In this document: piece by piece, positions 1-64,000 of the stretch | Numbering within the stretch: the first letter of the stretch is position 1 | Layout of the letters: each line of letters opens with the position of its first letter | Origin: Dehalococcoidia bacterium | GTDB taxonomy: Bacteria > Chloroflexota > Dehalococcoidia > SM23-28-2 | NCBI GenBank assembly: GCA_034429995.1 | Contig: DAOUEZ010000003.1 | Coordinates: forward strand, 187 to 64,186 | Reading direction: 5' to 3' | Length of the DNA stretch: 64,000 nt | The notes under the pieces: model-generated | What the model saw: only the letters and a program-made list of their open reading frames with translations | What the model was told of the DNA's origin: nothing | The model's database searches: none | Made by a program: the position numbers and the translations under genes

Positions 1-570
1 GGGTGGCCGCGGCGGCAGGCGGAGGCCCTCCTTGGGGTAGCCGAGGGCTACGAGGGCCTGCGGCTGGAAATCGGAGGGCAGGTCGAGGGCGAGGCGAACA
101 GCTTCTGGGCAGAAGAGGGGCGCCGAGATCCAGTGGCTGCCCAGGCCGCGAGCGTGAGCAGCGAGCATCAGGTTCTCCACGGCGGCGCCCACGCTCTGGA
201 CGAACATAAGCTCCTCTGCTCGCTGTCGGCGCTGGTCGGGCCAGGCACGCTGGGCCTGGCCTACGACGCCGGCCAGGATGAGGACGGGGGCGGCAGCGAG
301 GCGAGCTCGCGAGCGGGCCAGGAGCCGGCGGATGCGCGCTTCTTCCATGCCGTCGCGCTCTAGGTCCTGGCGCCAGCGCTTGCCCATGGCCTCCGTCAGG
401 CGAGCCCTGGCATCGGCGGAGAGAATGGCGAAGCGCCAGGGGTGGCTGTGGTGGGGGGAAGGGGCCAGGCAGGCAGCGGCGATGACCTCCTCCACCAGCG
501 CTGGCTCCACCGGCCGGGGGCTGAACTGGCGCACGGATCGGCGGGCGGCGAGAGCGGCGTCTAGCGTCAT
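1..570 (-). CDS. Nitroreductase-family protein, partial (3' end beyond window start). Possibly F420-biosynthesis associated (FbiB C-terminal-domain-like)
   Basis: The reverse-strand translation from ATG (complement 568-570) reads MTLDAALAARRSVRQFSPRPVEPALVEEVIAAACLAPSPHHSHPWRFAIL..., the nitroreductase N-terminal signature. In-frame alternative starts lie at 579 and 591. The gene was not in the ORF track because it has no stop within the window. Confidence 0.6.
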   Translation of the reverse strand, partial: MTLDAALAARRSVRQFSPRPVEPALVEEVIAAACLAPSPHHSHPWRFAILSADARARLTEAMGKRWRQDLERDGMEEARIRRLLARSRARLAAAPVLILAGVVGQAQRAWPDQRRQRAEELMFVQSVGAAVENLMLAAHARGLGSHWISAPLFCPEAVRLALDLPSDFQPQALVALGYPKEGLRLPPRPP

Positions 571-603
571 CGCAGGCATGTCGGAGGGCATCCTGAAAGC
601 AAG

Positions 604-673
604 CCGCTCATGGTGAGCTTGTCGAACCAGGAGCGGGCGTTCGCTCGTCCTTCGACGGGCTCAGGATGAGCGG
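604..673. repeat. Hairpin repeat copy R1, two modules in opposite orientation
   Basis: Module ccgctcatggtgagcttgtcgaaccaggagcgg then cgctcgtccttcgacgggctcaggatgagcgg. Each module has a ~9 bp stem and a 13 nt loop (TTCGACNNGCTCA or its reverse complement). R1 lies between the nitroreductase start and the cofC 3' end. Confidence 0.8.
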
Positions 674-1369
674 AACGAGGGGCAGGGATGCGAGGAGCTG
701 CCGGCTTCTGGTGCCATTCGGTTGGGCGAGAAGGGCCGCCAGGTCGTGCGGGCGGTCGATGTCGAGGGCTAGGGAAGGGAGCGGGAGCAGCGTGAGGGGC
801 AGGCCGCGCGCCCTTGCCTCGCGCTGGTGGGCGGCAGAGCTGCGGTGGCCGAAGCGGAAGGGGATGGTGCCGGGTGGCTGGAGGGCGAGGGCGTTGGTGC
901 CGCCGCTGCGCGAAGGGCAGAGGACAATCGACGGGTTGGTGTTCATGCGGTTAAGGATAGCCTCTATGTCGGCGGTGGTGGCCAGGGGCACGTCGACGGG
1001 GAGGACGAGAAGGCCGCTGGCGCCCTGCCCAGAGAGCACGTCCGAGGCGAAGGCGAGGGCGGCGTTCAAGCCGCGGGGCTGGGGCGGCTCCCGGATGGCC
1101 TGAGCGCTCAGCCGGCGGGCGAAGGCCAGCACATCGGCGTCGGGGCTGACGACGGCGGTGGTGGCGATGGCGGGCACGTCGGCCAGAAGGCCGACGACAT
1201 CCTCGAGCATGGCCATGACCAGGGCGTGGCGCTGGGCGTCGGAGAGGACGGGCCGCAGGCGGCTCTTCGAGTGGCGCAGGGCTTTGACTGGCACCAGGGC
1301 GGCGATGATGCCTGTTGAAACACTCTGGTGCGCCGTTCGTGGTTCGACAGGCTCGCCACGAGCGGACAT
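608..1369 (-). CDS. cofC: 2-phospho-L-lactate guanylyltransferase CofC (F420 biosynthesis)
   Basis: The segment IIAALVPVKALRHSKSRLRPVLSDAQRHALVMAMLEDV matches the CofC N-terminal motif. The ORF's 5' extension (to 1597) and its last ~20 codons are translations of repeat copies R2 and R1, so the start is placed at the ATG at 1367-1369, inside the repeat. Confidence 0.7.
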   Translation of the reverse strand: MSARGEPVEPRTAHQSVSTGIIAALVPVKALRHSKSRLRPVLSDAQRHALVMAMLEDVVGLLADVPAIATTAVVSPDADVLAFARRLSAQAIREPPQPRGLNAALAFASDVLSGQGASGLLVLPVDVPLATTADIEAILNRMNTNPSIVLCPSRSGGTNALALQPPGTIPFRFGHRSSAAHQREARARGLPLTLLPLPSLALDIDRPHDLAALLAQPNGTRSRQLLASLPLVPLILSPSKDERTPAPGSTSSP

Positions 1370-1414
1370 ACAAAGGTGGTCAAGATCGCTCGCCCTGAGC
1401 TTGTCGAAGGGCGG
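1334..1414. repeat. Hairpin repeat copy R2
   Basis: Modules cgttcgtggttcgacaggctcgccacgagcgg and cgctcgccctgagcttgtcgaagggcgg. The stems carry compensatory changes (cgtgg/ccacg versus catgg/ccatg in other copies). R2 sits in the cofD-cofC junction. Confidence 0.8.
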
Positions 1415-1440
1415 ACAGGGCCCTTTCTCGACGGTCTCCA

Positions 1441-2499
1441 TCACTTCCCTTTCCCTCGTATGGCCTTTAGCACGCGGCGGGCGAGGGCCGCTTTCTCCTC
1501 CATGCCTTTCATTATCGTGTCTGTGACCACTACGTCCAAGCCCAGGGCCTCGATGCGGGCGCGATCGGCGGCGTCGGCGTTGTCGATCACCAGGCAATCG
1601 AGGAAGTCCTCATAGAGCCAGCCTATCTGCCAGGCGCTGACCTCCATGCGCAGGCCCTTCATCATCTTGTCGGCGGGGCCCTTGATGACGGCGCCGCCCA
1701 CGATGGGGCTGACGGCCACCACGCGGGCCTTGGTCTGGCGCAGCGCCTTCCTGACGCCGGGCAGGGCGAGGATGGGCCCGATGCTGACGATAGGGTTGCT
1801 GGGGGCGATGACGATGCCCTCGGCGGCGGTGATGGCGTCGATGACGCCGGGGGCGGGCTTGGCGTCCTCGATGCCGGCGAGCTTGAGGCCGCGGAAGGGG
1901 TCGCGGGCGCCGCGCTTCACCATGTACTCCTGGAAGTCGATCAGGCCGTCGGGGGTCTCGACGCGGGTTTGGAGGGGGTCGTCGGTCATGGGCAGGATGG
2001 TGACCTCGAGGCCGAAGGCGCGGGCGATCTCGGCGGTGGCCTGGGAGAGGGTGCGGCCCTGGCGGAGGAGGTGGGTGCGATGGATGTGGGTGGCCAGGTC
2101 GCGGTCGCCGAGGGAGAACCAGGTCTCGTGGCCGAAGCGGCTGAGGGCGTCGAGGGCCTGGAAGGTGTCGCCGGCCAGGCCCCAGCCGGTCTCGGGGTTG
2201 ACCAGAGGCAGTTTCAGGAATGGCTCGCCACCCCCGCCTGTCCGCCATGCGGACTCCGCCTCTGCGGATGGCGGAGAAGGCGGGGGCATGGATGCCGCCC
2301 CGTTTACGGGGCGGTGTGGAGAGAATTCGCCCGCCAGGTGGTAGATGACGATATCGATGTCGGGGGAGACGTGGAGGCCGAACATCTCGAGGTCGTCGCC
2401 GGTGTTGGAGACGACGGCGACGTCCTTCTGGGGCACAACCTGGACGAGGCCCTGGAGGAAGCGCGCGGCGCCCACGCCGCCGGAGAGGACGGTGATCAT
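1441..2499 (-). CDS. cofD: LPPG:FO 2-phospho-L-lactate transferase CofD
   Basis: N-terminus MITVLSGGVGAARFLQGL and the C-terminal VSPIVGGAVIKGPADKMMKGL motif are typical of CofD. Its ATG overlaps the upstream TPR gene stop (ATGA). Confidence 0.85.
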   Translation of the reverse strand: MITVLSGGVGAARFLQGLVQVVPQKDVAVVSNTGDDLEMFGLHVSPDIDIVIYHLAGEFSPHRPVNGAASMPPPSPPSAEAESAWRTGGGGEPFLKLPLVNPETGWGLAGDTFQALDALSRFGHETWFSLGDRDLATHIHRTHLLRQGRTLSQATAEIARAFGLEVTILPMTDDPLQTRVETPDGLIDFQEYMVKRGARDPFRGLKLAGIEDAKPAPGVIDAITAAEGIVIAPSNPIVSIGPILALPGVRKALRQTKARVVAVSPIVGGAVIKGPADKMMKGLRMEVSAWQIGWLYEDFLDCLVIDNADAADRARIEALGLDVVVTDTIMKGMEEKAALARRVLKAIRGKGK

Positions 2500-3980
2500 G
2501 GCTTGGGTGGGGGCTTCTTGCGGGTGCGCTTGCGCTTGGGCTTGAGCGCGCCGACGGCGTGGAGACGCTCGAGGACGCGGCGGGCACCCGGGATGCGCTC
2601 AAGCCGTTCCAACGAGCCGATGAGGTCGTCTAGGGCGCGGGGCTGGTCTTCTGCCTGGGAGAACAGTTCTTGCGCCTGGCGGAGCTTGTCCTTGGCCCTG
2701 GCTAGGTCGAGGCGCTGAAAGAGAGCGAGGCCCAAGAAGAGGGTCATGAATGCTTGGCCTGGGAGATGGTGCAAGTCGCGGTAGAGCGCCAAAGCTTCGG
2801 TCAGGGGCTCATCAGCGTCGTCGGGCTCCTGACGGCTGAGGTGGATCGTGCCGAGGGTGCCGAGAGCCTCGGCGGTTCCCTTTTGGTCGGCCGCCTCTTT
2901 GGAGAGAGCGAGCGCACGGAGGCAGCGGTCGAAGGCCCGCGCGTGGTCACCGCGGTCGCGAGAAATGGCAGCCGCCCTGTCCAGAGCCCAGGCCTGCCGG
3001 GCGAGGTCGCCCTGGTCCGCGTAGAGCTCAGAGGCCGCAAGGTAGGATTGTTCCGCCTTGTCAGCATCCTTGCGCGAGCGGTACACGTCGCCCAGGTCGG
3101 ACAGAACCGCTGCTCTGCCCCTCTGATCGCCGACTTTGTCGAAGATGTCTAGGGCGCGCCTATTGAGTTCCTCGGCCTTCCGCAGGGCGCGAGGGTCGCC
3201 GCGCTGCTGGTACATGTTGCCGAGGTCGCCGAGGCAGCGCGCGCGGCCCTTCTCGTCGCCCAGGCGTTCGCGGGTAGCGAGCGCCTCGGTCAGGCATCCC
3301 TCCGCCTCGTCTAAGCGCCCTTGCCGCCGGTGCACAAGGCCTAGCGAGGCCAACACATCGGCGACAGTGGATTCATGGCCAAGACTTCGGAATATCTCGA
3401 GAGCCTCTTTGTGGTAGCTTTCCGCTGCTTCCAGTCGGCGCTGCTCGTAGGTGGCGAGACCCAATCCCAACAAAGCTACGCCCTCGGGTTCGCGTTCCCC
3501 GGCGCTACGGGCCAGGTCCAAAGCCTGCAGGAGGTGCCCCTCAGCCTCCGCAGGCCGCTGGAGCATGCCGAAATTCCACCCGATGCAGATGTGAAGGGTG
3601 CAGCGGTGGATGTCCTCGGTCGCTGCGGCGAAGGCCTTCTCGTACTGCCGTATGGCACCGGCGTGGTCCCCTGCGGCTTCAAGCCGCTGACCTTCCTCGA
3701 ACGCATTCCGTACGGCGAGTAGAGGGGCGTCGGGCAGACCGTCTACATAGTGTGGGGCGTTGATTATGGTGACGGGTGCGTGGAAATGCTGGGTGGCGGC
3801 TACCAGGGTGCCCATCTGTCGCCGCACAGCTTGCTCGGTAGCAATGATGGAGTCCTTGATCGTCTGATCGCGGCCAGCGGTCACGGCTCCACGGTCGGCT
3901 TGAACAGTGGGTTGCCCGCGAATCCTGTTCCAGAGCCAGCGGGCTGCGGCGGGAACCCATGAGAGCCACGGAATCGCCAC
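2496..3980 (-). CDS. Tetratricopeptide (TPR_12-like) repeat protein with a basic C-terminal tail
   Basis: Multiple 34-40 aa repeats with TPR periodicity, for example ALxxLGxxxxxxGxxxEAxxxxxxALxIxxxxGD. The GTG start overlaps the mutS2 stop and the stop overlaps the cofD start. Confidence 0.7.
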   Translation of the reverse strand: MAIPWLSWVPAAARWLWNRIRGQPTVQADRGAVTAGRDQTIKDSIIATEQAVRRQMGTLVAATQHFHAPVTIINAPHYVDGLPDAPLLAVRNAFEEGQRLEAAGDHAGAIRQYEKAFAAATEDIHRCTLHICIGWNFGMLQRPAEAEGHLLQALDLARSAGEREPEGVALLGLGLATYEQRRLEAAESYHKEALEIFRSLGHESTVADVLASLGLVHRRQGRLDEAEGCLTEALATRERLGDEKGRARCLGDLGNMYQQRGDPRALRKAEELNRRALDIFDKVGDQRGRAAVLSDLGDVYRSRKDADKAEQSYLAASELYADQGDLARQAWALDRAAAISRDRGDHARAFDRCLRALALSKEAADQKGTAEALGTLGTIHLSRQEPDDADEPLTEALALYRDLHHLPGQAFMTLFLGLALFQRLDLARAKDKLRQAQELFSQAEDQPRALDDLIGSLERLERIPGARRVLERLHAVGALKPKRKRTRKKPPPKP

Positions 3981-6346
3981 TATCGTGCTACCTCCACGAT
4001 GGTCACGCCCTCGCCGCCCTCCTTGGGCGGGGGCGTCGAGAGCGATTTTACCAGCGGGTGCTCCGATAGGGCATCGCGGATGCCGCGGCGGAGGGTGCCG
4101 GTGCCCTTGCCGTGGACGATGCGCACCTGGGGCAGGCCGGCGCGGAAGGCGGCGTCCAGGTGCTGCTCGATGAGGGGCATAGCCTCGTCGATGGTCATGC
4201 CGCGCACCTCCAGCTCGGCCGGCGGCGGCTCGGACGGCGGGAGGCTGGTGTCGACGGCCGTGACTTCGGAGGCCTTGTCCACTCCCTCGACCTCGCTGAC
4301 GTTGATCCTGCCGTGGAAGGCGCCCAGGCGGACGGCGAGCTCCCCGACCGCGGTCGGGGGGCCGAGGGCCTCGGCGGGCTGGGAGAGGTCGCGCAGCCAG
4401 AGGCGGTCGCCGGCGGCGATGGGCGGGAGGGGGCCCTTGCGGCGCCTGCGCTTGCGGCGCACCTTCTCCACCCGCTCCTCGACGGCCTCGACCTTCTGCT
4501 TGGCGGCTTCCAGGGCCTCCTTGGCGGCGGCCTCGCGCTCGGCGCGGGCGATCTCCTTGGCGGCGGTGCGCAGGCGGGCGCGAACCTGCTGGAGCTCGCG
4601 CTCCATCTCTAGGCGCGTCCGCTCGATAGTGCGATCGTGCTCGGTGTCCACGGCGGCCAGCTTCTCCGCCAGGCCGGCGCGGATCGCCTCGGCTTCGCGG
4701 CGAGCGATCTGCTCGGCGCGGGCGGCGTCCGCTGCCTGCTGGCGCTCGCGCTGGATCTCGGCGAGGAGGCTCTCGATCTCCTGGCGGTCGGGGGCGATGT
4801 GCTGGCGGGCGCGCTCGAGGATGTCGGGCGGCATGCCCAGGCGGTCGGCGATGGCCAGGGCGTTGCTCTGGCCGGGCAGGCCGATGCTCAGGCGATAGGT
4901 GGGGGCGAGGCTCTCCAGGTTGAACTCCACCGAGGCGTTGACGATGCCCGGCGTCGTGTGGGCGAAGAGTTTGAGCTGGCCGTGGTGGGTAGTGGCGACG
5001 GTGGTGGCGCCGACGTCCAGGAGGTGGTGGAGGATGGCCTGGGCCAGGGCTGTGCCCTCGCTGGGGTCGGTGCCGGCGCCGAGCTCGTCGAGGAGGACGA
5101 GGGTGTTGCGCTGGGCCTCGCTCAGGATGTGGATGATGTTGCCGACGTGGGAACTGAAGGTGGACAGCGACTGCTCGATGCTCTGCTCGTCGCCGATGTC
5201 GGCGTGGACGGCGGCGAACACGGGGACGCGGCTGCCCAGATCGGCGGGGATAGGCAGGCCGGCCTGGGCCATCAGGGTGAGCAGACCGACGGTCTTGAGG
5301 GCGACCGTCTTGCCGCCGGTGTTCGGGCCGGTGATGAGGACGATGGAGTAGGAGTCGCCCACCCAGATGGAGATGGGCACTACCTCGCCGGTGAGCAGAG
5401 GGTGGCGGGCGTTCATCAGACGCAGCTCGGCGGGGCCCTCGGCCAGCCAGGGCTGGTCGTCGCTGAGGTAGGGGAGCTCTTTGGCGTCAAGCGACTCGCC
5501 CAGATTGGCCTTGGCCAGGGCCAGGTCGAGCTCGGCCAGCGTGTCCACCGTCATCTCGATGTCGGCGGCGGCCTGGCCGACGCGGGCGCTGAGGGCGCGC
5601 AGGATGCGCTCGACCTCGCGTTGCTCCTCGAGCTGCAGCTCGCGCCAGGTGTTGCCCAGCTCGACGGCCTCCAGGGGCTCAAGGAAGACGGTGGCGCCGC
5701 TGCTGGAGACGTCGTGGACGATGCCCGGCAGTTGGCCGCGCAGCTCGGCCTTCACAGGGATGACGTAGCGGCCGTCGCGGAGGGTGACAATGGGCTCCTG
5801 GGCCGCTTGCCGGCCGGTGGACGAGGAGAGGATGTGCTGGAGCTTGGCGGTCAGGCGGTCGTGGGCCAGGCGGGTCTCGCGGCGGAGCTCGGACAGGATG
5901 GGGCTGGCGGCGTCGGTTACCTCGGAGCGGGGGTTGATGCAGCGCGAAATCTCCGCCGCCAGGGGCGAGAGGTCGGCCAGTCCCTCGGCCAGGGCGGTGA
6001 GCAGGGGCAAGTTGATGCCGAGGCGCTGGATGGTGTTGCGCAGCGATACGGCCAGGCTGAGGGTGGCCTGGATGTCGAGGAGCTCGGCGGGCTCCAGGAC
6101 GCCGGCCAGGGCTGCCTTCTGGACCTGGGGACGCACGTCGTGGGCGCCGCCCAGGGTGAGGTTGGGCTGCATCTCGAGCAGGCGGCGGGCCTCGGCGGTG
6201 ATCCGCTGGCGGCGGACGACCTCGGCGTAGTCGGAGGACGGGCGGAGGGCAAGGGCCAGCGCGCGGCCGGCGGAGAAGGCGGTGTGCCCGGCCAGGCGGG
6301 CCAGCACCTTGTCGAACTCCAGAGTGGAGAGAGTCTTAGCGTTCAT
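3980..6346 (-). CDS. mutS2: Endonuclease MutS2 (MutS domain plus C-terminal Smr domain)
   Basis: Walker A motif GPNTGGKTV and a C-terminal Smr domain (VHGKGTGTLRRGIRDALSEHPLV). The start is placed at ATG 6346 (MNAKTLSTLEFDKV) because it has an AGGAG Shine-Dalgarno 6 nt upstream. The ORF track extends to 6364. Confidence 0.9.
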   Translation of the reverse strand: MNAKTLSTLEFDKVLARLAGHTAFSAGRALALALRPSSDYAEVVRRQRITAEARRLLEMQPNLTLGGAHDVRPQVQKAALAGVLEPAELLDIQATLSLAVSLRNTIQRLGINLPLLTALAEGLADLSPLAAEISRCINPRSEVTDAASPILSELRRETRLAHDRLTAKLQHILSSSTGRQAAQEPIVTLRDGRYVIPVKAELRGQLPGIVHDVSSSGATVFLEPLEAVELGNTWRELQLEEQREVERILRALSARVGQAAADIEMTVDTLAELDLALAKANLGESLDAKELPYLSDDQPWLAEGPAELRLMNARHPLLTGEVVPISIWVGDSYSIVLITGPNTGGKTVALKTVGLLTLMAQAGLPIPADLGSRVPVFAAVHADIGDEQSIEQSLSTFSSHVGNIIHILSEAQRNTLVLLDELGAGTDPSEGTALAQAILHHLLDVGATTVATTHHGQLKLFAHTTPGIVNASVEFNLESLAPTYRLSIGLPGQSNALAIADRLGMPPDILERARQHIAPDRQEIESLLAEIQRERQQAADAARAEQIARREAEAIRAGLAEKLAAVDTEHDRTIERTRLEMERELQQVRARLRTAAKEIARAEREAAAKEALEAAKQKVEAVEERVEKVRRKRRRRKGPLPPIAAGDRLWLRDLSQPAEALGPPTAVGELAVRLGAFHGRINVSEVEGVDKASEVTAVDTSLPPSEPPPAELEVRGMTIDEAMPLIEQHLDAAFRAGLPQVRIVHGKGTGTLRRGIRDALSEHPLVKSLSTPPPKEGGEGVTIVEVAR

Positions 6347-6358
6347 GACACTCCTGTT

Positions 6359-6529
6359 GCTCATCCTTCGACGGGCTCAGGATGAGCGGGATGATTCACC
6401 CTACGAGGAACCGCTCATAGTGAGCTTAGCTAGAATAATCCGCTCATGGTGAGCCTACTTATGGTAGTCCGCTCATGGTGAGCCTACTTATGGTAGTCCG
6501 CTCATGGTGAGCTTGTCGAACCATGAGCA
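6359..6529. repeat. Hairpin repeat copy R3 with an internal 2x29 bp tandem unit
   Basis: A perfect module gctcatccttcgacgggctcaggatgagcgg at 6359-6389. Then ccgctcat(a/g)gtgagc partial units at 6410, 6441, 6470 and 6499. The unit tccgctcatggtgagcctacttatggtag is duplicated exactly at 6439-6467 and 6468-6496, and a full module lies at 6499-6529. Confidence 0.85.
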
Positions 6530-6798
6530 CGGGATAGTCGTCTGAGGTCGTCCCAGTCGCCTGTAGTCAAAGCCTCCTTCTTCCTCCTCGACCAACCCTT
6601 CAGTTGTCTCTCGCGCTGAAAGGCATCTTCTCGAGAAGGGAATTCCTGATGAAAGACGAGCTGGACGGGTCGGCGAGAGTGGGTGTAGCCCGCGATCTGT
6701 CCGCTTTGGTGAGCGGCGAGCCGTCTTTCGAGATCGTCGGTGTGACCCACATAGTAGGAGCCGTCGGCGCAGCGGAGGATATAGACGTAGAAGCTCAC
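6502..6798 (-). CDS. GIY-YIG nuclease family protein (UPF0213 / YhbQ-like, 98 aa)
   Basis: FYVYILRC...YVGHTDDLERRLAAHQSG...RERQLKGWSRRKKEAL is the canonical GIY-YIG motif set. The last ~11 codons (LSRAHGSTSSP) are encoded by repeat R3. Confidence 0.85.
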   Translation of the reverse strand: MSFYVYILRCADGSYYVGHTDDLERRLAAHQSGQIAGYTHSRRPVQLVFHQEFPSREDAFQRERQLKGWSRRKKEALTTGDWDDLRRLSRAHGSTSSP

Positions 6799-6816
6799 CG
6801 AAGGAGCCCGGGTCCT

Positions 6817-6896
6817 CGCTCATGGTGAGCTTGTCGAACCATGAGCGGGAGGGCGTCAGCGGGTGCCTCGTCCTTCGACAGGCTCAGGACGAGCGG
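6817..6896. repeat. Hairpin repeat copy R4
   Basis: cgctcatggtgagcttgtcgaaccatgagcgg (perfect) followed by cctcgtccttcgacaggctcaggacgagcgg, which has a compensatory stem variant cgtcc/ggacg. Confidence 0.85.
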
Positions 6897-6900
6897 ATGG

Positions 6901-7000
6901 GGGGCGAGGGCCAGGGCGCGGCCGGCGGAGAAGGAGCTGTGCCCGGCCAGCCGGGCCAGTATCTTGTCGAACTCCAGGGTGGAAAGGGTTTTAGCGTTCA
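6901..7000 (-). pseudogene. Degenerate duplicate of the mutS2 5' end (codons ~1-34), start codon lost
   Basis: ~87% nucleotide identity to 6245-6346. The reverse-strand translation reads NAKTLSTLEFDKILARLAGHSSFSAGRALALAP versus MutS2 NAKTLSTLEFDKVLARLAGHTAFSAGRALALAL. The ATG is replaced (ttcatgac becomes ttcagggt). The fragment overlaps the GNAT gene stop. Confidence 0.75.
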
Positions 7001-7497
7001 GGGTTCTGTTCCTGCCTTGCAGATAGTTTTCTCCCCAGCACGACCGAGGTTTCCCGCTGGCGGGCGGGGATGTCCCAGTACGTCCGCAGGAGGGCGTCGC
7101 CGTCGGGCAGGAGGCGGAAGCCGTGCTTCTCGTAGAAGCGGATGGCCCAGGTGGCGTCCGCCCAGGTGCCCACCAGGAGACGCTCGGTGGTCGTCAGGCC
7201 CATGACGTGGCGGACGAGGGCGCTGGCGATGCCCCGGCGCTGGCGGTCGGGCAGCACGTAGCAGTGGCGCACCAGGGTCACGTCCCTGATCGGCTCGTAG
7301 CCGATGACGCCCGCCAGGCGTCCGTCCTCCTCCCAGGCGTAGAAGGTCATGCGGGCGGCCTCGCGCTCCAGCTCGTCCAGGGGCATGTAGGGCTGGTGGT
7401 AGCAGTCGGCGGGGATGACGCTCTCGTAGGCGCTAGCGGCGTCGTTGATGACGGCGAACATGCGGCGGAGGTCGGCCTGGTTGCAGGGTCTAATCAC
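6991..7497 (-). CDS. GNAT family N-acetyltransferase
   Basis: The acetyl-CoA binding motif region RQRRGIASALVRHVM...RFYEKHGF is typical of GNAT. Confidence 0.8.
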   Translation of the reverse strand: MIRPCNQADLRRMFAVINDAASAYESVIPADCYHQPYMPLDELEREAARMTFYAWEEDGRLAGVIGYEPIRDVTLVRHCYVLPDRQRRGIASALVRHVMGLTTTERLLVGTWADATWAIRFYEKHGFRLLPDGDALLRTYWDIPARQRETSVVLGRKLSARQEQNPER

Positions 7498-7512
7498 TAG
7501 GCGTGGTCTCCA

Positions 7513-8877
7513 CTATGTGTAGCGCCTCACGGTAAAGCGAAGGAGCTCGGGCGACTCCTCGGAGGAAATGCCTGCCTTGGCCTTGGCGATCGATATCTGC
7601 TCCTCCACCGTGCTCACCCCCTCGAGGTCCGGCAGGAGGAGGCCGCGACGAGGGCCGAGGCGGACGATGAGACCGTAGCGCTTGGGGTCGAGCTCCTCGG
7701 GGTCGGCCACGGGCTCTGCGGGAGAGAGAACGTCCACGCTGTAGGAGAGCTCAGTGAGCTCTTCGGGGCTCACCTCCAGAAAGCGGGGGTCGCGGGTCGC
7801 GGAGTCGATGGCGTTGCGCACTACCTCCAGGGCGAGGTTGGCCTGGGTTGCCTCGATGGTGCCGATACAGCCTCGCAGTTCGCCGCGCTTCTTGATGGAG
7901 ACGAAGGCCCCGGCCCGTTGCAGCATCTCCCCCGAGGGCTCCGTCGGCTCGATGATGCGGCGGTGGCGGACGAAGGTCTCGACGGCCTCCCTGGCCAGGC
8001 GGACCAGGGGGTGGCTGCCGGCCTCCGCGCCGGGGTTTGCCGAAGCCTTTCGGGCCTGTGCAGGGCGTTCGATATCGACGGCTGCCACCAGATAGCCCAC
8101 GCCGAAGGGCCCCTCGTAGGAGAGGACGCGGGGCCGGGCCGTCAGGCCGTCCAGGGCGCCCATGAGGAAGCTCAGCGATGGCACCGCGTCCTCGGCTGCC
8201 TGCTGGCGGAAGCCAGCGTCCATCTCCAGGACTGTCTTGACGTCCCACTCTGCGATCGCTTTCTGGATCTGCTCGTCGAACAGGGGGCCTGTGGGGCCGT
8301 AGTTCAGGTTGTGGGAGAGGTCGGCGCTGGCAATGATGACCACTCGCTTGCCCAGGCGCTCGGTGGCTCGGGCGACGGCTTGCCCCAGAGCGAAGTGCTG
8401 CTGCGGTGGCAGGTAGGATACGCACAGGGGCACCAGCTTGGCTCCCGCCAGGCCTGGCCGCAGGTAATAGAGGGGAACGGTGCAGCCCCAGTCCAGCCCG
8501 TCGCACCAGCGGCCTGTGGAGTCGCGGTAGCGCCAGCGCTCCAGGGGCTCGAGGGGCACTTTGGACTGCTGGGCTTCCTCGCGGATGAGGGAGGCTGCCT
8601 CCATATCGTTCTCGAAGGCGAATGTCACCTGGGGAGCATCCCAGGCGTCGAGACTGCCGTCAGCGCTGGGGCCGGCCAGGATGGCGAAGGCGTCGGGCTG
8701 CGCTGGCCCATGGGGGCTGATGAGGATGGCCGTCTCCGGCTGGTGCTGGGCCATCTCCCGCGCCACCTGCTCCAGGGCATCTATCGTCTTCTGGGTCCCC
8801 CGCTCGCGGCCATGCCCGATCTCGTGGACGATGATCGGCGGATGGGGGGAGACGCAGGCGAACACTATTGATGCCAT
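7513..8877 (-). CDS. Fusion protein: LigB/Memo-like extradiol-dioxygenase class III domain (N-terminal) plus AMMECR1 domain (C-terminal)
   Basis: N-terminus [14 protein letters not shown]...ILISPHGP is LigB-superfamily. C-terminus [21 protein letters not shown] is the AMMECR1 signature. The start is chosen at ATG 8877, which has an AAGGA RBS. Confidence 0.65.
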
Positions 8878-9037
8878 GACTTTCCTTTCGTCCATTATAT
8901 CCCTCGTCAGGGAGGGGCTAAAGCCCCTGTCCAGCGCGGCAGTTGTCAACCTGGTTAGGGACGGGGGATGATTCCTGACTGGGGTGGAGGGAAGGCAGCC
9001 AGAAGGGAGTCGGACTCATAGCAAAGCAAAGGAGCAC

Positions 9038-10405
9038 CTATCGCTCCAGGGCGGCCACCACGGCCTCTACCAGGGTCGAGTCGTCCTCGGGAGCGACAGT
9101 GCGAGGGTCGAGGAGGAGCTGGTCGTGCTCGATGCGGCCGATCAGCGGCGGCTGGCCCAGGCGCAGACGCTGGGCCAGCTCCGACACACTCCGGCCGCCG
9201 TGGGCCGGAATGGCCACCACCCTGGTGGGCAGCTCCTCCTCTGGCAAGCTGCCGCCGCCGACCATCGACCGGCCGTGCTGGATGCGAGCGGGCGCGCCGA
9301 TGGCCCGCGCCCAACGGCGGGCCCTTCTTTCGATGCTTGTCAGGGGCATAGCGATCATTCGCCACACAGGGATCTTCTCCAGCGCCTCGCCCCGCACATA
9401 GTGAATGGCGGTGGCGGCCAGGGCGGCGATGGCGGCCTTGCCCATGCGCAGGGGTCGCGCCAGGGGGTGCCGGCGCAGGCGGGCCACCAGTTCCTCGCGG
9501 CCGACGATGATGCCCGCTTGGGGGCCGCCCAGGAGCTTGTCGCCGGAGAACATAGTCAGGTCGGCGCCGGCGGCGACGCTCTCCTGGACTGTAGGCTCGG
9601 CGGCTAGGCTGAACTGGCTGGTATCGATCAGGCAACCGCTGCCCAGGTCGTCCAGAAGCAGGAGGCCGCGCTCGTGGGCCAGACGAGCCAGGTCTTCAAG
9701 GGGGGTCGATTCCACGAAACCGATGATGCGGAAGTTGCTGGCGTGCGCTCGCATGAGAGCGGCCGTGTCATCGGTGATGGCCTGCTGATAGTCGCTGAGG
9801 TAGGTGCGATTGGTGGTGCCCACCTCGACGAGGCGAGCACCGCTCTGGTGCATCACCTCGGGGATGCGGAAGCCGCCGCCGATCTCCACCGCCTGGCCGC
9901 GGGAGATGATGACCTCTCGCTCCTTGGCCAGGGCAGTGAGGGCCAGAAGGACAGCGCCAGCGTTGTTGTTGACGGCCATCGCTGCCTGGGCGCCGCTGAT
10001 CTGGCACAGAAGGGCCTCCAGGTGCGCCAGGCGGTGGCCTCGTTCGCCCTCCGTCAGGTCGAACTCCAGGTTGCTGTAGCCCCGCGATACTGCCTCCATG
10101 GCCGCTATGGCCTCCGGCGAGAGGGGGGCCCGCCCCAGGTTGGTGTGAATGATGACGCCGGTGGCGTTGATCAGCGGTCGGAGGGTGGGCTGGAGAAGGA
10201 GTTCGGCACGAGCCAGCACCGACTCCACTAGCACTTCGGTTGGCGGGCATTCATGGCCGGCGGCGATGTCTCGGCGGGCCTCTTGCAGTTGCTGGCGGAT
10301 CAGCTCGGCCACGCCGTCGCTGGCCATCCGCGAGGCGAGGGGGCGGATGCGCCGGTGGGCCAGCAGGCGGCTCACGCTGGGCAGATTGCGGAAGGGACTG
10401 GTCAC
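9038..10405 (-). CDS. selA: L-seryl-tRNA(Sec) selenium transferase SelA
   Basis: The exact conserved PLP-lysine motif FSGDKLLGGPQAG is present. The protein shows SelA-family similarity over its full length and is 455 aa. Confidence 0.85.
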   Translation of the reverse strand: MTSPFRNLPSVSRLLAHRRIRPLASRMASDGVAELIRQQLQEARRDIAAGHECPPTEVLVESVLARAELLLQPTLRPLINATGVIIHTNLGRAPLSPEAIAAMEAVSRGYSNLEFDLTEGERGHRLAHLEALLCQISGAQAAMAVNNNAGAVLLALTALAKEREVIISRGQAVEIGGGFRIPEVMHQSGARLVEVGTTNRTYLSDYQQAITDDTAALMRAHASNFRIIGFVESTPLEDLARLAHERGLLLLDDLGSGCLIDTSQFSLAAEPTVQESVAAGADLTMFSGDKLLGGPQAGIIVGREELVARLRRHPLARPLRMGKAAIAALAATAIHYVRGEALEKIPVWRMIAMPLTSIERRARRWARAIGAPARIQHGRSMVGGGSLPEEELPTRVVAIPAHGGRSVSELAQRLRLGQPPLIGRIEHDQLLLDPRTVAPEDDSTLVEAVVAALER

Positions 10406-10522
10406 GACAACCTCGAACAGAATCCAGAAAGTGCCCTTATTCTATCATATCGAGGGCTTTCCCTTGACCCTCGTGTGCCCCCTCATCTATCATAGGTTCA
10501 AAGCTAGATTTGGAGGACTTCA

Positions 10523-11629
10523 ATGAACCTACGTATTCCTGGTCCTACGCCTGTTCCGCCCGAGGTGCTGGAGGCGAACGCTCGCCCGATGATCAATCAT
10601 CGCGGGCGGGAGTTCGCCGGCATCCTCGACCGGGTGACCAGTCGTCTCAAGGAATTCTTCCTGACGAAGAACGACCTGTTCATCCTCACCACCTCCGGGA
10701 CCGGCGCTATGGAGGCGGCGGTGGTCAATACCCTGTCGCCCGGCGACCGTGTGCTGGTGATCTCCATCGGTGCTTTCGGTGATCGCTTTGCGAACATCGC
10801 CAAGGCCTACAGCGCTGAGGTGAGTCGGCTCGATTACGAGTGGGGCAAGGCCGCCGACCCCGAGGACGTGCGGCGCGCCCTGGCTGCTGACCCGGCCATT
10901 AAGGCGGTGCTGGTGACCCACAACGAGACATCCACGGGCGTCACCAACCCGCTGGAGGACATCGCCCGTGTGGTGCGGGAGTTCGACAAGCTGCTGCTGG
11001 TGGATGCCGTAAGCAGCCTAAGCGCCATTCCTGTCCGTACCGACGATTGGGGGCTGGACTTCGTGGCTACCGCCTCTCAGAAGGGGTGGATGGTGCCGCC
11101 GGCTCTGGGCATGGTCTCGGTGGGCCCGCGTGCCTGGGAGGCTCATGCCAAGGCCAAGATGCCCCGTTTCTACATGGACATTACGGCTGCCAAGGACTAC
11201 CTTGGCCGTGGTCAGACGCCCTGGACACCCGCCATCTCCGTCTTCTACGGCCTCGAGTTGGCCCTGGACATAATGGCCCGGGAGGGTCTGGAGAACATCT
11301 TCGCTCGCCATCGGCGCATAGGCCAGTTCGTGCGCGACGGCGTGAAGGCGCTGGGGCTGGAGCTGTTCGCCGACCAGCGCTTTGCCTCCGATACGGTAAG
11401 CGCTGTCAAGGTGCCCGAGGGGGTGGACGGCAAGGCCCTTCAGAAGCTCTGCGAGGACGAGTACGACCTGATAATCGGCGGCGGCCAGGCCAAACTAGCC
11501 GGCAAGATCTTCCGCATTGGCCACCTGGGCTTCGTGTCAGAGGAGGACATACAAGCGGCTCTGGACGTGCTGGCCAAGGCCCTGCCGCGGGTGGGATTCG
11601 CCGTCCCTGCTGTTGGCTCCGGAGGGTGA
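10523..11629 (+). CDS. serC: Class V aminotransferase, probable phosphoserine aminotransferase (archaeal type)
   Basis: Aminotransferase class V fold with the ATASQKG PLP-lysine region. It sits immediately upstream of serA. Confidence 0.7.
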   Translation: MNLRIPGPTPVPPEVLEANARPMINHRGREFAGILDRVTSRLKEFFLTKNDLFILTTSGTGAMEAAVVNTLSPGDRVLVISIGAFGDRFANIAKAYSAEVSRLDYEWGKAADPEDVRRALAADPAIKAVLVTHNETSTGVTNPLEDIARVVREFDKLLLVDAVSSLSAIPVRTDDWGLDFVATASQKGWMVPPALGMVSVGPRAWEAHAKAKMPRFYMDITAAKDYLGRGQTPWTPAISVFYGLELALDIMAREGLENIFARHRRIGQFVRDGVKALGLELFADQRFASDTVSAVKVPEGVDGKALQKLCEDEYDLIIGGGQAKLAGKIFRIGHLGFVSEEDIQAALDVLAKALPRVGFAVPAVGSGG

Positions 11630-11637
11630 GGCCCTAG

Positions 11638-13220
11638 TGGCCCCAAAAGTTCTGGTCTGTGACCCGATAGCCGAGGACGGCGTCAAGGCCCTGGAAGAGT
11701 TCGGCGCCCAGGTAGACGTGCGCTTGGGCATGTCACCCCAGGAGCTGATCTCCGCCATCGGCGAGTACGACGCCGTCGTCGTTCGCAGTGAGACGAAGAT
11801 AACGGCCGAGGCTATCGCAGCGGCTAACAGCCTTCAGATCATCGGACGGGCCGGGATCGGCGTGGACAACATCGATGTGGACGCTGCGACTCAGCGGGGC
11901 ATCCTGGTGGTCAACGCGCCCACGGGCAACATCATTTCGGCCGTCGAGCATACCATCGCCCTGATGCTGGCCCTGGCTCGCAACATCCCCCAGGCCAACG
12001 CTTCTCTCAAGGGCGGTAAGTGGGATCGCAAGCGCTTCATGGGGGTGGAGTTGCGGGGCAAGACTCTGGGCATCATCGGCCTGGGCCAGGTGGGCTCAGA
12101 GGTAGCGCGGCGAGCGCGGGGCCTGGAGATGCAGGTCGTGGGCTATGACCCCTTCCTGCCGGAAGAGCGGGCCCGCGTTCTGGGAGTGAAGATGATCCCT
12201 CTGGAGGATCTTCTTCGCCAATCGGACTTCATTGGCGTCCACACAACCCTCACCGAGGGGACGCGGGGGCTGATCGGCGGCGAGCAGCTAGCGATGATGA
12301 AGCCCACCGCTCGCATCATCAACACCGCTCGTGGTGGCGTCATCGATGAAAAGGCCCTGTATCAGGCGGTTGAGGAGGGCCGCATCGCTGGTGCCGCCGT
12401 CGATGTTTTCGTCAAGGAGCCGGCGGTGGGCAACAAGCTGACGGAGAGCGACCGCATCGTGGTGACGCCTCACCTGGGGGCCTCCACCGCCGAGGCCCAG
12501 GAGCGGGTGGCCGTGGACGTGGCAGAGGAGATCATCGCCCACCTGAAGGGCGAGCCCGTTCGCTACGCTGTCAATGCTCCCCTCATCCCGCCGGAGACTC
12601 TCTCCTTCCTGGCGCCATATGTTGACGTGGCGGTGAAAACGGGGCTGTTCGCCCAGCAGTTGTGCGAGGGGCAGTTGAGGGATGTTCAGATAGAGTACGC
12701 GGGCGAGATCAGCCAGCATGACGTGGCCCTCCTGAAGGTGGCGGTTATCCGGGGGCTGCTGTCATCCATCAGCGAGGAGCCGGTGAATATCGTCAACGCC
12801 AACCTGATTGCCCAGAGGCGAGGCCTGCGCATCGTCGAGCATAAGGGCCCCTCACACGAGATCTACAGCAACCTGGTGGGCGTGCGGCTCGCTACCAGCG
12901 TTGGCGAGACGACCGTCTCGGCCACTCTGGCCGACGATGGCCCCCATGTCGTCCTGGTGAATGACTACTGGGTGGACATCCCGCCCAGCGAGGGCTATCT
13001 GCTGGTCTGCGAGAACGAGGACCGGCCGGGGATGATCGGCGCTGTAGGCACGATACTGGGCGACTTCAATGTGAACATCAGCTTCATGAACGTGGGCCGC
13101 CACGAGCGTCGTGGCTCCGCCCTCATGGTGCTCGCCCTGGACGAGGCGCTCACCGGCGAGCAACTCAAGAAGGTCAAGGAGATCCCCGGTATCTTCTCGG
13201 CGCGCCTGGTGCGGCTGTAG
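11638..13220 (+). CDS. serA: D-3-phosphoglycerate dehydrogenase (with C-terminal ACT domain)
   Basis: The Rossmann motif GIIGLGQVG, 2-hydroxyacid dehydrogenase catalytic regions and an ACT tail are present. The GTG start at 11638 gives ~527 aa. The ORF track start at 11517 overlaps the serC-like gene. Confidence 0.85.
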
Positions 13221-14546
<1,326 letters not shown>

Positions 14547-14637
14547 GGGGACTCCTAGGTGGATGATAGCCTGATCGGTGCTCTTCAGTAAAGGATCGCC
14601 GCCGTTGATCCTTCCAGTCTTGGGCCGCTAGAATGGC

Positions 14638-14657
14638 CCTGCCCGGCAGCGGGCAGG
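14638..14657. promoter_or_regulatory. Perfect 8 bp stem / 4 nt loop hairpin in the HIT gene leader
   Basis: CCTGCCCG-GCAG-CGGGCAGG lies directly after a TAGAAT -10-like hexamer (14628-14633), ~40 nt upstream of the HIT start. Confidence 0.3.
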
Positions 14658-14696
14658 CGCAAGCAAGAAGAAGACGCTTCGATCAGGGGGCCCAGC

Positions 14697-15020
14697 GTGC
14701 AGTATCACTGTAGTTTCTGCCAAATCGTTGCTCATGAGGCGGAGGCGGAGATCGTCTATGAGGACGACGAGGTGATGGTGTTTCGCAACCTGCTGCACTG
14801 GGTGCCGGTGATGCTGGTGGCCGTCCCCAAGCGCCACGTCACCCAAGAGGAGCTGTGGCAGAACATGGGTCGGGTGGGGGAGATCGCCGTGCGCATGGGC
14901 CAGGAGCACTGCCCGAGTGGCTTCCGCCTGCTCTCTAACTTCGGCGTCGACGCCGTGCAGAGCCAGCAGCACGGCCACGTGCACATCCTGGGGGGTACCT
15001 TCCTGGGGGAGTACGCCTAG
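14697..15020 (+). CDS. HIT family protein (histidine triad nucleotide hydrolase)
   Basis: Histidine triad [11 protein letters not shown]. Confidence 0.8.
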
Positions 15021-15757
15021 GGGTCGCGTATATCGATCTCGGCGAGGGCGAGCCTCTGGGCCTCGAACAGGCGGCGGATGCCTGTATCCGCCAGGTCGAG
15101 GAGCTCGTTCATCGCCTGGCGGCTGAAGGGGTGGCTCTCCCCGGTGCCCTGGACCTCTACCAGCTCGCCGTCGGCGGTCATCACCACGTTGAAGTCGACC
15201 TCGGCGCGGGCGTCCTCATCGTAGCAAAGGTCGAGCACGGGCACGCCGTCGACGACGCCGGCGCTGGTGGCCGCTACGGGGCAGCGCAGGGGCGTGGAAG
15301 CGATGTCGCCCTGCTGGACGAGTCGGGCGCAGGCCTGGCGCAAAGCGACGTAGGCGCCGGTGATGGCCGCCGTGCGGGTGCCGCCGTCGGCCTGGATGAC
15401 GTCGCAGTCGACGGTGAGGGTGCGCTCGCCCAGGAGGTCGAGCTTGCAGACGGCCCGCAGGGAGCGGCCGATGAGGCGCTGGATCTCGTGGGTGCGGGCG
15501 CCGACGCGGCCGAGGGCGGCCTCGCGGGGGCTGCGGGTCGAGGTGGAGCGAGGGAGCATGCCGTACTCGGCGGTGACCCAGCCGGAGCCGGAGCCGCGGA
15601 GGAAGGGCGGCAGCCTGCTCTCGACGCTGACGGCGCAGAGGACGATGGTTTGCCCCAGCTCGATGAGGGCGGAGCCCTCGGCGTGGGCGAGGTAGCTGGG
15701 GGTGATGCGCAGCTGGCGCATCTGGTCGGGCTGGCGGCCGTCGGGTCGCGTGGTCAT
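15017..15757 (-). CDS. rph: Ribonuclease PH
   Basis: Typical Rph sequence throughout ([10 protein letters not shown]...[11 protein letters not shown]...[18 protein letters not shown]). Confidence 0.9.
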
Positions 15758-15810
15758 AGCGGGATCACCAGGGGGAAGTATAACATGCTGTCCCCTTGTT
15801 TGAGATGTTT

Positions 15811-17811
15811 CTACCGACCTTCGACTGCCGTCGGTGGCGGCTGGGCTGCCTCAAGGTTGGCAACGACAGCCCTCGCGGATTCGAGCAGGTCATCATACGT
15901 CCGAATCGTGAAACGACCTCGGGTATTGATGTTTGATCGGGCAAGGCGGGTCTGATCAGCGGCCGTGAGGCTCGCGCGTCTTCCGATGATTACCAGACCC
16001 TCTGGCGAGAGGCATCGCGGCAAGCGTTTCTGAGCGTATGCGTTGTTCTCCTCCACCCACTGCTGCCAGTCCTCGACCTGCTGCCGAGCGTGGGCCAGGT
16101 CTGCTGCGGGCTGCCCTTGCTTTGTGTAGAGTCGGCGGTTCGGATTCTCGATCTCCACCATTACGTACCGCGCATCAGGGTACTCAAGCACAAAGTCCGC
16201 CTGAAATTCGGCTCCAAGCTCGTGCTCGGTATGAAGGCGCAGAGTGTCTAAGCCGAAGATGAACCGGCTCGCCTCGGACTTCAGGAACTGCTTGATCTCC
16301 TCTTCGTGGACGCCCGGCTTGTCGAGTAAGCCTTCAAACTCGTCGAGTCGATGACGGAACACCTCCGGGCGCAGCCCCGTCTCCGCGTGCACAGCTTGCA
16401 TAGCAGTCTCCAACTCTTCGATCCTGCCTACAGCCAGCGAAAGGGTGTTCGTCAGTCGCGCCTTCTCCATTTCCTCCAGCACACGTTTGAGGAGGTCGGG
16501 AGTCGATTGGAGTTCCCGCCTAGCGCGTGCGGCCAGGGCGTTGATCTCGCCGAAGCGTTTCTGCCGAAACAGCGACAGATACTTGGCGACCCACAAGTCG
16601 ACTGCTACCGGCCAAGCCTGTATCTGCCAAGTTGAAAGTGCTTGGTCTATCAAGCGATCGCCTTTCTCGTAGTCCTCTCGTTCAATCGCGAGCCACCCGA
16701 GATTGTTGATCACAACGGCGTCGTCCGGGCTGAGTTCGTGGGCTCTTGCCAGATCCTTCTCGGCCTTGTTGTACTCCTTCCTGTGTAACCACACGGCTGC
16801 CCGCGTGTTCCAGACAATGGCGTTCTCGATCTCCTCGCCTATCGCCTGGTCACAGGCAGCCACAGCCTCATCCAATCTTCCGAGCTTGTAGAGAGCCAGA
16901 GGCCGGTAGGTCAGAACCTGTCTGTGAATATGGACGTCTTGGGAATTAGCGGCCGCGAAGTCAAGCTCCTCGAGCGCCTCCGCATTTCTATCTAGATCTG
17001 ATAGCGTGAGGCCGCGCTGCAGCGCGAGATAGGCATCCTTCGCTCCGAACTCGATAGCCCGGTCGATGGCCTCGAGAGAAGCGTCGTAGCGCCCCAGAAA
17101 CCTGCTCGCGACGCCGATACCACCCCACGATTTCACGTCCCGCGGGTTCCATTCAAGGACTTGCTCGAAGCAACGGATTGCCTCGCGGAGGTCGTCCTTG
17201 CTGCGGATAGCGAGACCACGGGTCAGGTGAACGCGCGCCTTCCCACGCTGGGCTGAGACGGCCGCTGGCTCTCCCACCACCCCCGGCGTTGGCGACTTAT
17301 TCTGGATGACGTTCTGATATTCCTTGAGGGCCGCCTCCCATTTGCCAAGGTTCGCCAGGCAGTCGCCTATGAGGACGTGCATCAAGGAATTGAAGTGGCG
17401 CGTGTATCGGATCGCCCTTCTGGCGGCGTCTATCGCCTTCTTGGAGCGGCCCAGGCCGTAGTGTGCCTTCGCTGCGGACTCTAGGAGAAGAGGTTCACTC
17501 GGCGAAAGCTTCAGGCCCGTCTGCGCTGCTCGAAGAGCCTCGTCGCTGCGCGCGGCAGCACCCCATGCTTCTGAGAGCACCAACCAGGCGCCGGGCAGTC
17601 TGGGGTCGGCATCTATTGCCCTCTTAGCCGCATTCAGTTGGCGCTTCCCATCGCCTAGCCGCCAATATGCGATAGAAAGGTTCGCCCAGGCTGGGGCGAA
17701 GTCTGGGCGGAGTTGGACACATTTTTCAAAGCTCGCGGCTGCCCGCGCCCAGTTTCTCGTTGCTAGAGCCAGGTGAGCAATGTCGAAGAGCTGATCGAAG
17801 TCGTCGGTCAT
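15811..17811 (-). CDS. TPR-repeat protein with a C-terminal restriction-endonuclease-like (PD-(D/E)xK, DUF4263/Shedu-like) domain
   Basis: Residues ~1-440 are TPR repeats. The C-terminal ~200 aa read [38 protein letters not shown]...[12 protein letters not shown]...GLVIIGR, a D...ExE/K...Q...IIGR pattern resembling DUF4263 (Shedu SduA) nuclease domains. Domain assignment is from memory, not a search. Confidence 0.5.
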
Positions 17812-17946
17812 GGTGCCTATGCCCAGCGAAGTCAGTGCCGGGAGCGGACATCACACTCCCGTGGCCAAGAGGCACTTTTCTTCTCCCAAATGATATCAAC
17901 AAACGCCAGAGGACGCCATGTTGCGCCGTGCCGGTACCGCAGCGCG

Positions 17947-20358
17947 CTACTCCCCACCCCTCTCCGTCTTGATCCAGAGCTTGTGGCCGTCGGTGGATAT
18001 CTGCACGTCGCCGTGGCGGTCGGTGCGGAAGACGGGGCGGCTGCCCAGCCTGTCCAGCGTCTGGGGCGCTGGATGGCCGTACCAGTTGTCCTCGCCCACG
18101 GAGATGACGGCCGTCAGGGGCTCCACCGCCGCCAGGAAGGCGGTCGAGGTGGACGCGCCCGAGCCGTGGTGGGCCACCTTCAGCACGGGCGCGCGCATAT
18201 CAGCGTCGTTGCTTACCAGGTACGCTTCGCCCTCTGCTGCGATGTCCGCCGTCAGGAGGAAGGCGGCATCCCCCAGGCTGACCCTGAGCACCAGCGAGTT
18301 GTCGTCCTCGTCGGCGGCCGGCAAGAGTCCCGGCGGCGGGTGGAGCACGGAGAGGGTGGCGCCGCCGCCCAGGTCGAGCCACTGGCCGGCGAACGCCTCT
18401 CGCTGGGGGATATCCTCGGCGGCGATGGCCTCCTGCCAGGCGTGGAAGAGGGGGCAGTCCTTGGTCAGTGCAGGTGCAAGCACCTGGTCCACGTCGTAGC
18501 GCTCGAGGACGGTCACCAGGCCGGCCAGGTGGTCTTGGTCGGGGTGGGTGGATATTACCAGGTGGAGGTGGCGATCCCAGAACGGCAGGTGGCGGCCGAG
18601 AGCGGCGGTTATCGCTTCGCCGCTGGGGCCGCCGTCCACCAGGATGTTGTGGCCGGCTGGGCTGCGAATGAGGATGGCGTCGCCCTGGCCGATGTCGAGG
18701 AAGGTGACGCTCAGGCGGTCCCCGGGCGAACCCAAGATGACCAGCCAGACGAGGATCGTGGCCAGCGCCAGCACGATGGCGATGCCCAGGGTCGGTAGGA
18801 CGGCGAGCGGGCGGTTCAGGCCCGACAGGAGATCGCCGGCCCAGGCCGGCGGCTGAGGCAGGGTCAGCTTCGCCGGGCGGCGGGCCGTCAGCCAGACGAT
18901 GCCGGCGAGGGCGGCGTAGTAGGCCAGGGCATGGGTGCTGGTGAGGCCGTCGACTGATACAGCGGCGAAGGGGAGGTCGGCCAGCATCTGCACGACCGCC
19001 ACCATGTAGGCGACAGGGGCCCAGGTTATCCAGCCGAGGAAGGTGCCCAGGGTGGGGGCGATCATGCCGCCGGCGGCTGTCAGGGCCGAGCTGACCATTA
19101 TCACGGCGAAGGCGGGCACGGTCAGCAGGTTGGCCGGTATGGCGATGAGGGAGATGCGGTGAAAGTTGACAGCGATGATGGGCAGGGTGAAGGCGATGGC
19201 GGCCATGGTGACGGCCAGCAGCTCGATGACTGCTCGCAGGGGGCCTGCCAGCTCGCGGTCGGGGCTCCAGCGGGCGAGAGCCGCCTCGATGCGCGTCCGC
19301 AAGGGCGACGAGAAGACGGTGAGGCCGAGGGCGGAGGCAAAGCTAAGCTGAAAAGAGATGTCCTTCATGAGCGGCGGGTCGTAGGCTGTCATGCCAGCTC
19401 CCGCTAAGGCGAGCCCCTGGAGGGCACCGCTCTGGCGGCCGAGGGCGGTGGCCACGACGTACATACCGCCCATGATGGCCGCTCGCTGGACGGAGGGCTG
19501 GCCGCCCACAAGCATCGAGTAGGCGATGATGGCCAGCAGGGCCAGCCAGGCAGCGGGCCGGCGGCCGATGAGCCAGGCGAGGGCGGCGATGAATAGCCCC
19601 GCGACGAGGGTCACGTTGTAGCCGGAGACGGCGACCAGGTGAGAGGTATTGGTGTCGTTGAGGTCTTCCTTCAGGTCGTCGGGCAGGGAGGCTCGTCGGC
19701 CGAGGAGGATGCCCTGGGCGAGGGCGGCCTCGGGCTCCGGCAGGGCATCCTCGAGGGCTGAGGACAACTCGCCGCGCAGGTCGTAGATCCAGGTGCGGAT
19801 GGGGTTGCCCTGGCCTGTGTCGAGCAGGGACGTGCTGGGGTAGTTGACGATGGAGCCGATGCCCTGGCGGGCCAGGTAGTCGCGGTAGTTGAAGTCGTCG
19901 AGCACGGGCGGCGTCTCGAGCTTCCCCTCCAGCTCGAGGAGGTCGCCGTAGTCGTAGCGGGGGAAGAGGCCGCCGCGCATGAGAACGCCGCCGGAGGTGC
20001 TCTGCCAGCGGCCATCGACCAGCAGCTCGCGGACGGAGAGGCGCAGCCTGAGTGAGCTGCCCCGCTCGTCGGGCTCGCCGGAGACGACGGTGCGGAAGCG
20101 GACGGCAGGGCCATCGTTGTGGAGGGCGATCCCCTGGGGGTCGGCCGATGGCAGGCTCGACTGGTAGAGCCAGGCGCCGCCTACCAGAAGGGCGGCTGCC
20201 GTAGCGGCCCAGAGTAGGGCGAAGGCAGCGCGGCGGGTGGTCAGAGGTACGATGGCTGCCAGGAGAGCGGCGGCCGCTATGGCCCAGGGGCTGCCCTGGG
20301 CGAAGGCTGCCGCTGCCATGCCCAGCAGCCAGCAGAGGGCCAGGTAGCCAAGGATCAT
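17947..20358 (-). CDS. comEC: DNA internalization competence protein ComEC/Rec2 (with C-terminal metallo-beta-lactamase domain)
   Basis: Polytopic membrane N-terminal part and a C-terminal MBL motif VISTHPDQDHLAGL. Confidence 0.85.
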   Translation of the reverse strand: MILGYLALCWLLGMAAAAFAQGSPWAIAAAALLAAIVPLTTRRAAFALLWAATAAALLVGGAWLYQSSLPSADPQGIALHNDGPAVRFRTVVSGEPDERGSSLRLRLSVRELLVDGRWQSTSGGVLMRGGLFPRYDYGDLLELEGKLETPPVLDDFNYRDYLARQGIGSIVNYPSTSLLDTGQGNPIRTWIYDLRGELSSALEDALPEPEAALAQGILLGRRASLPDDLKEDLNDTNTSHLVAVSGYNVTLVAGLFIAALAWLIGRRPAAWLALLAIIAYSMLVGGQPSVQRAAIMGGMYVVATALGRQSGALQGLALAGAGMTAYDPPLMKDISFQLSFASALGLTVFSSPLRTRIEAALARWSPDRELAGPLRAVIELLAVTMAAIAFTLPIIAVNFHRISLIAIPANLLTVPAFAVIMVSSALTAAGGMIAPTLGTFLGWITWAPVAYMVAVVQMLADLPFAAVSVDGLTSTHALAYYAALAGIVWLTARRPAKLTLPQPPAWAGDLLSGLNRPLAVLPTLGIAIVLALATILVWLVILGSPGDRLSVTFLDIGQGDAILIRSPAGHNILVDGGPSGEAITAALGRHLPFWDRHLHLVISTHPDQDHLAGLVTVLERYDVDQVLAPALTKDCPLFHAWQEAIAAEDIPQREAFAGQWLDLGGGATLSVLHPPPGLLPAADEDDNSLVLRVSLGDAAFLLTADIAAEGEAYLVSNDADMRAPVLKVAHHGSGASTSTAFLAAVEPLTAVISVGEDNWYGHPAPQTLDRLGSRPVFRTDRHGDVQISTDGHKLWIKTERGGE

Positions 20359-20921
20359 GGCCCTACGGTGATCAGGTCGCGGATCTGGTCGAATACGGAC
20401 TGGGGGATGAGCTTGCGCTCGACGAGCTCTTCGATGCGAGAGAAGGGGCCGTCGCGCTCGCGGGAATCGACGATGCTCTGGGAGCGCATCTCGCCGATGC
20501 CGGGGAGGGAGTCAAGGACGGCGGCGGGGGCCGTGTTGATGTCAACCAGCTCGTTCTGCGAGGCCTGGGCGGAGCCCAGGACTGCCTGCTCGCCGAGGCG
20601 GGGCACCAGCACCTGGTCCTCGTCGTGCAGGCGGCGGGCGAGGTTGATGGCCTCCACGTCGGCATCCGCGGCGGGGCCGCCGGCGGCCTCGACGGCGTCT
20701 ATCCAGCGGTCGCCATCGTTGAGGAAGTAGACACCGGGACGATTCACGGCGCCGGCGATGTAGACCTGAATTTCGGAGGCAGAGGGCGTTTCGCCCAGGT
20801 TGATCTCTAACGGCTGTGGGCCCTGCAATTGCCTATCGACAAAGGCGCCCATGCCAATAAGCAGGGGCGCAGCCATCAGGGCGATGACCAGCCAGCGATA
20901 GCGCTCCACCCAGGCAAGCAA
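20355..20921 (-). CDS. comEA: Competence protein ComEA (helix-hairpin-helix DNA-binding)
   Basis: N-terminal TM segment, SLBB-like region (QVYIAGAVNRPGVY) and C-terminal HhH (VDINTAPAAVLDSLPGIG). The gene overlaps the comEC start by 4 nt. Confidence 0.8.
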   Translation of the reverse strand: MLAWVERYRWLVIALMAAPLLIGMGAFVDRQLQGPQPLEINLGETPSASEIQVYIAGAVNRPGVYFLNDGDRWIDAVEAAGGPAADADVEAINLARRLHDEDQVLVPRLGEQAVLGSAQASQNELVDINTAPAAVLDSLPGIGEMRSQSIVDSRERDGPFSRIEELVERKLIPQSVFDQIRDLITVGP

Positions 20922-21218
20922 AGGCAGACCCCTTGGTGAGAAATGGCTATGGCGATAGCTAGCCTTGGTTCCGCAATATAGGGGGTTACTTGCTCCTCGT
21001 CAAGGGCGGCGCTCTCTCGCGCCAAGGGCCTGTTGCGCTCGAAATCTATCCGAATGCAAAGCCGTTCCTTACGACCTGGGCTGGCCAGGCCATCTTGTCA
21101 GCCGTTGCCGCTGCGGGTAGAATGGCGGCAGCGACCATCAGACCGCGCAGGTGTAGGTGGAGGGCTTGACCCTGGGGTCGCCAATGTCTGCTCAGCTCAC
21201 TGTAGAGGAGGGCGCCTT

Positions 21219-22772
21219 ATGATTGTCTCCGGATACTGGCCCAGCCAGGCCCCCTACGAGGAGGTTCCTCTCCCGGAGCTGCTGCGCCGGTCTGTGGAGC
21301 GCTTCGGCGACAAGCCAGCCCTGATCGGCGCCGATGGCACCACGCGCACCTACCGCGACCTCTGGAGCTACGCCAGCAAGGTGGCGCGTTTCCTGCAGGA
21401 CCACGGCATCGAGAAGGGCGATAAGGTGGGCATCTTCTCGCCCAACCACGTCGACTACGCCTCTGTCTTCTATGGCATCCTCCTGGCTGGCGCCACGGTC
21501 ACCACCCTCAACCCCCTCTACCGGGAGCGTGAGATCGAGCACCAGTTGGACGACGCAGAGGCGGTGGCCCTCTTCGTTTTCAGCCCCATGGCCGCCCCGG
21601 TGGAAGCGGCCCGTCGGAATCTGCCCCGTTTGCGCCACGTCTGGCCGATGGACAGCCTGCCGGACCTGCTGGCGGGCGTCCCCGAGGAGTACCGGCCGGT
21701 GGCTATCAACGCCCGCGAGGACCTGGCCGTGCTCCCCTACTCCAGCGGCACAACGGGCCTTCCCAAGGGGGTGATGCTCACTCACTACAATATCACCAGC
21801 GCCGTCAAGCAGTGCCTGGCGACCGAGCAGCTAACGTCGGACGCCGTCGGGCTGTGTGTGCTGCCCTTCTTCCATATCTACGGGATGACGGTGCTGTTGA
21901 GCGCGGGTCTGGCCCTGGGAACCACCGGCATCGTCATGATGCGGTTCGACGTGGAGGCGATGCTGCACCTGGTGGGTAAGTATGGCATAACCAACCTCTA
22001 CCTGGCGCCGCCAGCGGTGCTGGCTATGGCCAACGTGCCGGATCGCTCTCGCTTCGACACCTCTTGCCTGCGGGTAGTCGTTTCGGCGGCGGGGCCCCTG
22101 CCTGTGGAGGTGGCGAAGCAAGTGAAGTCCATCTACGGGTGCCTGGTGTCGCAGGGCTACGGCCTCACCGAGAGCAGCCCCACCGCCAACACCAACCCCC
22201 TGGAGCGCATCAAGCTGGAGTCCTGCGGCCCGCCCTTCGCCGATACCTTCGAGAAGATCGTGAGCCTGGACACTGGGGAGGAGCTGCCCGCTGGCGAGGT
22301 CGGGGAGGTGGCGCTGCGAGGCCCGCAGGTGATGAAGGGCTACTGGAAGCGTCCGAAGGAGACCGCCGAGTGCCTCAGCGAGGACGGCTGGCTGCTCACC
22401 GGGGACATCGGCTGGCTAGACGAGGACGGCTACCTGTACATCCTCGACCGCAAGAAGGAGATGATCAAGTACAAGGGCTACCAGGTGGCCCCGGCCGAGC
22501 TGGAGGCCGTCCTCCACGAGCACCCAGCCGTCGTCGACGCTGCCGTCATCCCTAAGCGCCACCTGGAGGGCGGTGAGATCCCCAAGGCCTTGGTCGTGCT
22601 CAGGGAGGGGTTCGAGGCCAGCCCCGAAGAGCTGATGGCCTTCGTGGCGGAGAAGGTGGCGCCCTATAAGAAGATCCGCGAGGTGGAGTACGTGTCGGAG
22701 ATTCCTAAGTCGGCCGCCGGCAAGATCCTCCGCCGTGACCTCATCGAGCGGGAGCGTGGCAGAAAGGGCTGA
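21219..22772 (+). CDS. AMP-dependent acyl-/aryl-CoA ligase (4-coumarate-CoA ligase-like)
   Basis: AMP-binding motifs LPYSSGTTGLPKGVMLTH, GYGLTE and GWLLTGDIG...YKGYQVAPAELE. The start is placed at ATG 21219, in frame with the track ORF that starts at 21033. Confidence 0.8.
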   Translation: MIVSGYWPSQAPYEEVPLPELLRRSVERFGDKPALIGADGTTRTYRDLWSYASKVARFLQDHGIEKGDKVGIFSPNHVDYASVFYGILLAGATVTTLNPLYREREIEHQLDDAEAVALFVFSPMAAPVEAARRNLPRLRHVWPMDSLPDLLAGVPEEYRPVAINAREDLAVLPYSSGTTGLPKGVMLTHYNITSAVKQCLATEQLTSDAVGLCVLPFFHIYGMTVLLSAGLALGTTGIVMMRFDVEAMLHLVGKYGITNLYLAPPAVLAMANVPDRSRFDTSCLRVVVSAAGPLPVEVAKQVKSIYGCLVSQGYGLTESSPTANTNPLERIKLESCGPPFADTFEKIVSLDTGEELPAGEVGEVALRGPQVMKGYWKRPKETAECLSEDGWLLTGDIGWLDEDGYLYILDRKKEMIKYKGYQVAPAELEAVLHEHPAVVDAAVIPKRHLEGGEIPKALVVLREGFEASPEELMAFVAEKVAPYKKIREVEYVSEIPKSAAGKILRRDLIERERGRKG

Positions 22773-22818
22773 GTGAGTCGGCGCCTCCGCTCATACCAGG
22801 CGCCAGCGCTGATAGCGG

Positions 22819-22849
22819 CAACCGCGCCGAGCAAAGCTCGGCGCGGTTG
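22819..22849. terminator. Perfect 14 bp GC-rich stem / 3 nt loop hairpin between convergent genes
   Basis: CAACCGCGCCGAGC-aaa-GCTCGGCGCGGTTG. There is no clear T-tract, which is common in high-GC genomes. Confidence 0.45.
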
Positions 22850-22890
22850 GCTGCAACGGGTTGTTAGACGGCGGCTGGGCCACAGCGGTC

Positions 22891-23424
22891 TTATTTATAG
22901 CCAAGCTCGGGCGAAAGGCGAACGTTACTTGGCGTAAAAGTGCCACTGCCTCGGCCGATTTCCCGCCCATCCGAGTTAACTAACACGGACTCCGCTATAA
23001 AGAAACGTCGGGAACGGTGGACTACTCGACCAGTCGCTTTGATTTTGCCTTCCGAAATGGGGCGAGTGAGGTATAGGTTGAAGGAGACGGTTAGCACAAA
23101 AGCGTCGTCAACCAGTGAGTTGACGGCGAAAAAAGCGGCGTCATCGAGCGCCTTGAAATACACCAAACCATGGACGGCGCCGCCTGCGTGAAAGAAATCC
23201 GGGCGCACCGGGATAATCACCTCTGCCTGCCCCTCGCTCACTCGCATCGTTGGGGCGTAGTATTCGTTCACCGGTGCGGAAGCATACATCCGCTCTAGCT
23301 TTCGGTAATGCTCCTCTTTGGGCAGTTCGTACCTCCTCCTGCGGTTGGCCGGCGCGGCGGCGCTCCGGATCCGGGGGGTGCCCCCTAGTCCCTGAACGAG
23401 ATTATTTCCCCGAAGTACTCCCAC
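22891..23424 (-). CDS. PaaI-family hotdog-fold thioesterase
   Basis: The region FHAGGAVHGLVYFKALDDAA is the PaaI signature. The start is uncertain; ATG 23289 is plausible. The local GC content is visibly lower (~53%) than the flanks. Confidence 0.7.
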   Translation of the reverse strand: MGVLRGNNLVQGLGGTPRIRSAAAPANRRRRYELPKEEHYRKLERMYASAPVNEYYAPTMRVSEGQAEVIIPVRPDFFHAGGAVHGLVYFKALDDAAFFAVNSLVDDAFVLTVSFNLYLTRPISEGKIKATGRVVHRSRRFFIAESVLVNSDGREIGRGSGTFTPSNVRLSPELGYK

Positions 23425-24659
23425 TCGCCATCGTGAGCCCTCAGCATCCTCATGGCTTCGGTGGCCAGGTGGTCTGTCGGGCTGAGAGTGATGGTGATAC
23501 CGGGCAGCTCGAGCTCGAGCCGGTAGTCCTTAAAGCAGTGGACGGCATCCATCAGGCCCTCTCGCGTCAGGTTGTCACAGGTCCTCCGCAGAGCCTCGAC
23601 GGTCAATAGCGCCGCCTCTTGACCGACGATGGTGAAGTTGCCGGCGGGGTAGTCCCCGTACTCGTTCATGATCCGGTGGTGCTCTGCTACGTCCGGGTCG
23701 TCAGTCCAGTGCGAGAGCTTGTTGCCCTGAAGAGTAATGACCCCCTCCATGAGCTCCGGCGAGGCATAGAGGAACATCATGGGGTCAGAATTGACGTAGT
23801 CGACGAAGAACTGGGGATGCCAGCCCAGGCGGTCGGCCTCCTTGATGAGCTGAGCAGAGGTCGGTGGGTTACTGGCGCTGACCACCACTTCTGCGCCAGC
23901 ATTCTTTAGGCTATTGACCTGGGACCGGATGCTGATGTCGGTGAGCTCATAGCTTTGCTCGGACACCAGTTCGTTCTTGTCGGGGTCGAGGCCGTTCTTC
24001 AGACCGGCCAGCACATCCTCGCCCCAGTCGGAGTTCTCGCGGAGGATGCCGACCTTCTTGCCGGGCATATTTTCGGAGATGTACTTGCCGACGATCGTCC
24101 CCTCGACATAGTAGTCCGGCAGGAAGGGAACCGACCAGGGGTACTTTTCGGGGTCCGCAGCCCACTTGTGGGCCCCCGACATGATCCACAGGTCGGGCAC
24201 TCCTCTTTCGTTGAGGTCCTCCCAGACGGCCGAATGAGCGGCCGTCCCCATGCCGGCGACGATAGCGAAGACCTTGTCTCGCTCAAGCAGCTTCTTGACC
24301 GCCTCGACCGCTTTGGCTGGGAGGTACTGATCGTCCTCCACCTTGAAGACGATCTGGCGGCCGCAGACGCCCCCTTCCTCGGCATTGACGTACCTGAAGT
24401 AGGCTTCGACGCCGCCGATGACAGGAGCGTACGCCGCCCCCCAGGTGCCGCTACGGGGGCCGTGCATCCCCAGGATTATCTCCGTGTCGGTAATGCCCTC
24501 GACCTCGCCCACAGCGGTAGGAGTGCCCGTCGCTGCAGCGGTAGGTGTGCCAGTGGGGGTTCCCTCCTCTTCTTCCTCCTCCTCGCAGGCCACTGCCACT
24601 ACCAGCAACAGCGCTGCTAGGGCGAGGAAGATCAGCGAGAATTTGCCTAGCTTCCGCAC
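23385..24659 (-). CDS. ABC transporter substrate-binding lipoprotein, branched-chain amino acid (LivJ/LivK) family
   Basis: Lipobox LVVAVAC followed by an acidic/Thr-Pro-rich linker (EEEEEEEGTPTGTPT), then a periplasmic-binding type I fold. No permease or ATPase genes lie nearby. Confidence 0.8.
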   Translation of the reverse strand: MRKLGKFSLIFLALAALLLVVAVACEEEEEEEGTPTGTPTAAATGTPTAVGEVEGITDTEIILGMHGPRSGTWGAAYAPVIGGVEAYFRYVNAEEGGVCGRQIVFKVEDDQYLPAKAVEAVKKLLERDKVFAIVAGMGTAAHSAVWEDLNERGVPDLWIMSGAHKWAADPEKYPWSVPFLPDYYVEGTIVGKYISENMPGKKVGILRENSDWGEDVLAGLKNGLDPDKNELVSEQSYELTDISIRSQVNSLKNAGAEVVVSASNPPTSAQLIKEADRLGWHPQFFVDYVNSDPMMFLYASPELMEGVITLQGNKLSHWTDDPDVAEHHRIMNEYGDYPAGNFTIVGQEAALLTVEALRRTCDNLTREGLMDAVHCFKDYRLELELPGITITLSPTDHLATEAMRMLRAHDGEWEYFGEIISFRD

Positions 24660-24918
24660 GGCTGCATCACCCTCCTCTCTTTGGATATTTCGTGCCTGTT
24701 TCCCATGGCCGCTATGCTGGGCAACCGCGGCAGGCCCATGCTACTCCCAGGCGTGAGGGCTGGCAAGGAGGCGTGATCGTCGCTGAGGGCGGCTAGGGCG
24801 AAGGTAGGGGCAGGTCTGCGGCGACAGAACGTGCAGGGCCACGGGTTCCCTTAATAGGCAAAGGGCTTTCGATGATGCTATGATGCTGTAGTTAGCGCGA
24901 TGAGGGAGGTCAAGGCCG

Positions 24919-25680
24919 ATGATAAACAAGATCGTGGGCAGCTTCGATGAGGCCGTGGCCGGTATGTCAGACGGGGCCACTGTTCTCATCGCTGGGTTCG
25001 GCGGGCCGGCAGAGTGCCCTAGCTACCTGATCGCCGCCGTGGCCCGAAGAGGGGTCAAGGAGCTGACCATCGTGGGGAACACCGGCGGCTGGGGTGTGGA
25101 CCTGCTGGAGATATTGCGCCAGCGGATGGCGGTCATCCTGAAGATCCCCGAGGACTGGTACGACCCCGGCCTGCTGGTGGAGCGGGGGCAGGTGAAGAAG
25201 GGCATCCTGGCCTTTCCTGCCGCGCCCGCCCGCGTTCTCACCCCGTTCGAGCAAGGGGTGCTGCAGGGCAAGGTGGAGCTGGAGCTTCTGGGCCAGGGGA
25301 CGATATGCGAGAGGATACGGGCGGCCAAGGGGGGCATCGCTGCCTTCTACACGCCGGTGGGCGTGGGCACCATCGTGGAGGAGGGTAAGGAGGTGCGGGA
25401 GTTCAACGGCCGCAAGTACCTCCTCGAGCATGCCCTGAAGAGCGACTTCGCCCTCATCCGCGCCCACAAGGCGGATAGGTACGGGAACCTGGTCTATCGG
25501 GGGACAGCGCGGACGTTCAACCCGGTCATGGCTGGTGCTTCTACGGTCACTGTGGCTGAGGTGGACGAGGTGGTGGAGCTGGGGGAGCTGGACCCGGAGT
25601 GCGTCGTGACCCCCGGCGTGTATGTGCAGCGGGTGGTGGTGAGGCCCAAGGAGCCCAGGCCCTGGGATGAGGCCATGTAG
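24919..25680 (+). CDS. 3-oxoacid CoA-transferase subunit A
   Basis: Family I CoA-transferase alpha subunit (GFGGPAECPSYLI...ALIRAHKADRYGNL). Confidence 0.85.
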   Translation: MINKIVGSFDEAVAGMSDGATVLIAGFGGPAECPSYLIAAVARRGVKELTIVGNTGGWGVDLLEILRQRMAVILKIPEDWYDPGLLVERGQVKKGILAFPAAPARVLTPFEQGVLQGKVELELLGQGTICERIRAAKGGIAAFYTPVGVGTIVEEGKEVREFNGRKYLLEHALKSDFALIRAHKADRYGNLVYRGTARTFNPVMAGASTVTVAEVDEVVELGELDPECVVTPGVYVQRVVVRPKEPRPWDEAM

Positions 25681-25701
25681 GGAAGAGAGGGAGGGAGAAT
25701 C

Positions 25702-26373
25702 ATGGCAGGCGAAAGGCTAGACGAGCAGACCATGGCCATCCGAGCGGCTAAAGAGTTCCAGGATGGGATGATAGTCAACCTGGGGGTGGGAATACCCACC
25801 TACTGCAGCAACTTCGTGCCGCCGGAGCGGGAGGTGCTGTTCCACTCGGAGAACGGGGTGATCGGGTTCGGGCCGATCATCGACAACCCCGACGAGTCCG
25901 ACGCGAACCTGATCAACGCTGGCGCGCAGCCCATATCGAGCAAGCCGGGGATGGCCATCATGGATCATGCGGAGAGCTTTTGCATCATTCGCGGCGGCCA
26001 CGTGGATATCACCGTCCTTGGGGCGGTGCAGGTGTCGGAGAAGGGGGACCTGGCTAACTACATCATCCCTGGCAAGCAGATCGGGAGCCTTGGGGGAGGG
26101 CAGGATCTGGCTTTCAGCGCCAAGAAGGTGATCGCCCTGACCACCTTTGCCACCAAGGAGGGCCAGCCCAAGATCGTCAAGGAGTGTACGCAGCCGCTCA
26201 CGGCGCCGCGGTGCGTGGGCCAGATCATCACCGATATCGCTGTCATGGACGTAACCCCGGAGGGGCTGGTGCTGCGGGAGGTGGCCCCTGGTTGGACGGC
26301 GGAGGAGGTGCAGGCCCTAACGGACGCCAGGATCATCGTGCCGCCTGACCTCGAGGAGATGACTCTGCTGTAG
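25702..26373 (+). CDS. 3-oxoacid CoA-transferase subunit B
   Basis: Beta subunit with NLGVGIPT and the SENGVIGFGP region, which carries the catalytic Glu. Confidence 0.85.
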   Translation: MAGERLDEQTMAIRAAKEFQDGMIVNLGVGIPTYCSNFVPPEREVLFHSENGVIGFGPIIDNPDESDANLINAGAQPISSKPGMAIMDHAESFCIIRGGHVDITVLGAVQVSEKGDLANYIIPGKQIGSLGGGQDLAFSAKKVIALTTFATKEGQPKIVKECTQPLTAPRCVGQIITDIAVMDVTPEGLVLREVAPGWTAEEVQALTDARIIVPPDLEEMTLL

Positions 26374-26521
26374 GGGGCTGGCCTGAGCGCTACGCCCAAA
26401 CTGACGACATACAGTCCACTGTCTTAAGCCGCCTGGAGACCCGCTACCAGTGGAAGCTATAATGTGGGAGCTATAGTAGGGGGGTGCTCAGTGCCCCTCA
26501 ATGGGCGTCTGAAGGGGGAGC

Positions 26522-28525
26522 GTGATGGATGGCGAGGTGTCGGCTGAGCCGGTTTCCGAGGGCACCGTTCTTTGGCAGCCCTCGGAGGAGCAGAAAGCGC
26601 AGGCCAATATCACGCGCTATCTGCGCTGGCTGAAGGACCAAAAGGGCCTCGACTTTGGTTCCTACGACGATCTATGGGCGTGGTCGGTGAGTGACCTTGA
26701 AGGCTTCTGGGCTTCCATCTGGGATTTCTTTGGGGTGAAGGCTCACCGGCCTTCCACACGCGTGTTGGATCAGCGCCGCATGCCCGGGGCGCAATGGTTT
26801 GCGGGCGCCGAGCTGAACTACGCCGAGTACGCTCTGCAGCGGCGGGACGAGCACCCGGCCGTAGTGTTTAAGTCGGAAGTGGGGCCGCTTAGCACGCTGA
26901 CCTATGCCGATCTATATCGGCAGGTGGCAGCGGTAGCGGCGGGGCTCAGACGGCTCGGCGTTCGGCGAGGCGACCGAGTGGTGGCCTATATGCCGAACAT
27001 CCCCCAGGCCCTGGTGGCCTTTCTGGCTGCCGCCAGCATCGGTGCAATCTGGTCCAGTTGCTCCCCGGACTTTGGCATCCGTGCCGTGGTGGACCGCTTC
27101 CAGTTGATTGAGCCCAAGGTGCTTTTTGCCGCAGATGGCTACCACTACAATGGCAAACCCTATGAACGCCTGGCTGCCGTTGCAGACATACAGCGTCACC
27201 TCCCTACGTTGGAGACCACCGTGGTGGTTCCCTATCTCGATGATCAGCCGGTGACGGGGGGCTTGGGCAACGTGAAGCTGTGGGGCGAGCTGTTCGACGA
27301 AACGTCGGAGCTACTCTTTGAGCCGGTGCCCTTCGAGCATCCCCTGTGGGTGCTGTACTCGTCGGGCACCACGGGAGTTCCTAAGGCCATCGTCCAGGGC
27401 CATGGCGGGATTCTTCTGGAACACCTGAAGGCGCTCTCCCTGCACCTTGATCTGAACTCCGAGGACAGATTCTTCTGGTTCACCACCACCGGCTGGATGA
27501 TGTGGAATTTCCTGATAAGCGGGCTGTTACTAGACATGACGATCTTGTTGTATGACGGAAGCCCCGGCTATCCCGATATGCGGGCCCTCTGGCGGTTTGC
27601 TGAAGAGACAGGGATGACCTATTTTGGCACCAGCGCCCCTTACATTCTGTCGTCCATGAAGGCCGACATTGAACCTGGCCGGGAGTTCAATCTGAGCAGC
27701 CTACGGGCAGTGGGCTCCACAGGGGCGCCCCTTCCGCCGGAAGGGTTCCAGTGGGTCTACGACAAGGTGAAGAAGGACCTGCTGTTAGGTTCGGTGAGCG
27801 GAGGGACCGACCTGTGCACGGCGTTCGTTCTGTCCTGTCCGATCCTCCCGGTGCACGCCGGAGAGATCCAGTGCCGTGGCCTGGGCGCCCGCGTGGAGGC
27901 GTACGATGAACAGGGGCATCCCATAGTAGGGGAGGTGGGGGAGCTGGTTATCATCGAGCCGCTACCTTCGATGCCTCTGTTTTTCTGGAGCGATCCGGAT
28001 GGTCAGCGCTACCAGGAGAGCTACTTCGAGATGTTTCCGGGGGTGTGGCGTCACGGCGACTGGATCAAAATCGGGCGCGGGGGTAGCTGCGTGATCTACG
28101 GGCGTTCGGATTCTACCCTTAACCGCGCCGGTGTGCGGATGGGCAGCAGCGAGTTTTACCGGGTGGTGGAAGAGCTCCCCGAGGTTCTCGATAGCCTAGT
28201 TGTGGACACAGGACAGTTGGGGAGCGAGGGTCGCTTACTGCTCTTTGTAGTGCCGCGCAGTGGGGTCAGCCTGGACGAGGGGCTTCAAGCCCGAATCAGG
28301 GAGAAGCTGCGCCGAGAGCTCTCCCCCCGATACGTGCCTGATGAGATCTATGCCGTTTCTGACATTCCTCGCACACTCAACGATAAGAAGCTCGAGGTGC
28401 CGGTTAAGCGCATTCTGACGGGGACTCCACCAGAAAAAGCAGTCAGCCCAGATGCCATAAGCAACCCGCGGTCGATCCACTTTTTCATCGACCTGGCTCA
28501 GAGGCTAGAACAGGCAAGCAACTAA
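26522..28525 (+). CDS. Acetoacetate--CoA ligase (acetoacetyl-CoA synthetase)
   Basis: Shows the AACS-specific N-terminal region (DLWAWSVSDLEGFWASIWDFF) and AMP-binding motifs. The protein is 667 aa. Confidence 0.85.
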   Translation: MMDGEVSAEPVSEGTVLWQPSEEQKAQANITRYLRWLKDQKGLDFGSYDDLWAWSVSDLEGFWASIWDFFGVKAHRPSTRVLDQRRMPGAQWFAGAELNYAEYALQRRDEHPAVVFKSEVGPLSTLTYADLYRQVAAVAAGLRRLGVRRGDRVVAYMPNIPQALVAFLAAASIGAIWSSCSPDFGIRAVVDRFQLIEPKVLFAADGYHYNGKPYERLAAVADIQRHLPTLETTVVVPYLDDQPVTGGLGNVKLWGELFDETSELLFEPVPFEHPLWVLYSSGTTGVPKAIVQGHGGILLEHLKALSLHLDLNSEDRFFWFTTTGWMMWNFLISGLLLDMTILLYDGSPGYPDMRALWRFAEETGMTYFGTSAPYILSSMKADIEPGREFNLSSLRAVGSTGAPLPPEGFQWVYDKVKKDLLLGSVSGGTDLCTAFVLSCPILPVHAGEIQCRGLGARVEAYDEQGHPIVGEVGELVIIEPLPSMPLFFWSDPDGQRYQESYFEMFPGVWRHGDWIKIGRGGSCVIYGRSDSTLNRAGVRMGSSEFYRVVEELPEVLDSLVVDTGQLGSEGRLLLFVVPRSGVSLDEGLQARIREKLRRELSPRYVPDEIYAVSDIPRTLNDKKLEVPVKRILTGTPPEKAVSPDAISNPRSIHFFIDLAQRLEQASN

Positions 28526-28645
28526 AGGAAGAACACCAGTACCGGCCACACGGGCAATAGAACACTTCCCCTGGGCTAGCGCTCCAAGGGCAGCGCTCGT
28601 GTTGATCAAGCCCAAGTGATAGCTTGCCGCCAAGCGAGGCGGCCT

Positions 28646-29116
28646 CTAGGACACCGGTCGGAAGTACTCGATGTCGCTGATCTCCCCCTTGCGCTCGTCG
28701 CGCCAGACGGGCTCCAGCCGCATGCCGATCTTCACCGCGTCCTTGGCCTTGTCCGGATCGCTGAGGTCAACCTCGCCCAGGATATGACCCAGACAGCTAT
28801 CGGCGCCGTCCAGCTTGATGAAGAGGGTGGCGATAGGCGGCGGCGGCAGGCCCAGGAAGGGCACGTAGCAGATGGTGAAGCCCTCCAAGGTTCCCTGGGG
28901 TCCTACCTCCACCCACTCTTCGGTGGAGACGAAGCACCTCTCGCAAAAGGGGCGAGGCGGCAGGAGGACCCGCCGACACTGAGGGCAGCGCACCCCGAAG
29001 ATCTTCTTGCTGTCCCTTAGTTCCCGGAAGAAGCGGCTGGCAAACCTGCCCGCCGTATAGCGGAAGGGCAGGTTCCAGGTCCCCGGCATTACCAGAATTT
29101 CCTCTTCCTGCGTCAT
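28646..29116 (-). CDS. DUF35 Zn-ribbon/OB-fold protein (thiolase partner)
   Basis: CPQCRRVLLPPRPFCERC zinc ribbon followed by an OB-fold. Confidence 0.75.
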   Translation of the reverse strand: MTQEEEILVMPGTWNLPFRYTAGRFASRFFRELRDSKKIFGVRCPQCRRVLLPPRPFCERCFVSTEEWVEVGPQGTLEGFTICYVPFLGLPPPPIATLFIKLDGADSCLGHILGEVDLSDPDKAKDAVKIGMRLEPVWRDERKGEISDIEYFRPVS

Positions 29117-29134
29117 GGCCTTGTTCTCCCGTTC

Positions 29135-30307
29135 TTACGGCGCTTCCTTGTCCAGGATCATCAGGACATGGAAGCCGATGGCGGCACCCCAGACGTGGGC
29201 GAGGGCCGTCTTCACATTGGCTACCTGGTGCTTATCAGCCTTTCCCATCACCTGTAGGGCGGCCTCGCCTATCCGGATGAGGCCCGAAGCCCCGATGGGA
29301 TTGGTGCAGAGGGTTCCCCCGGAGGGGCAGACAGGCAGCTTGCCCTCCATGGTGGTCACGCCCTTGCGGATGAGCTCGGCCCCTTTCCCCGGCTCGCAGA
29401 AACCCAGGGCTTCACATTCGATGATCTCCTGAATGGTGAAGGCGTTGTATAGCTCGGCCACATCCAGCTCTTCCAACGGATTGTTGATCCTGGCCTCGTT
29501 GTAGACGCGCCGGGCCAGAATCGAGAGGGCCTCCCAGTCCTGGAACCAGGGGCGGTCGCCCACGTAGTAGTTGTCAGTGATCTGGCCCTCCCCCCGTACC
29601 CAAGCGGGGGTGTCCGTTATCTTGCGGGCCCGCTCCTCGGAGGCGAAGATGATGGCGCAAGCGCCGTCGGAGCTAGGGCAGCAGTCGCTGAAGCGGAGGG
29701 GCCAGGAGACCATGCGGGTCTTCAGGGCGTCCTCGACCGTCAGGTGGCGCCGAAGGTGGGCGTAGGGGTTGTTGAGGGCGTTGGCGTAGTTCTTGGCGGC
29801 TACCATTGCCAGGTCTTCCTCGGTGGTGCCGTAGTAGTGGAAGTGACTGGCGGCCTGGTTAGCACCGACCATGATAGCGCCGCCGCCCATCCAGCGCTCG
29901 TATATGGGGTCGATGCAGGTGTTGAGGACGAGCTGGGCCTCGAGGGTGGAGCCCACCCGCTGGGAGGCCACCGCCAGGACGACATCGAACAGCCCGGAGG
30001 TCACGTGGTAGTAGGCGCCGAGGGCGACGGAGCCGCCGGTGGTGCCGCCGGTGGTGAGCTTGATGAAGGGCTTATTCGAAGCGCCAGCGCCGACGCAGGC
30101 GTCCACGTTCCACCTTTCGGGGGCGAAAACGCCATCGAAGGGGTCCATAGAGCCGTAGACGACGGCGTCGATATCCTTGGCCTTCAGGTTAGTCTGGGCG
30201 AGGGCTGCGCTGACCGCCTCGTGGACCAGCTCTGGATAGGTCACATCGCGTCGGTGACTGGACGTTCGGGTCAGGCCGACACTAACGATAGCTACTCTTC
30301 TAGCCAT
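29135..30307 (-). CDS. Thiolase-domain protein (SCP-x / lipid-transfer-protein type)
   Basis: N-terminal RRVAIVSVGLT and thiolase C-terminal GGxLCTNPIGASG-type motifs. Confidence 0.75.
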   Translation of the reverse strand: MARRVAIVSVGLTRTSSHRRDVTYPELVHEAVSAALAQTNLKAKDIDAVVYGSMDPFDGVFAPERWNVDACVGAGASNKPFIKLTTGGTTGGSVALGAYYHVTSGLFDVVLAVASQRVGSTLEAQLVLNTCIDPIYERWMGGGAIMVGANQAASHFHYYGTTEEDLAMVAAKNYANALNNPYAHLRRHLTVEDALKTRMVSWPLRFSDCCPSSDGACAIIFASEERARKITDTPAWVRGEGQITDNYYVGDRPWFQDWEALSILARRVYNEARINNPLEELDVAELYNAFTIQEIIECEALGFCEPGKGAELIRKGVTTMEGKLPVCPSGGTLCTNPIGASGLIRIGEAALQVMGKADKHQVANVKTALAHVWGAAIGFHVLMILDKEAP

Positions 30308-30310
30308 GGC

Positions 30311-31462
30311 TCACCCCCGCTCCAGAATTGCCACGCAGTTGGTGGGGGCAGCAGCTCCGGCAGGGGCGCTCAGGCCATGGGCCAGGGCCAGCCTAGCTCC
30401 CGCCACCTGCCGACCGTGGGCCTCCCCCCGCAGTTGGAGGGCGGCCTCGGCAGCCCGCACCAGCCCCGAGGCGCCGAACAGGTTGGTGCAAAGAGACCCC
30501 CCAGAAGGATTGACCGGTAGCTTGCCGTCCATCTCAGTCGTTCCTTCCTCGATCAGCTTTGCCCCCTGGCCGGCCTCGGCGAAGCCCAGGGCCTCGTAGT
30601 CCATCAGCTCGTGGAAGGAGGTAGCCTCGTGGACCTCCGCCAGGTCGAATTCGTCCAGAGGGCGTTTAGTGCCGGCCATCTGATAGGCGCGTTGGGCCGC
30701 CGCAGCCAGAGAGGGGATCTCGGCCAGGTCCTTGCTGCCCATCTCGTAGCTCTCGATGGCCCAGCCAATGCCCCGGATCCAGACGGGCTTGTCGGTGATG
30801 CGCCGCACCACGTCTTCGCTGGCCAGGATGAGTGCCACGGCTCCCACCGACTCCGGCGGGCAGTCGAGTGCCTTCAGGGGGTAGGAGACAGGCCCTGAAG
30901 CAAGCACCTCCTCCAGAGAGACGGGCGAGCGCAGGTGAGCGTAAGGGTTACGGGCGCCATTGGCGCGGTTCTTGATCACCACCTTCGCCGCCTGCTCCTC
31001 GCTCACGCCGTACTTGTGCATGTAGGCGTTAGCCTGCATGGCCATGGTGATAAGGTAGTTACGGCCTACAGGGCGACTGAACAGGGCGTCGAATATGATC
31101 CTGGTCACCGCGTCGATGGCCGCCTCGCGGTGGCCGTGGCCGGCCACCAGGGCGACATCGAATAGGCCCGAGGCTATGCGCAGGTAGCCATAGACCAGGG
31201 CCATGATGCCATCCTCGGCTGCATGGCTGGAGTCCTTGAGGTAGCCGCCGATAGCCATGCAGGTATGCATATCGGAGATGGTGCGGCCATCGATGGCATC
31301 CCAGCCGGAGGCGATGACTGTATCCAGGTCGCCCCGATCCAGAGCGGCGTCCTCCAGGGCCCGCTTGGCGGCCTCGAAGTCGCTCTCGTAGTATACGTAG
31401 TGGCCCTTCGACTCTTCGTGCTTGGTCTGACCAATGCCGACGATGGCCACTCGTCTGGGCAT
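30311..31462 (-). CDS. Thiolase-domain protein (SCP-x type), paralog
   Basis: N-terminus PRRVAIVGIGQTK. A 3 nt spacer separates it from the downstream thiolase gene. Confidence 0.75.
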   Translation of the reverse strand: MPRRVAIVGIGQTKHEESKGHYVYYESDFEAAKRALEDAALDRGDLDTVIASGWDAIDGRTISDMHTCMAIGGYLKDSSHAAEDGIMALVYGYLRIASGLFDVALVAGHGHREAAIDAVTRIIFDALFSRPVGRNYLITMAMQANAYMHKYGVSEEQAAKVVIKNRANGARNPYAHLRSPVSLEEVLASGPVSYPLKALDCPPESVGAVALILASEDVVRRITDKPVWIRGIGWAIESYEMGSKDLAEIPSLAAAAQRAYQMAGTKRPLDEFDLAEVHEATSFHELMDYEALGFAEAGQGAKLIEEGTTEMDGKLPVNPSGGSLCTNLFGASGLVRAAEAALQLRGEAHGRQVAGARLALAHGLSAPAGAAAPTNCVAILERG

Positions 31463-31666
31463 ATCGTTTTCACCTCCTTTTCCGCTTGTTCATCGGCCCG
31501 CCTGCCCACAAGCAGGCGAGCAGGGAAAAGAATATCACAGATGTTTGAGATAGATAAGGCAATCGGGCCAGAGATTGAGTTCTTTTGGGGAAGAAGTTCT
31601 GATATAATGCCTGGCTGACGGCAGGCGGACCTGCCGTACATCATGTTCAGGTAAGAGGGAGTTGCC
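31463..31666. promoter_or_regulatory. Lower-GC divergent promoter region with a TATAAT box and an 8 bp hairpin
   Basis: TATAAT at 31602-31607. Hairpin ACGGCAGG-cgga-CCTGCCGT at 31619-31639, just upstream of the thiolase start at 31667. Confidence 0.3.
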
Positions 31667-32821
31667 ATGCCAGACAGAGTAGCCATCGTCGGCGTGGGCC
31701 ATACTCAGTTCAGGGCCACCAGCCCCGGCGTATCCTACAAGGAGCTCATGTTCGAGGCCGCCACCAGGGCCTACGCGGACGCCGACATCGACCCCCGCCG
31801 CGATATCGATAGCTTCGTCTGCTGCTCGGAGGACATCACCGAGGGCACCAGCATCTTCGACGAGTACGTGCCGGACCAGATCGGCGCTGCCCTCCGGCCG
31901 GTGCACACGATCGGCGGGGACGGCCTGCAGGGGCTGGCCGCCGCCTACATGCAGATCCTGACCGGCGCCTTCGAGGTGGTGGCGGTGGAGGCCCATAGCA
32001 AGGCCTCCAACATCCTCACCCCCCATCACATCCTGGCCCTGGCTCTTGACCCCATCTTCGTCCGTCCCCTGGGGGCCCATCCCCACTTCGTGGCCGGCCT
32101 GGAGATGAGTCGCTACCTGGCTCAGTCCGGCACCAGCCGCCAGCAGTGCGCCCACGTGGTGGCCAAGAATCGGGGGAATGCCTTATTCAATGATGCCGCC
32201 GCCTACGCAGCGGACCTGGAGGCGGAGGACGTCCTCGAGAGCGAGCCAGCCTTCTGGCCCCTGAGCCGCCTGGAGATCAGCGCGCCGGCCGACGGAGCGG
32301 TGGTGGTGGTGCTGGCCTCGGAGACGAGGGCCAAGGCTCTTGGCGTTCAGCCGATCTGGATTCTGGGGGCCGGCTGGTGCAGCGATAGCTCCGCCCTGGA
32401 CAGCCGGCAGTGGGGCATTGCTGCCTACGCTCGCCTGGCCGCCGAGCAGGCCTACCGCCAGGCTGGCATCAGCAGCCCCAGCCGCGAGATCAACTTCGCC
32501 GAGGTGGACGACACCTTTTCCTATAAGGAACTCCAGCACCTGGAGGCCCTGGGCGTCTTCCGGCCGGGCAGGGCAGGGGTGGAGACGGAGGAGGGTGCTA
32601 CCCAGGTGGACGGCAAGTTCCCGGTGAACCCCTCGGGAGGGAGCCTGGGCGTGGGCCATCTGGCCGAGGCCAATGGTCTGCAGAAGGTGGTGGAGGTCGT
32701 GAGCCAGCTACGAGAGGAGGCCGGGCCGCGCCAGATACCGGATGTCAAGGTGGGCCTGGCCCAATCGTGGCGGGGCGTTCCTACCGCCACGGGCGCGGTT
32801 GTCATACTGAGCAGGGAGTAA
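31667..32821 (+). CDS. Thiolase-domain protein (SCP-x type)
   Basis: N-terminus PDRVAIVGVGHTQF with thiolase N- and C-terminal domains. Confidence 0.75.
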   Translation: MPDRVAIVGVGHTQFRATSPGVSYKELMFEAATRAYADADIDPRRDIDSFVCCSEDITEGTSIFDEYVPDQIGAALRPVHTIGGDGLQGLAAAYMQILTGAFEVVAVEAHSKASNILTPHHILALALDPIFVRPLGAHPHFVAGLEMSRYLAQSGTSRQQCAHVVAKNRGNALFNDAAAYAADLEAEDVLESEPAFWPLSRLEISAPADGAVVVVLASETRAKALGVQPIWILGAGWCSDSSALDSRQWGIAAYARLAAEQAYRQAGISSPSREINFAEVDDTFSYKELQHLEALGVFRPGRAGVETEEGATQVDGKFPVNPSGGSLGVGHLAEANGLQKVVEVVSQLREEAGPRQIPDVKVGLAQSWRGVPTATGAVVILSRE

Positions 32822-32826
32822 GAACG

Positions 32827-33990
32827 ATGGGATTGCGAAGAGTGGCTGTAGTCGGTGCGGGCATGACCAAGTTCATGCGCCGCGCCCTGGAGACGGGCCG
32901 CGAGCTGTCCTGGCAGGCAGCCAGCATGGCCCTGGAGTCCTGCGATCTGACCCTTGAGGACGTCGACGGCGTGGTCATTGGCACCGCTCCTGACACCTTT
33001 GACGGCGTCCACATGAAAGGCGAGTATCTGAGCGACGGCTGCGGCGCCTGGCAGAAGCCGGTGATGCGCGGCTACGTGGGCGGCGGCACCGGTGTCTTCT
33101 CCCCCATTCAAGGCTGGTATCACGTGGCCTCTGGCCTCTTCGACGTCGTGCTGGTGGTAGGGGAAGAGAAGATGTCCTCCTGCCACCCTCATCCTCAGGG
33201 CGCTTTCCTCACCATCTTCGATAACATGCTGGAGCGTCCCCTGGAGCCCAATCTGATCTGGATCTTCGCCCTGGAGATGCAGCGCTACATGGAGGCGCAC
33301 GGCCTCAGCAAGCGAGACATCGCTCTGGTCTCGGTGAAGAACAAGCGCAACGCCCTGGATCATCCCTGTGCCCAAGTGGCGGAGGACATCAGCGTCGAGG
33401 ATGTGCTTAACTCGGAGATCATGGTCTGGCCGGTGAGCCGCCTGGACGTAAGCCCGGTGAGCGATGGTGCCGCCGCGCTGGTGCTGGCCGCGGAGCATGT
33501 GGCTAAGCGGATGACCGACAAGCCGGTGTGGATCGACGGCGTGGGCTGGCACCTGGACAGCGCCTACTGGACGAACCGCGACCTGTACTATCCCAAATAT
33601 GTGGAGTACGCCGCCCGTATGGCCTATCGCATGGCAGGCATCACCGAGCCGCGCAAGCAGATCAACGTCGTCGAGCCCTATGACCCCTTCTCCTACAAGG
33701 AGCTGCATCACCTGGAGGGGCTGCTTCTGTGCGGTAAGGGAGAGGCGGCCAAGCTCACTGCCGACGGGGTGACCCAGCGCAACGGCGACCTACCGGTCTG
33801 CCCCTCGGGTGGGCTGATGGGGGTGGGCAACCCGATCGCCGCTTCCGGCGTGATGAAGGTGGCCGAGATCTTCTGGCAGCTACGGGGAGAGGCCGGCAAG
33901 CGGCAGGTGCCTGGCAAGCCCATCACCGGCCTGGCCCAGGCCTGGGGCGACCTGATGCAGGTGGGCACAGTAGTGGTGTTGCGCATCTAG
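32827..33990 (+). CDS. Thiolase-domain protein (SCP-x type), paralog
   Basis: N-terminus GLRRVAVVGAGMTKF. The start ATG 32827 is in frame with the track ORF. Confidence 0.75.
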   Translation: MGLRRVAVVGAGMTKFMRRALETGRELSWQAASMALESCDLTLEDVDGVVIGTAPDTFDGVHMKGEYLSDGCGAWQKPVMRGYVGGGTGVFSPIQGWYHVASGLFDVVLVVGEEKMSSCHPHPQGAFLTIFDNMLERPLEPNLIWIFALEMQRYMEAHGLSKRDIALVSVKNKRNALDHPCAQVAEDISVEDVLNSEIMVWPVSRLDVSPVSDGAAALVLAAEHVAKRMTDKPVWIDGVGWHLDSAYWTNRDLYYPKYVEYAARMAYRMAGITEPRKQINVVEPYDPFSYKELHHLEGLLLCGKGEAAKLTADGVTQRNGDLPVCPSGGLMGVGNPIAASGVMKVAEIFWQLRGEAGKRQVPGKPITGLAQAWGDLMQVGTVVVLRI

Positions 33991-34011
33991 AACCAGCGGG
34001 AGGGAAGGCAA

Positions 34012-34515
34012 GTGACAACAGATAGGGAATTTCCTGGCACCCCCCTCAGCGACAGCGACATCAGCGAAGGCAAGGTCTTGATAGTGGAACACGATCCCAA
34101 CGCCCGTTACGCCTGGGACGCCGGCATCGCCATCGGGCGCTTCCTGGCCGAGCTGAAGAAGGGCCGCATCGTCGGCCGCGAGTGTCACCGCTGTCGGCGC
34201 ATTATGGTGCCGCCACGCATGTTCTGCGAACAGTGCTTTCGGCCCACCGACCGCTGGGTCGTCTTGAAGGACAGCGGGCGGGTGAATACCTACTCCATCT
34301 CCTACATCCGCTGGGACGCCAGTCGCGTCAAAGAGCCCACTATTCCCGCCGTCATCGAGATCGACGGAGCGAGCAAGGGGATGGGGATCATGCACTTCCT
34401 GGGGGAGGTAAAGCCCGAGGACGTGCAGGTGGGCATGAGGGTGAAGGCGGTGTGGAAACCACCGCGGCAGCGGGAGGGCTCCATTCTGGATATTAGATAC
34501 TTCCGCCCCTATTAG
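34012..34515 (+). CDS. DUF35 Zn-ribbon/OB-fold protein
   Basis: CHRCRRIMVPPRMFCEQC zinc ribbon. Confidence 0.75.
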   Translation: MTTDREFPGTPLSDSDISEGKVLIVEHDPNARYAWDAGIAIGRFLAELKKGRIVGRECHRCRRIMVPPRMFCEQCFRPTDRWVVLKDSGRVNTYSISYIRWDASRVKEPTIPAVIEIDGASKGMGIMHFLGEVKPEDVQVGMRVKAVWKPPRQREGSILDIRYFRPY

Positions 34516-34528
34516 GAGGTCTTGCGTC

Positions 34529-35011
34529 ATGGGTTCCCCGGAGCAGATCAGCCAGATCGAGGACATCCGCTATGTGTACGGCGCTATCCCGGTGAACTTC
34601 GCCTACACGATGGGCGTGGCCGGCGAGCGCTTCTTCCGGGAGCTTATGGAGAACGGGCGGTTCATGGGCACCCGCTGCCAGCAGTGTCAGTACACCTACC
34701 TGCCACCCCGCCTGTATTGTGAGCGCTGCTTCGCCAGCCTGGATGACCAGTGGGTGGAGGTGAGCTCGCGGGGCACCGTCGAGGCCTTCACCGTCGCCCA
34801 TCTGGACCTGGAGGGCCAGCCCGTGGCCGAACCGCAGTTGCTGGCCCTCATCCGCCTGGAAGGGGCGGACGGGCTCCTCGTGCATCGGCTGGGCGAGACC
34901 AGGGCCGAGGACGTGGACATCGGCTTGCCGGTAACGGCAGTTTTCCGCCCTCGACGGCAACGCAAAGGCTCTATTCTGGATATCCGATACTTCAGGCCTG
35001 TTGCCTCTTGA
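34529..35011 (+). CDS. DUF35 Zn-ribbon/OB-fold protein
   Basis: CQQCQYTYLPPRLYCERC zinc ribbon. Confidence 0.75.
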   Translation: MGSPEQISQIEDIRYVYGAIPVNFAYTMGVAGERFFRELMENGRFMGTRCQQCQYTYLPPRLYCERCFASLDDQWVEVSSRGTVEAFTVAHLDLEGQPVAEPQLLALIRLEGADGLLVHRLGETRAEDVDIGLPVTAVFRPRRQRKGSILDIRYFRPVAS

Positions 35012-35104
35012 GCCAGGCGAATAACTAGGGTAAGGCGGAGCATCTCCGCGTGGCGACCTTCTGGCACCTTCGAATGATGAAGGCTGTTGAAAAAGCGCCC
35101 TTGT

Positions 35105-35187
35105 TCGCCCTTCGACACGCTCAGGGCGAGCGATTTGAGGTACCTCTGCGTATCTCCGCTCGTGGTGAGCCTGTCGAACCATGAACG
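35105..35187. repeat. Hairpin repeat copy R5
   Basis: cgcccttcgacacgctcagggcg has a covarying gccc/gggc stem. The second module is ccgctcgtggtgagcctgtcgaaccatgaacgg. R5 is intergenic, between the DUF35 gene and the thiolase-DUF35 fusion. Confidence 0.8.
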
Positions 35188-35247
35188 GAGCAGGGGGTTT
35201 TCAACAATCTCGATGCTTTGCCGCTGTGAAGCCTTGAGAAATCTCCA

Positions 35248-36759
35248 ATGAAGGAACGTCAGTTGCCGATCATCGTCGGAGCGGCCCAGTACACCAATCG
35301 CTCGGATGACCTGGCCGATGCTCTGGAGCCGCTGGAGATGATGGCTAAGGTGGCAAGGGAGGCTGAGGAGGATGCTGAGTGCCGGGGGCTGCTGGGGCGG
35401 CTGGATTCGGTTGGGGTGGCCAATATTCTCTCCTGGTCCTATGGGGATGCACCTGGCCTGCTGGCGGAGGCGGTCGGTGCCCACCCGACCGATAAGACCT
35501 ACACGACCGTTGGTGCCACCGCGTCCCAGTGGTTGATCAACCGCACAGCGGAACGCATCGCTCGGGGCGAGGCTCGTCTGGCCCTGGTGGCAGGGGCGGA
35601 AGCGATGCGGTCGGTGGTGAGACTGGGGGCCAGTGGCCGGCGTGGCTGGCGGCGCGGGCGACGCTGGACAGCACCCGAGGCTATGGCTGGAGATGCCCGA
35701 GCGGGGAGCACTGACATCGAGATGCGCCACGGTGCCAATGCGCCGTTGCGCATTTACCCCCTGTTCGAGAACGCGATTCGGGCCCAGAGGGGGCGCTCTA
35801 TCGCCGATCACCAGCAGCATCTGGCGGCGCTGTGTGCCCGCCTTGCCCAGGTGGCCAAAGACAATCCGTTCGCATGGTTCCGCGACGGCAAGACGGCGGA
35901 GGAGATCGGAACGGTCACCCCCGAGAACCGCATGATCTGCTTTCCTTACCCCAAGTACATGAACGCCATCATGGAGATAGATCAGGCAGCGGCGGTGATC
36001 ATGACCAGCGTGGGCACGGCTCAGGAGCTGGGCATCCCCAAGGAGAAGTGGGTGTACATCTGGGGATGCGCCGACGCCATCGACCTTTGGTACCTGAGCG
36101 AGCGGCTTAACTACTACAGCTCGCCGGCCATGGCCCTGGTTGGTCGAAGGGCACTGGAGATGGCCGGCCTTAGCATCGATGAGATCGACTGGTTCGACCT
36201 TTACAGTTGCTTTCCGTGTGCGGTGGAGCTCGCCTGCGACATGCTGGGCATCGCGGAGGACGATCCGCGTCCTATTACCCTGGCGGGCGGCCTTCCCTAC
36301 TTCGGCGGCCCGGGCAACAACTATAGCCTGCACGCCGTGTGCGCCATGGTGGAGCGGTTGCATGGGGAGCCGCAACGCAAGGCTCTGGTATCCGCTATGG
36401 GCTGGTATGTAACCAAGCACGCTCAGGGCATCTACAGCGGGATGCCGCCAGAGCGGGAGTGGAGAAGGGCCGACTCGCCGCAGGATCAGGCAGAGCTGGA
36501 TGCCATGCCCCATCCGACCCTGGTGGAGGCGCCGCGCGGAGCTGGGGCGGTAGAAACGTATACGGTTGTCTTCGGTCGCGAGGGCGAGCCGAAGTTCGCG
36601 GTGGTGTTCGGTCGTCTGGAAGACGGCGGCAGGTTCATCGCCAATGCGGAGCCTGACCCGGATCTCCTGCGCTGGATGACCGAGGAGGAGATGGTGGGCC
36701 GCAGGGCGAAGGTGAGGCACGATGCGGAGACCGGCCGCAACATGGTGACTATAGAGTGA
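35248..36759 (+). CDS. Thiolase-like protein fused to a C-terminal DUF35-like OB-fold domain
   Basis: The first ~380 aa have a thiolase fold (ITLAGGLPYFGGPGNNYSLHAV). The last ~110 aa resemble a DUF35 OB-fold. Confidence 0.65.
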   Translation: MKERQLPIIVGAAQYTNRSDDLADALEPLEMMAKVAREAEEDAECRGLLGRLDSVGVANILSWSYGDAPGLLAEAVGAHPTDKTYTTVGATASQWLINRTAERIARGEARLALVAGAEAMRSVVRLGASGRRGWRRGRRWTAPEAMAGDARAGSTDIEMRHGANAPLRIYPLFENAIRAQRGRSIADHQQHLAALCARLAQVAKDNPFAWFRDGKTAEEIGTVTPENRMICFPYPKYMNAIMEIDQAAAVIMTSVGTAQELGIPKEKWVYIWGCADAIDLWYLSERLNYYSSPAMALVGRRALEMAGLSIDEIDWFDLYSCFPCAVELACDMLGIAEDDPRPITLAGGLPYFGGPGNNYSLHAVCAMVERLHGEPQRKALVSAMGWYVTKHAQGIYSGMPPEREWRRADSPQDQAELDAMPHPTLVEAPRGAGAVETYTVVFGREGEPKFAVVFGRLEDGGRFIANAEPDPDLLRWMTEEEMVGRRAKVRHDAETGRNMVTIE

Positions 36760-36798
36760 GAATCTGGCCTTGAGGGCCATCCGATACAAGGGGGCACC

Positions 36799-37575
36799 AT
36801 GAGCTTCGAGAGCATCCTCTACGAGAAGAAGGACCGTGTGGTCACGATTACTCTGGACCGGCCGCAGGTGCTGAACGCTTTCACGGTCACCATGGGTCAG
36901 GAGATGTTTGAGGCCTTCCATCAGGCTGGGGATGATGAGGACGCTGGTTGCATCGTCCTGACGGGCGCCGGTCGGGGCTTTTGCGCGGGGGCCGACGTGC
37001 GGGGATTCCAGGCCGACATCGAAAGGGGGACGCTGGGCAGTGTCCAGCCGCAGTCTGAGAGCCTCTGTCAGCTTATGTTCAACCTCAGGAAGCCGATCAT
37101 AGTCGCTGTCAACGGGCCGGCGGTGGGCGTAGGTTTCACCATGACCCTGCCCTGCGACATCCGGATCGCCTCCGACCGAGCTCGCTTCGGGCCGATATTC
37201 GTGCGCGTGGGCCTGATCCCCGAATTCGGCAGCACCTTTCTCCTGTCACGCCTGGTGGGCTTGGCCAAGGCCAAAGAACTCTGCCTCCTGGGCCGCATCA
37301 TCGAGGCGCAGGAGGCTCTGGACATTGGGCTGGTCAGCAAGGTGGTGCCCCACGAGGAGCTGATGCCCGAGGCGATGTCCCTGGCTATGGCGCTCGCCCA
37401 GGGGCCGACCCGCACCCTGGGGTTGGTGAAAGAAGTCTTGCACCAGGGGCTGGTGTCCGACCTGGCCAGCGCCGAGGCTCTAGAGGCGCGGATCCTGGCC
37501 GGCTGCGTGCGCTCGCCGGAGCACGCGGAGGGCGTTCGATCCTTCCTGGAGAAGCGACAGCCGCGATTCCACTAG
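36799..37575 (+). CDS. Enoyl-CoA hydratase/isomerase (crotonase family)
   Basis: Oxyanion-hole motif LTGAGRGFCAGADV. Confidence 0.85.
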   Translation: MSFESILYEKKDRVVTITLDRPQVLNAFTVTMGQEMFEAFHQAGDDEDAGCIVLTGAGRGFCAGADVRGFQADIERGTLGSVQPQSESLCQLMFNLRKPIIVAVNGPAVGVGFTMTLPCDIRIASDRARFGPIFVRVGLIPEFGSTFLLSRLVGLAKAKELCLLGRIIEAQEALDIGLVSKVVPHEELMPEAMSLAMALAQGPTRTLGLVKEVLHQGLVSDLASAEALEARILAGCVRSPEHAEGVRSFLEKRQPRFH

Positions 37576-37605
37576 AGCACAGGAGATGCAGCGGCTGCTT
37601 GCCCG

Positions 37606-38922
37606 CTACTCGAATGTGTACACCGGCCCGAAGTACTCCCACTTTCCCTTGCCGTCCTCCAGCACGACATGCTCCATAGGGCCGGCTTGGAGGGTATAGT
37701 GGTCGGTGTCGCTAATGGTGACAGTCACACCCTCCAGCAATAGACCACTGTGGTAGTCCCTTAGAGACTCGATGGCGTCCATCAGGCCTTGTCGGGTCAG
37801 ATTGTCACAGGTCCTGCTGAGGGCCTCGACCAACACCTCCGCGGTCAACTGGGCGTAGACGGTGAAAACACCAGGGGATGGTCCGTCGTAGTTGCGCATG
37901 ATCTCATGATGCTGGGCTATGGCCGGGTCGTCGGTGTCGTCCGGCGGCTTGAAGGCGTTGAATGAGATCAGGCCCTCTGCCAGCTCAGGGGAGACAAACT
38001 GAAACAGGATCGGATCGGAATTGGTGTAGCTAGCTAGGAATTGAGGATGCCAGCCCATGCGGTCGGCCTGTTTGATGGCCTGAGCAGTGAAACCGGGCGT
38101 GGTGTAGAGGATGACCACCTCAGCGCCGGAGCTCTTCATGTTGCTCACCTGAGAGCTGATGGAGACCGCCGTGGCCTCATAGCTTTGCTCGGAGACGAGC
38201 TCGTTCTTCTCGGGGTCGAGGCCAGCCTTCACCCCTGCCAGGCCATCCCAGCCGAGGTACTGGTTCTCCCAAAGGACGGCGACCTTCTTGCCGGGCAGAT
38301 TCTCGGAGATGTACCGGCCAAAGAAGGTCCCCTCGATGCGGTAGTCGGGCACGCCGCCAACCGTCCAGGGGTATTTGTCAGGCTCGGCACCATAGTTGTG
38401 CGCTCCCCCCGTGACGAACAGGTCTGGCACTCCCAGCTCGTTGAGGTAGGGCTGAACGCCGGAATGAGGCAGGTCGCCCACTGCTCCGAAAATGGCGAAT
38501 ACCTTGTCCCGCTCCAGCAGCTTGCGGGTCACCTCGAGGGCCTTGGCGGGGTCGTTGTTGTTGTCCTCTACCTTTAGGACGAGCTGGCGACCGCAGACGC
38601 CCCCCTGGGTCTCGTTGATCCACTTGAAGTAGGCTTGCTGCGTCTGAGGGAGCATGGAATAGACCGCTCCGAAGGTGCCACTGAGCATGGCGTGCTGGCC
38701 GAGGATTATCTCTGTGTCGGTGATGCCTGGTGCCGCTTCCCCCTCGCTGGGCGTAGCCGCTGGCGTGGCGGTGCCAGTGACGGTGGGAGTGGGGGTGGCG
38801 GCCTCCTCCTCTTCACCCTCGCAAGCTAATGTCAAAGGGATGGTGACCAGGCATGCCAAAAGCAAAATGGCGAAAAGGCTGCTACGCTTGCAGGCCATGA
38901 GTACATGCTCCATGGTTCTCAT
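37606..38922 (-). CDS. ABC transporter substrate-binding lipoprotein, LivJ/LivK family (paralog of 23385..24659)
   Basis: Lipobox LTLAC plus an acidic/TP-rich linker. The start is placed at ATG 38922, which has a GGAGGAG RBS. Confidence 0.8.
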   Translation of the reverse strand: MRTMEHVLMACKRSSLFAILLLACLVTIPLTLACEGEEEEAATPTPTVTGTATPAATPSEGEAAPGITDTEIILGQHAMLSGTFGAVYSMLPQTQQAYFKWINETQGGVCGRQLVLKVEDNNNDPAKALEVTRKLLERDKVFAIFGAVGDLPHSGVQPYLNELGVPDLFVTGGAHNYGAEPDKYPWTVGGVPDYRIEGTFFGRYISENLPGKKVAVLWENQYLGWDGLAGVKAGLDPEKNELVSEQSYEATAVSISSQVSNMKSSGAEVVILYTTPGFTAQAIKQADRMGWHPQFLASYTNSDPILFQFVSPELAEGLISFNAFKPPDDTDDPAIAQHHEIMRNYDGPSPGVFTVYAQLTAEVLVEALSRTCDNLTRQGLMDAIESLRDYHSGLLLEGVTVTISDTDHYTLQAGPMEHVVLEDGKGKWEYFGPVYTFE

Positions 38923-39074
38923 CCTTACTCCTCCGCATACGAGTCTAGCAGCATTGTAGACTGATAGCACTCAATGTCAACCATCAGCCAGGCCTTGACC
39001 ACGGCGGCGCTCAGATTGAAAGATCTGTTGCCCATGCTATACTAGCTATGTCAGGAGAGGAGGGGTTCTGAGGA

Positions 39075-39998
39075 TTGCACGGGCGGGACCTCATATCTAT
39101 TGCTGATCTGTCCCCGCGGGACATCCAGCGGGTCGTGGACACGGCCCTGGTGATGAAGAACGGCCACTCGTCGCCCGTGCTGAAGGGGAGGAACCTAGCC
39201 CTTCTGTTCGAGAAGCCATCCCTGCGCACGCGGGTGAGCTTCGAGGTGGCGATGGAGCAACTGGGCGGCCACGCTCTGTACCTATCCCCGGGGGAGGTAG
39301 GCCTGGGCGAGCGAGAGCCTGTGGCGGACGTGGCGCGGGTTCTCAGTCGCTACGTGGACGTCATCGCCGCGCGTACCTTCAAGCATCAGACGGTGGAAGA
39401 ACTGGCTCGCTGGGCTGACGTCCCGGTGATAAATGCCCTCTCCGATGGTGAGCACCCCTGTCAGGCCCTGGCTGATCTGCTGACCATCTACGAGAAGAAG
39501 GGCCGCTGGCGGGGCCTCGTCCTCTCCTTCGTGGGCGATGGCAACAATGTTGCCCGTTCGCTCATGCTGGGGGCGACCTTGGTAGGAATGGACTTTCGAA
39601 TTGCTGCGCCCCAGGGCTACCGCATATCGACAGCGCTGGTGGACAAGGCAGAGAGCTTAGCGGCTACTTCGGGGGCTGCAATTGTCTGTGTCGAGTCGCC
39701 TCAGGAGGCGGTTCGCGGTGCCGATGTCATTTATACTGATGTCTGGATGAGCATGGGACAGGAGGAGGAGGGCGTTGAGCGGAGGCGGGCCTTCGCCGGC
39801 TATCAGGTGAATGCCGAACTGCTGGCCCTGGCCGCGCCCGACGCCATCGTGATGCATGATCTGCCTGCCCATCGCGGTGAGGAGATAGCGGACGAGGTGA
39901 TCGAGGGGTCTCAATCGGTGGTGTTCGACCAGGCGGAGAACAGGCTGCACGCCCAGAAAGCCGTCTTGGCTCTTATCCTGGGTGGAGAGGGGGTCTAA
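39075..39998 (+). CDS. argF: Ornithine carbamoyltransferase
   Basis: Motifs [13 protein letters not shown] and the [10 protein letters not shown] region. TTG start. Confidence 0.85.
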
Positions 39999-40003
39999 GG
40001 AAT

Positions 40004-40828
40004 ATGGGCGGCTTCATCAACAGGATCGAGGACGCTCTAGGGCAGTTCGGGCCGGCTAGTGTTGTCGACATTCTGATCATCGCTGGCATCGTCTATCTCG
40101 TTCTTCTGATCATGCGGGGAACGACCGCCGTCTATCTGGCGCGGGGCATTGTCATCCTCCTGGCGATGGCCTTCGTTCTGGTAAGGTTTTTCGAGCTTAC
40201 GGTTCTGGAATGGCTCGTCCGCAACTCCTTCCCGGCCCTATTGATCGCCATCCCCATCATCTTCCAGCCGGAGATCCGCCGCTTCCTGGAGCGGGTAGGG
40301 CGCACCGGCCGCTTGGGGCGGGCGCTGTTTGCCGGCTACGATAGTGTGCTCGACGCTGTGATCGAGGCCTCGGACAATCTCTCGCAGCACCGCCACGGCG
40401 CTCTAATGGTGCTGGAGCGGGAGACGGGGCTGGAGGACTACGCCGATACAGGCGTGCGGCTCGGTGCCGCACCCTCTGTGGAGCTCCTGGAGGGTCTCTT
40501 CTATCCCAACTCCCCCCTTCACGACGGTGCGGTGATCCTCAGGGGCGATCAGGTGGTGGCTGCCGGCTGTACTCTCCCCCTGTCGGATAGAGTGGAGCGC
40601 GGTCACATGGGCACCCGTCATCGGGCGGCCTTGGGCATCAGCGAACGGACGGATGCTGTGGCCATCGTTGTTTCCGAGGAAAGGGGCGACATCTCGGTGG
40701 CAGCGAACGGGCGGATGATCTCCCGGCTGGAAAAGGCCCGTGTGCGTGCTATCCTGCGAAGCCTGTTCAGCGCTGCCTGGGAGCGGGACCGTGCCGCCGT
40801 CCGTGGCCTGGGACGGTTCTGGCGATGA
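40004..40828 (+). CDS. cdaA: Diadenylate cyclase CdaA
   Basis: N-terminal TM helices and a DAC domain (DGAVIL, TRHRAALG). Confidence 0.85.
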   Translation: MGGFINRIEDALGQFGPASVVDILIIAGIVYLVLLIMRGTTAVYLARGIVILLAMAFVLVRFFELTVLEWLVRNSFPALLIAIPIIFQPEIRRFLERVGRTGRLGRALFAGYDSVLDAVIEASDNLSQHRHGALMVLERETGLEDYADTGVRLGAAPSVELLEGLFYPNSPLHDGAVILRGDQVVAAGCTLPLSDRVERGHMGTRHRAALGISERTDAVAIVVSEERGDISVAANGRMISRLEKARVRAILRSLFSAAWERDRAAVRGLGRFWR

Positions 40829-40872
40829 GCGGTAAGGCGATCTTCCGCCGTCCATTCTGACGAAACTGTGGG

Positions 40873-42174
40873 GTGACTGCATTGGTGCGTCTGCTGCGGG
40901 AGTTCTTCAGAGCTGGCGGAGCCATAATCGCCGCTGCTGTCGGGTCGGTCAGGCGGAACCTTGGTCTTGCTGTCCTGTCGGTGGCTCTGGCCTTCGGCGT
41001 GTGGATGTTCATTACTGACACTGAGCATCCTACGCGGACAGGAGTTTTCCCGGTGGACATCCCGGTAGAGCCTGTCAACATGCCCGAGGGCCTGACTCTT
41101 GGCGGCCCGCTGGGCGACGTAGCCCTGCGCATGGAGGCAGATGAAGACCTGTGGGACCAGCTCACAGCCAGCGACTTCAAAGCTACCGTGAACCTGCTGG
41201 GAGCGCAGATAGGTACCCAAGACGTGGAGGTGCAGGTTGAGCCGCTGGGTGAGCGCAACGGGCTGCGCATAATCGAGGTCATACCGACGTTGCACTCGGC
41301 GGGAGCGCCGCCAGGGACGGTGAGCGTCGAACTGAAGCCCCTAGTCAGCCAGGTCGTGTCTGTGTCGATGGACGTGGTGGGAATGCCTCCCATGGGGTAC
41401 GAGCCCTCTGCTCCCACAATCGATCCTGATCAGGTGGTGGTGTCTGGCCCCGAGGAGCTGGTGAGCCGCGTATCAGTGGCTGTGGCCAGCGTCGACCTGT
41501 CGGGCGTAGTGAGCGACGTACGGGCTGCCTTTTCGCTGGTGCCACGCGATGATAGTGGCTTCATTGTGGAGGGGGTTACTCTCGATCCTAGCAGCGTCGA
41601 CATCGAGATAACGGTGGAGCAAAAACGCTTCAGTCGCCTGGTGGTGGTCAGCCCCTCCCTGCAGGGCAGCCCGGCCGCCGGCTACAACGTGACGGCGGTG
41701 GAGCTGGACCCGGCCAGTGTCACCCTGCTGGGCCCGCTGGAGCTGCTGAATGTCACCAGTTTTGTGGTAACCGATGATATCGATATCACGGGCGCCACCA
41801 GCGACATAAGTCGGATCGTCAACATAGTTGGGCTGCATCCAGGCGTCAGCATAAGTGGATCGGGCACCGTCACCGTGCGGGTACGCATCGCTGCCGGTCA
41901 GGGCGAGGCCACCTTCGGGGTGGCACCCCAGTGGACGGGGCTGGCCAGCGACCTGCGGGTGGTGAGCATCACTGCCCTGGTGGAGGTGACGCTCGAGGGT
42001 GAGCTGCCGACGCTGCGAAACGTCGCGCCCGATCAGGTGACGGCGAGCGTTGGCCTATCGGGCTTGGGCGCTGGTAGCCATCGCTTGGAGCCGCAGGTGG
42101 AAGCGCCCGACGGATTGCAGGTGGTCAACATATCGCCCAGCTCAGTCGAGGTGGTGCTGGAGGCAGCGCCATGA
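40873..42174 (+). CDS. cdaR: CdaA regulatory protein CdaR (YbbR-domain repeats)
   Basis: Signal-anchor sequence followed by repeated YbbR-like beta domains. Located directly downstream of cdaA. Confidence 0.7.
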   Translation: MTALVRLLREFFRAGGAIIAAAVGSVRRNLGLAVLSVALAFGVWMFITDTEHPTRTGVFPVDIPVEPVNMPEGLTLGGPLGDVALRMEADEDLWDQLTASDFKATVNLLGAQIGTQDVEVQVEPLGERNGLRIIEVIPTLHSAGAPPGTVSVELKPLVSQVVSVSMDVVGMPPMGYEPSAPTIDPDQVVVSGPEELVSRVSVAVASVDLSGVVSDVRAAFSLVPRDDSGFIVEGVTLDPSSVDIEITVEQKRFSRLVVVSPSLQGSPAAGYNVTAVELDPASVTLLGPLELLNVTSFVVTDDIDITGATSDISRIVNIVGLHPGVSISGSGTVTVRVRIAAGQGEATFGVAPQWTGLASDLRVVSITALVEVTLEGELPTLRNVAPDQVTASVGLSGLGAGSHRLEPQVEAPDGLQVVNISPSSVEVVLEAAP

Positions 42175-43544
42175 GGGAGGCTAGCCCCCTGGCCGAGGAG
42201 CGTACTCAGGGGAAGGGGCCGACGGCAGCCCAGAAGCCGCTGGCAGCTATCGTTGGCCGCCCCAATGTCGGCAAATCGGCCCTATTCAACAGACTCATTG
42301 GTTCCCGCAAGGCCCTGGTGGAGGACATTCCTGGCACCACCCGCGACCGCCTCTACGCCGATGTGGAGTGGGGGGAGCAAGTGTTCACCCTGATCGATAC
42401 CGGTGGCCTGGACCCTAGCGGCGAGGAGGGCTACATCCCCCTGGTGAAGCGACAGGTGGAGGTGGCCCTGGCCGAGGCTGATGTCATCGTCCTGGTGGTG
42501 GACGCCCATGATGGCCTCACCGCCATCGACTTAGAGATCGCCGACCTTCTGCGGCGAGCAGGCAAGCCGCTGGTTCTGGTAGCCAACAAGGCTGACAACG
42601 AGGCTCGTCGGGAGGCGGCAGTACAGTTCTACGAGTTGGCCCTGGGCGACCCCATCCCAGTGAGTGCCTACCATGGCCTGGGCCTGCCCGAACTGATGGA
42701 CAGTCTAGTTCTGCTTCTTCCTGCCGGGGCAGTGGCGGCCGTCCCCGCTGGCCTGCGTTTGGCCATTCTCGGCCGACCGAATGTGGGCAAGTCCCTGCTT
42801 CTTAACGCTATCCTGGGCCAGGAGCGGGTGATCGTCAGCGAGGAGCCGGGAACCACTCGCGATGCCATAGACATAGCTTTCCGCTATCAGAAGCGAGAGC
42901 TGGTGCTGGTCGACACGGCCGGCATCCGTCGCCGTGGGCGCATTCAGGCTGGTGTGGAGAAGCACAGCGTTCTGCGGGCTCAGCAGGCCATCGATAGGGG
43001 CGATGTGGCCCTTCTGGTGACCGATGCCAGCGACGGGATCACCGCCCAGGATACTCACATCGCCGGCTATGTAGCCGAGGCGGTCAAGGGCCTGGTGGTC
43101 GGCATCAATAAGTGGGACCTCATGCCCGACGACGGCGAGACGCGGGCAGCCTTCGCCAAAGCGGCGCGGGCCCGTCTGCGCTTCCTGCCTTGGGCTCCTT
43201 TGTGCTTCATTTCGGCCAAGGAGGACACTGGCATCGATGAACTGCTCGATGCAGCCCTGGCGGCGGGGGCGGCCCGCGAGCAGCGGGTGGCTACCGCTGA
43301 ACTGAACGTCGCCATGCGCAAGGCTGTGGCTGCCCATGGCCCACCCTCTGTCCAAGGACAGCGGCTGAAATTGCTCTACGTGACCCAGGCCCAGACGCGG
43401 CCGCCCACCTTTGTCTTCTTTGTTAACGATCCCTCCCTCCTCCACTTTTCCTATCGACGCTATCTGGAGAACTCCATCCGCAAGGCTTTTGGCTTCCAGG
43501 GAACGGCTGTGAAACTGATCTTCCGCCGTCGGGCCGAGGGCTAG
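42171..43544 (+). CDS. der: Ribosome-associated GTPase Der (EngA)
   Basis: Two G-domains (GRPNVGKS twice) and a KH-like C-terminus. ATGA overlap with cdaR. Confidence 0.9.
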   Translation: MREASPLAEERTQGKGPTAAQKPLAAIVGRPNVGKSALFNRLIGSRKALVEDIPGTTRDRLYADVEWGEQVFTLIDTGGLDPSGEEGYIPLVKRQVEVALAEADVIVLVVDAHDGLTAIDLEIADLLRRAGKPLVLVANKADNEARREAAVQFYELALGDPIPVSAYHGLGLPELMDSLVLLLPAGAVAAVPAGLRLAILGRPNVGKSLLLNAILGQERVIVSEEPGTTRDAIDIAFRYQKRELVLVDTAGIRRRGRIQAGVEKHSVLRAQQAIDRGDVALLVTDASDGITAQDTHIAGYVAEAVKGLVVGINKWDLMPDDGETRAAFAKAARARLRFLPWAPLCFISAKEDTGIDELLDAALAAGAAREQRVATAELNVAMRKAVAAHGPPSVQGQRLKLLYVTQAQTRPPTFVFFVNDPSLLHFSYRRYLENSIRKAFGFQGTAVKLIFRRRAEG

Positions 43545-43547
43545 GGG

Positions 43548-44216
43548 ATGATCTGGCAATACGTCGTTGTGGCCGTGGCGAGCTACTTGATGGGGACCAT
43601 CCCCAGCGGCTGGCTGGCGGGAAAGCTCACGCGAGGCATCGATATTCGCGATTACGGCAGCGGGGCGACGGGTACCGCCAATGTGCTGCGCAGCCTGGGG
43701 CTTCGGCCGGCTCTCTTGGTTCTCTTGGCCGACGTCCTCAAGGCCTATGTGGCCGTCCTTGCTACCTGGTACATCTTTGAGCCTTATGAGGGGGCGAACA
43801 CGGCCCATAACCTGCAGGCGGTAGCGGGGGTGGCTGCTATCATCGGGCACGATTGGCCGGCATACCTTGGGTTTAGGGGAGGTAAGGGGGTGGCAGCAAC
43901 TTACGGGGCCTTCGCTGCCATGCTCTTCTTTCCCCTGACCGTCCCCGGTCTGCTGGCGGTGGCGGTGGCCATCGTTCTGACTTTTCGCTATATGTCTCTC
44001 ATGTCGGTGAGCACTGTTCTTATGGGAGGAACTGCCTTCTTAGGGCTGGCACTGGCGGGCGTCGTTCCTTACGTCTTCGCCATATTCGGCGGTATTGCGT
44101 CGGCACTGGTGTTATTCCAGCATCGGGAGAACATTCAGCGGCTGCTGGCTGGCACGGAGCCCAAGATGGGCCAGGGGGGACGAAGACGCCTTCAGAGGCC
44201 TCCACAAAGGGTGTAA
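43548..44216 (+). CDS. plsY: Glycerol-3-phosphate acyltransferase PlsY
   Basis: Motifs GSGATGTANVLRSLG and HRENIQRLL. Confidence 0.85.
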   Translation: MIWQYVVVAVASYLMGTIPSGWLAGKLTRGIDIRDYGSGATGTANVLRSLGLRPALLVLLADVLKAYVAVLATWYIFEPYEGANTAHNLQAVAGVAAIIGHDWPAYLGFRGGKGVAATYGAFAAMLFFPLTVPGLLAVAVAIVLTFRYMSLMSVSTVLMGGTAFLGLALAGVVPYVFAIFGGIASALVLFQHRENIQRLLAGTEPKMGQGGRRRLQRPPQRV

Positions 44217-44242
44217 CCATTTCATAAAATGTAAGCGGGGAG

Positions 44243-45163
44243 ATGGCGACCTTTCGGGAGTATCTGGCCGAGCTGAAAGACGAAGGCCGGCCGCTAAGGG
44301 CGACCAGTCTGGTGTACCTGTCTCATTTGGCCGACGAGCAGGAGAAGGCGTTTCTGGAAGTCTGGCCTCAGATTCAGAGCGAGCGCCGTCGCCAGGTGGT
44401 GGATCAGCTAGTGGAATTGGCCGAAGATAACGTAGAGGTCAACTTCGACGCTATCTTTCTGGCCTGCCTCTCCGACGCCGACTCCCAGGTGAGGGCGGTT
44501 GCCATTCGCGGCCTGTGGGAGTATGAGCATCGCGACCTCATTGAACCACTCATTGGCTTGTTCCAATCGGATGACAATGCGGCGGTGAGAGCGGAAGCGG
44601 CTCTAGCTCTGGGCCGCTTCATTCTTCAGTGCGAGCTCGGCTCCCTGCCCGATCGCTACTTTCGCGAGGTGGAGCAGGCGCTGCGCCGGGCCATCGACGA
44701 CGACGGCGAGGAACTGGAGGTGCGGTGCAGGGCCCTGGAGGCCATCGGCGCCTCTAGCCTGCCCTGGGTTCGGCGGGCTATCCACAGGGCCTACAAGAGC
44801 AACAGCCAGCGCCTTAGGGTGAGCGGTATCCATGCCATGGGCCGCAACTGCGACCCCTCATGGCTGCCCATCCTTTTGCAGGAGCTGAGAAGCGACGACC
44901 CCGAGATGCGCTATGAAGCGGCCCTGGCCTGTGGCTCGCTGGCTGAGGAGGCGGCGGTTCCCCATCTGACTCCCCTATTAGAAGATGAGGACACCGAGGT
45001 GAGGGAGGTGACCATCGTTGCCTTGGGGGGGATCGGCGGCCGCCAGGCCAGGTCTATCCTCCTGCGCTATTTGGATCACCCCTCACGCAGCATGCGAGAG
45101 GCGGTGGAGGAAGCTCTTTCGCTAGTGGATTTCGACGAGGACCCTCCCTCCTTTAGCCGTTAA
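44243..45163 (+). CDS. HEAT-repeat (PBS-lyase-like) protein
   Basis: Repeated DxxVRxxAIxALG motifs. Confidence 0.7.
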   Translation: MATFREYLAELKDEGRPLRATSLVYLSHLADEQEKAFLEVWPQIQSERRRQVVDQLVELAEDNVEVNFDAIFLACLSDADSQVRAVAIRGLWEYEHRDLIEPLIGLFQSDDNAAVRAEAALALGRFILQCELGSLPDRYFREVEQALRRAIDDDGEELEVRCRALEAIGASSLPWVRRAIHRAYKSNSQRLRVSGIHAMGRNCDPSWLPILLQELRSDDPEMRYEAALACGSLAEEAAVPHLTPLLEDEDTEVREVTIVALGGIGGRQARSILLRYLDHPSRSMREAVEEALSLVDFDEDPPSFSR

Positions 45164-45169
45164 CCCTAG

Positions 45170-45631
45170 ATGGCCAAGGGTACATCGTCCAAGAAGTTGC
45201 CGTTAGAGAGGGCCGTCTCGGCCGGGGGCGTGGTCTATCAGCGAGGGCGAGAAGGTATCGAGGTAGTGCTCTGCGGCCGCACGAGCGAGGGCATATGGGG
45301 CCTCCCCAAGGGGACGCCCAACGCCAACGAGAGCCTGGAGGAAGCGGCTGTACGCGAGGTAAGGGAGGAGACGGGCTTGCAGGTGGCCATCGAGGCGAAG
45401 ATCGGTACCATCGAGTACTGGTTTGCCAGGGAGGGTGTGCGCTATCATAAGTTCGTCCATCACTATCTGATGGTCAGCACTGGCGGCAGCCTTGAGGACC
45501 ACGACTGGGAGTACGATAGGGTCGGCTGGTTCCCGCTGGAGGAGGCTTGTAAGACCCTGAGCTATGCCAATGAGGTGGAGGTTGTGCGCAAGGCAGGGGC
45601 CCTCATCGAGGGCCAGGGAGAGCGGTCGTGA
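45170..45631 (+). CDS. NUDIX hydrolase
   Basis: Nudix box GTPNANESLEEAAVREVREETGL. Confidence 0.8.
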   Translation: MAKGTSSKKLPLERAVSAGGVVYQRGREGIEVVLCGRTSEGIWGLPKGTPNANESLEEAAVREVREETGLQVAIEAKIGTIEYWFAREGVRYHKFVHHYLMVSTGGSLEDHDWEYDRVGWFPLEEACKTLSYANEVEVVRKAGALIEGQGERS

Positions 45632-46173
45632 ACACATCCGCTGACGATGTGGTTGCGCGTGGCCGCAGGGTTATCCTTCGCCGTAAGCGCCTATCCGATG
45701 CCAAGGACGACTACGCGTGGCGCAGCGACGAGGAGCTGGCACGCTACGACGCTGTACCGCCGCTACGTCTCTCCTTCTCCGACTTCCTGGCCTCCTTGCA
45801 GGCACAGCTCCGCTATCCTGATGCCGCGCGGCGCTCCTATGCCATCGAGGACGAGGGCGGTCGTCACATCGGTAACGCCATGTACTACAACCTGAAGGAA
45901 GCGACGGGCGAGGCTGAGCTGGGCATCACCATCGGCGACCGCCGCTACTGGGATCAGGGCTACGGCAGCGACGCTGTGCAGGCTCTGGTGAGGCTGGTGT
46001 TCAGGGAGAAGGGGCTGCGACGGGTGTTCCTTCACACCCTCGACTGGAACGTGCGCGCTCAGCGTTGCTTCCAGAAGGCGGGGTTCGTGCCCCGCGGCCC
46101 GGTACAGCGCGATGGCCACAACTTCTTGCTGATGGAAGCGCTACAACGGCTGGGACAGGCGGCTAGCCGGTAG
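45628..46173 (+). CDS. GNAT family N-acetyltransferase (RimJ/RimL-like)
   Basis: The region WDQGYGSDAVQALVRLVF...CFQKAGF is typical of GNAT. 4 nt overlap with the NUDIX gene. Confidence 0.75.
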   Translation: MNTSADDVVARGRRVILRRKRLSDAKDDYAWRSDEELARYDAVPPLRLSFSDFLASLQAQLRYPDAARRSYAIEDEGGRHIGNAMYYNLKEATGEAELGITIGDRRYWDQGYGSDAVQALVRLVFREKGLRRVFLHTLDWNVRAQRCFQKAGFVPRGPVQRDGHNFLLMEALQRLGQAASR

Positions 46174-46181
46174 GAAAAGAA

Positions 46182-46217
46182 GCGGGCGGACAACGAAGCA
46201 GGATCGCCATCCGCCCG
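46182..46217. terminator. Stem-loop between convergent GNAT and MaoC genes
   Basis: GCGGGCGGA...(19 nt loop)...TCCGCCCG. Confidence 0.25.
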
Positions 46218-46254
46218 TATCTTCTCTGTATGCGGTAGCCGTCCGCTATTCTTC

Positions 46255-46689
46255 CTACTGCGCTCGCGAGGGCAGAGACACCACGCCGGTGCCCGGCGTC
46301 GTCTTTTGCCCCTGAGGGGTCTCGGCCCAAATCTCCAGCTCCACGATGTTCTCGCCGCCCTGCTGAGACTTCTTGGTGATGCGGCCGTGGCAGATGACGT
46401 CCTCATTGACCATATCCATGCCGCGGTACTGACAGGCCACGCGCTTGACCCGACCTTGGTCACCCACCCACTCGTGGAGCAGGCGGCCTAGCAGGGCGTG
46501 TTTGAGGGCGCCGTGGGTGATGCGGTCGGGCAGGCCAGTGCCCTGGGCGAAGTCCTTGTCGTAGTGAATCTGATAGAAGTCGCCGGAGCCGGCCGCCCAC
46601 ATCACCAGGCGCTGGGAGGTGCACTTCTCGGTGAGCGAGGGTATCTCCTGCCCCTCTTGGACGTCTTCGAAGTAGACCTGGTCGCTCAT
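46255..46689 (-). CDS. MaoC-like (R)-specific enoyl-CoA hydratase, hotdog fold
   Basis: Hotdog dehydratase region with a catalytic-region DxxxxH-like motif (YDKDFAQGTGLPDRITHG). Confidence 0.75.
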   Translation of the reverse strand: MSDQVYFEDVQEGQEIPSLTEKCTSQRLVMWAAGSGDFYQIHYDKDFAQGTGLPDRITHGALKHALLGRLLHEWVGDQGRVKRVACQYRGMDMVNEDVICHGRITKKSQQGGENIVELEIWAETPQGQKTTPGTGVVSLPSRAQ

Positions 46690-46700
46690 GCTCTCTCCTC

Positions 46701-47183
46701 CTAGTACTGGATGAGGGTGCCGCGAAACCTGGCGACCACCCTACCATCCTGGTTCTTGTAGGTGGTTTCGCCGGTGATGAGCAGCATCGGGCCGATGTTT
46801 GCCGTGCGCTCGGAAATGTCAGCGATCTTGGAGGTGCTGGTGAGGACGTCGCCGGCGCAGATCGGCTCATAGTACTCGATGTCGGTGCCGCCGTTGAGGA
46901 TGCGGCGATAGGGGCTCTGGAAGGGCATGATATAGGCCGGGCGCGGCGGCCTGTCCGGTCTGAAGATGGGGTTACCGGGGTTACCCAGGAAGCCCATGGG
47001 GATCGGCAGGTTGCGGTAGCCTTTGCTCTTGGCGTACTCCTCGTCATAGTAGATGAGGTCCGTATAGCCCACGGCGCGGGCGAACACGCGGACGGCCGTC
47101 TTCTCCACCTCGATGGTGGCAGGTTCTGATTCCTGGCCGATGGCCGCTCGCATCTCGTCGGTTATCACTGAGGCTTCAGCCAT
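46701..47183 (-). CDS. MaoC N-terminal-like hotdog protein (partner of the adjacent hydratase)
   Basis: FAS1-like dehydratase N-terminal-type hotdog sequence. The start at ATG 47183 has a GAGGAGG RBS. Confidence 0.65.
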   Translation of the reverse strand: MAEASVITDEMRAAIGQESEPATIEVEKTAVRVFARAVGYTDLIYYDEEYAKSKGYRNLPIPMGFLGNPGNPIFRPDRPPRPAYIMPFQSPYRRILNGGTDIEYYEPICAGDVLTSTSKIADISERTANIGPMLLITGETTYKNQDGRVVARFRGTLIQY

Positions 47184-47270
47184 CTCGCTACCTCCTCGGT
47201 CAAGCCTTGCATCTGCCTGAAGGAGCATACCTCAGGCAAGATAAGCCGTCAATCAATTGGGGGCGAAGGC

Positions 47271-47933
47271 TTAAGTCTGTTCTCTGGCTTCGCTCCGCGC
47301 CCTCAGGTTCACGGCGTGAAAGCGACCGGCCTTGAGCTCCCGCACCAGGTCTTCCACATCGGCGATGGGCCGCTGGAAGCGGGTGGCACAGGTGCCGATG
47401 TCGTTGGGCTCGTGGGCATCACTGCCGGCGACCGCGGGCAGACCCAAGCGAGCGCACAGTTGCCAGGAGAAAAGGTTCTCGTCCTGGGTAGAGCGACCGT
47501 TGATGGCCTCGAGAGCGCACACGCGCTGGAAGGCTGGATTGGCCGCCGCTCGCTCCAGGGCCATCGTCCAGGAGTCATCGTCCATACGAAGCAGGGGCGT
47601 GAGCTGTCGGTAAGGGTGGGGAGCGATCATCACCCCGCCGGCCTCCGCCACGAGCTGGGATAGCTCTGCCAGTCGGTGCATGCCGTCGACGTAGCGGCTG
47701 AGGCCGAAGACAAGGATGTGCTCGTCCTCGGTGTTTACCTCGATGCCGGGGATGATCAGGAAGTTGTGCCGCTCGGCCAGCTCGCGCACCTTATCGGGCT
47801 CCCATGCGAGGTCGTGCTCGGTAAGGCAGACGCCGTCCAGGCCCACAGCCTTGGCCCTCTCGATGAGCTGATCGGGGGAGAGGAAGCTATCGTCGGAGAG
47901 GGGGAAGGTGTGGCAGTGGAGATCGATGAGCAC
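47271..47933 (-). CDS. PHP-domain metal-dependent phosphoesterase
   Basis: LIDLHCHT...GVCLTEHD...GIEV are PHP motifs. Confidence 0.8.
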   Translation of the reverse strand: MLIDLHCHTFPLSDDSFLSPDQLIERAKAVGLDGVCLTEHDLAWEPDKVRELAERHNFLIIPGIEVNTEDEHILVFGLSRYVDGMHRLAELSQLVAEAGGVMIAPHPYRQLTPLLRMDDDSWTMALERAAANPAFQRVCALEAINGRSTQDENLFSWQLCARLGLPAVAGSDAHEPNDIGTCATRFQRPIADVEDLVRELKAGRFHAVNLRARSEAREQT

Positions 47934-47936
47934 GCC

Positions 47937-48407
47937 TCAACCTTCCTTGAGGTCGGCGATGATCGCCCCGCTGGCCTGGGCCAGGCGGCCGGGCTCGACG
48001 GCGAAGACAGTGTTGGGGGTGCCGGCGGCTGCCCACACGGTGTCGTATTGCAGGAGGTCGCGGTCGAAGTAGACGGGCAGGGGTCGCGGGTGGCCGATGG
48101 GTGGCACCCCGCCGATGACGAAGCCGGTGGCGGCTTGCACCTCCTCGGCGGATGCCCGCTGCACCTCTCGCGCCCTCGCCTCGCGGGCGAGCTTGGCGGT
48201 GTCCGTTCGGTTGGGCCCCGAGGCCAGCACCAGGATGGGCTGGCCATCGGCCAGGAAGACCAGAGACTTGACGATCTGCCCCAGGCTCACGCCGATGGCG
48301 TCGGCGGCGTCCTGAGCGGTGCGGGTGCTCTGGTCGAACTGGCGGATGTCGATCTGGATGCCCAGTCGTCGTGCGGCATCCAACACCTTTTGGCTGGCGG
48401 GGTGCAT
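47937..48407 (-). CDS. YbaK/EbsC-type aminoacyl-tRNA deacylase
   Basis: YbaK domain with the GFVIGGVPPIGH motif. Confidence 0.8.
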   Translation of the reverse strand: MHPASQKVLDAARRLGIQIDIRQFDQSTRTAQDAADAIGVSLGQIVKSLVFLADGQPILVLASGPNRTDTAKLAREARAREVQRASAEEVQAATGFVIGGVPPIGHPRPLPVYFDRDLLQYDTVWAAAGTPNTVFAVEPGRLAQASGAIIADLKEG

Positions 48408-48441
48408 GGGCTAAGGCTCCCTGATAGCAGGGCGCGTGCCG

Positions 48442-49692
48442 CTAGTCGCCGAATTGCTCCTTGACGATGCCGAAGGCGACCTCGGTGATCGATAGGGCCT
48501 CGTCGATGTCGGCCTCCTTGTGGGCCGCCGACAGGAACCAGTTGTGGTGGGGATGGAGAAAGACCCCCCGTCGACAGCACTCGCTGCAGAACACGCGGCT
48601 GCGCTGAAAGGCCCCGCCATCGGCATCGAAGGTCATAAATGGGATTGCCGGTGGCCCTGTCTGGGTGATGGCCAGGCCCAGCGAGCTCGCCTGCTGGTCG
48701 AGCCCCTGGCGGAAGCGCATCCCCATTGCCTGCATCTGCTCGATGCCTCCCTCCTCACGCAGGGTATTGATGGTGGCAATAGAGGCGGCCATCGCCACCG
48801 TGGCCGTCCAGTAGGAGCCAGTGAAGAAAATGCCTTGGGCCGCCTGGAGCAACTCCTGGCGGCCGAGGCCTGCCGACAGGGCGTAGCCGTTGGCTATCGC
48901 CTTGCAGTAGCAGGTCAGGTCTGGCCGCAGGCCGAGGAGCTCGCCCGAGCCGCCCAGGTGAAGGCGGAAGCCGCCCCGTATGTCGTCGAGGACGAGGACG
49001 ATGCCCTCTTGGTCGCAGAGTTCCCGCACGCCTTGATGGAAGCCAGGGGCGGGCATCTCCTGGTCATGAAAGAAGTCGTGTCGGAAGGGGCAGAGGATAA
49101 GAGCGGCGACTTCTCCTTGGTTCTCGGCTGCGACCCGGCGCAGGTCGTCGAGGTCATTGTAGCGGAAGGTGAGGACGTTCGCCCGGTCAGCCTCGGGGAT
49201 GCCGCTGGGAACTGGCGTGCACCAGGGGTGAGTCCCGTGGTAGGCGCCAGCGGCCATGATCACCTTCGTGCGGTGGGTATGGGCACGGGCGACGGCAAGC
49301 GCCCAGCTTGTCACGTCCGAGCCATTCTTGGCGAAGACTACCCAGTCGGCGATGGGAGTAATGTCGACGAGCAGCTCGGCCAGATCTACCCAGACCTGGC
49401 CGGGCAGGTTCTGGCAGTCGGCCTGGCTGCGCTGGGCGCGCGCTGCTTCCTCTACCCGCGGGTGGTTATGGCCGAGGACAATGGGCCCGTAGGAGCACAT
49501 GAAGTCGATGTAGGCGTTCCCGTCCACATCCCAGATGCGACAGCCTTCGCCGCGGGCCATAAAGCTTGGGTAGGCGCCGGGCACGAGCAACACCGGGCTC
49601 TGGTGGCCATAGATCCCTGTGGGGATCACCTTGCGGGCACGGGCCATCAGCGCGTCGCTGCGATCGAACTTGTAGAGATCATCAGGGGGCAT
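48442..49692 (-). CDS. Class-III (omega / GSA-aminomutase-like) aminotransferase
   Basis: Aspartate aminotransferase fold type I class III (LVLDDIRGGFR). The start at ATG 49692 has a GGAGGAG RBS. Confidence 0.75.
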   Translation of the reverse strand: MPPDDLYKFDRSDALMARARKVIPTGIYGHQSPVLLVPGAYPSFMARGEGCRIWDVDGNAYIDFMCSYGPIVLGHNHPRVEEAARAQRSQADCQNLPGQVWVDLAELLVDITPIADWVVFAKNGSDVTSWALAVARAHTHRTKVIMAAGAYHGTHPWCTPVPSGIPEADRANVLTFRYNDLDDLRRVAAENQGEVAALILCPFRHDFFHDQEMPAPGFHQGVRELCDQEGIVLVLDDIRGGFRLHLGGSGELLGLRPDLTCYCKAIANGYALSAGLGRQELLQAAQGIFFTGSYWTATVAMAASIATINTLREEGGIEQMQAMGMRFRQGLDQQASSLGLAITQTGPPAIPFMTFDADGGAFQRSRVFCSECCRRGVFLHPHHNWFLSAAHKEADIDEALSITEVAFGIVKEQFGD

Positions 49693-49956
49693 AATCACTC
49701 CTCCGTCGAACCGATAGGCCTGATGTGTGCTCCAGGCAAAGGGCGCGCGTATCTCGCTGGTCACCACAGCCAGCGCCGCCGAATTCGTCTAGCTGACCGC
49801 CGCTACGGCGCCCAAAGGGAGACTCCCAAATAATGGATCACGCTGGGAACGTTGTCAAACCAGCGCCGCTATCGCAGGAGCGACGGTTGCTGCTACGTAT
49901 ACCCTATGCTATAGTACCGCGAAGCTAAGCGATGAATTTCACAAAGAAGGTAGGGG

Positions 49957-50328
49957 ATGCTTTCCGACTACGGACAAGTAGGCTTTCTTCTGGCTGTTGC
50001 CATCGCCTTCCCTCTGGCTGCTGTTTTCACCTCTTGGCTACTCGTCCGCCTGCGTGTCCGCGTCGACAAGCCCGACCCCATCAAGGAAGACACCTACGAG
50101 TGCGGCGTTACCACCGAGGGTAGCGCCTGGGGGCAGTTCAACTTCCGCTACTATTTCTTTGCCCTCCTGTTTGTCATCTTCGACGTTGAGGCCGTTTTCC
50201 TCTATCCCTGGGCGGTAGCCTTCCGCAAGGTGGCCGTCTACGGTTTCGTGGAGGTGGTCACCTTCGTCATCATCCTGACCATCGGCCTGGCCTATGCCTG
50301 GCGAAAGAAGGCGCTGGAGTGGCAGTGA
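49957..50328 (+). CDS. nuoA: NADH-quinone oxidoreductase subunit A
   Basis: Sequence YECGVTTEGSAWGQFNFRYYFFALLFVIFDVEAVFLYPWAV. Confidence 0.9.
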   Translation: MLSDYGQVGFLLAVAIAFPLAAVFTSWLLVRLRVRVDKPDPIKEDTYECGVTTEGSAWGQFNFRYYFFALLFVIFDVEAVFLYPWAVAFRKVAVYGFVEVVTFVIILTIGLAYAWRKKALEWQ

Positions 50329-50354
50329 GAGTGGCAAGCGCTGGCTAGTGGGCG

Positions 50355-50846
50355 ATGTCGCGGCTGCTTGATGGCCTGGAGGTAGGGGAGAGAATCGGCC
50401 AACGCGTCCCGGAGGCGGTGGTAGAGGCTACGCCCCAATGGGTGGTGGCCCACCCCGAGAAGCTGGTGGCTGTGACCACCTACCTCCGCGATGATGGTGA
50501 GCTGGACTTCCGCTTCCTCATCGGCGTGACCGCAGTGGACCATTTGGACCACTTCGAAGTCGTCTATCATCTTCAGTCCCTCTCCCACAACCACATGCTG
50601 ACCCTGAAGACGCGGGCTCTTGACCACAAGAACCCAGAGGTGCCGTCGCTGGTTTCCGTCTGGCGGGGCGCCGAACTCCAGGAGCGAGAGGTGTACGACC
50701 TGATGGGCATCCGCTTCGCTGGCCACCCCGACCTGCGGAGGGTCTTCCTGTGGGAAGGTTTCCCCGGCCATCCGCTGCGCAAGGACTGGCTGGAGATGCC
50801 GGGTGGCCTCACCCCAGGGTTGGGGAGATTCCCTGGCGAGGACTAG
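50355..50846 (+). CDS. nuoC: NADH-quinone oxidoreductase subunit C (30 kDa)
   Basis: The signature region [23 protein letters not shown]. Confidence 0.85.
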
Positions 50847-50856
50847 AGAGCGTGCC

Positions 50857-51960
50857 ATGAGCATGAGAACCGAGCCGTTTGTGGTGAACGTGGGGCCTCA
50901 GCATCCCAGCACCCACGGCGTCTTTCGCCTGCGCCTCACCCTGGACGGCGAGAAGATCATCGACGCCGAGATGGTGGTGGGCTATCTCCACCGCAGCGTG
51001 GAGAAGCTGGCCGAGGGACGCACATACACTCAGAACATCCCCTTCACCGACCGCCTCGACTATCTGTCGGCTATGTCCAACAATCTGGCCTACTGCATGG
51101 CGGTGGAGAAACTGGTGGGCATCGAGGTTCCCGAGCGGGGCCAGTTCCTGCGGGTGATCATGGCCGAGTTCCAGCGCATCGCCAATCACGCCATGGCCAT
51201 CGGCTCTTTTGCCGGGGAGTGCGGCGTCTGGTTCACCCCCCTGATGTGGATGTTCCGCGAGAGGGAGAAGATCCTCGACCTGTTTGAGATGACCTGCGGC
51301 GCTCGCCTGACTACCAACTATGTGCGTATCGGCGGCGTTTCCTTCGACATCCCACCCGAGTTCATGCCTGCCGCCAAGGCGCTGGTGAAGGAGCTGCCCG
51401 AACGCATCGCGGAGTACGAGGCGCTTCTGCTGGAGAACGAGATCATAGTCGTTCGCTCGCGGGACGTGGGCGTTCTGCCGCCCGAGCTGGCCATCGCCGC
51501 TTCGACGAGCGGGCCAGTGCTGCGGGGCAGTGGCGTGATGTGGGACATCCGCAAGGCCGACCCCTACGCCGTCTACGATCGGCTGGACTTCGACATCCCG
51601 GTGGGCACTCGCGGCGACTGCTACGATCGCTTCCTGGTGCGCATGGAGGAGCTGCGCCAGAGCGTACGCATCCTGGAGCAGGCCCTCGACATGCTGCCGG
51701 GCGGCCCGGCCAGCGTGGAGGTTCCTCTGGCTCTGCGACCGCCGGTGGGCGAGGCGTACGCGCGCATCGAGGCGCCCAAGGGGGAGCTGGGCTTCTACCT
51801 GGTGAGTGACGGCAGCCCTCATCCCCAGCGGTTTCACATTCGCTCTCCCTCCTACATCAATCTGACACCGCTGCGGGATATGGTGCTGGGCCTGACCGTG
51901 CCCGACGCCATCATCACCCTGGGCAGTATCGACATCGTCCTGGGCGAGGTTGACCGCTGA
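50857..51960 (+). CDS. nuoD: NADH-quinone oxidoreductase subunit D (49 kDa)
   Basis: Motifs NVGPQHPSTHGVFRL and HRSVEKL. The start is placed at ATG 50857, immediately after the nuoC stop. Confidence 0.9.
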   Translation: MSMRTEPFVVNVGPQHPSTHGVFRLRLTLDGEKIIDAEMVVGYLHRSVEKLAEGRTYTQNIPFTDRLDYLSAMSNNLAYCMAVEKLVGIEVPERGQFLRVIMAEFQRIANHAMAIGSFAGECGVWFTPLMWMFREREKILDLFEMTCGARLTTNYVRIGGVSFDIPPEFMPAAKALVKELPERIAEYEALLLENEIIVVRSRDVGVLPPELAIAASTSGPVLRGSGVMWDIRKADPYAVYDRLDFDIPVGTRGDCYDRFLVRMEELRQSVRILEQALDMLPGGPASVEVPLALRPPVGEAYARIEAPKGELGFYLVSDGSPHPQRFHIRSPSYINLTPLRDMVLGLTVPDAIITLGSIDIVLGEVDR

Positions 51961-53201
51961 TGGTCTTCCTGGCCGAGTGGTGGGACCTGCGCGACCTGGG
52001 CAACGGCGTCGGGGCGTTCCTGGAATGGCTGGGCGACCACGGCCCCGACTGGCTGCCCTACACCGTATCGGCGATCGTCGGCTCCATTACCCTGCTTGTC
52101 TTCCTGTTGACCAGCCTGCTCATGGTTGCCTGGGTGGAGCGGCGACTGCTTGGCCGTATCCAGGCGCGGCTGGGCCCGAACAGGGTTGGGCCCTGGGGAG
52201 TGTTCCAGAGCATCGCCGACGCCATCAAGATGCTCACCAAGGAAGCCATCACCAGCGCCAACGTCGATCGCTGGGTCTTCTGGCTGGCGCCGATATTGGT
52301 AGCGGTTCCGGCGCTCGTGGTGTTCGCTGTCCTCCCTTTCAACGAGGGCATGGTGCTGGCCGACCTGAACGTCGGTGTCCTCTTCCTGGTCGCCATCGGC
52401 TCGGTCACCGCCATCCCTATATTCATGGCCGGCTGGTCCTCCAACAACAAGTTCTCTTTGATGGGGGCCATGCGGGAAGTGGCCATGCTCATCAGCTACG
52501 AGATACCACAGGTGCTGGCTCTGCTGGGGGTGGTGATCTTCACCAACACCATGAGGATGAACGGCATCGTGGGCTGGCAGGATGAACACAACACCTGGCT
52601 GATCTTCCTGCAGCCGCTGGCCGTCCTCATCTACTTCATCGCAGGCGCGGTGGAGATCAACCGCACGCCTACTGATATCGCCGAGGCGGAGTCGGAGATT
52701 GTAGCCGGCTACCATACCGAGTACTCAGGGATAAAGTTCGGCATGTTCTGGGTCGGTGAATACTTTGCTGGCTTCGCCATCGCCGCGATCGTCGCCACGC
52801 TTTATCTAGGCGGCTGGACCCTCTGGGGTTTGGAGGAGTGGGTGCCCGGCTGGATCATTTTCCTGGGCAAGCTTTACGGTTTGTTTTGGCTCTTCATCTG
52901 GATGCGGGGTACGCTGCCCCGCCTGCGCATCGACCAGCTCATGGGCTTCGCCTGGAAGTTCCTCCTGCCTCTGGCCCTGATCAACATCTTCTTTGCCGGT
53001 CTAGAGGTTCTTCTCTGGCAGGAGAACGACCTGGCGGCGGAGGCGGTGCTGCCGGGCTTCGCCATCGCCAACCTGGTGCTGGCCGTGGTCCTGATAGTGA
53101 CGTGGGCCCAACTGCTGGGACGGGGCCGGCCTCAGTACCGACCGACGCGGGCTCGGCTGGTCAAGGAACTGGGGGCTGTGGTGTACGGGGAGGAGGCCTA
53201 A
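51960..53201 (+). CDS. nuoH: NADH-quinone oxidoreductase subunit H
   Basis: Motifs ERRLLGRIQARLGPNRVGPWG and FWLAPIL. Confidence 0.9.
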   Translation: MVFLAEWWDLRDLGNGVGAFLEWLGDHGPDWLPYTVSAIVGSITLLVFLLTSLLMVAWVERRLLGRIQARLGPNRVGPWGVFQSIADAIKMLTKEAITSANVDRWVFWLAPILVAVPALVVFAVLPFNEGMVLADLNVGVLFLVAIGSVTAIPIFMAGWSSNNKFSLMGAMREVAMLISYEIPQVLALLGVVIFTNTMRMNGIVGWQDEHNTWLIFLQPLAVLIYFIAGAVEINRTPTDIAEAESEIVAGYHTEYSGIKFGMFWVGEYFAGFAIAAIVATLYLGGWTLWGLEEWVPGWIIFLGKLYGLFWLFIWMRGTLPRLRIDQLMGFAWKFLLPLALINIFFAGLEVLLWQENDLAAEAVLPGFAIANLVLAVVLIVTWAQLLGRGRPQYRPTRARLVKELGAVVYGEEA

Positions 53202-53213
53202 GGGAGCGCACTG

Positions 53214-53732
53214 ATGGAGGTCGTCGGTTCAAGCGTAGGCTTCGAGGACGTCGGTTCAATCGTAGCCTTCTGGATGCTGTCGGTGATGACGGTGGGGGCG
53301 GCCCTGATGGTGGTGGCCGTGCGCAACCTTATCCACGCCGTTCTGTTCCTGATCCTGAGCTTCATCGGCGTGGCCGGACTGTACCTCACCCTCTCCGCCG
53401 ACTTCGTGGCGGTCACCCAGATCCTGATCTATGCCGGGGCGATCCCTGTGCTCATCCTGTTCGCTGTTATGCTCACCCCGAGGGCAGGCCGCGATAACGC
53501 CGAGACTTTCCTCCAGGCGCCCGGCCTGGTGCTGGCGGCGCTGGTCGCTGTGACCATGGGGGCGATAGCCCTGGTCACCGACTGGAATGAGGCTACCCGT
53601 GGTCCCTTCTCGGAGACAGCCGAAGCCATCGGCGAGGCGCTCCTCGACAAGTATGTCCTGCCCTTTGAGATCGCCTCCGTGGTTCTGTTGGCGGCGATGG
53701 TGGGGGCCATCGTCCTGGTGCGGGAGGACTAG
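53214..53732 (+). CDS. nuoJ: NADH-quinone oxidoreductase subunit J
   Basis: NuoJ-type TM protein (VRNLIHAVLFLILSFIGVAGLY). Confidence 0.85.
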   Translation: MEVVGSSVGFEDVGSIVAFWMLSVMTVGAALMVVAVRNLIHAVLFLILSFIGVAGLYLTLSADFVAVTQILIYAGAIPVLILFAVMLTPRAGRDNAETFLQAPGLVLAALVAVTMGAIALVTDWNEATRGPFSETAEAIGEALLDKYVLPFEIASVVLLAAMVGAIVLVRED

Positions 53733-53735
53733 GCG

Positions 53736-54050
53736 GTGTCGGTGGAGCTGAGCCACTACCTTATGGTGGGGGCCATCCTCTTCTCCATCGGCCTGTATGT
53801 GGCCCTGGCCAAGCGCAATGCCGTGGGCATCCTCATGGGCATCGAGCTCATGTTCAACGCTGTGAACCTGACGCTCATCTCGTTCTCTCGCTTCGTCAGC
53901 CCGCCGACGGACGTCAGCGGCCATGTGTTCGTGGTATTTGTGATTACGGTGGCGGCCGCCGAGGCAGCGCTGGCGCTCGCCCTGGCGGTGGTGGTCTACC
54001 GCAACCGGGAGACTATCGACATCGACAAGATCAATCTGATGAGGTGGTAG
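53736..54050 (+). CDS. nuoK: NADH-quinone oxidoreductase subunit K
   Basis: Sequence GILMGIELMFNAVNLTLISF. Confidence 0.9.
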   Translation: MSVELSHYLMVGAILFSIGLYVALAKRNAVGILMGIELMFNAVNLTLISFSRFVSPPTDVSGHVFVVFVITVAAAEAALALALAVVVYRNRETIDIDKINLMRW

Positions 54051-54056
54051 GGCGCT

Positions 54057-54254
54057 ATGTGGGTGGAGCTGATGGAGGTCAAGAACGGCTACATAGCCGA
54101 GACATGGAAGGAGCTGTTCAACGCCGAGGGTCTGGCCGTGCGGGTGGTGCCCTTATCGGGGGAGTGGAGCGAGGCGGGCGAGCTAGAGCCGCGCAAGCTG
54201 TACGTGCCTCAAGGCAAGCTGCACGTGGCCAAGGAGATCCTGAGGAAGATCTAG
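54057..54254 (+). CDS. Small (65 aa) DUF2007-like protein inserted between nuoK and nuoL
   Basis: ATG 9 nt after the nuoK stop, with a GAGGTGG RBS. The sequence MWVELMEVKNGYIAETWKELFNAEGLAVRVVPLSGEWSEAGELEPRKLYVPQGKLHVAKEILRKI fits the DUF2007 pattern (...A..L..EGI...... L.VP....A.EIL). Family assignment is from memory. Confidence 0.5.
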   Translation: MWVELMEVKNGYIAETWKELFNAEGLAVRVVPLSGEWSEAGELEPRKLYVPQGKLHVAKEILRKI

Positions 54255-54263
54255 AAGCGAACA

Positions 54264-56180
<1,917 letters not shown>

Positions 56181-56192
56181 GGGAAGGCGACC

Positions 56193-57662
56193 GTGTTATC
56201 GTTCATCGTTTTCTTCCCCTTGCTGGGGATCGCCACCATAGCCTTCCTCCCGAGGGAGAGGGAGCGCGACGCCAAGTGGGTGGCAGCGGGCACGGCGTTC
56301 GTCGTGCTTGTCGCCGCCTTGGTCCTCTTCGGTCGTTTCGACCGTGACCAAACCGAGCCCATCTTTCAGTTCGTTCAGGGCCACACCTGGATCAGCGGCG
56401 ACATCGCCCACTTCGACGTCCAGTACCTGCTTGGCGTCGATGGCTTGAGCATGGCCATGGTGGTGCTCACCGCCCTGCTGGGCCTGGTGGCGGTGCTCAT
56501 CTCCTGGAACATCGAGCTGCGGCCCAAGGAGTACTTCGCCTGGCTGCTACTGCTGGAGATGAGCCTTCTGGGCGTGTTCACCGCTCTGGACTTCCTGCTG
56601 TTCTTTATCTTCTGGGAGATCGAGCTAATCCCCATGTACTTCCTCATCTCCATCTGGGGCACCGGCCGCAAGGTCTACTCGGCGTGGAAGTACGTCTTCT
56701 TCACCTTCTTCGGCAGCGCCTTCATGCTGGTGGGCCTGCTGGTGCTGGGCTTCGCCGCTGACACCTTCGACATTAGGGTCCTAAGCCAGATGGAGATCCG
56801 CGATGCGCTGGTGCCGACCCAGGTGCTCTTCTTCTTCCTGATCTTCGGATTCGCTATCAAGCTGCCGGTGTTCCCCTTTCACACCTGGCTCCCCGACGCT
56901 CATACGGACGCGCCCACGGCAGTGAGTGTGATGCTGGCGGGGGTGCTTCTGAAGATGGGCGGCTACGGCATGCTGCGCGTGTGCCTGAGCATCCTTCCCG
57001 ACGTGGCCCGCGATGCCAGCGTGTGGCTGGCCGTCTTCGGGGTGGTGAACATCCTCTACGGGGCGATGGTCACCCTGATCCAGACCGACCTGAAACGGCT
57101 GATCGCGTACAGCAGCATCAGCCATATGGGGTATGTGCTGCTGGGCCTCTCCGCCCTGGGGCAGGTGGGCCTGACGGGGGCGGGCATGCAGATGTTCACC
57201 CATGGTCTGATCACTGGCCTCCTGTTCGTTGTGGTGGGGATGGTCTACGATCGCGCCCACACCCGCCAGATCGGGGAGCTGTCGGGCCTGGCCCACCAGA
57301 TGCCGATGATCGCCGTGGTCATGGTCATCGCCGGGCTGGCGTCGCTGGGCTTGCCCAGCATGGCTGGCTTCGTATCGGAGGTGATGGTCTTCCTGGGCAC
57401 CTTCGACAAGCACGGGGCGCTGACGATCCTGGGGGTGATTGGCATCCTGCTGACGGCGGGCTACATCCTGTGGATGATCCAGCGGGTGTTCCTGGGCGAG
57501 CGTGTGCCTCGCTGGGAGGGCCTGGGCGACGCCACCGCCTGGTGGGAGCGAACGGCCCTGGTAGTCATGGTGGCCGTCATCTTTCTCATCGGCATCTATC
57601 CGGCGGTGCTGGCCGATGTCATCGAGACCGGTGTGCAGCCCATTGTAGTAAGGCTGGCCTGA
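56193..57662 (+). CDS. nuoM: NADH-quinone oxidoreductase subunit M
   Basis: Motif HTWLPDAHTDAPTAVSVMLAGVLLKMGGYG. GTG start. Confidence 0.9.
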   Translation: MLSFIVFFPLLGIATIAFLPRERERDAKWVAAGTAFVVLVAALVLFGRFDRDQTEPIFQFVQGHTWISGDIAHFDVQYLLGVDGLSMAMVVLTALLGLVAVLISWNIELRPKEYFAWLLLLEMSLLGVFTALDFLLFFIFWEIELIPMYFLISIWGTGRKVYSAWKYVFFTFFGSAFMLVGLLVLGFAADTFDIRVLSQMEIRDALVPTQVLFFFLIFGFAIKLPVFPFHTWLPDAHTDAPTAVSVMLAGVLLKMGGYGMLRVCLSILPDVARDASVWLAVFGVVNILYGAMVTLIQTDLKRLIAYSSISHMGYVLLGLSALGQVGLTGAGMQMFTHGLITGLLFVVVGMVYDRAHTRQIGELSGLAHQMPMIAVVMVIAGLASLGLPSMAGFVSEVMVFLGTFDKHGALTILGVIGILLTAGYILWMIQRVFLGERVPRWEGLGDATAWWERTALVVMVAVIFLIGIYPAVLADVIETGVQPIVVRLA

Positions 57663-57663
57663 G

Positions 57664-59127
57664 ATGGGGGAGTTAGCTAGCGTCGACCGCCTGGGGCCCG
57701 AGCTGATCCTGCTGGCCTTCGCCGGCATCATCGTGCTGACCGACCTGGTGGTGCAGCGCCGATGGCTGGTGGTGGGCAGCAGCCTGCTGGCGGTGGTTGG
57801 CTCCCTCCTGTGGGCGGGCACCCTGGTGGCCCGCGACATGCAAGGCAGCGCCTTCGACGGGCTGCTGGTGGTGGATGACTTCTCCCTGTTCTTCAACTTC
57901 CTCTTCGCTGGCATCACTGGGGTGGTCATCCTGGCCTCCATCGACTACAGCGAGCGGTTCAGCCGCTACCAGGCTGAGTACTATGCTCTCATCCTTGTCT
58001 CGGCGGCCGGCATGATGCTGATGGCTGCCACAGTCGACCTCATCGCTATTTTCATAGTCCTGGAGCTGACCAGTATCTCCCTGTACGTCTTGGTGGCCTT
58101 CCTTAAGGACGTGCGCTCCAGCGAGGCCGGCCTCAAGTATCTCCTCCTGGGTGCCCTGAGCACCGCTGTCACCCTGTACGGCATGGCCCTGCTCTTCGGC
58201 CTGTCGGGAAGCACCAGCCTGGCTGACATAGGGAACGTGGTGGCCGCGGCCAACGACGACACGCGGGCGGCGCTGGTGATGGCGATGGTCTTCCTGGCAG
58301 CGGGTTTGGGGTTCAAGATGGCGGTAGTGCCCTTCCAGATGTGGGTGCCCGACGTGTACGAGGGCGCCCCCACGCCGATCACGGCCTACCTGTCGGTGGG
58401 GAGCAAGGCAGCGGGCTTCGCGGTGGTGATGCGCATCTTCTTCGAGGCCCTGGGCGACCGGTTCATCAGCGGCGACTGGTCGAACATGTTCGCCGCCATC
58501 GCCGCCATCTCGATGAGCGTGGGCAACCTCGTGGCCGTCAGCCAGACCAACATCAAGCGGATGCTGGGGTACAGCTCCATCGCCCAGGCGGGGTATCTGC
58601 TGGTGGGCATCGCAGCCATCTCCGCTGCCGAAGGCGGGTTCAGCCTGGGGGCCAGCGGCGTCATCTTCTTCTTGGCGGCCTACTCCTTCACCAACCTGGG
58701 GGCCTTCATCGCCATCATCGCCATCTCCAACCGGATCAACAGCGACGAGATAGGCGACTACGGCGGCATGGCCCGACGGGCGCCCCTCTTGGCCCTGGGC
58801 CTCACTCTGTGCCTGGTATCTCTCACTGGCATCCCACCGACGGCGGGGTTCATCGCCAAGGTGTACATCTTCAATGCCGCCGTGCAGAGCGACCTGGTCT
58901 GGCTGGTGATCGTGGGCGTCCTCAACAGCGTGGTGTCCGCCTACTACTACCTGCGGGTGGTCCTCCAGATGTATCTGGAGGCGCCGCCGAGCGAGGAGCG
59001 CGTCTCTGCCGGGCCCTCCCTCGGCGTGGCGATGGCCATTGCCAGCGGCGGCATCCTGTTCATCGGCATCCTTCCCTTCCCCCTGCTGGAGGTCTCGGAG
59101 ACGGCGGCCAGGGTGTTCGGCAGCTAG
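57664..59127 (+). CDS. nuoN: NADH-quinone oxidoreductase subunit N
   Basis: Motif VPFQMWVPDVYEGAPTPITAYLSVGSK. Confidence 0.9.
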   Translation: MGELASVDRLGPELILLAFAGIIVLTDLVVQRRWLVVGSSLLAVVGSLLWAGTLVARDMQGSAFDGLLVVDDFSLFFNFLFAGITGVVILASIDYSERFSRYQAEYYALILVSAAGMMLMAATVDLIAIFIVLELTSISLYVLVAFLKDVRSSEAGLKYLLLGALSTAVTLYGMALLFGLSGSTSLADIGNVVAAANDDTRAALVMAMVFLAAGLGFKMAVVPFQMWVPDVYEGAPTPITAYLSVGSKAAGFAVVMRIFFEALGDRFISGDWSNMFAAIAAISMSVGNLVAVSQTNIKRMLGYSSIAQAGYLLVGIAAISAAEGGFSLGASGVIFFLAAYSFTNLGAFIAIIAISNRINSDEIGDYGGMARRAPLLALGLTLCLVSLTGIPPTAGFIAKVYIFNAAVQSDLVWLVIVGVLNSVVSAYYYLRVVLQMYLEAPPSEERVSAGPSLGVAMAIASGGILFIGILPFPLLEVSETAARVFGS

Positions 59128-59175
59128 GGGCTGGCCTTTGTTGAATCGCCAGCCAGCGGGTGCTAGCATGCCAGC

Positions 59176-59682
59176 ATGGCTGCCCGCCGACCCTCCCGTC
59201 CCGCTCAGCGCATAGAGGTGCAGGTTGCTCGGCCCTTCCGCTCGGCGCTGCGGGTGCCCTGGCTGAGGCGAATTGCCCGCCACGTCCTGGTGGCGGAGGG
59301 TGCTGGCCCCACCGAGCTGGGTGTAGTCATTAGCGACGAGGCCACTGTCCGCGAGCTGAACCGTCGCTATCTCGGCGTCGATCAGCCGACGGACGTTCTC
59401 TCCTTCGGCCTGGGCGAGAAGGGCGACGTGCCCTTTGCCCTCCCGCCGGGCGAGGCTGCCGCGCTGGGCGAGGTGATCATCTCCTATCCGACGGCCGTGC
59501 GCCAAGCCGAGGAGGAGGGCCACAGCGTGGAGGCCGAGGTGGCTCACCTGCTGGTGCATGGCATACTCCACCTGCTGGGCTACGACCACGTGGAGGCGGA
59601 AGACGAGCGGGGCATGCGGAGAAGGGAGCAGGAAATCCTGGCGGATCTGGAAGCGGCGCCTTTTGACAATGTTCGGCGCTAG
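59176..59682 (+). CDS. ybeY: rRNA maturation RNase YbeY
   Basis: Motif HLLVHGILHLLGYDH. Confidence 0.85.
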   Translation: MAARRPSRPAQRIEVQVARPFRSALRVPWLRRIARHVLVAEGAGPTELGVVISDEATVRELNRRYLGVDQPTDVLSFGLGEKGDVPFALPPGEAAALGEVIISYPTAVRQAEEEGHSVEAEVAHLLVHGILHLLGYDHVEAEDERGMRRREQEILADLEAAPFDNVRR

Positions 59683-59722
59683 TCTATAATGGCCTCGAGA
59701 TGTAGAGTTTTGCGGTGGTTTT

Positions 59723-61399
59723 TTGAGTAGCAGCAGTACTAGCAGCGAAGTCCTTTATCGTAAGTGGCGTCCCCAGTCGTTCTCTGAGCTGGTGGGCCAG
59801 GATCCCATCACCCAGACGGTGCGCAACTCGCTGGCCAGCGGTCGGGTGGCGCACGCGTACCTCTTCTGTGGCCCTCGTGGTACGGGCAAGACGAGCATGG
59901 GCCGCCTTTTGGCCAAGGCGGCGAACTGTCTCCAGCCGGCCGACGGCGAGCCCTGTAACACTTGCGACTCCTGCCGGGCCTACCTGGAGGGGCGGGCCAT
60001 GGACCTGGTGGAGATGGACGCCGCCAGCAATCGCGGCATCGACGAGATCCGCAAGCTGCGCGATCGGGTGGGCCTGGCGCCCATGGCTGGGCGGTACAAG
60101 GTGTACCTGGTGGACGAGGTGCACATGCTCACCGCCGAGGCCTACAATGCCCTCCTCAAGACGCTGGAGGAGCCGCCGCCACACATCATCTTCATCCTGG
60201 CCACCACCGAGGCGCACAAGGTGCCGGCCACCATCATCTCTCGCTGCCAGCGGTTCGACTTCCACCGCCTGCCACTGGCGGCGGTGGTCTCCCGCCTGGA
60301 GCACATCTGCCAGCAGGAGGGCATCCAGATAGAGGCGGCTGCCCTTCAGGAGATCGCTCGCAGCGCCAGCGGTAGCCTGCGGGACGCTATCAACCTGGTA
60401 GAGCAGCTTAGCAACTACTACGGCTCGTTGCCCAGCCTTGAGCAGGTGCGCGACTCGCTGGGCCTGACGGCGGATGTCCGCGGCCGCCAGTTGGTGCGCC
60501 ACGTCCTGGACAAAGACCTGTCGGCTGGGCTGAAGCTCATCGCTGCCGTGCGGGACGACGGCGTGGACATGCGCCAGTTTCAGCGAGAGGTGGTGAACTA
60601 CCTGCGGGCTCTGCTCGTGCTGAAGGCGGGCGCGGAGGACACGCTGGACCTGGCGGCGGAGGAGGTGGAGGAGATGCGTTCCCTCTCGGCTGCTGCTGCC
60701 AGCGAGGACGTCCTGCGAGCGCTGCGTGGCTTCGGCCAGGCCGACTTTCGCGACGATCCTCAGTCGTCGCTCCCTCTGGAGCTGGCTCTGGCCGATCATG
60801 TCCTGGGGCCGAGCACTGCCGCTCAGGTGGCAGCTGCGGAGGCGGAGCCGATCGTCCGGCCGCCTTTCCCGGCGGGCCGTCAGGCGGCGCCGCGGCAGCC
60901 GCCCAAGCTGCGGGCGCGCCTCCAGGAGAGCGGGAGGCAGGCCCCACAGCCCCCGAGGCCTGCTGCGCCATCGGCCGAGGGCGAGAGCCGACCGGTGGAG
61001 GCCGCTCCTGTGGCAGCAACGACGGCCGCCGATGACCTCCTGCAGCGCCTGCGCCGGGCGTGCAAGGAGGTGGATCATCGGGTGGCCGCTTACCTCAACG
61101 GAACCTGCGAGGTCAAGTCCCTGGAGAATGGTGTTCTCGTGCTGGCATTCTATCAGCAGTTTGGCCTCCACAAGGGGAAGATCGAGACACCGGACAGCCG
61201 CCGTGTCGTGGAAGAGGCAGCCTCGCGCCTTCTGGGCCAGACCATCACCCTAGAGTGTACGGTGGGCGAGCGCCAGAGGGCAGAAGGGAAGCCGTCGACG
61301 CGTGGGGGGCATCTGGTGCAGGCGGCTCGGCAAATGGGAGCACGGCCGGTTGTTGGCGGGAAGGGAGGTTCCAGTGGCGACCCGCGGAATGAAGCCTGA
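59723..61399 (+). CDS. dnaX: DNA polymerase III subunit gamma/tau
   Basis: AAA+ motifs (GPRGTGKTS, the LVDEVHML box, SRCQRF) and a C-terminal Pro/Ala-rich linker. Confidence 0.9.
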   Translation: MSSSSTSSEVLYRKWRPQSFSELVGQDPITQTVRNSLASGRVAHAYLFCGPRGTGKTSMGRLLAKAANCLQPADGEPCNTCDSCRAYLEGRAMDLVEMDAASNRGIDEIRKLRDRVGLAPMAGRYKVYLVDEVHMLTAEAYNALLKTLEEPPPHIIFILATTEAHKVPATIISRCQRFDFHRLPLAAVVSRLEHICQQEGIQIEAAALQEIARSASGSLRDAINLVEQLSNYYGSLPSLEQVRDSLGLTADVRGRQLVRHVLDKDLSAGLKLIAAVRDDGVDMRQFQREVVNYLRALLVLKAGAEDTLDLAAEEVEEMRSLSAAAASEDVLRALRGFGQADFRDDPQSSLPLELALADHVLGPSTAAQVAAAEAEPIVRPPFPAGRQAAPRQPPKLRARLQESGRQAPQPPRPAAPSAEGESRPVEAAPVAATTAADDLLQRLRRACKEVDHRVAAYLNGTCEVKSLENGVLVLAFYQQFGLHKGKIETPDSRRVVEEAASRLLGQTITLECTVGERQRAEGKPSTRGGHLVQAARQMGARPVVGGKGGSSGDPRNEA

Positions 61400-61694
61400 T
61401 ATGCTTCGCCAACTCCAGCAGATGCAGGCCCAGATCTCCAAGGCTCAGCAGGAAATCGAGGAGTCGACGGTGGAAGCGAGCGCCGGCGGGGGCGCGGTCA
61501 CTGTCGTGGTCAGCGGCCAGCCCAGAGTGCAGTCGGTCAAGATCGAGCCCGAGGCTGTTGACCCTGATGACGTGGAGATGCTGGAGGACCTGATCGCTGC
61601 CGCTCTCAACGAGGCCCTGGAGAAAGTGCGCACGATGCAGGCCGAGCGGTTCGGCTCTGTGGCCGGCGGCCTCGACATGGCCGGCCTAACTTAA
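61389..61694 (+). CDS. ybaB: Nucleoid-associated protein YbaB/EbfC
   Basis: MKPDMLRQLQQMQAQISKAQQEIEE...VTVVVSGQPRVQSVKIEPEAVDPDDVEMLEDLIAAALNEA. The start overlaps the dnaX 3' end by 11 nt. Confidence 0.85.
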   Translation: MKPDMLRQLQQMQAQISKAQQEIEESTVEASAGGGAVTVVVSGQPRVQSVKIEPEAVDPDDVEMLEDLIAAALNEALEKVRTMQAERFGSVAGGLDMAGLT

Positions 61695-61700
61695 CCCACA

Positions 61701-62312
61701 ATGGACGTCACTCCTTCCACCGCAGCGCCGGTGGTGAGGCTCATCGAGGAGTTGCACAAGCTCCCGGGCGTCGGCCCCAAGAGCGCCCAGCGCCTCACCT
61801 ACTATCTCCTGCGCGCCCCTCAGGAGGAGGCGAGGGCGCTGGCCGAGGCCATCCTGGAGGTCAAGGAGAAGATCACCTTTTGCTCCATCTGCCAGAACGT
61901 GACTGACCGCGATCCGTGCCTCATCTGCGCCAACCCGGAGAGGGATCCCTCGCTTATCTGTGTGGTGGAGGAGCCCCTGGACATCCTCGCCCTGGAGCGA
62001 ACCCGTAGCTACAACGGGCTCTACCATGTCCTCCACGGCGTGATCTCACCGATGGACGGCGTGGGGCCGGAGCACCTGAAGGTGGAGGAGCTCCTGGAGC
62101 GCTTGAAGGGGAGCTCGGTTCAGGAGGTAATCCTGGCGACCAATCCTAACCTGGAGGGCGAGGCCACCGCCATGTACCTCGGCGGCCTGCTGCGCCCCCT
62201 GGGCGTGCGGGTGACTCGCCTGGCGCGCGGCCTGCCCAGCGGCGCCGACCTGGAGTACGCCGACGACCTCACACTTACCCGCGCCCTGGAGGGGCGACAG
62301 GAGATGAGCTGA
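61701..62312 (+). CDS. recR: Recombination protein RecR
   Basis: HhH (LPGVGPKSAQRL), zinc finger (CSICQNVTDRDPCLIC) and Toprim domain. Confidence 0.9.
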   Translation: MDVTPSTAAPVVRLIEELHKLPGVGPKSAQRLTYYLLRAPQEEARALAEAILEVKEKITFCSICQNVTDRDPCLICANPERDPSLICVVEEPLDILALERTRSYNGLYHVLHGVISPMDGVGPEHLKVEELLERLKGSSVQEVILATNPNLEGEATAMYLGGLLRPLGVRVTRLARGLPSGADLEYADDLTLTRALEGRQEMS

Positions 62313-62321
62313 GCTTCGTGG

Positions 62322-63119
62322 GTGCTTCCTATGACGACGCCGCGCATCTACAAGACGGAAGCCATTGTCCTGCGCCAGCGTAAGCTGGGCGAGGCGGGCA
62401 AGATCGTCACCCTCTATACCCCCAACTACGGCAAGCTGGACGCCGTGGCCAAGGGGGTGCGCCGACCCAAGAGTCGCCTGGGTGGCCACCTGGAGGTGCT
62501 GACTCATACCACGGTCATGCTGGCCCAGGGACGCAATCTGGACATCGTCACCCAGGCCCAGACGGTGGAGAGCTTTGCACCCCTGCGGGCCGACCTGCAG
62601 CGCCTCAGCCGTGCTTTCTACGCTGCCGAGCTGGTGGACCGCTTCTCGCCCGAGGGAGCCGAGAGCTACCACGTCTTCCAGTTGCTGCTGGCGACCCTCC
62701 GTCGCCTGGCTGTGGCGAGGAACGTGGACACGGTCGTGCGCTACTTGGAGATGCAGCTCCTGGGGCTGTCGGGCTTTCAGCCCCAGCTCGCTCGCTGTGT
62801 GAACTGCGAACGGGCACTGGCAGCGACGCCTAATTACTTTAGCCCAACTGCCGGCGGTGTCCTTTGCCCCTCATGCGGGCCGGAGGCTGCTGGGTCGAGG
62901 ACGCTGTCGCTGAATGCGCTGAAGGTGATGCGGCTGCTTCAAAGCGGCAGCTTCGCCGAAGTGTCGCGGGTAAGGATGGGCCCTGCCCTGGCCCAGGAGG
63001 TCGAGATGCATTTGCGGGCCTACCTGATCCACATGCTGGAGCGAGATGTGCGGTCGGCCGCTTTCATCGACCGCCTGCGGCGGGAGGGCTTCTGGGAGCC
63101 GGCGGAGGTATCCAGCTAG
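62322..63119 (+). CDS. recO: DNA repair protein RecO
   Basis: N-terminal OB-fold (EAIVLRQRKLGEAGKIVTLYT) and a C-terminal zinc motif (CVNCER...CPSCGP). An alternative ATG start lies at 62331. Confidence 0.8.
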   Translation: MLPMTTPRIYKTEAIVLRQRKLGEAGKIVTLYTPNYGKLDAVAKGVRRPKSRLGGHLEVLTHTTVMLAQGRNLDIVTQAQTVESFAPLRADLQRLSRAFYAAELVDRFSPEGAESYHVFQLLLATLRRLAVARNVDTVVRYLEMQLLGLSGFQPQLARCVNCERALAATPNYFSPTAGGVLCPSCGPEAAGSRTLSLNALKVMRLLQSGSFAEVSRVRMGPALAQEVEMHLRAYLIHMLERDVRSAAFIDRLRREGFWEPAEVSS

Positions 63120-63133
63120 AAAGATACGGTTCT

Positions 63134-63406
63134 GTGCCTCTCTACGAATACTATTGCCAGCACTGCAACGGTGTCTTCGAGGCCCTACGGCCGATCGAAG
63201 AGGCTGGCCTTTCTGCGCCCTGTCCGTCCTGCCAGCGCGATGGACAGCGCATAATGTCTTCCTTCATGGCCTTCACCTACCGCGATGGCTACCCTCGTCG
63301 TATCCCTGACAAGGGCACCTACTGGCATCTGGGGAAGGAAGTGAAGACCCTGCCCAAGCGGATGCGGCACCACGAGCATCCCGAGCTGGCCGAGCCCGAC
63401 CGGTGA
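63134..63406 (+). CDS. FmdB-family zinc-ribbon protein
   Basis: GTG start. VPLYEYYCQHCNGVFE...CPSCQ is the FmdB CxxC...CxxC pattern. Confidence 0.65.
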   Translation: MPLYEYYCQHCNGVFEALRPIEEAGLSAPCPSCQRDGQRIMSSFMAFTYRDGYPRRIPDKGTYWHLGKEVKTLPKRMRHHEHPELAEPDR

Positions 63407-63558
63407 AGCGGCCGGGCAAGGGCGAAAGGGCGGAGCGAAAAGAGCGGGCGGTGGAGGAAAGTAAAGACAAGAAATACCGCAAGACGTGGGCTGCGAGCAA
63501 TAGAGGTTTGCCCACCCGCAAGTAGCCACGCGGCTCAGGCGCGGCCGGCTCCCTTCGT

Positions 63559-64000
63559 CTAGCTTCGGCGCTCCAAGACGTAGGCCACGATGTCTCGCAG
63601 GGTGCGGCGGGCAGGGTTCCGCGGCAGGGCCGTCAGTGCCTCCTCGGCTTCCTTGGCGAAGCCCTCCGCCATCTGGTACGACTCGCGGGGGATATCCGAC
63701 TGGTGGATCATCTCCACCGCTTGGCTGAGGTATTCCTGCCGCCGGCGGCGGGCGAACAGCTTTCGTATGGGGTTGTTCTTGGGGTAGCGGTCGAGCAGGA
63801 GCAGGGACGGCAGGGTCAGGGTGCCCTGGCTAAGGTCGCTGCCCACGGGCTTGCCCATCTCTTGCTCGTCGCCCACGAAATCGAGGATGTCGTCCACGAT
63901 CTGGAAAGCCATACCTAAGTTGTAGCCGTAGTGCTTGAGAGCTTCCACCCGGTCCTCGCTGGCCTCGGTCAGGAGGGCTCCACCCTGGCAGGTGGTGGCA
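63559..64000 (-). CDS. Polyprenyl diphosphate synthase, C-terminal part (5' end beyond window end)
   Basis: Second Asp-rich motif FQIVDDILD and a trans-isoprenyl diphosphate synthase C-terminal region. Confidence 0.75.
   Translation of the reverse strand, partial: ATTCQGGALLTEASEDRVEALKHYGYNLGMAFQIVDDILDFVGDEQEMGKPVGSDLSQGTLTLPSLLLLDRYPKNNPIRKLFARRRRQEYLSQAVEMIHQSDIPRESYQMAEGFAKEAEEALTALPRNPARRTLRDIVAYVLERRS

Follow-up and report, generated by a model that had tools for sequence, protein, structure and literature searches.

Hairpins and Genes in the Window

The window, meaning the whole 64-kb stretch of Dehalococcoidia DNA analyzed here, contains exactly ten hairpins of ~33–37 nt, arranged as five inverted doublets. 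The loop has the form TTCGAC-NN-GCTCA and is closed by a stem that covaries; all ten copies are at gene junctions, and eight lie within 6.3 kb of a gene for a small GIY-YIG nuclease. The features are as follows, with coordinates counted from the first letter of the window.

602..638, minus strand: hairpin copy 1, stem CCGCTCCTGG/CCATGAGCGG, minus-strand loop TTCGACAAGCTCA
639..675, plus strand: hairpin copy 2, stem GCTCGTCC/GGATGAGC with one G.T pair, loop TTCGACGGGCTCA; 41.3 bits
602..675: (-,+) doublet of copies 1 and 2, within the cofC reading frame at its 3' end
1303..1447: composite palindromic element of ~145 nt with copies 3 and 4, outer inverted ends GATGAWGNCTGTTGAAA
1331..1367, plus strand: hairpin copy 3, inside the composite at 1303..1447
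1384..1420, minus strand: hairpin copy 4, inside the same composite
6355..6391, plus strand: hairpin copy 5, directly upstream of the mutS2 ribosome binding site (RBS) and start codon (6346); 41.1 bits
6411..6512: half-hairpins in a tandem array of 29-nt units (3.5 units); repeat score 148
6496..6532, minus strand: hairpin copy 6, sense with respect to the nuclease gene; 42.7 bits
6502..6798, minus strand: single-domain GIY-YIG nuclease gene, 98 aa, GTG start
6814..6850, minus strand: hairpin copy 7, 16 nt ahead of the start codon of the nuclease gene; -11.2 kcal/mol, z -5.3
6814..6898: (-,+) doublet of copies 7 and 8
6862..6898, plus strand: hairpin copy 8, at the outer edge of the nuclease/hairpin block and adjoining a mutS2 relic; 45.6 bits
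35073..35217: second composite palindromic element of ~145 nt, with copies 9 and 10
35099..35135, plus strand: hairpin copy 9, inside the composite at 35073..35217
35154..35190, minus strand: hairpin copy 10, inside the same composite

An earlier note on this DNA had described hairpin modules at five loci, and all five do carry them. The motif TTCGACNNGCTCA, with at most one mismatch, occurs 12 times in the window against 1.29 expected, a count reached by none of 100 shuffles, and ten of the 12 matches have a closing stem of 8–10 bp. A scan with a covariance model trained on 135 independent copies returned exactly the ten hairpins, at 36–46 bits (40.3 for copy 1), with the next-best match at 16 bits. 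Folded as single-stranded DNA (ssDNA), all ten are predicted to form the hairpin, at -5.8 to -11.2 kcal/mol (-8.5 for copy 1). The stem variants that had been listed (catgg, cgtgg, catcc, cgtcc, cgccc) are all present. The loop had been called constant, but one copy has GCTCG in place of GCTCA at 1343–1355; the outer stem of the copy at 1384–1420 is weak. These two irregularities, the arrangement as inverted doublets, and the half-hairpin array at 6411–6512 had been missed.

The copies are found, as had been noted, at junctions inside strings of same-strand genes, but the reading frame of cofC extends through the doublets at both of its ends. The composite at 1303..1447 is inserted where the cofD stop overlaps the cofC start; that at 35073..35217 (the 35.1-kb element), which is related to it by alignment, has a ChsH2-like gene on one side and a thiolase-like gene on the other. 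In the array at 6411..6512, a unit read in the direction of the nuclease gene consists of the 3' loop box and 3' stem arm (GCTCA-CCATGAGCGG) and then a spacer of 14 nt. That spurious peptides are translated from the modules, as had been noted, is correct: FDKLRA, VEPRT, and HGSTSSP are direct translations of the unit, and SLSNHER and RQAQDER were read from the sequence. ComEA/ComEC DNA-uptake proteins are encoded in the same genome.

Conserved Parts of the Hairpin

Covariation was scored on hairpins gathered via the protein rather than via the motif. The score was 0.467, against 0.173 for shuffles (none of 500 reached the observed value) and no more than 0.19 when the register was slid, so that the covariation first seen in a handful of copies is also found in a larger sample. 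The covarying stem of ~9 bp that had been proposed was overstated, however. The four pairs adjacent to the loop are paired in 81–96% of cases, with two to three pair types each and strong covariation; the outer six are paired in 33–68%, with weak covariation, and structural conservation across the family is limited to the inner ~4 bp. The 3' arm, GARCGG, is conserved in sequence even at unpaired positions. The conserved parts are the single-stranded boxes TTCGAY and RCTCA, the short covarying stem closing them, and this arm. In sequence logos of 197–288 copies the conserved core is the loop, and no bases are conserved outside the stem.

Some variants of the family keep both boxes but have an extra stem-loop inserted between them, and some subfamilies have recurrent non-Watson–Crick pairs at fixed stem positions. 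A small hairpin GCTCA-NNN-TGAGC was considered and rejected, since it is lost in subfamilies with the 3' arm CGAAC or TGAGG. The asymmetry of G.T against A.C pairs (wobble against mismatch) favors no single folding strand; the signal is mixed and subfamily-specific.

The GIY-YIG Nuclease

The only Pfam match of the 98-aa protein is PF01541 (E = 1.4e-20, residues 3–74), with no extra DNA-binding domain, and NCBIfam has no named family for it. The closest solved structure is that of the UPF0213 protein BH0048 of B. halodurans (1zg2, E = 1e-20); Enterococcus faecalis EF2693 (1ywl, E = 6e-14) also matches. The protein scores 80 bits at 45% identity to BH0048, but 56 bits at 40% identity to a canonical Ssn (see below) flanked by SRM repeats; being closer to UPF0213, it might differ from the latter in activity. 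Y6, Y16, R26, H30, and E63 are invariant in an alignment of 18 sequences of its clade, which has in addition a conserved C-terminal WSR-KKEALI-GDW helix.

The last nine codons of the gene overlap copy 6 (6496–6532), with the TGA stop in the 3' stem arm. The resulting tail, AHGSTSSP, is common to most homologs, and 87 of the 120 best homologs end in hairpin-encoded peptides. Many homologs are on short contigs, as is the case with multi-copy genes.

Association of the Gene Family with the Hairpin

A set of 80 metagenome loci was fetched with the tail-trimmed protein alignment only. Between 1 and 50 nt past the end of the domain there are 35 sense and no antisense copies of the hairpin, and within 50 nt upstream of the gene 31 antisense copies and one sense copy; almost none are more than 500 nt from the gene, and on most contigs hairpins are confined to its surroundings. 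With a relaxed family pattern, a sense-strand hairpin with the stop codon in its stem is found at the 3' end of the gene in 61 of 78 cases and an inverted copy just upstream in 57 of 76, compared with 10 of 3096 control windows. The gene of the window is flanked by the copy at 6496–6532 on one side and those at 6814–6850 and 6862–6898 on the other, a layout that is identical in loci from Lysobacterales (L182) and Alphaproteobacteria (L133), whose proteins are 54–58% identical. The gene had been named as a candidate partner of the repeats, and its family proves to be tied to the hairpin at a fixed position and orientation.

Virus-labelled contigs chosen by their hairpins (101 contigs, ~900 kb) contain only one GIY-YIG gene. 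This scarcity at first spoke against the link; the loci there are dispersed copies, and a single gene is what would be expected for repeats acted on in trans, though it lends the link no support. Clustering of the ORFs within 1.5 kb of hairpins (221 loci) gave phage or gene transfer agent (GTA) structural genes together with housekeeping genes, and no enzyme that recurs.

Distribution and Turnover

Among the matches listed, the hairpin is found in many phyla (Chloroflexota, Alpha-, Beta-, and Gammaproteobacteria, Acidobacteriota, Nitrospirota, Myxococcota, and Cyanobacteria), and several genomes have multiple loci. The cofD/cofC site is filled in the window, empty in the relatives L311 and L313 (where the genes overlap at ATGA), and, in L310 and L312, occupied by a hairpin of another type; no target-site duplication is definable at the insertion. 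The doublet between cofC and the nitroreductase gene (602–675) has an orthologue in L310 and L311; in L312 its orientation is inverted. At the GNAT–mutS2 site the nuclease gene is variably present or absent in relatives; the hairpin–RBS–ATG junction of mutS2 (copy 5) recurs in L311, as does an array resembling 6411..6512. That filled and empty sites occur in close relatives shows that the elements come and go. At the finest scale, the contigs L226–L228, otherwise ~100% identical, have an additional 29 nt, or one unit, in the array; contigs with an identical CofD are essentially the same sequence apart from one such unit, with no differences in presence or absence.

Comparison with Known Systems

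The nearest known system is Ssn/NTS-SRM; the hairpins and nuclease of the window are probably a sister version of it, built around another type of hairpin. SsnA of Neisseria meningitidis (Chenal et al., Nat Commun 2025; PMC11893778) is a 94-aa single-domain GIY-YIG protein encoded in an NTS-ssnA-NTS layout, in a setting of hundreds of repeats. Ssn enzymes cut ssDNA only, strand-specifically and upstream of the hairpin, and those characterized do not bind RNA; their discoverers liken the system to REP/RAYT (PMC11893778). Both systems have a single-domain GIY-YIG protein of ~95 aa, encoded between inverted copies of its own hairpin, further copies dispersed at gene borders, often as doublets, and a cross-phylum distribution. 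The SsnA mutants Y6A, Y17A, and E64A are inactive (PMC11893778), and Y6, Y16, and E63 of the window nuclease are at most one residue from these essential Tyr/Tyr/Glu positions, compared by position in the unaligned proteins. The hairpins differ: in the window family the conserved information is that of the 3' arm and of the 13-nt loop (or, where a stem-loop is inserted, of the two boxes on either side of it), and the inner 4-bp stem is variable, whereas in NTS the stem and the 5' flank GTCAT are conserved. The published SRM pattern, HGTCWYN(0-2)YYVSBRHN(0-5)WNVSBRGN(0-2)RNCYNB (PMC11893778), has no match in the window or in the Lysobacterales and Alphaproteobacteria loci. It does match canonical SRMs in Devosia, where these and window-type repeats co-exist as separate families, and around the Ssn of Shinella, where a canonical Ssn with flanking SRMs was reproduced at a plasmid locus (L225). 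Hybrid hairpins, CGTCATTC-TGAGCAARGCGAA-GAATC, in L310 and L312 combine NTS-like outer parts with the loop of the window family.

REP elements consist of a conserved 5' tetranucleotide of the GTAG/GGAG type followed by a GC-rich palindrome. REP/REPIN-RAYT and IS200/IS605 systems resemble that of the window in having an enzyme gene flanked by inverted hairpins, gene-free inverted doublets at extragenic sites, and presumed recognition of folded ssDNA; the flanked enzyme here, however, is a GIY-YIG nuclease rather than a Y1 HUH transposase, and the conserved core in the logos has no GTAG-type tetranucleotide. We know of no transposition chemistry for GIY-YIG enzymes of ~98 aa. UPF0213 proteins (BH0048, EF2693, Bacillus subtilis YazA) share the size and the single GIY-YIG domain of the window nuclease, to which its clade adds the C-terminal helix and the hairpin-encoded tail. 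To our knowledge UPF0213 has no described hairpin repeat partner and no known function, and a literature search gave nothing relevant. Integron attC sites, which have R and L boxes (GTTRRRY), are likewise imperfect hairpins at gene borders that are read as folded single strands, structure mattering more than sequence; inspection of the hairpin logo shows no such boxes, and the partner gene here is a nuclease, with no integrase found among 50 window ORFs scanned. Rfam at gathering score gave no match on either strand of the whole window, and a full-text literature search for the loop sequences yielded chance matches only.

Possible Functions of the Hairpins

The hairpins are probably the cognate DNA elements of the nuclease encoded at 6502–6798, the two together forming an Ssn-like nuclease/hairpin-repeat system. 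The selection on a folded structure of the REP/RAYT kind that the earlier note proposed is borne out by covariation, by enrichment of the hairpin and its conservation across phyla, and by the link to the gene. By inference, hairpin and nuclease would be a strand-specific ssDNA pair working in the manner of REP/RAYT. Where DNA becomes single-stranded, in replication, in repair, or as incoming transforming DNA, one strand of an element could fold; the nuclease would bind the folded stem and boxes strand-specifically and might nick the ssDNA a few bases 5' of the hairpin. Hairpin units could thereby be mobilized and propagated as in REP/RAYT, in which case the doublets may be non-autonomous derivatives of a hairpin–gene–hairpin unit; or hairpin-bearing ssDNA might be trimmed, or its recombination limited; the two outcomes may combine.

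It is very improbable that these are classical REPs or REPINs served by a RAYT (an IS200/IS605-type Y1 HUH transposase) encoded elsewhere, with the GIY-YIG gene merely a frequent neighbor. Inverted doublets, extragenic sites, a conserved asymmetric motif with a stem, and the fixed-position non-Watson–Crick pairs of subfamilies would all suit such elements, which lack here both the GTAG-type tetranucleotide in the conserved core and a transposase: no RAYT/IS200-like gene, though suggested as a candidate, is among the 50 window ORFs scanned, and no transposase family recurs within 1.5 kb of hairpins at the 221 loci. Flanking position is what identifies RAYTs for REPs, and here it is the GIY-YIG gene that has inverted copies on both sides, their distance and orientation being fixed, which speaks against a RAYT. 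At the RNA level, intercistronic stem-loops could act as terminators, mRNA stabilizers, or processing sites, the last also raised in the earlier note. Copies do lie between co-oriented genes, one directly ahead of the mutS2 RBS, with stems that covary; the hairpins would also fold in a transcript, possibly with side effects on expression. Such a role nonetheless appears quite unlikely: there is no positive evidence for processing, no Rfam match, no T-run trailing the stems, and no preference for G.U-type wobbles on one strand; copies point either way relative to transcription, mostly as inverted pairs, and are found inside the ends of reading frames. An RNA role would give no reason for hairpins to be closely tied to a DNA nuclease gene and to face opposite ways on either side of it, and the characterized Ssn enzymes do not bind RNA (PMC11893778).

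The repeats might instead be pre-existing, the GIY-YIG gene being a selfish, homing-type gene that inserts there and neither propagates nor uses them. The gene lies exactly within a (-,+) hairpin pair, and (-,+) doublets without a gene are seen at 602–675 and 6814–6898; its presence or absence at the GNAT–mutS2 site, the many homologs on short contigs like those of multi-copy genes, and the 54–58% identity of proteins from different classes and phyla are also what a homing gene might show. But the hairpin would still be the recognition element of the nuclease, making this a sub-case of the cognate-element explanation rather than a distinct one. The hairpin also varies with the protein, Sphingomonas and Methylobacterium homologs having their own loop variants and canonical Ssn its SRMs, as fits co-evolving pairs, and most contigs of the 80 loci have hairpins only beside the gene. 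A gene that only exploits existing repeats seems unlikely.

A further reading, taken as a whole rather less likely than not, is that the hairpin–GIY-YIG–hairpin unit would be a self-propagating ssDNA element, a GIY-YIG-driven counterpart of IS200/IS605 and REP/RAYT, with a nuclease clade outside the published Ssn. As parts of the same conjecture, the gene-free doublets and ~145-nt composites may be its non-autonomous derivatives, its target may be of a new kind, a pair of single-stranded boxes that a stem of 4 bp holds together, and it may have spread horizontally over at least eight phyla.

Implications

The discoverers of Ssn describe these enzymes as the first known site-specific nucleases that cleave ssDNA alone (PMC11893778). 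They are promoted as tools, and each nuclease/hairpin pair offers a new specificity. The window indicates a sister group, large and spread across phyla, that the published SRM pattern misses and whose target is built differently: the bipartite loop is conserved, the stem is variable, and a stem-loop may be inserted. The repeat also accounts for a widespread problem of annotation: short "hypothetical proteins" by the thousand, and odd extensions at C or N termini (FDKLRA, SLSNHER, HGSTSSP, RQAQDER), are its translations. Empty and filled sites, a remodelled cofC start, and a mutS2 relic beside a hairpin are material for deciding between movement and the steering of ssDNA recombination. If the unit is indeed self-propagating, such elements would reshape the starts and ends of genes and mark recombination breakpoints, of which the mutS2 relic may be an example.

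Hairpin Repeats in the Window

The window is a chromosomal stretch (64.6% G+C) of housekeeping genes, including those for F420 biosynthesis (cofC/cofD), mutS2, selA, complex I, recO, and recR; its best-named relatives are Dehalococcoidia, SAR202, and Chloroflexi MAGs, and essentially identical contigs are found in a JGI metagenome and in MAG GCA_964608485.1. The loop motif TTCGACNNGCTCA, allowing up to one mismatch, occurs 12 times in these 64 kb against 1.29 expected, a count reached by none of 100 shuffles, and 10 of the 12 matches have a closing stem of 8–10 bp. A covariance model built on 135 hairpin copies from other organisms recovers exactly the same ten (36–46 bits; the next match scores 16 bits), and all ten give the expected structure when folded as single-stranded DNA (−5.8 to −11.2 kcal/mol). 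Every one of the five loci named in an earlier note on this sequence holds stem-closed loop matches, ten copies in total, and their pairing as inverted doublets is a feature absent from that note.

Inverted hairpin doublets in the window
602–675, inverted doublet
1331–1420, inverted doublet (+,−), within a composite at ~1303–1447
6355–6532, inverted doublet
6814–6898, inverted doublet
35099–35190, inverted doublet (+,−), within a composite at 35073–35217

The palindromic composites enclosing the two (+,−) doublets, each ~145 nt and likewise missed earlier, have their outer inverted ends in common (GATGAWGNCTGTTGAAA ... TTTCAACAGNCWTCATC). These ends are without conservation in other taxa, and the composites look like a lineage-specific MITE-like unit. 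Also missed was a 29-nt tandem array at 6411–6512, whose unit joins a 14-nt spacer to the half of the hairpin that is best conserved (GCTCA plus CCATGAGCGG); in three contigs otherwise identical to the window (L226–L228) it is longer by 29 nt, or one unit. The array could supply half-sites for the nuclease protein discussed below. A similar array lies 3′ of the nuclease gene in the syntenic relative L311 (4360–4600). Many of the recurrent spurious ORFs are explained by the hairpin, as had been proposed.

Stem Covariation and Distribution

The earlier note described a covarying stem of ~9 bp. To avoid circularity, covariation was assessed in 135 distinct copies chosen by loop alone, from loci fetched via the nuclease protein. 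It holds in this larger sample: 67% of stem cells are paired, vs. 47.7% in shuffles, and the covariation score is 0.467, vs. 0.173 when shuffled, with none of 500 shuffles reaching the observed value; sliding the stem partner by 1–3 columns gives scores of at most 0.19. The four loop-adjacent pairs are strong: 81–96% of copies have them paired, and each occurs as two or three pair types. The outer six are paired in only 33–68%, and the 3′ arm keeps the sequence GARCGG even where the 5′ arm mismatches. What is conserved, then, is the loop together with a short stem and a 3′ arm of specific sequence. Variants retain TTCGAY and RCTCA while the two middle bases are replaced by three bases or by an entire extra stem-loop; the pair of boxes thus acts like the two sides of an internal loop.

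A broad search pattern, with the loop fixed and only three bases specified per stem arm, matched 101 stretches among virus-labelled contigs and gave at least 120 matches in species-representative genomes. The genome matches listed include Chloroflexota/Dehalococcoidia; Alphaproteobacteria (Devosia, Caulobacter, Henriciella, Sphingomonadales), Betaproteobacteria (Gallionella, Sulfuricella), and Gammaproteobacteria (Methylococcales, Crenothrix, Lysobacterales); and Myxococcota, Acidobacteriota, Nitrospirota, Binatia, Thermodesulfobacteriota, Elusimicrobia, one cyanobacterium, and one actinomycete MAG. Many of these again have inverted doublets, 35–90 nt apart, and conservation across the sets is confined to the hairpin, the flanks not being conserved. 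A family consisting of local, recent copies only, the outcome that would have undone the earlier reading, is not what is found: the hairpin occurs across phyla. In a Nitrospirales MAG (L168, 943–1395), five hairpins share one orientation, with three spaced regularly at 47 nt; the arrangement is a direct tandem array, not a set of inverted doublets.

Association with a GIY-YIG Nuclease Gene

The ORF at 6502–6798 (−) encodes a single GIY-YIG domain of 98 aa, with catalytic residues Y6, Y16, R26, H30, and E63 conserved. Hairpin 6496–6532 contains the gene's last nine codons and its stop, and 16 nt separate the start from an upstream hairpin doublet. Most of the 120 best homologs to a tail-less domain query are also 98 aa long, with the C-terminus AHGST[GS]SP, and 87 of the 120 carry a hairpin-encoded peptide; in two MAGs, one from Lysobacterales (L182) and one alphaproteobacterial (L133), homologs 54–58% identical likewise sit between hairpins.

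The association was examined family-wide in 80 metagenome loci fetched with a tail-trimmed alignment of 18 protein sequences, which contain 153 hairpins in 337 kb. Their placement is strongly oriented: 35 sense-strand and no antisense hairpins lie 1–50 nt past the end of the domain, 31 antisense hairpins and a single sense one lie within 50 nt upstream of the gene, and there are almost none beyond 500 nt from it. With a relaxed pattern admitting variants, a hairpin is found at the 3′ end in 61 of 78 loci and upstream in 57 of 76, vs. 10 of 3096 control windows. The GIY-YIG gene, put forward earlier as one candidate partner, is thus linked to the hairpin throughout the family and in a fixed geometry. 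The other suggestion, a co-distributed RAYT/IS200-like gene, is not supported: no transposase, integrase, or RAYT was found among the 50 window ORFs scanned, and none is recurrent near hairpins elsewhere.

Comparison with Ssn and UPF0213 Proteins

The SsnA protein of Neisseria meningitidis, 94 aa long, consists of a single GIY-YIG domain and belongs to CDD family cd10448 (Chenal et al., 2025, PMC11893778). It binds the NTS hairpin repeat only as single-stranded DNA and on one strand only, cutting a few bases upstream; its gene is flanked by NTS copies, of which hundreds lie at gene borders, and in Neisseria the enzyme reduces transformation by NTS-bearing DNA (PMC11893778). Its homologs, found in many phyla, have related “SRM” hairpins on their flanks, and the authors remark on a likeness to IS elements and REP/RAYT (PMC11893778).

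Layout and enzyme type are common to the window system and Ssn/NTS, yet the two are not the same. Neither the window nor L182 nor L133 contains a match to the published SRM search pattern, which does pick up canonical SRMs in Devosia loci where TTCGAC..GCTCA hairpins are also present, as well as four SRMs surrounding a canonical Ssn encoded on a Shinella plasmid. In the Devosia loci (L110, L178), NTS-like SRMs (GTCATYCCCGCGAAAGCGGGRAYC) and TTCGAC..GCTCA hairpins are separate families within the same genomes. The window nuclease is 40% identical to the Shinella Ssn (56 bits) and 45% identical to the UPF0213 protein BH0048 (80 bits), and these two score just 33 bits against each other. Sphingomonas and Methylobacterium homologs of the nuclease (53–56% identical) have their own loop variants at their hairpins; with canonical SRMs accompanying canonical Ssn, hairpin type therefore tracks nuclease clade.

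Hybrid hairpins at the cofD/cofC junction of two syntenic relatives (L310 8040–8110, L312 8030–8180) have the form CGTCATTC-TGAGCAARGCGAA-GAATC, with NTS-like outer parts and a loop of the TTCGAC..GCTCA family, and are accompanied by CTGTCACCC-TGAGCCCGGCGAA-GGGTCTGTC; they lengthen the cofD reading frame. Their sequences suggest that the two hairpin families are related. By inference from these same hybrids, the strand reading CGCTCAT..TGAGC..GTCGAA may be the counterpart of the NTS strand that is cut.

Turnover at Orthologous Sites

Four syntenic relatives (L310–L313; CofD 79–88% identical) were compared with the window. In L311 and L313, cofD and cofC overlap at ATGA; in the window, ~117 nt with a hairpin doublet lie between them, and L310 and L312 have the hybrid family at this site. 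The ancestral cofC ATG of the overlap has become ATC in the window, where the frame opens at an ATG upstream of hairpin 1331–1367, and at its 3′ end traverses both hairpins of 602–675 before the stop. Both ends of cofC (608–1420) are thus remodeled by hairpins. The cofC/nitroreductase doublet is common to the window, L310, and L311; L312 has it in inverted form and differently spaced. The GNAT–mutS2 junction appears to be a local insertion hot spot.

Contents of the GNAT–mutS2 junction
Window 6347–6990, and also L311: nuclease block
L310 1825–3189: 405-aa ORF without a recorded Pfam family
L312 2927–3382: EVE-domain gene
L313 3362–3531: no cargo

Immediately past the GNAT gene, at the point from which mutS2 begins in L313, lies a relic of the first 33 codons of mutS2 (6901–7001, −). 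Its identity is 88% to the functional mutS2 start (6346) and 91% to L313; the frame is intact, most differences are silent, with 3 of 33 residues changed, and the relic stops 4–5 nt short of hairpin 6862–6898. From its sequence, this end looks like a recombination breakpoint beside the hairpin, and a foreign allele of the mutS2 5′ end seems to have arrived together with the nuclease block.

Possible Function

Gene and hairpin are paired in a fixed geometry, the hairpin is structurally constrained, the nuclease keeps its catalytic residues, and copies are gained and lost. If the Ssn model applies, one hairpin strand would fold when single-stranded, and the nuclease would recognize the stem and boxes and nick nearby; the outcome could be spread of the repeat, control of single-stranded DNA recombination, or both. 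Hairpin and nuclease probably function together as an Ssn-type nuclease/target system; that the pair is a self-propagating element seems rather doubtful. The earlier overall reading was near the mark, and the hairpin finding is real. The finding is not categorically new, since the Ssn paper set the principle (PMC11893778); what is new is another hairpin architecture, together with a nuclease clade that appears to fall outside the published Ssn definition.

The system is widespread. The window also encodes ComEC (17947–20358, −; Competence, DUF4131, and metallo-beta-lactamase domains) and ComEA (20355–20921, −; SLBB and helix-hairpin-helix), which give the organism the core channel for uptake of DNA as single strands. 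Neisseria SsnA acts on DNA in this single-stranded form.

Follow-up and report, generated by a model that had tools for sequence, protein, structure and literature searches.

In the 64-kb window (the whole stretch of DNA analyzed), the junction between a GNAT acetyltransferase gene and the DNA-repair gene mutS2 is occupied by an insert of ~0.55 kb (554 nt) whose sole gene encodes a 98-amino-acid GIY-YIG nuclease. The insert is probably a small mobile cassette, consisting of the GIY-YIG gene bracketed by REP-like DNA hairpins, that was inserted at the GNAT/mutS2 overlap. Sequence comparison suggests that it is a sister system of the Ssn/SRM nuclease–repeat units, with a hairpin of its own, and the locus probably provides sequence evidence that Ssn-like nuclease/hairpin cassettes move.

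The mutS2 gene (3980..6346; 788 aa; Pfam MutS_V E=5e-34, Smr E=3.5e-23), the GIY-YIG gene (6502..6798; GTG start) and the GNAT gene (6991..7497; Pfam Acetyltransf_1 E=2e-15) are co-directional on the minus strand. Between two copies of the mutS2 5' end, the insert runs in gene direction from hairpins 1 and 2 through the GIY-YIG gene, hairpin 3, a set of tandem units and hairpin 4 to an AGGAG and the mutS2 ATG. Hairpin 1 (6867..6896; '-' orientation on the gene strand; loop TGAGCCTGTCGAA; ssDNA fold of -7.7 kcal/mol) directly follows the upstream mutS2 copy, and hairpin 2 (6817..6846; '+' on the gene strand; -12.1 kcal/mol, z=-5.0) lies ~20 nt upstream of the GIY-YIG start. Hairpin 3 (6499..6528; '+' on the gene strand), located by repeat and motif search, takes in the GIY-YIG stop and supplies the codons for the C-terminal HGSTSSP-stop. 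The first-pass annotation had counted two tandem 29-bp repeats downstream of the gene; repeat finding (family D2) instead delimits three 29-nt units (6411..6512, unstranded), each containing the half-hairpin GCTCACCATGAGCGG. Hairpin 4 (6360-6389; '-' on the gene strand) and the spacer AACAGGAGTGTC, in which the AGGAG is read on the minus strand at 6351-6355, form a new mutS2 translation-initiation region (6347..6389, unstranded).

The direct repeat of the mutS2 5' end described in the first-pass annotation (~87%) is confirmed, with 6239-6345 and 6894-7000 being 87% identical over 107 nt spanning mutS2 codons 1-33; blastn gives 88.9% identity over 99 nt. Copy A (6248..6346, minus strand) is the working start, with its ATG at 6346, and reads on into the full MutS2 with MutS_V and Smr domains. 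Copy B (6903..7001, minus strand; 87-89% identity to 6248-6346) is a relic of the same codons in their native context, and the GNAT stop TAA (6993..6991, minus strand) falls inside its codons 3-4, in agreement with the overlap noted earlier. Where copy A has ATG, copy B has CTG (7001..6999). The ATG said to have been lost is indeed missing from copy B, but this is not necessarily decay, since empty-site relatives also start mutS2 with CTG (L125, L094, L096) or TTG (L095, L087, L090).

Most of the changes that separate the two copies are synonymous, with 8 of 11 falling at third codon positions (P=0.009). The copies differ from each other at 12 positions, whereas each shows only 9 differences in 96 nt from L125 and L112, two empty alleles. 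Copy B looks native at its 5' end, and copy A carries unique changes there. At four other filled loci (L001, L089, L091, L174), the downstream copy starts with MSTSAK, which is absent from all empty alleles, and the upstream copy retains the native start of the clade. The synonymous differences and MSTSAK starts lend partial support to the earlier suggestion that the insert carries its own replacement 5' end, but many filled sites lack the duplication. In addition, the glycine codon GGG at codon 20 is common to copies A and B of the window and was not seen in relatives, which argues for within-genome duplication or gene conversion and against a foreign 5' end.

The extent of the duplication differs widely between filled sites: 99-107 nt in the window, 85 nt at 95% identity in L001, 38 nt at 100% in L003, 26 nt in L007, ~6 codons in L108, and none in the others, with no duplication found on comparison of L089, L091-093, L130, L173 and L188. 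One edge of the duplicated piece is exactly the start codon; the outer edge falls there not only in the window but also in L003 and L007. Cassettes at genes other than mutS2 show no duplicated gene ends, and none occur at intergenic insertion sites. In L091 and L092, a hairpin plus ACAGGAGTGTC module ahead of the GIY-YIG start matches the module ahead of the window mutS2, and L093 has an analogous pair of hairpin modules. The working mutS2 start in the window is now preceded by this cassette sequence, as had been noted; a mutS2 promoter within the cassette, also suggested, rests on one weak consensus match.

The locus is an insertion because orthologous loci in close relatives are empty. In L112 (caATGAacgctaa), L125 and L095, whose MutS2 and GNAT proteins are 86-93% and 85-90% identical to those of the window, the GNAT stop overlaps the mutS2 start as it does in copy B, and L125 has the same start geometry, with a CTG overlapping the GNAT stop. 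The first-pass annotation had foreseen an empty site in which mutS2 begins where the upstream copy lies, next to the GNAT stop, and relatives have exactly this arrangement, the stop and the mutS2 start adjoining or overlapping. Filled mutS2 sites include the window, L001 and L091-093, along with several diverged Chloroflexota lineages. The distribution is patchy, with filled and empty states interspersed on the MutS2 tree and at least four state changes, the tree and identity matrix being built from segments of 98 aa and 330 aa taken from metagenomic contigs.

The only Pfam match in the 98-amino-acid protein is GIY-YIG (PF01541, E=1.4e-20, residues 3-74). Residues Y6, Y16, R26, H30 and E63 are invariant across the homologue alignment; 2397 homologues were found, many of them exactly 98 aa, and genomic matches of the family number at least 593. 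The catalytic domain extends to about residue 75; beyond it lies a hairpin-encoded tail, with no DNA-binding domain. The repeats had been thought to overwrite the C-terminus; this tail (AHGST[GS]SP-stop) is instead a conserved feature throughout the subfamily. The closest PDB match is the UPF0213 protein BH0048 (1zg2, E=1.1e-20), with 1ywl at E=6e-14. UPF0213 proteins (YhbQ, BH0048, EF2693) are single-domain and of the same size, and include the best solved-structure matches by sequence; we know of no hairpin-repeat association or mobility for them. The GIY-YIG gene is single-copy wherever checked (one in the 64-kb window and one per long contig), which makes it more like a domesticated REP-associated (RAYT-like) gene than an active IS.

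The REP-like hairpins share 8-13 bp stems with a co-varying, variable inner part and a conserved 13-nt loop, TTCGACNNGCTCA. Stem variation is compensated (CATGG/CCATG, CGTCC/GGACG, CACCC/GGGTG), and the ssDNA folds of the four hairpins at the cassette range from -7.7 to -12.1 kcal/mol. The loop motif occurs 12 times in the window against 1.3 expected, and none of 100 shuffles reached 12. Of 76 usable genomic loci, drawn from several phyla, 51 carry a '-' hairpin no more than 150 nt upstream of the GIY-YIG gene, 57 carry a '+' hairpin at its 3' end, and 47 carry the two together; hairpins number 2.27 per kb in the vicinity of the gene and 0.19 per kb elsewhere. The hairpin–gene–hairpin geometry is thus conserved, and repeat-flanked GIY-YIG genes, which the first-pass annotation proposed to look for, are common elsewhere; the duplicated ends of neighboring genes that it also proposed to look for were not found at genes other than mutS2. 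Tandem units resembling the 29-nt repeats also occur in L091, L093 and L173.

A small GIY-YIG gene flanked by hairpin repeats, with an IS-like architecture, was published in 2025 for the Ssn ssDNA nucleases (cd10448) and their NTS/SRM hairpin repeats (Chenal et al., Nat Commun 2025, PMC11893778). The minimal mobile cassette suggested in the first-pass annotation is therefore not new in kind. Ssn proteins cut ssDNA next to their own hairpin, site-specific cleavage with none of dsDNA or RNA being a mark of the system, and mobility of the unit was only hypothesized (PMC11893778). The two systems share a single-domain GIY-YIG protein (~94-100 aa in Ssn, 98 aa here), hairpins in opposite orientations placed ~40 nt ahead of the start and at the stop, repeats scattered elsewhere (here 12 matches in 64 kb, with three gene-less pairs), and a wide distribution across phyla. 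SRM-flanked Ssn-type genes checked in Nitrosomonas and Sphingopyxis carry repeats at about -39 and at the stop.

Several features distinguish the cassette from Ssn/SRM. The protein, which may lie outside the cd10448 clade of close N. meningitidis SsnA homologues, is only 34% identical to an SRM-flanked Ssn-type protein, P0149 (pairwise E=4e-14), and scores better against UPF0213 BH0048. The hairpin has a conserved 13-nt loop and a variable stem, whereas SRM repeats have a conserved flank and a short-loop stem. The published SRM consensus HGTCWYN(0-2)YYVSBRHN(0-5)WNVSBRGN(0-2)RNCYNB has no match in the window and none beside the GIY-YIG gene in 13 loci, while the same expression recovers exact NTS-like repeats beside Ssn-type genes. 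Mobility was a hypothesis in the Ssn study, whereas here orthologous sites are available with and without the cassette, and the insertion lies in the 5' end of a coding sequence.

We propose that the cassette entered where the GNAT stop overlapped the mutS2 start, with no intergenic DNA, and that the insertion survived because the first 33 mutS2 codons are present twice. Copy B keeps the GNAT stop in place, and copy A is the working mutS2 start behind a hairpin and AGGAG supplied by the cassette. Copy B is now the 5' part of a 68-codon leader ORF (6795..7001, minus strand, by translation), which is read across hairpins 1 and 2 as far as a TGA overlapping the GIY-YIG GTG (GTGA). An equivalent open frame is present at 7 of 10 mutS2-associated loci, and the arrangement may permit translational coupling; in GC-rich DNA, and with the TGA inherent in an ATG/GTG-AGC start, the ORF itself is weak evidence. 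Single-crossover (Campbell-type) integration of a circle carrying the cassette and a mutS2 5' fragment would give this topology and may account for the duplication, as might a microhomology-mediated event. Most filled sites are without duplication, so the Campbell-type route is not general. If copies A and B recombined, the cassette would be removed cleanly and the site left empty again. By analogy with Ssn, the nuclease may nick the hairpins as single-stranded DNA, and it could drive the spread of both hairpins and cassette.

The alternative that survives best, although we consider it unlikely, is one ancient insertion-duplication in a Chloroflexota ancestor followed by vertical inheritance, in which the upstream copy was eroded by deletion, at times gene-converted, or lost by recombination between copies, and the cassette became domesticated and immobile. 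It would explain why the cassette is found at mutS2 in lineages whose MutS2 is only ~60% identical, and it sits well with the single-copy GIY-YIG gene and with the derived GGG codon. L093 and L091 also resemble deletion derivatives of an L001-like arrangement, so that one old insertion with erosion fits them as well as repeated insertion does. Vertical descent is harder to reconcile with the incongruence between GIY-YIG and MutS2 identities, as in L003 (GIY-YIG 82-85% but MutS2 58-61% identical to the window clade) and L173 (67-80% versus 70-73%). Homologues at 72-74% identity occupy unrelated target sites, at imuB/dnaE2 and hemB/HAD, and in sphingomonads a homologue occupies a nrdR/SpoU methyltransferase site, while other homologues at 74% sit at mutS2. 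A filled site that lacks a duplication has no route to precise loss, but such sites have very near empty counterparts (L174 and L094; L091 and L088/L090), and the L003 duplication is 100% identical.

Homing by a free-standing GIY-YIG endonuclease, in which the enzyme would cut both strands of an empty mutS2 5' end and break repair would copy the gene in with co-conversion of the flanks, is improbable. Presence/absence polymorphism at a conserved target gene recalls I-TevI and the Seg proteins, the right flank shows allele-like differences, and TTCGACAAG, which forms the core of the hairpin loop, also occurs in the mutS2 5' end. The TTCGA[CT]AAG motif, however, does not split filled from empty alleles, homing makes no duplication, and the family occupies many unrelated sites. 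The bare 98-aa catalytic domain also lacks the C-terminal DNA-binding domain of these enzymes, which makes the classical homing event raised in the first-pass annotation unlikely; characterized relatives of the same architecture cut ssDNA only (PMC11893778). Still less credible is a transposition-like insertion through widely staggered nicks, with fill-in producing long target-site duplications of variable length (4 to ~100 nt): a predicted nicking nuclease is encoded and duplication lengths do differ between lineages, but random staggering would not place the outer edge at the start codon in three loci, and intergenic insertion sites show no duplications. That the GIY-YIG protein is a functional MutS2 partner in a repair operon with regulatory hairpins can practically be set aside, because, despite frequent DNA-repair neighbors (mutS2, imuB/dnaE2, and an HhH-GPD glycosylase gene beside an Ssn-type gene), close relatives do without the gene and the same family lies beside hemB, HAD, nrdR and SpoU genes.

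Other known elements offer parallels. Like REP/BIME repeats with their RAYT genes, the locus pairs a single-copy nuclease gene with dispersed short hairpins, often inverted pairs at gene boundaries, but the encoded enzyme is GIY-YIG rather than an HUH/Y1 transposase of the IS200/IS605 type. Integrative elements that replace a gene end (tRNA/tmRNA islands; e14 and phage 21 at icd) likewise lie between duplicated gene ends and leave the gene intact, with one copy native and one brought by the insert. Unlike these, the 554-nt insert encodes no tyrosine or serine integrase and would need host recombination to integrate, the duplicated end is 5', and the duplication is missing in many related filled sites. 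A bolder and more doubtful generalization is that GIY-YIG/hairpin cassettes (Ssn and the sister family) are widespread integrase-less minimal mobile elements that enter overlapping gene junctions via a carried target-gene 5' fragment, integrate and excise through it, and supply a new ribosome-binding site, with the nuclease as a GIY-YIG counterpart of RAYT that generates dispersed hairpins.

The 2025 Ssn study left open the role of the nuclease outside Neisseria and whether the repeat–gene–repeat unit moves, and the locus bears on both. That a second nuclease/hairpin pair shows the same geometry and is frequent in Chloroflexota, sphingomonads and other phyla points to a wider class of GIY-YIG proteins, each with its own hairpin. 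Natural filled and empty alleles of one site, together with alternative sites, make mobility and mechanism directly testable; if the mobile-element reading is true, this locus, taken with the relatives in which the site is empty, would demonstrate cassette mobility at the sequence level for the first time. The locus also illustrates how insertions are tolerated at overlapping gene junctions, through a duplicated gene start or in-frame reading of hairpins, and how mutS2 was re-equipped with a new start region by a hairpin element.

Three hairpin pairs of the same family lie elsewhere in the window with no accompanying nuclease gene, one at the 3' end of cofC (603..670), one between cofD and cofC (1335..1415) and one in an intergenic region (35098..35190), all three unstranded. 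Translation runs through hairpins at the C-termini of the GIY-YIG and cofC products, in a cofC N-terminal extension and in the leader ORF. Rickettsia palindromic elements are inserted in frame within genes in a similar way, although they belong to a different repeat family. Such in-frame hairpins explain recurrent spurious peptides (LVLSLSKDE, FDKLRTSG, HGSTGSP) and mis-called gene starts in annotation.

On the minus strand of the window, gene calls place GNAT at 7497..6991, the 98-aa GIY-YIG nuclease gene at 6798..6502 and mutS2 at 6346..3980. The first-pass annotation had described a duplicated mutS2 5' end around the GIY-YIG gene and its hairpins, and this arrangement holds: a direct repeat with 87% identity over 107 nt (6239-6345 versus 6894-7000) corresponds to mutS2 codons 1-33. 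The downstream, working copy A starts with ATG, whereas the upstream copy B starts with CTG and contains the GNAT stop TAA (6993..6991) inside its codons 3-4. From copy B to copy A, the locus runs through two hairpins, the GIY-YIG gene, a hairpin overlapping its stop, three 29-nt tandem units, a fourth hairpin, AGGAG and the mutS2 ATG. An assembly artefact is ruled out because the same architecture recurs in independent assemblies of related loci, which are given L numbers here (L001 from NCBI, L002 from Logan, and JGI contigs). Rfam has no family at the gathering threshold across the whole window and returns only chance-level matches for 6200-7100 at E-values up to 10.

Orthologous loci recovered by a metagenome scan with the MutS2 N-terminus include sites that lack the cassette in three close relatives (L112, L125 and L095; MutS2 86-93% and GNAT 88-90% identical to the window), as the insertion reading had predicted. 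At these empty sites, GNAT runs directly into mutS2, its stop overlapping the mutS2 start, and the junction sequence (caATGAacgctaa in L112, cgCTGAacgctaag in L125) has exactly the context of copy B. By this comparison, the cassette at the mutS2 start is an insertion. The missing ATG of copy B, previously described as lost, need not reflect decay because several empty alleles also start mutS2 with CTG or TTG. Such starts are apparently found in many genomes of the clade (at 2501 in L125, L094, L096 and L090, at 607 in L095 and at 1142 in L087), with a Shine-Dalgarno-like AAGGAG/AGGAAGG upstream of the CTG in L096 and L094 and a CTG overlapping the GNAT stop in L125. The GNAT-mutS2 junction is also a variable spot: L090 (1733-2476), L087 and L088 have a 247-aa ORF of lower GC without a Pfam match, L094 has a small hydrophobic ORF (2140-2500), and in L007 a proteasome-subunit-like gene separates GNAT from the cassette.

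Filled sites occur in close relatives (L001/L002, L089 and L091-093), and in more distant relatives whose MutS2 is either ~73% identical (L173-177 and L188, the latter with a GIY-YIG protein 85% identical to that of the window) or only ~60% identical (L003-006, L007, L108 and L130). Filled and empty loci are interspersed in a neighbour-joining tree of MutS2 N-termini, with at least four state changes. GIY-YIG and MutS2 identities are not in step across loci: relative to the window clade, L003 shows 82-85% for GIY-YIG but only 58-61% for MutS2, and L173 shows 67-80% and 70-73%, respectively.

These empty sites, together with many hairpin-flanked homologues, support the proposal of a small mobile GIY-YIG/hairpin cassette that has inserted in the mutS2 start and is flanked by the duplicated 5' end. 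The protein family has 2397 matches, among them many proteins exactly 98 aa long; its genomic matches number at least 593 and come from Dehalococcoidia, Sphingomonadaceae, Burkholderiales, Nitrospirota, Binatia and others. Hairpin-flanked GIY-YIG genes are common among them. With signs denoting loop orientation on the gene strand, a '-' hairpin lies within 150 nt upstream of the gene in 51 of 76 usable genomic loci and a '+' hairpin at its 3' end in 57, both being present in 47. Hairpin density near the GIY-YIG gene is twelve-fold that elsewhere in the loci, and the 3' hairpin encodes the C-terminal AHGST[GS]SP, directly before the stop, in most family members.

Homologues 72-74% identical to the window protein occupy an imuB/dnaE2 site (L167-169, L189) and a hemB/HAD hydrolase site (L172), and others, 74% identical, sit at mutS2. 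At the first of these sites, in two other Chloroflexota species, the cassette lies directly upstream of dnaE2 in the imuB-(DUF6504)-dnaE2 mutagenesis operon (L167-L169, L189, ~2580-3470). In sphingomonads, the homologous gene is found at a conserved position, with nrdR on one side and a SpoU/TrmH-type methyltransferase gene on the other (L043, L048, L060 and others, ~3870-4450), an adjacency that accounts for the JGI name 'tRNA/rRNA methyltransferase' carried by some homologues; the hairpins at this site have a variant loop, TGAGCGAAGTCGAA. The imuB/dnaE2, hemB/HAD and sphingomonad nrdR/SpoU sites show no duplicated gene ends, only hairpin-derived repeats. The GIY-YIG gene is single-copy wherever checked. 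In plasmid and phage collections, all homologues are distant (<60% identity) and most lie on chromids; no vehicle emerged from them. An exact-protein look-up of the window protein found no match on record, and no NCBIfam model matches it.

The hairpins vary in their stems, with compensating changes between copies, and share a conserved loop, TTCGACNNGCTCA. The window contains 12 occurrences of this motif where 1.3 would be expected. Predicted single-stranded DNA folding of the four local hairpins gives -7.7 to -12.1 kcal/mol. Because other copies of the same loop family in the window are gene-less pairs at gene boundaries (603-670, 1335-1415 and 35098-35190), the hairpins represent a genome-wide REP-like family that is not private to the cassette. 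The pair at 1335-1415 lies at the cofD/cofC junction, in frame with cofC, as an RPE-like in-frame insertion: the native cofC ATG has become ATC, and the ORF starts at a GTG/ATG overlapping the cofD stop and crosses both hairpins into cofC. At the same junction in L003 (10910-10920), the cofD stop and cofC start overlap (ATGA). The 3' end of window cofC reads into the pair at 603-670 and terminates in LILSPSKDERTPAPGSTSSP before its stop, a hairpin-encoded tail that the GIY-YIG protein shares; the cofC 3' end of L003 is different and has no hairpins. In some Dehalococcoidia and Burkholderiaceae genomes, the GIY-YIG gene has long tandem hairpin arrays beside it (L035 2677-3940, L009 3249-5311, L070 4077-4329), with more than 20 copies spaced ~44 nt apart in L035.

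The duplicated mutS2 5' sequence varies in length among filled sites, measuring 99-107 nt in the window, 85 nt at 95% identity in L001, 38 nt at 100% in L003, 26 nt as detected in L007 (~46 nt by eye) and ~6 codons in L108. None was detected in L089, L091-093, L130, L173 or L188; in L188, GNAT is followed by a true intergenic spacer that houses the cassette. Insertion therefore does not necessarily produce a duplication, which appears where the stop of the upstream gene overlapped the mutS2 start and both gene ends needed to be kept. The leader of L093 and L091 (ATGATCAGCCCCGCTCCCTATCCG...) resembles an internal deletion of the L001 arrangement.

Several features bear on how the duplication arose. 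Codons 2-33 contain 11 differences between the two copies; 8 of these are in the third position of a codon (P=0.009) and the three amino-acid changes are conservative, a pattern that would be expected of two functional alleles, not of a gene and a decaying relic. The working copy in L001, L089, L091 and L174 starts ATGAGCACT[TG]CTGCYAAG (MSTSAK), which is absent from all empty alleles, and copy B of L001 retains the native TTGAACCCTAAG of the clade. A '-' hairpin precedes the mutS2 ATG together with ACAGGAGTGTC in the window and ACGGGAGCGCA in L093, and the GIY-YIG start of L091 and L093 has this module in front of it as well. The copy differences, MSTSAK starts and hairpin module, together with the distances to empty alleles given below, fit a Campbell-type integration, in which the incoming circle would hold the cassette plus a piece of the mutS2 5' end, running from the start codon to about codon 33, and would integrate by a single crossover. 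The product would consist of the native 5' end, the donor remainder, the cassette, the donor 5' end and the native gene, and recombination between copies A and B would excise the cassette precisely. The earlier suggestion of a carried replacement 5' end is accordingly plausible in view of the MSTSAK start and third-position differences but unproven, and one feature speaks against a foreign origin: Gly codon 20 is GGG in both copies and in none of the relatives, which suggests gene conversion or a duplication within the lineage. In a 96-nt comparison, copies A and B each have 9 differences from the empty alleles L125/L112 and are thus closer to these than to one another (12 differences); the first codons of copy B are shared with L125, and copy A has unique synonymous changes. 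These distances involve too few sites to trace the copies firmly to donor and recipient. At the left junction, mutS2 CCGCCCGTCCTCCGA resembles the hairpin arm CCGCTCGTCCTGAGC, a microhomology that could have seeded the original event. Classical homing is unlikely. The core of the hairpin loop, TTCGACAAG, recurs at mutS2 codons 11-13, and its role there as a target mimic is speculation: filled and empty alleles cannot be told apart by its GAC/GAT variants, and the distance from this motif to the junctions ranges from 0 to 60 nt.

The working mutS2 start has acquired an ATG and an AGGAG from the cassette. The old start, CTG at 7001..6999, opens a 68-codon frame through two hairpins that ends in a TGA overlapping the GIY-YIG GTG, and an equivalent open leader frame is present in 7 of 10 mutS2-associated loci. 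This frame suggests translational coupling to GNAT, but weakly: any ATG/GTG-AGC start brings the TGA with it, and frames tend to stay open in GC-rich DNA. A promoter scan gave a single, weak match, TCGACA-18-TACCAT at 6519..6490 (minus strand), formed by a hairpin loop and the first 29-nt unit. At 6454..6442, the half-hairpin GCTCACCATGAGC and the GGATTATTCT after it receive a terminator-like score.

The Ssn family (cd10448) consists of single-domain GIY-YIG proteins, ~94 aa long. They bind to a hairpin repeat (NTS/SRM), beside which they cleave single-stranded DNA only; the repeats number in the hundreds and also flank the nuclease genes, and an IS-like architecture and REP/RAYT analogy have been noted, with mobility only hypothesised (Chenal et al., Nat Commun 2025, PMC11893778). 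The class to which the cassette belongs is thus already known (Ssn/SRM, 2025). Three points are new here: a putative sister family whose hairpin is of another type, the natural occurrence of both filled and empty alleles, and insertion at a junction of overlapping genes, accompanied by duplication of a gene start. Literature searches found nothing linking GIY-YIG to repetitive extragenic palindromic elements and nothing relevant on COG2827/UPF0213/YhbQ.

The comparison proteins, which we take to be Ssn-type, were retrieved with a cd10448-like query. In Nitrosomonas (beside rapA) and Sphingopyxis (beside an HhH-GPD glycosylase gene), their genes have exact NTS-like flanking repeats, CGTCATTCCCGCGAAAGCGGGAATCC (L178-L187, ~1940-2320), one ~39 nt upstream of the start and the other at the stop, in opposite orientations, which independently confirms the published Ssn-repeat association. 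The window cassette has the same repeat-gene-repeat geometry, but its protein is only 34% identical to one SRM-flanked Ssn-type protein and scores better against the UPF0213 protein BH0048 (1zg2, E=1e-20), and the published SRM consensus has 0 regex matches in the window and, at the related loci that were checked, none beside the GIY-YIG gene. Because of this combination, judged against SRM-flanked Ssn-type proteins, the cassette probably works like Ssn/SRM but as a sister pair with its own hairpin. Between GNAT and the cassette, at 2655-2700, L188 carries a hairpin of another kind, CGTCATTCTGAGTCCGCTAGAGGCGGACGAAGAATC, whose start resembles the NTS/SRM repeat, so the two hairpin families may coexist in that genome.

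Follow-up and report, generated by a model that had tools for sequence, protein, structure and literature searches.

Shedu is an established single-gene defence, and its highly diverse N-terminal domains are thought to set what each enzyme senses. The characterised SduA proteins read nucleic acids: the E. coli enzyme (PDB 8PS4, 8PS5; Loeff et al., bioRxiv 10.1101/2023.08.10.552762) recognises free DNA ends through an N-terminal clamp, and the B. cereus enzyme (PDB 8TI8, 8TI9; Gu et al., PMC10441436) presumably reads ssDNA or RNA through its Whirly domain. [quoted passage not shown] Sensing of proteins has been described in two other systems: Avs2 and Avs3 recognise phage terminase through their TPR domains, and in Upx a sensor is coupled directly to a PD-(D/E)xK nuclease with no NTPase. 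A literature search pairing Shedu with TPR or tetratricopeptide retrieved nothing relevant; TPR may be among the 79 N-terminal clusters of Gu et al.

The gene analysed here (hereafter named TPR-SduA) lies in a 64,000-nt stretch of Dehalococcoidia DNA (the window), in the following arrangement.

15017..15757: rph, directly downstream of TPR-SduA
15811..17811, minus strand: complete gene encoding TPR-SduA (666 aa; the coordinates include the stop codon), ATG start (from the ORF list, public copies and colinear homologues)
17812..17946, minus strand: 135-nt intergenic spacer, from the end of comEC to the start of TPR-SduA
17947..20358, minus strand: comEC, directly upstream of TPR-SduA
20355..20921, minus strand: comEA, upstream, beyond comEC

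Identical copies of the 666-aa protein were found on 10 contigs (NCBI, JGI, Logan), and the gene order was the same on the three of them that were retrieved for comparison, which indicates that the gene is not an artefact. Both an assembly artefact and a one-off fusion were ruled out by these 10 contigs together with full-length homologues of ~660 aa (29–78% identity), which make up a single protein family that is colinear through TPR array, linker and nuclease. This family comprises about five clusters at 50% identity and is known mainly from metagenomes; it was present in 1 of 185,579 species genomes, and no phage-borne member was detected on the viral contigs of IMG/VR with the patterns used.

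Three regions were delimited in the protein.

16513..17808, minus strand: N-terminal TPR solenoid (aa 2–433; 24 helices, ~12 TPR-like repeats), putative sensor or regulatory domain
16321..16500, minus strand: linker, made of a long helix (aa 438–478) and a second helix (aa 482–497), from the secondary structure of two models
15847..16320, minus strand: SduA_C (DUF4263) PD-(D/E)xK nuclease domain (aa 498–655)

A first-pass annotation, made from the sequence alone, had read the protein as a TPR array followed by a C-terminal nuclease region of ~200 aa with a restriction-endonuclease-fold core of the Shedu/DUF4263 type, and had called for an HMM search of that region. All of the peptide motifs that it cited are present in the protein, and the search bore out the identity. 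PF14082 (SduA_C) matched aa 502–643 with 57.6 bits (gathering cutoff 27; E 2.2e-15), covering profile positions 3–159 of 159, and nine SduA models of PADLOC matched at E <= 1e-4, led by PDLC00389 (E 3.4e-43, aa 486–651). The predicted fold is an elaborated PD-(D/E)xK nuclease closest to the solved SduA structures. The C-terminal 170 aa are hence a bona fide SduA_C PD-(D/E)xK domain. The order of TPR (aa 2–433), helices (438–497) and C-terminal nuclease (498–655) is that of Type 1 Shedu. TPR-SduA truly belongs to the Shedu family, though as a rare form, and its TPR domain is unusually long. Identity as an Avs/STAND receptor was rejected, since the central STAND NTPase is absent: no NTPase family was found between effector and TPR in Pfam, NCBIfam and PADLOC scans, and the full-length model contains TPR helices, linker and nuclease only.

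Pfam TPR families (TPR_1/2/8/16 and related ones) cover ~aa 7–450, with E values of 6e-33 for TPR_2 and 1e-26 for TPR_1. The AlphaFold2 model of the full-length protein had a mean pLDDT of 85.3, with most of the TPR region above 85, and the best structural match of the solenoid was the superhelical TPR domain of OGT (1w3b, TMt 0.73). Structural matches were limited to generic TPR scaffolds, and no defence-specific sensor model was obtained for the array (Pfam TPR-S, E 0.018; PADLOC PDC-M71B, E 1e-4). Its specific homologues (E < 1e-100) are all SduA_C fusions, the next matches being generic TPR proteins at E ~1e-27. The array is found only with the SduA_C nuclease, and its use as a sensor module with other effectors is therefore unsupported. 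The linker helices probably correspond to the linker domain of Shedu, as we infer by comparison with residues 118–170 of B. cereus SduA.

TPR-SduA is probably a Type 1 Shedu immune nuclease, a single-gene defence in which a TPR regulatory region of ~430 aa would keep the enzyme autoinhibited until a trigger binds. The SduA_C domain, the conserved active site and the colinear TPR family together support the first-pass reading of a TPR sensor on a Shedu-type defence nuclease. By analogy with the B. cereus and E. coli enzymes, the protein would form a tetramer through its nuclease domains, and the TPR and linker region would hold the nuclease inhibited. An infection-associated ligand would bind the TPR superhelix and lift the inhibition, and by comparison with the TPR sensors of Avs proteins the most plausible candidate is a protein or peptide of the phage. 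DNA would then be nicked or cut without sequence specificity, and replication of the phage or of other invading DNA would be halted. Our more specific proposal is offered tentatively, namely that this is a protein-sensing Shedu, in which the superhelix of 12 repeats binds a phage protein or a phage-modified host protein and the signal passes through the helical linker to the E-x-E active site.

The bound partner may belong to the phage or, less probably, to the host. In comparison with the family member L019, dN/dS was 0.18 for the TPR region, 0.50 for the linker and 0.11 for the nuclease, which is the most constrained part; over the whole gene it was 0.18, with a dS of 0.83. Both the TPR and nuclease halves are under purifying selection. 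With sensing of the guard type the protein would still be a Shedu defence nuclease, but its TPR region would have a host protein or peptide as ligand, or would serve in higher-order assembly, and the nuclease would fire when phage activity modifies or depletes that partner. This reading draws on the purifying rather than diversifying selection on the TPR region and on the vertical retention of the gene, within one lineage, at a single chromosomal site. These two features suit a conserved partner no less than a fast-evolving phage target, and OGT-type TPR solenoids serve generally as scaffolds for peptide binding. However, no conserved neighbouring gene offers itself as a partner candidate, and the dS of the TPR-SduA gene is three times that of its flanks, an elevation along the whole gene that suggests allele turnover. 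Host-directed sensing is considered unlikely, although it is the strongest of the alternatives.

The active site was compared with that of B. cereus SduA, in which D249, E264 and Q295 are experimentally required. A profile built from 5 sequences gave an E value of only 0.47 against the SduA structures of the PDB, whereas a broader 14-sequence profile aligned with 8ti8_A at E 7.5e-6; the latter alignment was used for the assignments below, with the exception of E503. The clade referred to is the large Shedu clade in which motif III is almost always E-x-E.

16303..16305, minus strand: E503, candidate motif I Glu in the first core helix, present in all 204 clade members aligning there
16195..16197, minus strand: D539, motif II Asp (B. 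cereus D249), invariant in the clade
16147..16155, minus strand: motif III, E553-I554-E555 (B. cereus E264-I265-K266)
16069..16092, minus strand: helix alpha-C, H574-A-R-Q-Q578-V-E-D581, in which the motif IV Gln, Q578, aligns with B. cereus Q295
15979..15984, minus strand: G610-R611 of the 'IIGR' motif, which follows the fourth core strand; GR in 194 of 214 clade members

Of the canonical motifs I–IV, motif II (D539), the first Glu of motif III (E553) and motif IV (Q578) have aligned counterparts. For motif I, the invariant E503 is the putative equivalent of B. cereus E204, from its position in the fold rather than from an alignment. G610-R611 lies opposite 'AG' in the B. cereus enzyme and 'GR' in the E. 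coli one. The catalytic Lys of B. cereus, K266, aligns with E555, the second E of the V-E-I-E segment, so that motif III has a Glu in place of its Lys. A catalytically altered variant had been suspected in the first-pass annotation, with N556 in the place of the Lys. The loss of the Lys was confirmed, but N556 was rejected as its replacement, because the profile alignment puts E555 at that position and residue 556 varies across the clade (N, R, A, S, P or K). Nor is the change peculiar to TPR-SduA: E-[I/L]-E occupies motif III in 210 of 211 clade members, most of which are RelA/SpoT fusions, and for this reason E-x-E is regarded as a conserved clade variant, neither a lesion nor a sign of decay. 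Helix alpha-C carries two further clade-specific residues, H574 and D581 (in 193 and 206, respectively, of ~213 members). As judged from the sequences, a conserved active-site set would consist of E503, D539, E553-x-E555 and Q578 together with the clade-specific H574 and D581.

Loss of the motif III Lys could also have left the SduA_C domain as a DNA-binding or scaffolding module that no longer cleaves. In favour of such a dead or repurposed domain, E555 stands where B. cereus has K266, and no invariant Lys or Arg that might replace the lost residue was found among the clade sequences, K564 being only partly conserved. Against it, E503, D539, E553 and Q578 are invariant in ~210 sequences, H574 and D581 are also conserved, and the nuclease is the part of the protein under the strongest constraint. 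BamHI has a lysine-less E-x-E site of the PD-(D/E)xK type, in which carboxylates and metal ions take part in catalysis, and by analogy the E-x-E motif of TPR-SduA is expected to remain catalytic in the same way. Activity is known from PD-(D/E)xK enzymes whose Lys has been altered or relocated (PMC3424549). We therefore regard a catalytically dead domain as improbable.

The neighbourhood of the gene was analysed next to that of its homologues. The family spans five unrelated neighbourhoods, a small sample of independent contexts, and these have no gene in common; there is no conserved partner gene, in agreement with the single-gene system that had been put forward in the first-pass annotation. 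The survey of defence genes that it had asked for gave a divided answer. One lineage adjoins an Hma defence system together with PDC-S19 and HEC-01, but three of the five contexts, the window included, are housekeeping-like, and no defence genes were found beside TPR-SduA in the window or in the neighbourhoods of L009 and L012–L014. A transposase lies ~10 kb from the homologue on the L007 contig. In relatives, TIR genes (ThsB-like) have been inserted beside the locus, where they adjoin truncated SduA alleles. No tRNA genes, integrase or Rfam matches were found at the TPR-SduA site, and a search for insertion scars yielded short chance repeats only. The GC3 of the gene is 0.69, in comparison with 0.80–0.94 in its neighbours (0.89 in comEC), a composition that points to a foreign origin. 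This composition and the raised dS of the gene both favour a mobile character of the locus.

Adjacency to comEA and comEC, both of which lie directly upstream on the same strand, had been taken in the first-pass annotation as a hint of a link with DNA uptake. A housekeeping nuclease that processes or polices transforming DNA together with ComEA and ComEC would suit the 135-nt spacer, in which neither a consensus promoter nor a terminator turned up in a scan (TPR-SduA may be co-transcribed with comEA-comEC and rph), as well as the retention of the arrangement in related populations and the action of E. coli SduA, which works on free DNA ends and blocks the propagation of linear DNA. However, the adjacency is confined to close relatives that have the entire neighbourhood in common (83–94% protein identity), whereas relatives at 29–51% identity occur in four other contexts without competence genes, and comEA and comEC are absent beside L007, L009, L012, L014, L015 and L028. 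Because of this distribution a functional link was rejected, and with it a component of the Com machinery, there being no conserved association with comEA/comEC across the homologues. Moreover, in L001–L005 only the final ~350 nt of comEC are left although the SduA nuclease gene is retained, in L025 and L026 it is called as two genes, and the GC3 difference noted above separates the two genes in composition. The adjacency appears to be a coincidental, lineage-specific synteny at an inherited insertion site, apparently without statistical association with comEC, and a competence-linked role is very improbable.

Related populations carry alleles at the same site that lack the entire sensor; their DNA homology with the window breaks off within the linker.

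16354..16356, minus strand: recombination or deletion breakpoint at codon R486, located by comparing the window with L001, L004 and L005 in blastn

By tblastn, homology of L001–L006, L022 and L023 begins at aa 488. Neither tblastn nor blastx detected a TPR relic ahead of the truncated alleles, and the segment that replaces the sensor contains no protein-like ORF. Such sensor-less alleles, 189 aa long, persist in nature, which is unexpected if removal of the sensor always makes the nuclease toxic. Full-length and sensor-deleted alleles at one chromosomal site constitute a natural version of the B. cereus Shedu truncation experiment and, if the protein-sensing reading is true, the latter would encode an enzyme that is either always active or silenced. 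That the window copy is itself a functionless remnant of a horizontally acquired defence gene in the course of being lost, as these alleles, their relaxed dN/dS of 0.44 and a split gene in the Chloroflexi MAG SZUA-185 might suggest, is highly unlikely, since this copy and at least six close homologues have an intact frame (663–669 aa), the overall dN/dS is low in spite of the high dS and every active-site residue is intact in the window copy.

In comparison with B. cereus SduA (380 aa), the 666-aa TPR-SduA carries a TPR solenoid of ~430 aa in place of an sPC4/Whirly N-terminal domain of ~117 aa, and E-x-E in place of E-x-K in motif III. Its motif II Asp follows the conserved Glu E529 by 10 residues, whereas the B. 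cereus enzyme has a long 'motif II loop', and H574 and D581 of helix alpha-C distinguish its clade. Unlike the N-terminal clamp of E. coli SduA, a TPR solenoid is not known to recognise DNA ends, and it more probably binds a protein or peptide. A Glu at the canonical motif III Lys position is found in BamHI-type sites as well. For the PD-(D/E)xK superfamily, variation of the active-site signature is documented (PMC3424549).

The closest relatives of the nuclease outside the TPR family are the RelA/SpoT–Shedu fusions (Type 1D of Gu et al.; among them P0023 of Rhizobium and P0029 of Bradyrhizobium), with 39–47% identity. These share the E-x-E / H / Q / D signature with TPR-SduA but are far more numerous, and their ~350-aa proteins have a small N-terminal fold resembling an alarmone synthetase (PF04607) instead of TPR. 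TPR-SduA thereby draws attention to a whole Shedu clade of apparently unexplored chemistry, which lacks the canonical catalytic Lys, consists largely of RelA/SpoT fusions and numbers at least 200 clusters at the 50% identity level.

The logic proposed for TPR-SduA is similar to that of Avs, in which a large sensor (TPR in Avs1–3) binds a conserved phage protein and activates a fused nuclease, and to that of Upx, in which such activation takes place without a STAND NTPase, via a PD-(D/E)xK domain. With its long, family-specific solenoid, TPR-SduA would be a tractable case in which to ask whether the same Shedu nuclease can also be placed under the control of a protein ligand. If such a ligand is real, it would link Shedu conceptually to pattern recognition of the Avs and Upx type. 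TPR-SduA extends the known Shedu family and does not overturn the current understanding of it.

TPR-SduA is encoded by an uninterrupted ORF in the following region of the window:

15811..17811, minus strand: TPR-SduA ORF, 666 aa, ATG start
20355..20921, minus strand: comEA, upstream of TPR-SduA
17947..20358, minus strand: comEC, upstream of TPR-SduA
15017..15757, minus strand: RNase PH gene (rph), downstream of TPR-SduA

Residues ~7-450 were matched by many Pfam TPR families (TPR_2, E 6e-33) and residues 502-643 by PF14082 (SduA_C), which scored 57.6 bits where the curated cutoff is 27. Strong matches to PADLOC Shedu models were also obtained (top E 3.4e-43, residues 486-651), and the NCBIfam scan gave TPR-family matches only, all sub-threshold. 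This confirms, including by the profile search that the first-pass annotation had proposed for the C-terminal region, its reading of a TPR array joined to a Shedu-like domain beside comEA-comEC. The identical 666-aa sequence was found on 10 contigs (NCBI, JGI and Logan), and all three of these whose gene order was inspected, one from NCBI assembly GCA_964608485.1, match the window; this recurrence and shared order rule out an assembly or frameshift artefact as the source of the fusion.

An AlphaFold2 model of residues 440-666 was built on 57 homologues (mean pLDDT 92.6). Its top Foldseek matches in the PDB were E. coli SduA (8ps5, E 5.7e-7) and B. cereus Shedu (8ti9, 8ti8), followed by the nickase Nt.BspD6I and EndoMS, so that the structure prediction, also proposed at first pass, places the nuclease closest to the solved SduA structures. 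In the full-length model (pLDDT 85.3), residues 2-433 form 24 helices (~12 TPR-like repeats) and are followed by a 41-residue helix (438-478), a helix at 482-497 and the nuclease domain. For the TPR part, the closest superposition was with the superhelical TPR domain of O-GlcNAc transferase (OGT; 1w3b, TMt 0.73), and the predicted OGT-like scaffold is of the peptide- or protein-binding type.

The B. cereus motifs described by Gu et al. (PMC10441436) are E204 (I), D249 (II), E264 and K266 (III) and Q295 (IV). A nuclease-domain profile from 14 sequences, aligned to 8ti8_A (E 7.5e-6), paired D539 with D249, E553 with E264, E555 with K266 and Q578 with Q295. The canonical Lys is therefore replaced by Glu: the first reading was right that it is missing, but wrong by one position in naming N556 as the replacement. 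Position 556 is variable across relatives (N, R, A, S, P or K). Among 214 related proteins surveyed, 211 could be scored for D, E-x-E and Q, and 210 of these carried D, E-[I/L]-E and Q, the exception being the homologue P0173 (E-I-K). E503, likely the motif I residue as judged from its place in the fold, was present in all 204 clade members aligning at that position; D581 and H574 were found in 206 and 193 of about 213. Since this signature is kept across the proteins surveyed, the E-x-E site is, at the level of sequence, a conserved clade-wide variant and not a lesion, and a catalytically dead domain, in which the missing Lys would mean lost activity, is not favoured by the data. BamHI carries Glu at the PD-(D/E)xK lysine position. 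More generally, altered or relocated signature residues are described as tolerated in this superfamily (PMC3424549). The E-x-E clade (P0004-P0199) comprises at least 200 representative clusters, mostly RelA/SpoT (PF04607) fusions, and has a His and an Asp on helix alpha-C that are both conserved.

When the nuclease region was searched exhaustively with HMMER against 1.84 billion representatives, it gave 2,123 matches at E <= 1e-3, 50 of them at E <= 1e-30. In the top three, which are 660-667 aa long, the domain is likewise C-terminal, and the TPR plus SduA_C architecture was confirmed by Pfam in P0060, P0061, P0062, P0064 and P0086. The remaining close relatives were mostly RelA/SpoT-SduA_C proteins of ~350 aa, an architecture placed by Gu et al. 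(PMC10441436) among the enzymatic 'Type 1D' Shedus. One 431-aa homologue (P0139) joins a WD40 beta-propeller to the same E-x-E type domain, a second protein-interaction repeat scaffold serving as a Shedu N-terminal domain. TPR-SduA proteins are colinear over their full length at 29-51% identity, and closer relatives share 75-79% over the TPR region. When the TPR region alone was searched, matches below E 1e-100 were exclusively SduA_C fusions, and generic TPR proteins followed only at E ~1e-27; the array is thus dedicated to the nuclease, and a shared TPR module is not supported. The family is rare: among 185,579 species-representative genomes, a single Chloroflexi MAG carries it, and no member was found in the IMG/VR viral contigs with the patterns used. 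In the Chloroflexi MAG SZUA-185, the orthologue (L007:9558-11548, L008:210-2200 and L010) is split into 147- and 515-aa ORFs, and two independent assemblies agree on where the frame changes. A true pseudogene, a gene in two parts or a sequencing error common to both assemblies could explain the split; at the syntenic locus L014 the gene is intact, at 643 aa.

Family members were found in five unrelated neighbourhoods:

Context 1 (window, L019, L025/L026): comEC - TPR-SduA - rph
Context 2 (L015, L028-L030): divergent from an Hma system (HmaA E 1e-173, HmaB E 7e-104), with PDC-S19 and HEC-01 candidates
Context 3 (L007/L010, L014): peptidase M1 - TPR-SduA - DinB
Context 4 (L012/L013): short-chain dehydrogenase - TPR-SduA - uncharacterised 694-aa protein gene
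Context 5 (L009): beside a chlorite dismutase-Rieske gene

The five contexts have no gene in common with one another, as would be expected of a single-gene system; this speaks against the functional tie to DNA uptake that adjacency to comEA-comEC had suggested at first pass; a competence-linked role is not favoured. The Hma system beside the P0061-cluster TPR-SduA genes (L015:1-9674, L028:270-7656) looks complete, with SNF2 helicase HmaA, DUF1156 methylase HmaB, DUF499 and an embedded PDC-S19 (DUF3644), and L015 also carries a HEC-01-like AAA_21/DUF4276 pair. In L025 (3695-6103) and L026 (4435-6843), comEC is annotated as two genes, of 353 and 446 aa, and an intact TPR-SduA follows immediately downstream, which suggests that comEC is disrupted in this related lineage too.

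The window gene is compositionally foreign, with a GC3 of 0.69 in both halves versus 0.80-0.94 in its neighbours (0.84-0.94 in comEA, comEC and rph). Neither flanking repeats, tRNA genes nor Rfam elements mark an insertion at the gene, and no consensus promoter or terminator was found between it and comEC or rph. The whole 64-kb window, which includes selA (9038-10405) and other housekeeping genes, has zero tRNA genes and zero Rfam families at gathering threshold. In the related population L019, the flanking proteins share 83-94% identity with those of the window, and TPR-SduA just 78% over its whole length. The dN/dS values were 0.18 (TPR), 0.50 (linker) and 0.11 (nuclease), indicating purifying selection on the TPR and nuclease domains; a decaying passenger gene, for which relaxed constraint would be expected, is not favoured. 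Its dS of 0.83 is ~3x that of comEA, comEC and rph (0.21-0.29), a contrast that its weaker GC3/codon bias may inflate, and suggests older or exchanged alleles. High dS and low GC3 together fit allele exchange or foreign origin.

At the same site (window 15811-16354), other related populations (L001-L006, L022, L023) encode a nuclease-only protein of 189-192 aa, for example:

L001:6744-7313: sensor-less SduA allele
L022:~1489-2067: sensor-less SduA allele
L023:~1615-2079: sensor-less SduA allele

From rph onwards, homology to the window DNA extends as far as nt 16354 (codon 486, second linker helix), breaks off there, and begins again with the final ~350 nt of comEC; the intervening segment, which differs between L001 and L022, has no protein-like ORF. 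Because the sensor-less nuclease domains are 79-82% identical to that of the window, and those of full-length P0060-P0062 only 54-70%, these alleles are read most simply, from sequence, as derived sensor deletions. The dN/dS between two of them was 0.44. In L001-L005 a segment with genes for ThsB-like TIR proteins stands in place of the comEC body, of which just the last ~350 nt are left; the site therefore turns over, and in L001, L002, L003 and L005 a defence-type island took the place of most of comEC beside the truncated SduA. On this segment (L001:294-5786) lie genes for two ThsB-like TIR proteins, one LD_cluster (SLOG-like) protein and one protein of 500 aa matching PADLOC 'TPR' models.

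[quoted passage not shown] The sensor-less alleles mimic this delta-NL truncation, yet persist. E. coli SduA senses DNA ends via an N-terminal clamp. For TPR-SduA itself the family, fold, conserved variant active site, dedicated TPR array, selective constraint and lack of a conserved partner were established; by analogy, its TPR solenoid and helical linker would hold a nuclease-domain oligomer inactive, an infection-specific ligand would release it, and the freed enzyme would nick or cut DNA. With its superhelix resembling that of OGT, and with Avs TPR sensors and Upx as precedents, this ligand would most plausibly be a protein or peptide for TPR-SduA. Guard-type sensing, in which the protein sensed would be the host's, is not favoured by the data.

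The core of the first-pass reading, a TPR sensor on a Shedu nuclease, is supported with two corrections (E555 instead of N556; no evidence of a competence link). TPR-SduA belongs to the known Shedu family, and PADLOC-type tools would label it accordingly. The literature searched, which for Gu et al. means the main text, does not mention a TPR-Shedu. Relative to characterised Shedus, TPR-SduA differs in its long, family-specific TPR sensor, undescribed in that literature, and in belonging to a large clade without the canonical catalytic lysine.

Follow-up and report, generated by a model that had tools for sequence, protein, structure and literature searches.

The window analysed, a 64,000-nucleotide stretch of a Dehalococcoidia contig, contains a cluster of nine genes, and gene calls and profile search placed them all where the first-pass annotation had put them. 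On the minus strand, in the order of transcription, lie the genes of thiolase-like B (30311–31462, 383 aa), thiolase-like A (29135–30307, 390 aa) and a stand-alone DUF35 protein, DUF35m (28646–29116, 156 aa), here called module M2. The plus strand carries module M1, formed by thiolase-like C (31667–32821, 384 aa), thiolase-like D (32827–33990, 387 aa), DUF35p1 (34012–34515, 167 aa) and DUF35p2 (34529–35011, 160 aa). After a gap of 236 bp M1 is followed by the gene of a 503-aa thiolase-like protein (35248–36759, plus strand) and that of a crotonase-family enoyl-CoA hydratase (36799–37575, plus strand, 258 aa; PF00378, 2e-62), for which no NCBIfam equivalog was found at its cutoff. The listed open reading frame of D begins from a GTG at 32767; the ATG at 32827 is preceded by GGGAG and gives the 387 aa present also in the homologues. 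The thiolase-like proteins matched the Pfam domain Thiolase_C_1 with E-values of 1e-30 to 1e-33.

The two modules diverge from an intergenic region of 204 bp (31463–31666) with a GC content of 51%, against 64% across the cluster. The single lower-GC region of about 200 bp proposed earlier is therefore present, but no consensus sigma-70 promoter was scored within it. Both first genes, B and C, have strong Shine-Dalgarno sequences, AGGAGG and GGGAG, at the two ends of the region, and two short GC hairpins lie inside it. The 28-nt inverted repeat (I1) across the region is merely the mirrored N-terminal coding sequence of the paralogues B and C.

Convergent with M2 lies a plus-strand block (24919–28525) consisting of a ScoA/ScoB-type 3-oxoacid CoA-transferase (24919–25680 and 25702–26373; TIGR02429 and TIGR02428, above cutoff) and an acetoacetate-CoA ligase (26522–28525; NF002937, 983 bits against a cutoff of 639). 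These two neighbours had been named correctly, but the label of a third, an aryl-CoA ligase, was not confirmed, its top scores being to fatty-acid-CoA ligase models, themselves below cutoff.

DUF35m, DUF35p1 and DUF35p2 each have both Pfam domains of the family, zf-ChsH2 and OB_ChsH2_C, and a CxxC...CxxC zinc ribbon, with E-values of about 1e-10 to 1e-14 for the OB domain. In DUF35m the matches were 8e-08 (PF12172) and 2e-10 (PF01796), and the ribbon is C44xxC47...C58xxC61. As in the DUF35 family, the three genes lie beside thiolase-fold genes. The 503-aa protein had been read as a thiolase–DUF35 fusion, a reading not borne out by its family assignment. Neither the zinc ribbon nor the two DUF35 domains were found in it in the Pfam search, and its C-terminal barrel aligned only weakly with the OB half of DUF35 (hhalign probability 34%). 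It matched instead TLP1_add_C (PF18313, 3e-17) and the Mycobacterium smegmatis TLP1 structure 4egv (4e-83 over residues 4–494), scoring 575 bits against PRK08257.1-3, below the cutoff of 654. Like M. smegmatis TLP1, it has a thiolase-like domain without catalytic residues, the extra C-terminal beta-barrel, which in TLP1 is OB-like (PMC3406046), and the conserved stretch DLYSCFP, and no difference of note separates the two. Since by family the 503-aa protein is not such a fusion, the locus includes three DUF35 domains and not four.

Alignment of the active-site motifs revealed that the nucleophilic Cys is absent from A, B, C, D and the TLP1-family protein. The nucleophile loops read TTGGTTGG in A, HAAEDGIM in B, TIGGDGLQ in C, YVGGGTGV in D and VGATASQW in TLP1, while the reference loops with Cys are AACASGG (7yvy), NNCSTG (6hsj) and SACSAG (7pxp). 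In A, the nucleophile site is occupied by Gly88, the site of the HDxF His by Tyr287 (YNAF) and that of the GHP His by Asn336, and these motifs are retained in orthologues at 72–92% identity. The corresponding residues of D are Gly86 (YVGGGTG), Tyr285 (YDPF) and Asn335 (GNP). B has H278 within HEAT at the HDxF site and Asn327 for the GHP His, and C has DDTF (D281) and the retained His331 of GHP, both without Cys or Tyr. The TLP1-family protein has Ala90 at the nucleophile site, a Y319-S-C321-F motif and G354 at the GHP site. In none of the five do the HDxF His and the GHP His occur together. The first-pass annotation, which had called the four paralogues thiolases, had proposed inspecting their catalytic triads and had allowed that all four might keep them; the inspection proved decisive with the opposite outcome, none of the four having kept the triad. 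Replacing the HDxF His with Tyr almost abolishes the thiolase activity of a DUF35-associated ACAT (PMC12960953), and M. smegmatis TLP1 has no thiolase activity (PMC3406046). Judged by these residues, the thiolase-like proteins of the cluster cannot act as conventional thiolases or condensing enzymes.

The substitutions in A and D have a counterpart in proven aldolases, in which a Tyr at the HDxF His site is the catalytic base (YDHF in Ltp2, YDCY in Sal), and Sal also has Gly in place of the nucleophile (PMC12329534). Of the Ltp2/Sal aldolase signature, A and D thus have the first part in terms of aligned residues, Gly and Tyr, and B and C do not. The second catalytic Tyr of Ltp2, Tyr344, is absent, being Asn in A, B and D and His in C, when it is placed on the GHP His site by its +50 spacing, as deduced from PMC12329534 and not from a direct alignment with 6ok1. 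The residue equivalent to Sal Cys304 is Pro or Ala in A and D, and no general acid was identified in these subunits.

A and D (alpha) and B and C (beta) form distinct clades, and each module consists of one beta and one alpha gene, the beta gene first. Among the members of the alpha class, as classified here, the Gly is present in 96% and the Tyr in 100%, and the beta subunit has a conserved Asp/Arg/Tyr set of its own. Both classes have a Pro insertion of two residues that is absent in true thiolases. However, identity is 40% within the modules (A–B and C–D) and 36% between proteins of the same class, so that a deep split between alpha and beta fits only imperfectly. The nearest relatives by sequence are true thiolases, the matches to 7yvy reaching 1e-42 to 1e-45 with A, B and D and 2e-28 with C, and C and D also matched PRK06066 (488 bits) and PRK06065 (669 bits against a cutoff of 455), respectively. 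The AlphaFold2 model of D (pLDDT 85.8) has the SCP2-type thiolase fold, with Foldseek TM-scores of 0.81–0.87 to 7yvy, 4yzo, 7pxp, 6hsp and 6et9, values that do not separate the groups. Two loops of D, 57–67 and 122–140, are highly conserved yet were not placed by AlphaFold. The closest cultured homologue of A, a Rhodococcus plasmid protein with 42% identity, lies in an igr-like cluster of acyl-CoA dehydrogenase, MaoC hydratase and DUF35 genes.

In other genomes the two halves of the locus occur independently, which rules out the single eight-part assembly envisaged earlier; M1 (C-D-DUF35-DUF35) and M2 (B-A-DUF35) are separable modules. Also the mirror-image arrangement holds only here and in some lineages, the M1 half being replaced in two loci (L005 and L010). 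M1 recurs almost unchanged as a set of four genes in Chloroflexota, Actinomycetota, other bacteria and Archaea; from the first of these phyla to the Archaea identity stays at about 75%, and no function has been described for it. D is the most conserved protein of the locus (71–94% identity in 87 loci and in 199 sequences from databases), and its three motifs are shared by nearly all of them. C directly precedes D in 63 of the 70 loci in which the contig permits counting. DUF35p1 was present in 75 of 79 M1 loci with a median identity of 63%, and DUF35p2 in 64 of 69 with a median of 51%. The view that the thiolase/DUF35 units are of the obligate-complex kind gained support from a natural fusion of D, DUF35p1 and DUF35p2 (P0122, 731 aa). 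M1 often stands alone, without neighbouring enzymes that it might organise, and in the archaeal loci it adjoins a true thiolase+DUF35 pair and a three-gene biotin acyl-CoA carboxylase.

In every M2 locus a DUF35 gene follows thiolase-like A. M2 travels with acetoacetate-CoA ligase, ScoAB and acyl-CoA dehydrogenase; the ligase and ScoAB are linked to it in loci L005–L011, and in L015 the genes B-A-DUF35-ScoA-ScoB are all read the same way. A crotonase gene follows TLP1 in four loci (L008, L010, L023 and L025). The recurrent neighbours include acyl-CoA dehydrogenase (15 loci), scoring best with butyryl/acryloyl-CoA types below cutoff, CoA-transferase A/B (8 loci), acetoacetate-CoA ligase, ADP-forming acyl-CoA synthetase and crotonase. 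Because of the dehydrogenase, the CoA-transferases, the ligase and the synthetase, the context points to short-chain acyl-CoA and acetoacetate metabolism instead of the aromatic or sterol substrate suggested earlier. DUF35 partners turned out to be common in this lineage, a possibility that the first-pass annotation had raised, which takes force from the argument for a rare locus and leaves the active-site finding untouched.

Of the known systems, the DUF35-linked thiolases (7yvy, 6esq, 7pxp) are the closest in sequence and fold and share the zinc-ribbon/OB DUF35 subunit and gene adjacency, but they keep the Cys, HDxF and GHP that are lost here. The steroid side-chain aldolase Ltp2–ChsH2 of Thermomonospora curvata (6ok1) has the same SCP2-type fold without Cys, the Tyr found in A and D and a DUF35 partner, and acts after an acyl-CoA dehydrogenase and a hydratase. 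It differs in being a homodimer whose DUF35 partner forms part of the MaoC hydratase ChsH2, whereas here DUF35 is free-standing and the subunits are two and unlike; its context is steroid and not short-chain, and its sequence relation to A–D is distant (1e-18 to 1e-25), weaker than that of true thiolases. The bile-acid aldolase Sal–Shy of Comamonas testosteroni (9myr) and trypanosomal SLP share the Gly for the nucleophile and a DUF35 partner. The Tyr and Cys of their Y-D-C-Y/F motif, with Tyr as base, recur in TLP1 alone (YSCF, conserved in 4egv), while the motifs of A–D lack the Cys (YNAF, HEAT, DDTF, YDPF), and Sal forms a homodimer that binds a hydratase through the DUF35 domain of the latter. 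Unlike the archaeal thiolase/HMGCS/DUF35 complex, no gene of the cluster showed an HMG-CoA synthase domain in the domain search, and the models of the benzoylsuccinyl-CoA thiolase BbsAB scored far below their cutoffs (BbsB 87–159 bits against 750, BbsA about 20 (19.6) against 250). Aldol-lyase roles were reportedly proposed by Wilbrink et al. in 2012 for the adjacent Ltp3 and Ltp4 of actinobacterial sterol catabolism, an unlike SCPx-type pair said to cleave branched 3-hydroxyacyl-CoA, to which the present pairs are likened by description only. The NCBIfam lipid-transfer-protein models, which by length alone we take to be built on Ltp3/Ltp4, gave 94–178 bits for the cluster proteins against cutoffs of 419–436.

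We consider it probable, with modest confidence, that the locus encodes two independent thiolase-fold C–C lyase modules rather than thiolases. The gene order suggests that each module forms a heterodimer of a Cys-less alpha (A or D) and a Cys-less beta subunit (B or C), with free-standing DUF35 proteins of the zinc-ribbon/OB type, two for M1 and one for M2, presumably holding the subunits together. By analogy with Ltp2 and Sal, the alpha Tyr would take the proton from the 3-hydroxyl group of a 3-hydroxyacyl-CoA, leading to retro-aldol cleavage to acetyl-CoA and a carbonyl compound, or to the reverse addition. A would then be the catalytic subunit of M2 and B its non-thiolytic partner; the beta subunit in general may be structural or supply a second activity. 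The short-chain acid feeding the lyase would be activated by CoA-transferase or ligase, desaturated by acyl-CoA dehydrogenase and hydrated by crotonase, the candidate supplier of the 3-hydroxyacyl-CoA. A third relative would be TLP1, a monomer with Tyr and Cys paired as in Sal. Several observations count against the lyase reading: A–D resemble true thiolases more than Ltp2 in sequence, the second catalytic Tyr of Ltp2 and the Cys of Sal are replaced, the conserved core of M1 includes no hydratase, and its neighbours place M1 at a position expected of a thiolase.

The loss of all canonical catalytic residues would also suit non-catalytic alpha/beta/DUF35 complexes, which would bind acyl-CoA as scaffolds or carriers and organise or regulate neighbouring enzymes such as dehydrogenase, hydratase or thiolase, a role like that of DUF35 in the fatty-acid synthase complex of Archaea. 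DUF35 is known to mediate multi-enzyme assemblies (bioRxiv 10.1101/2024.07.05.601840), and the unplaced conserved loops of D are as expected for interface segments. Such a role is nevertheless quite unlikely, given the invariant Tyr that in every alpha-class member coincides with the base of the aldolases, a conservation of D over two domains of life that is unusual for a pure scaffold, and the frequent occurrence of the module alone. Very unlikely is that the modules are the real acetoacetyl-CoA thiolases of the organism, performing Cys-independent thiolysis or Claisen condensation by direct attack of CoA in a ternary complex shaped by both subunits and DUF35. By neighbourhood they do take the place of a thiolase beside acetoacetate-CoA ligase, ScoAB, a Bcd-like dehydrogenase and ADP-forming acyl-CoA synthetase, no true thiolase was found among the annotated genes of the window, and the very high conservation of D would suit a central enzyme. 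However, every thiolase studied requires the Cys, the HDxF His-to-Tyr change inactivates the DUF35-linked enzyme (PMC12960953), and the tested Cys-less relatives MsTLP1, Sal and Ltp2 are not thiolases. In Archaea M1 is no simple stand-in, as a true thiolase+DUF35 pair is kept directly beside it.

A more specific case of the C–C lyase reading is that one module or both do the work of HMG-CoA lyase on a thiolase fold, cleaving HMG-CoA or a similar tertiary 3-hydroxyacyl-CoA to acetyl-CoA and acetoacetate, with re-activation of the latter by acetoacetate-CoA ligase or ScoAB next door. The dehydrogenase would then be an isovaleryl-CoA dehydrogenase and the crotonase a methylglutaconyl-CoA hydratase. 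The chemistry of Ltp2 is identical, a tertiary 3-hydroxyl giving ketone and acyl-CoA (PMC12329534). In different lineages and orientations M2 is accompanied by a genuine acetoacetate-CoA ligase and by ScoAB, M1 is followed by an AACS or AACS-like gene in three loci (L042, L055 and L056) and by CoA-transferase in eight, and the archaeal M1 neighbours described above agree. We regard this assignment as possible but doubtful: methylcrotonyl-CoA carboxylase is missing from the window and most loci, the dehydrogenase and crotonase lack the assignments it would call for, and the acetoacetate enzymes fit equally any pathway ending in acetoacetate or acetoacetyl-CoA. The link of the modules to acetoacetate or HMG-CoA is thus a lead only. 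It is also conceivable, if unlikely, that anaerobic Bacteria and Archaea have in M1 a central-metabolic enzyme that has gone unrecognised, a cofactor-free and Cys-free heterotetramer of thiolase fold making or breaking a C–C bond in some small acyl-CoA of universal occurrence. The beta subunit with its Asp/Arg/Tyr set would in that case supply a second activity such as hydration, which would explain why no hydratase occurs in the conserved M1 core. The candidates for its reaction would be the HMG-CoA lyase just described or an aldol route interconverting acetyl-CoA plus a C2–C4 carbonyl compound and 3-hydroxyacyl-CoA.

The ORF listing and the Pfam/NCBIfam scans reproduced the gene set and coordinates of the first-pass annotation. 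The minus strand carries thiolase-like B (30311–31462), thiolase-like A (29135–30307) and DUF35m (28646–29116), hereafter module M2, and the plus strand thiolase-like C (31667–32821), thiolase-like D (32827–33990), DUF35p1 (34012–34515) and DUF35p2 (34529–35011), hereafter module M1, followed by a 503-aa protein (35248–36759) and a crotonase (36799–37575). The most likely start of D is the ATG at 32827, which is preceded by GGGAG and gives a protein of homologue length (387 aa). All three DUF35 proteins include the CxxC...CxxC ribbon. The GC content of the window is about 64%, and its nearest relatives are metagenome-assembled genomes of Dehalococcoidia (88–92% identity for the gene A protein).

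Inspection of the catalytic Cys/His/Cys residues, suggested in the first-pass annotation, was made by alignment to the SCP2-type/archaeal thiolases of P. furiosus (7yvy) and zebrafish (6hsj) and to BbsB (7pxp). The nucleophilic cysteine was absent from all five proteins, A, B, C, D and the 503-aa protein (TLP1). True thiolases have the nucleophile loop AACASGG, HD[AC]F at the HDxF position and His at the GHP histidine position. The corresponding residues were TTGGTTGG, YNAF and Asn in A; HAAEDGIM, HEAT and Asn in B; TIGGDGLQ, DDTF and His in C; YVGGGTGV, YDPF and Asn in D; and VGATASQW, YSCF and Gly in TLP1. A displaced nucleophile was rejected, as none of the five loops contains a Cys. Judged from these residues, thiolase activity is very unlikely. 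An archaeal mevalonate-type complex was also ruled out, there being neither an HMG-CoA synthase nor a catalytic thiolase, and membership in BbsAB was ruled out on score.

Replacing the HDxF His by Tyr nearly abolished the activity of a DUF35-associated ACAT (PMC12960953). In Ltp2 and Sal, both proven thiolase-fold aldolases, the catalytic base is this Tyr (Tyr294 of YDHF and Tyr302 of YDCY, respectively), and the nucleophile position of Sal is Gly (PMC12329534); A and D therefore bear the first half of the aldolase signature. They differ from Ltp2 in lacking the second catalytic Tyr (the Tyr344 position, mapped by spacing) and from Sal in lacking the Cys of its motif, whereas TLP1 retains a Tyr and a Cys like those of Sal. 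The AlphaFold model of D (pLDDT 85.8) has the SCP2-type thiolase fold, but this does not tell aldolase from thiolase chemistry, since the fold search matched thiolases, SLP, Sal and Ltp2 all at TM 0.81–0.87. Residues 57–67 and 122–140 of D form loops that are near-invariant across 60 aligned sequences and yet have pLDDT below 50; they would suit contact surfaces, and may be ordered just in a complex or with substrate.

When D was searched against 1.8 billion representative proteins and the three active-site positions were read in the 104 near-full-length matches, these fell into three groups: true thiolases (C / HD[AC]F / H), an alpha class and a beta class. The alpha class, including A and D, has Gly at the nucleophile site in 96%, Tyr in 100% (by that classification) and Asn in 82% of the members. 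The beta class, including B and C, has Asp beside the former nucleophile position in 90%, together with conserved Asp, Arg, Tyr and Trp residues of its own. The sole class-linked Cys, in the CPSGG of A and D, is found in only 5 of the 26 alpha members. Both classes share a two-residue insertion with Pro that is absent from true thiolases, and they formed separate clades in a rough neighbour-joining tree. The gene order is beta, alpha, DUF35 in both modules. The pairs within modules (A–B and C–D, 40%) are slightly closer than the same-class pairs (A–D 36%, B–C 35.5%), so the alpha/beta split fits the identities imperfectly.

The single assembly of four thiolases and four DUF35 domains proposed in the first-pass annotation was not supported, because M1 and M2 occur apart in other genomes. 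The four genes of M1 form a unit on their own in Anaerolineae, Dehalococcoidia, Humimicrobiia (Actinomycetota) and unclassified bacteria. Its synteny was studied in 80 metagenome loci and several genome loci, the neighbourhoods being clustered with conservation-weighted gene calling. Where the contig was long enough, C immediately preceded D in 63 of 70 loci, DUF35p1 followed D in 75 of 79, and DUF35p2 came next in 64 of 69. Median identities to the window genes were 78% for D, 63% for DUF35p1, 61% for C and 51% for DUF35p2; in one bacterial comparison (locus L001) D was 78% identical and the essential GTPase EngA 56%. The motifs xVGGGTG, EPYDPF and GNP are kept in nearly all of the 199 distinct D orthologues. 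D and both DUF35 units also occur fused in a single polypeptide of 731 aa (P0122, from a cluster of 27 proteins), which supports a physical complex. In two loci (L055 and L056, around 10001–11158) the M1 genes as called are interleaved with extra conserved ORFs (c106, c65, c102 and c69), either an insertion or a calling artefact.

The named sources of M1 include Candidatus Methanofastidiosia archaea, Deltaproteobacteria and Armatimonadetes. Some M1 loci also carry RadA, family-B DNA polymerase and PurP, and these contigs are therefore archaeal; their D identity was 71–74%, and between the window and archaea including methanogen-related lineages it was 71–78%. A plasmid search found no D orthologue, all matches being below 40% identity. 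The mirror arrangement with M2 next to M1 persists in L008, L012, L017 and L025–L032. The archaeal loci (L085–L102, L103 and L104) have, in the position of M2 and divergent from M1, a true SCP2-type thiolase with the motifs AACASSG, HDCF and GHP, paired with a DUF35 of its own (e.g. L103:6273–7914 on the minus strand); in L103 this pair is flanked by a biotin acyl-CoA carboxylase of three genes and by methylmalonyl-CoA mutase with MeaB. In two close relatives (L005 and L010) the place of M1 is taken by a third cysteine-less thiolase-like kind (e.g. L010:6415–8634) with the motifs NGGATG, HDAF and GHA, thus retaining both histidines; its neighbouring partner, of 333 aa, combines a DUF35-like zinc ribbon with a long C-terminal extension.

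The 503-aa protein, earlier described as a thiolase–DUF35 fusion, matched PF18313 (TLP1 additional C-terminal domain) and, over its whole length, TLP1 of M. smegmatis (PDB 4egv, 4e-83); no zinc ribbon was present in it. In the published structure the extra domain is a six-stranded barrel resembling single-strand-DNA-binding proteins, and the M. smegmatis protein has no thiolase activity (PMC3406046). The domain is thus OB-like, and in a local profile comparison with 137 DUF35 sequences it aligned to their OB half, with a probability of just 34%. The fusion was therefore right in general shape and wrong in family, which leaves three DUF35 domains instead of the four claimed. TLP1 persists in the M1-less relatives L005 and L010, in the latter still adjoined by the crotonase, and in the window it lies behind a gap, so that TLP1 and the crotonase are probably a transcription unit separate from M1. 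The gap (35012–35247) is 236 bp with 56% GC and matches no Rfam family.

Upstream of the cluster is a ScoA/ScoB-type 3-oxoacid CoA-transferase, together with a gene that scores clearly as acetoacetate-CoA ligase (983 bits against a cutoff of 639). Both agree with the first-pass annotation; its aryl-CoA ligase resembles fatty-acid-CoA ligases, below cutoff. Beside M1, a Bcd/AcrC-like acyl-CoA dehydrogenase recurs in 15 loci, a two-subunit CoA-transferase in eight, acetoacetate-CoA ligase or a relative in L042, L055 and L056, and ADP-forming acyl-CoA synthetase in L042 and L051; crotonases also recur. In close relatives M2 goes together with acetoacetate-CoA ligase and ScoAB, and in more distant ones the order is acyl-CoA dehydrogenase, B, A, DUF35. 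In L015 this series continues with ScoA, ScoB and a GAF histidine kinase plus LuxR regulator. Among cultured organisms, A has its best homologue on plasmid pLP1 of Rhodococcus qingshengii (42%, as also its DUF35), flanked by two acyl-CoA dehydrogenases, a MaoC hydratase pair and a degenerate thiolase-like gene. The steroid igr operon has this layout, and in it aldol cleavage comes after dehydrogenation and hydration.

The sequences show the loss of the thiolase residues, the two classes, and the modules with their conservation and neighbours; the heterodimer, its chemistry and its substrate are inferred. On the most economical interpretation, each module would be an alpha/beta heterodimer scaffolded by DUF35, cleaving or forming a C–C bond of a 3-hydroxyacyl-CoA by aldol chemistry. 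The conserved alpha tyrosine would act as the base, and the substrate would be fed by a CoA-transferase or ligase, an acyl-CoA dehydrogenase and a hydratase. Given the repeated linkage to enzymes that activate acetoacetate, a reaction of the HMG-CoA lyase type that yields acetoacetate is attractive as a specific guess, but a doubtful one, because the carboxylase required by that pathway is absent from the neighbourhoods. Cysteine-independent thiolysis has a low probability, and so has a purely structural role of the modules.

DUF35-partnered thiolase-fold aldolases are already known: Ltp2–ChsH2 and Sal–Shy are homodimers bound to the DUF35 domain of a hydratase and act on steroids. The modules differ from these in encoding two unlike cysteine-less subunits with free-standing DUF35 proteins, in their second catalytic residue, and in their context, the short-chain acyl-CoA metabolism of anaerobic Bacteria and Archaea. 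A full-text literature search, subscription journals lying outside its scope, found no description of such a cysteine-less alpha/beta heteromer. Ltp3 and Ltp4 might be related. Cysteine-less thiolase-fold enzymes have so far been known as steroid side-chain aldolases of aerobic Actinobacteria and Proteobacteria, and here the same active-site change is seen in a large radiation of alpha and beta proteins. Across hundreds of genomes of Chloroflexota, Actinomycetota and archaea these genes are annotated as "acetyl-CoA C-acetyltransferase" or "thiolase domain-containing protein", and metabolic reconstructions may therefore take them for beta-oxidation or butyrate thiolases. Knowing the reaction of M1 would close a gap in what is understood of carbon metabolism in the abundant, uncultured microbes of sediments and the subsurface, and would also bring a new heteromeric architecture into the thiolase superfamily.

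The lower-GC divergent region noted earlier between B and C was recovered as a spacer of 204 bp with 51% GC, against 64% for the cluster. Strong ribosome-binding sites are present at both of its ends, and a simple promoter scan gave no score within it. The 28-nt inverted repeat straddling it (31425–31452 / 31677–31704, 82% complementary) was ruled out as an operator, being the mirrored N-terminal coding sequence (RVAIVG.G) of the paralogues B and C. The Rfam scan of positions 20000–46000 gave no matches.

The cluster has a LivJ-type periplasmic binding protein (Peripla_BP_6) on each side, at 23385–24659 and 37606–38970, both on the minus strand and with no permease genes adjacent; they may hint at an acid that is taken up. 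Past 39 kb the window genes are housekeeping genes (pyrB-like, cdaA, ybbR, engA, plsY). About 9 kb from the cluster, at 46255–47228 on the minus strand, is an adjacent hot-dog pair, one protein HadB-like (MaoC-type) and the other with a FAS1_DH_region domain. The pair resembles heteromeric (R)-hydratases such as ChsH1/ChsH2 or HadAB, and could be the hydratase that is missing. A 666-aa protein at 15811–17811 on the minus strand, adjoining comEC and comEA, combines many TPR repeats with a nuclease-type domain, Shedu SduA_C, at its C-terminus (PF14082, 2e-15), and is possibly a defence gene.
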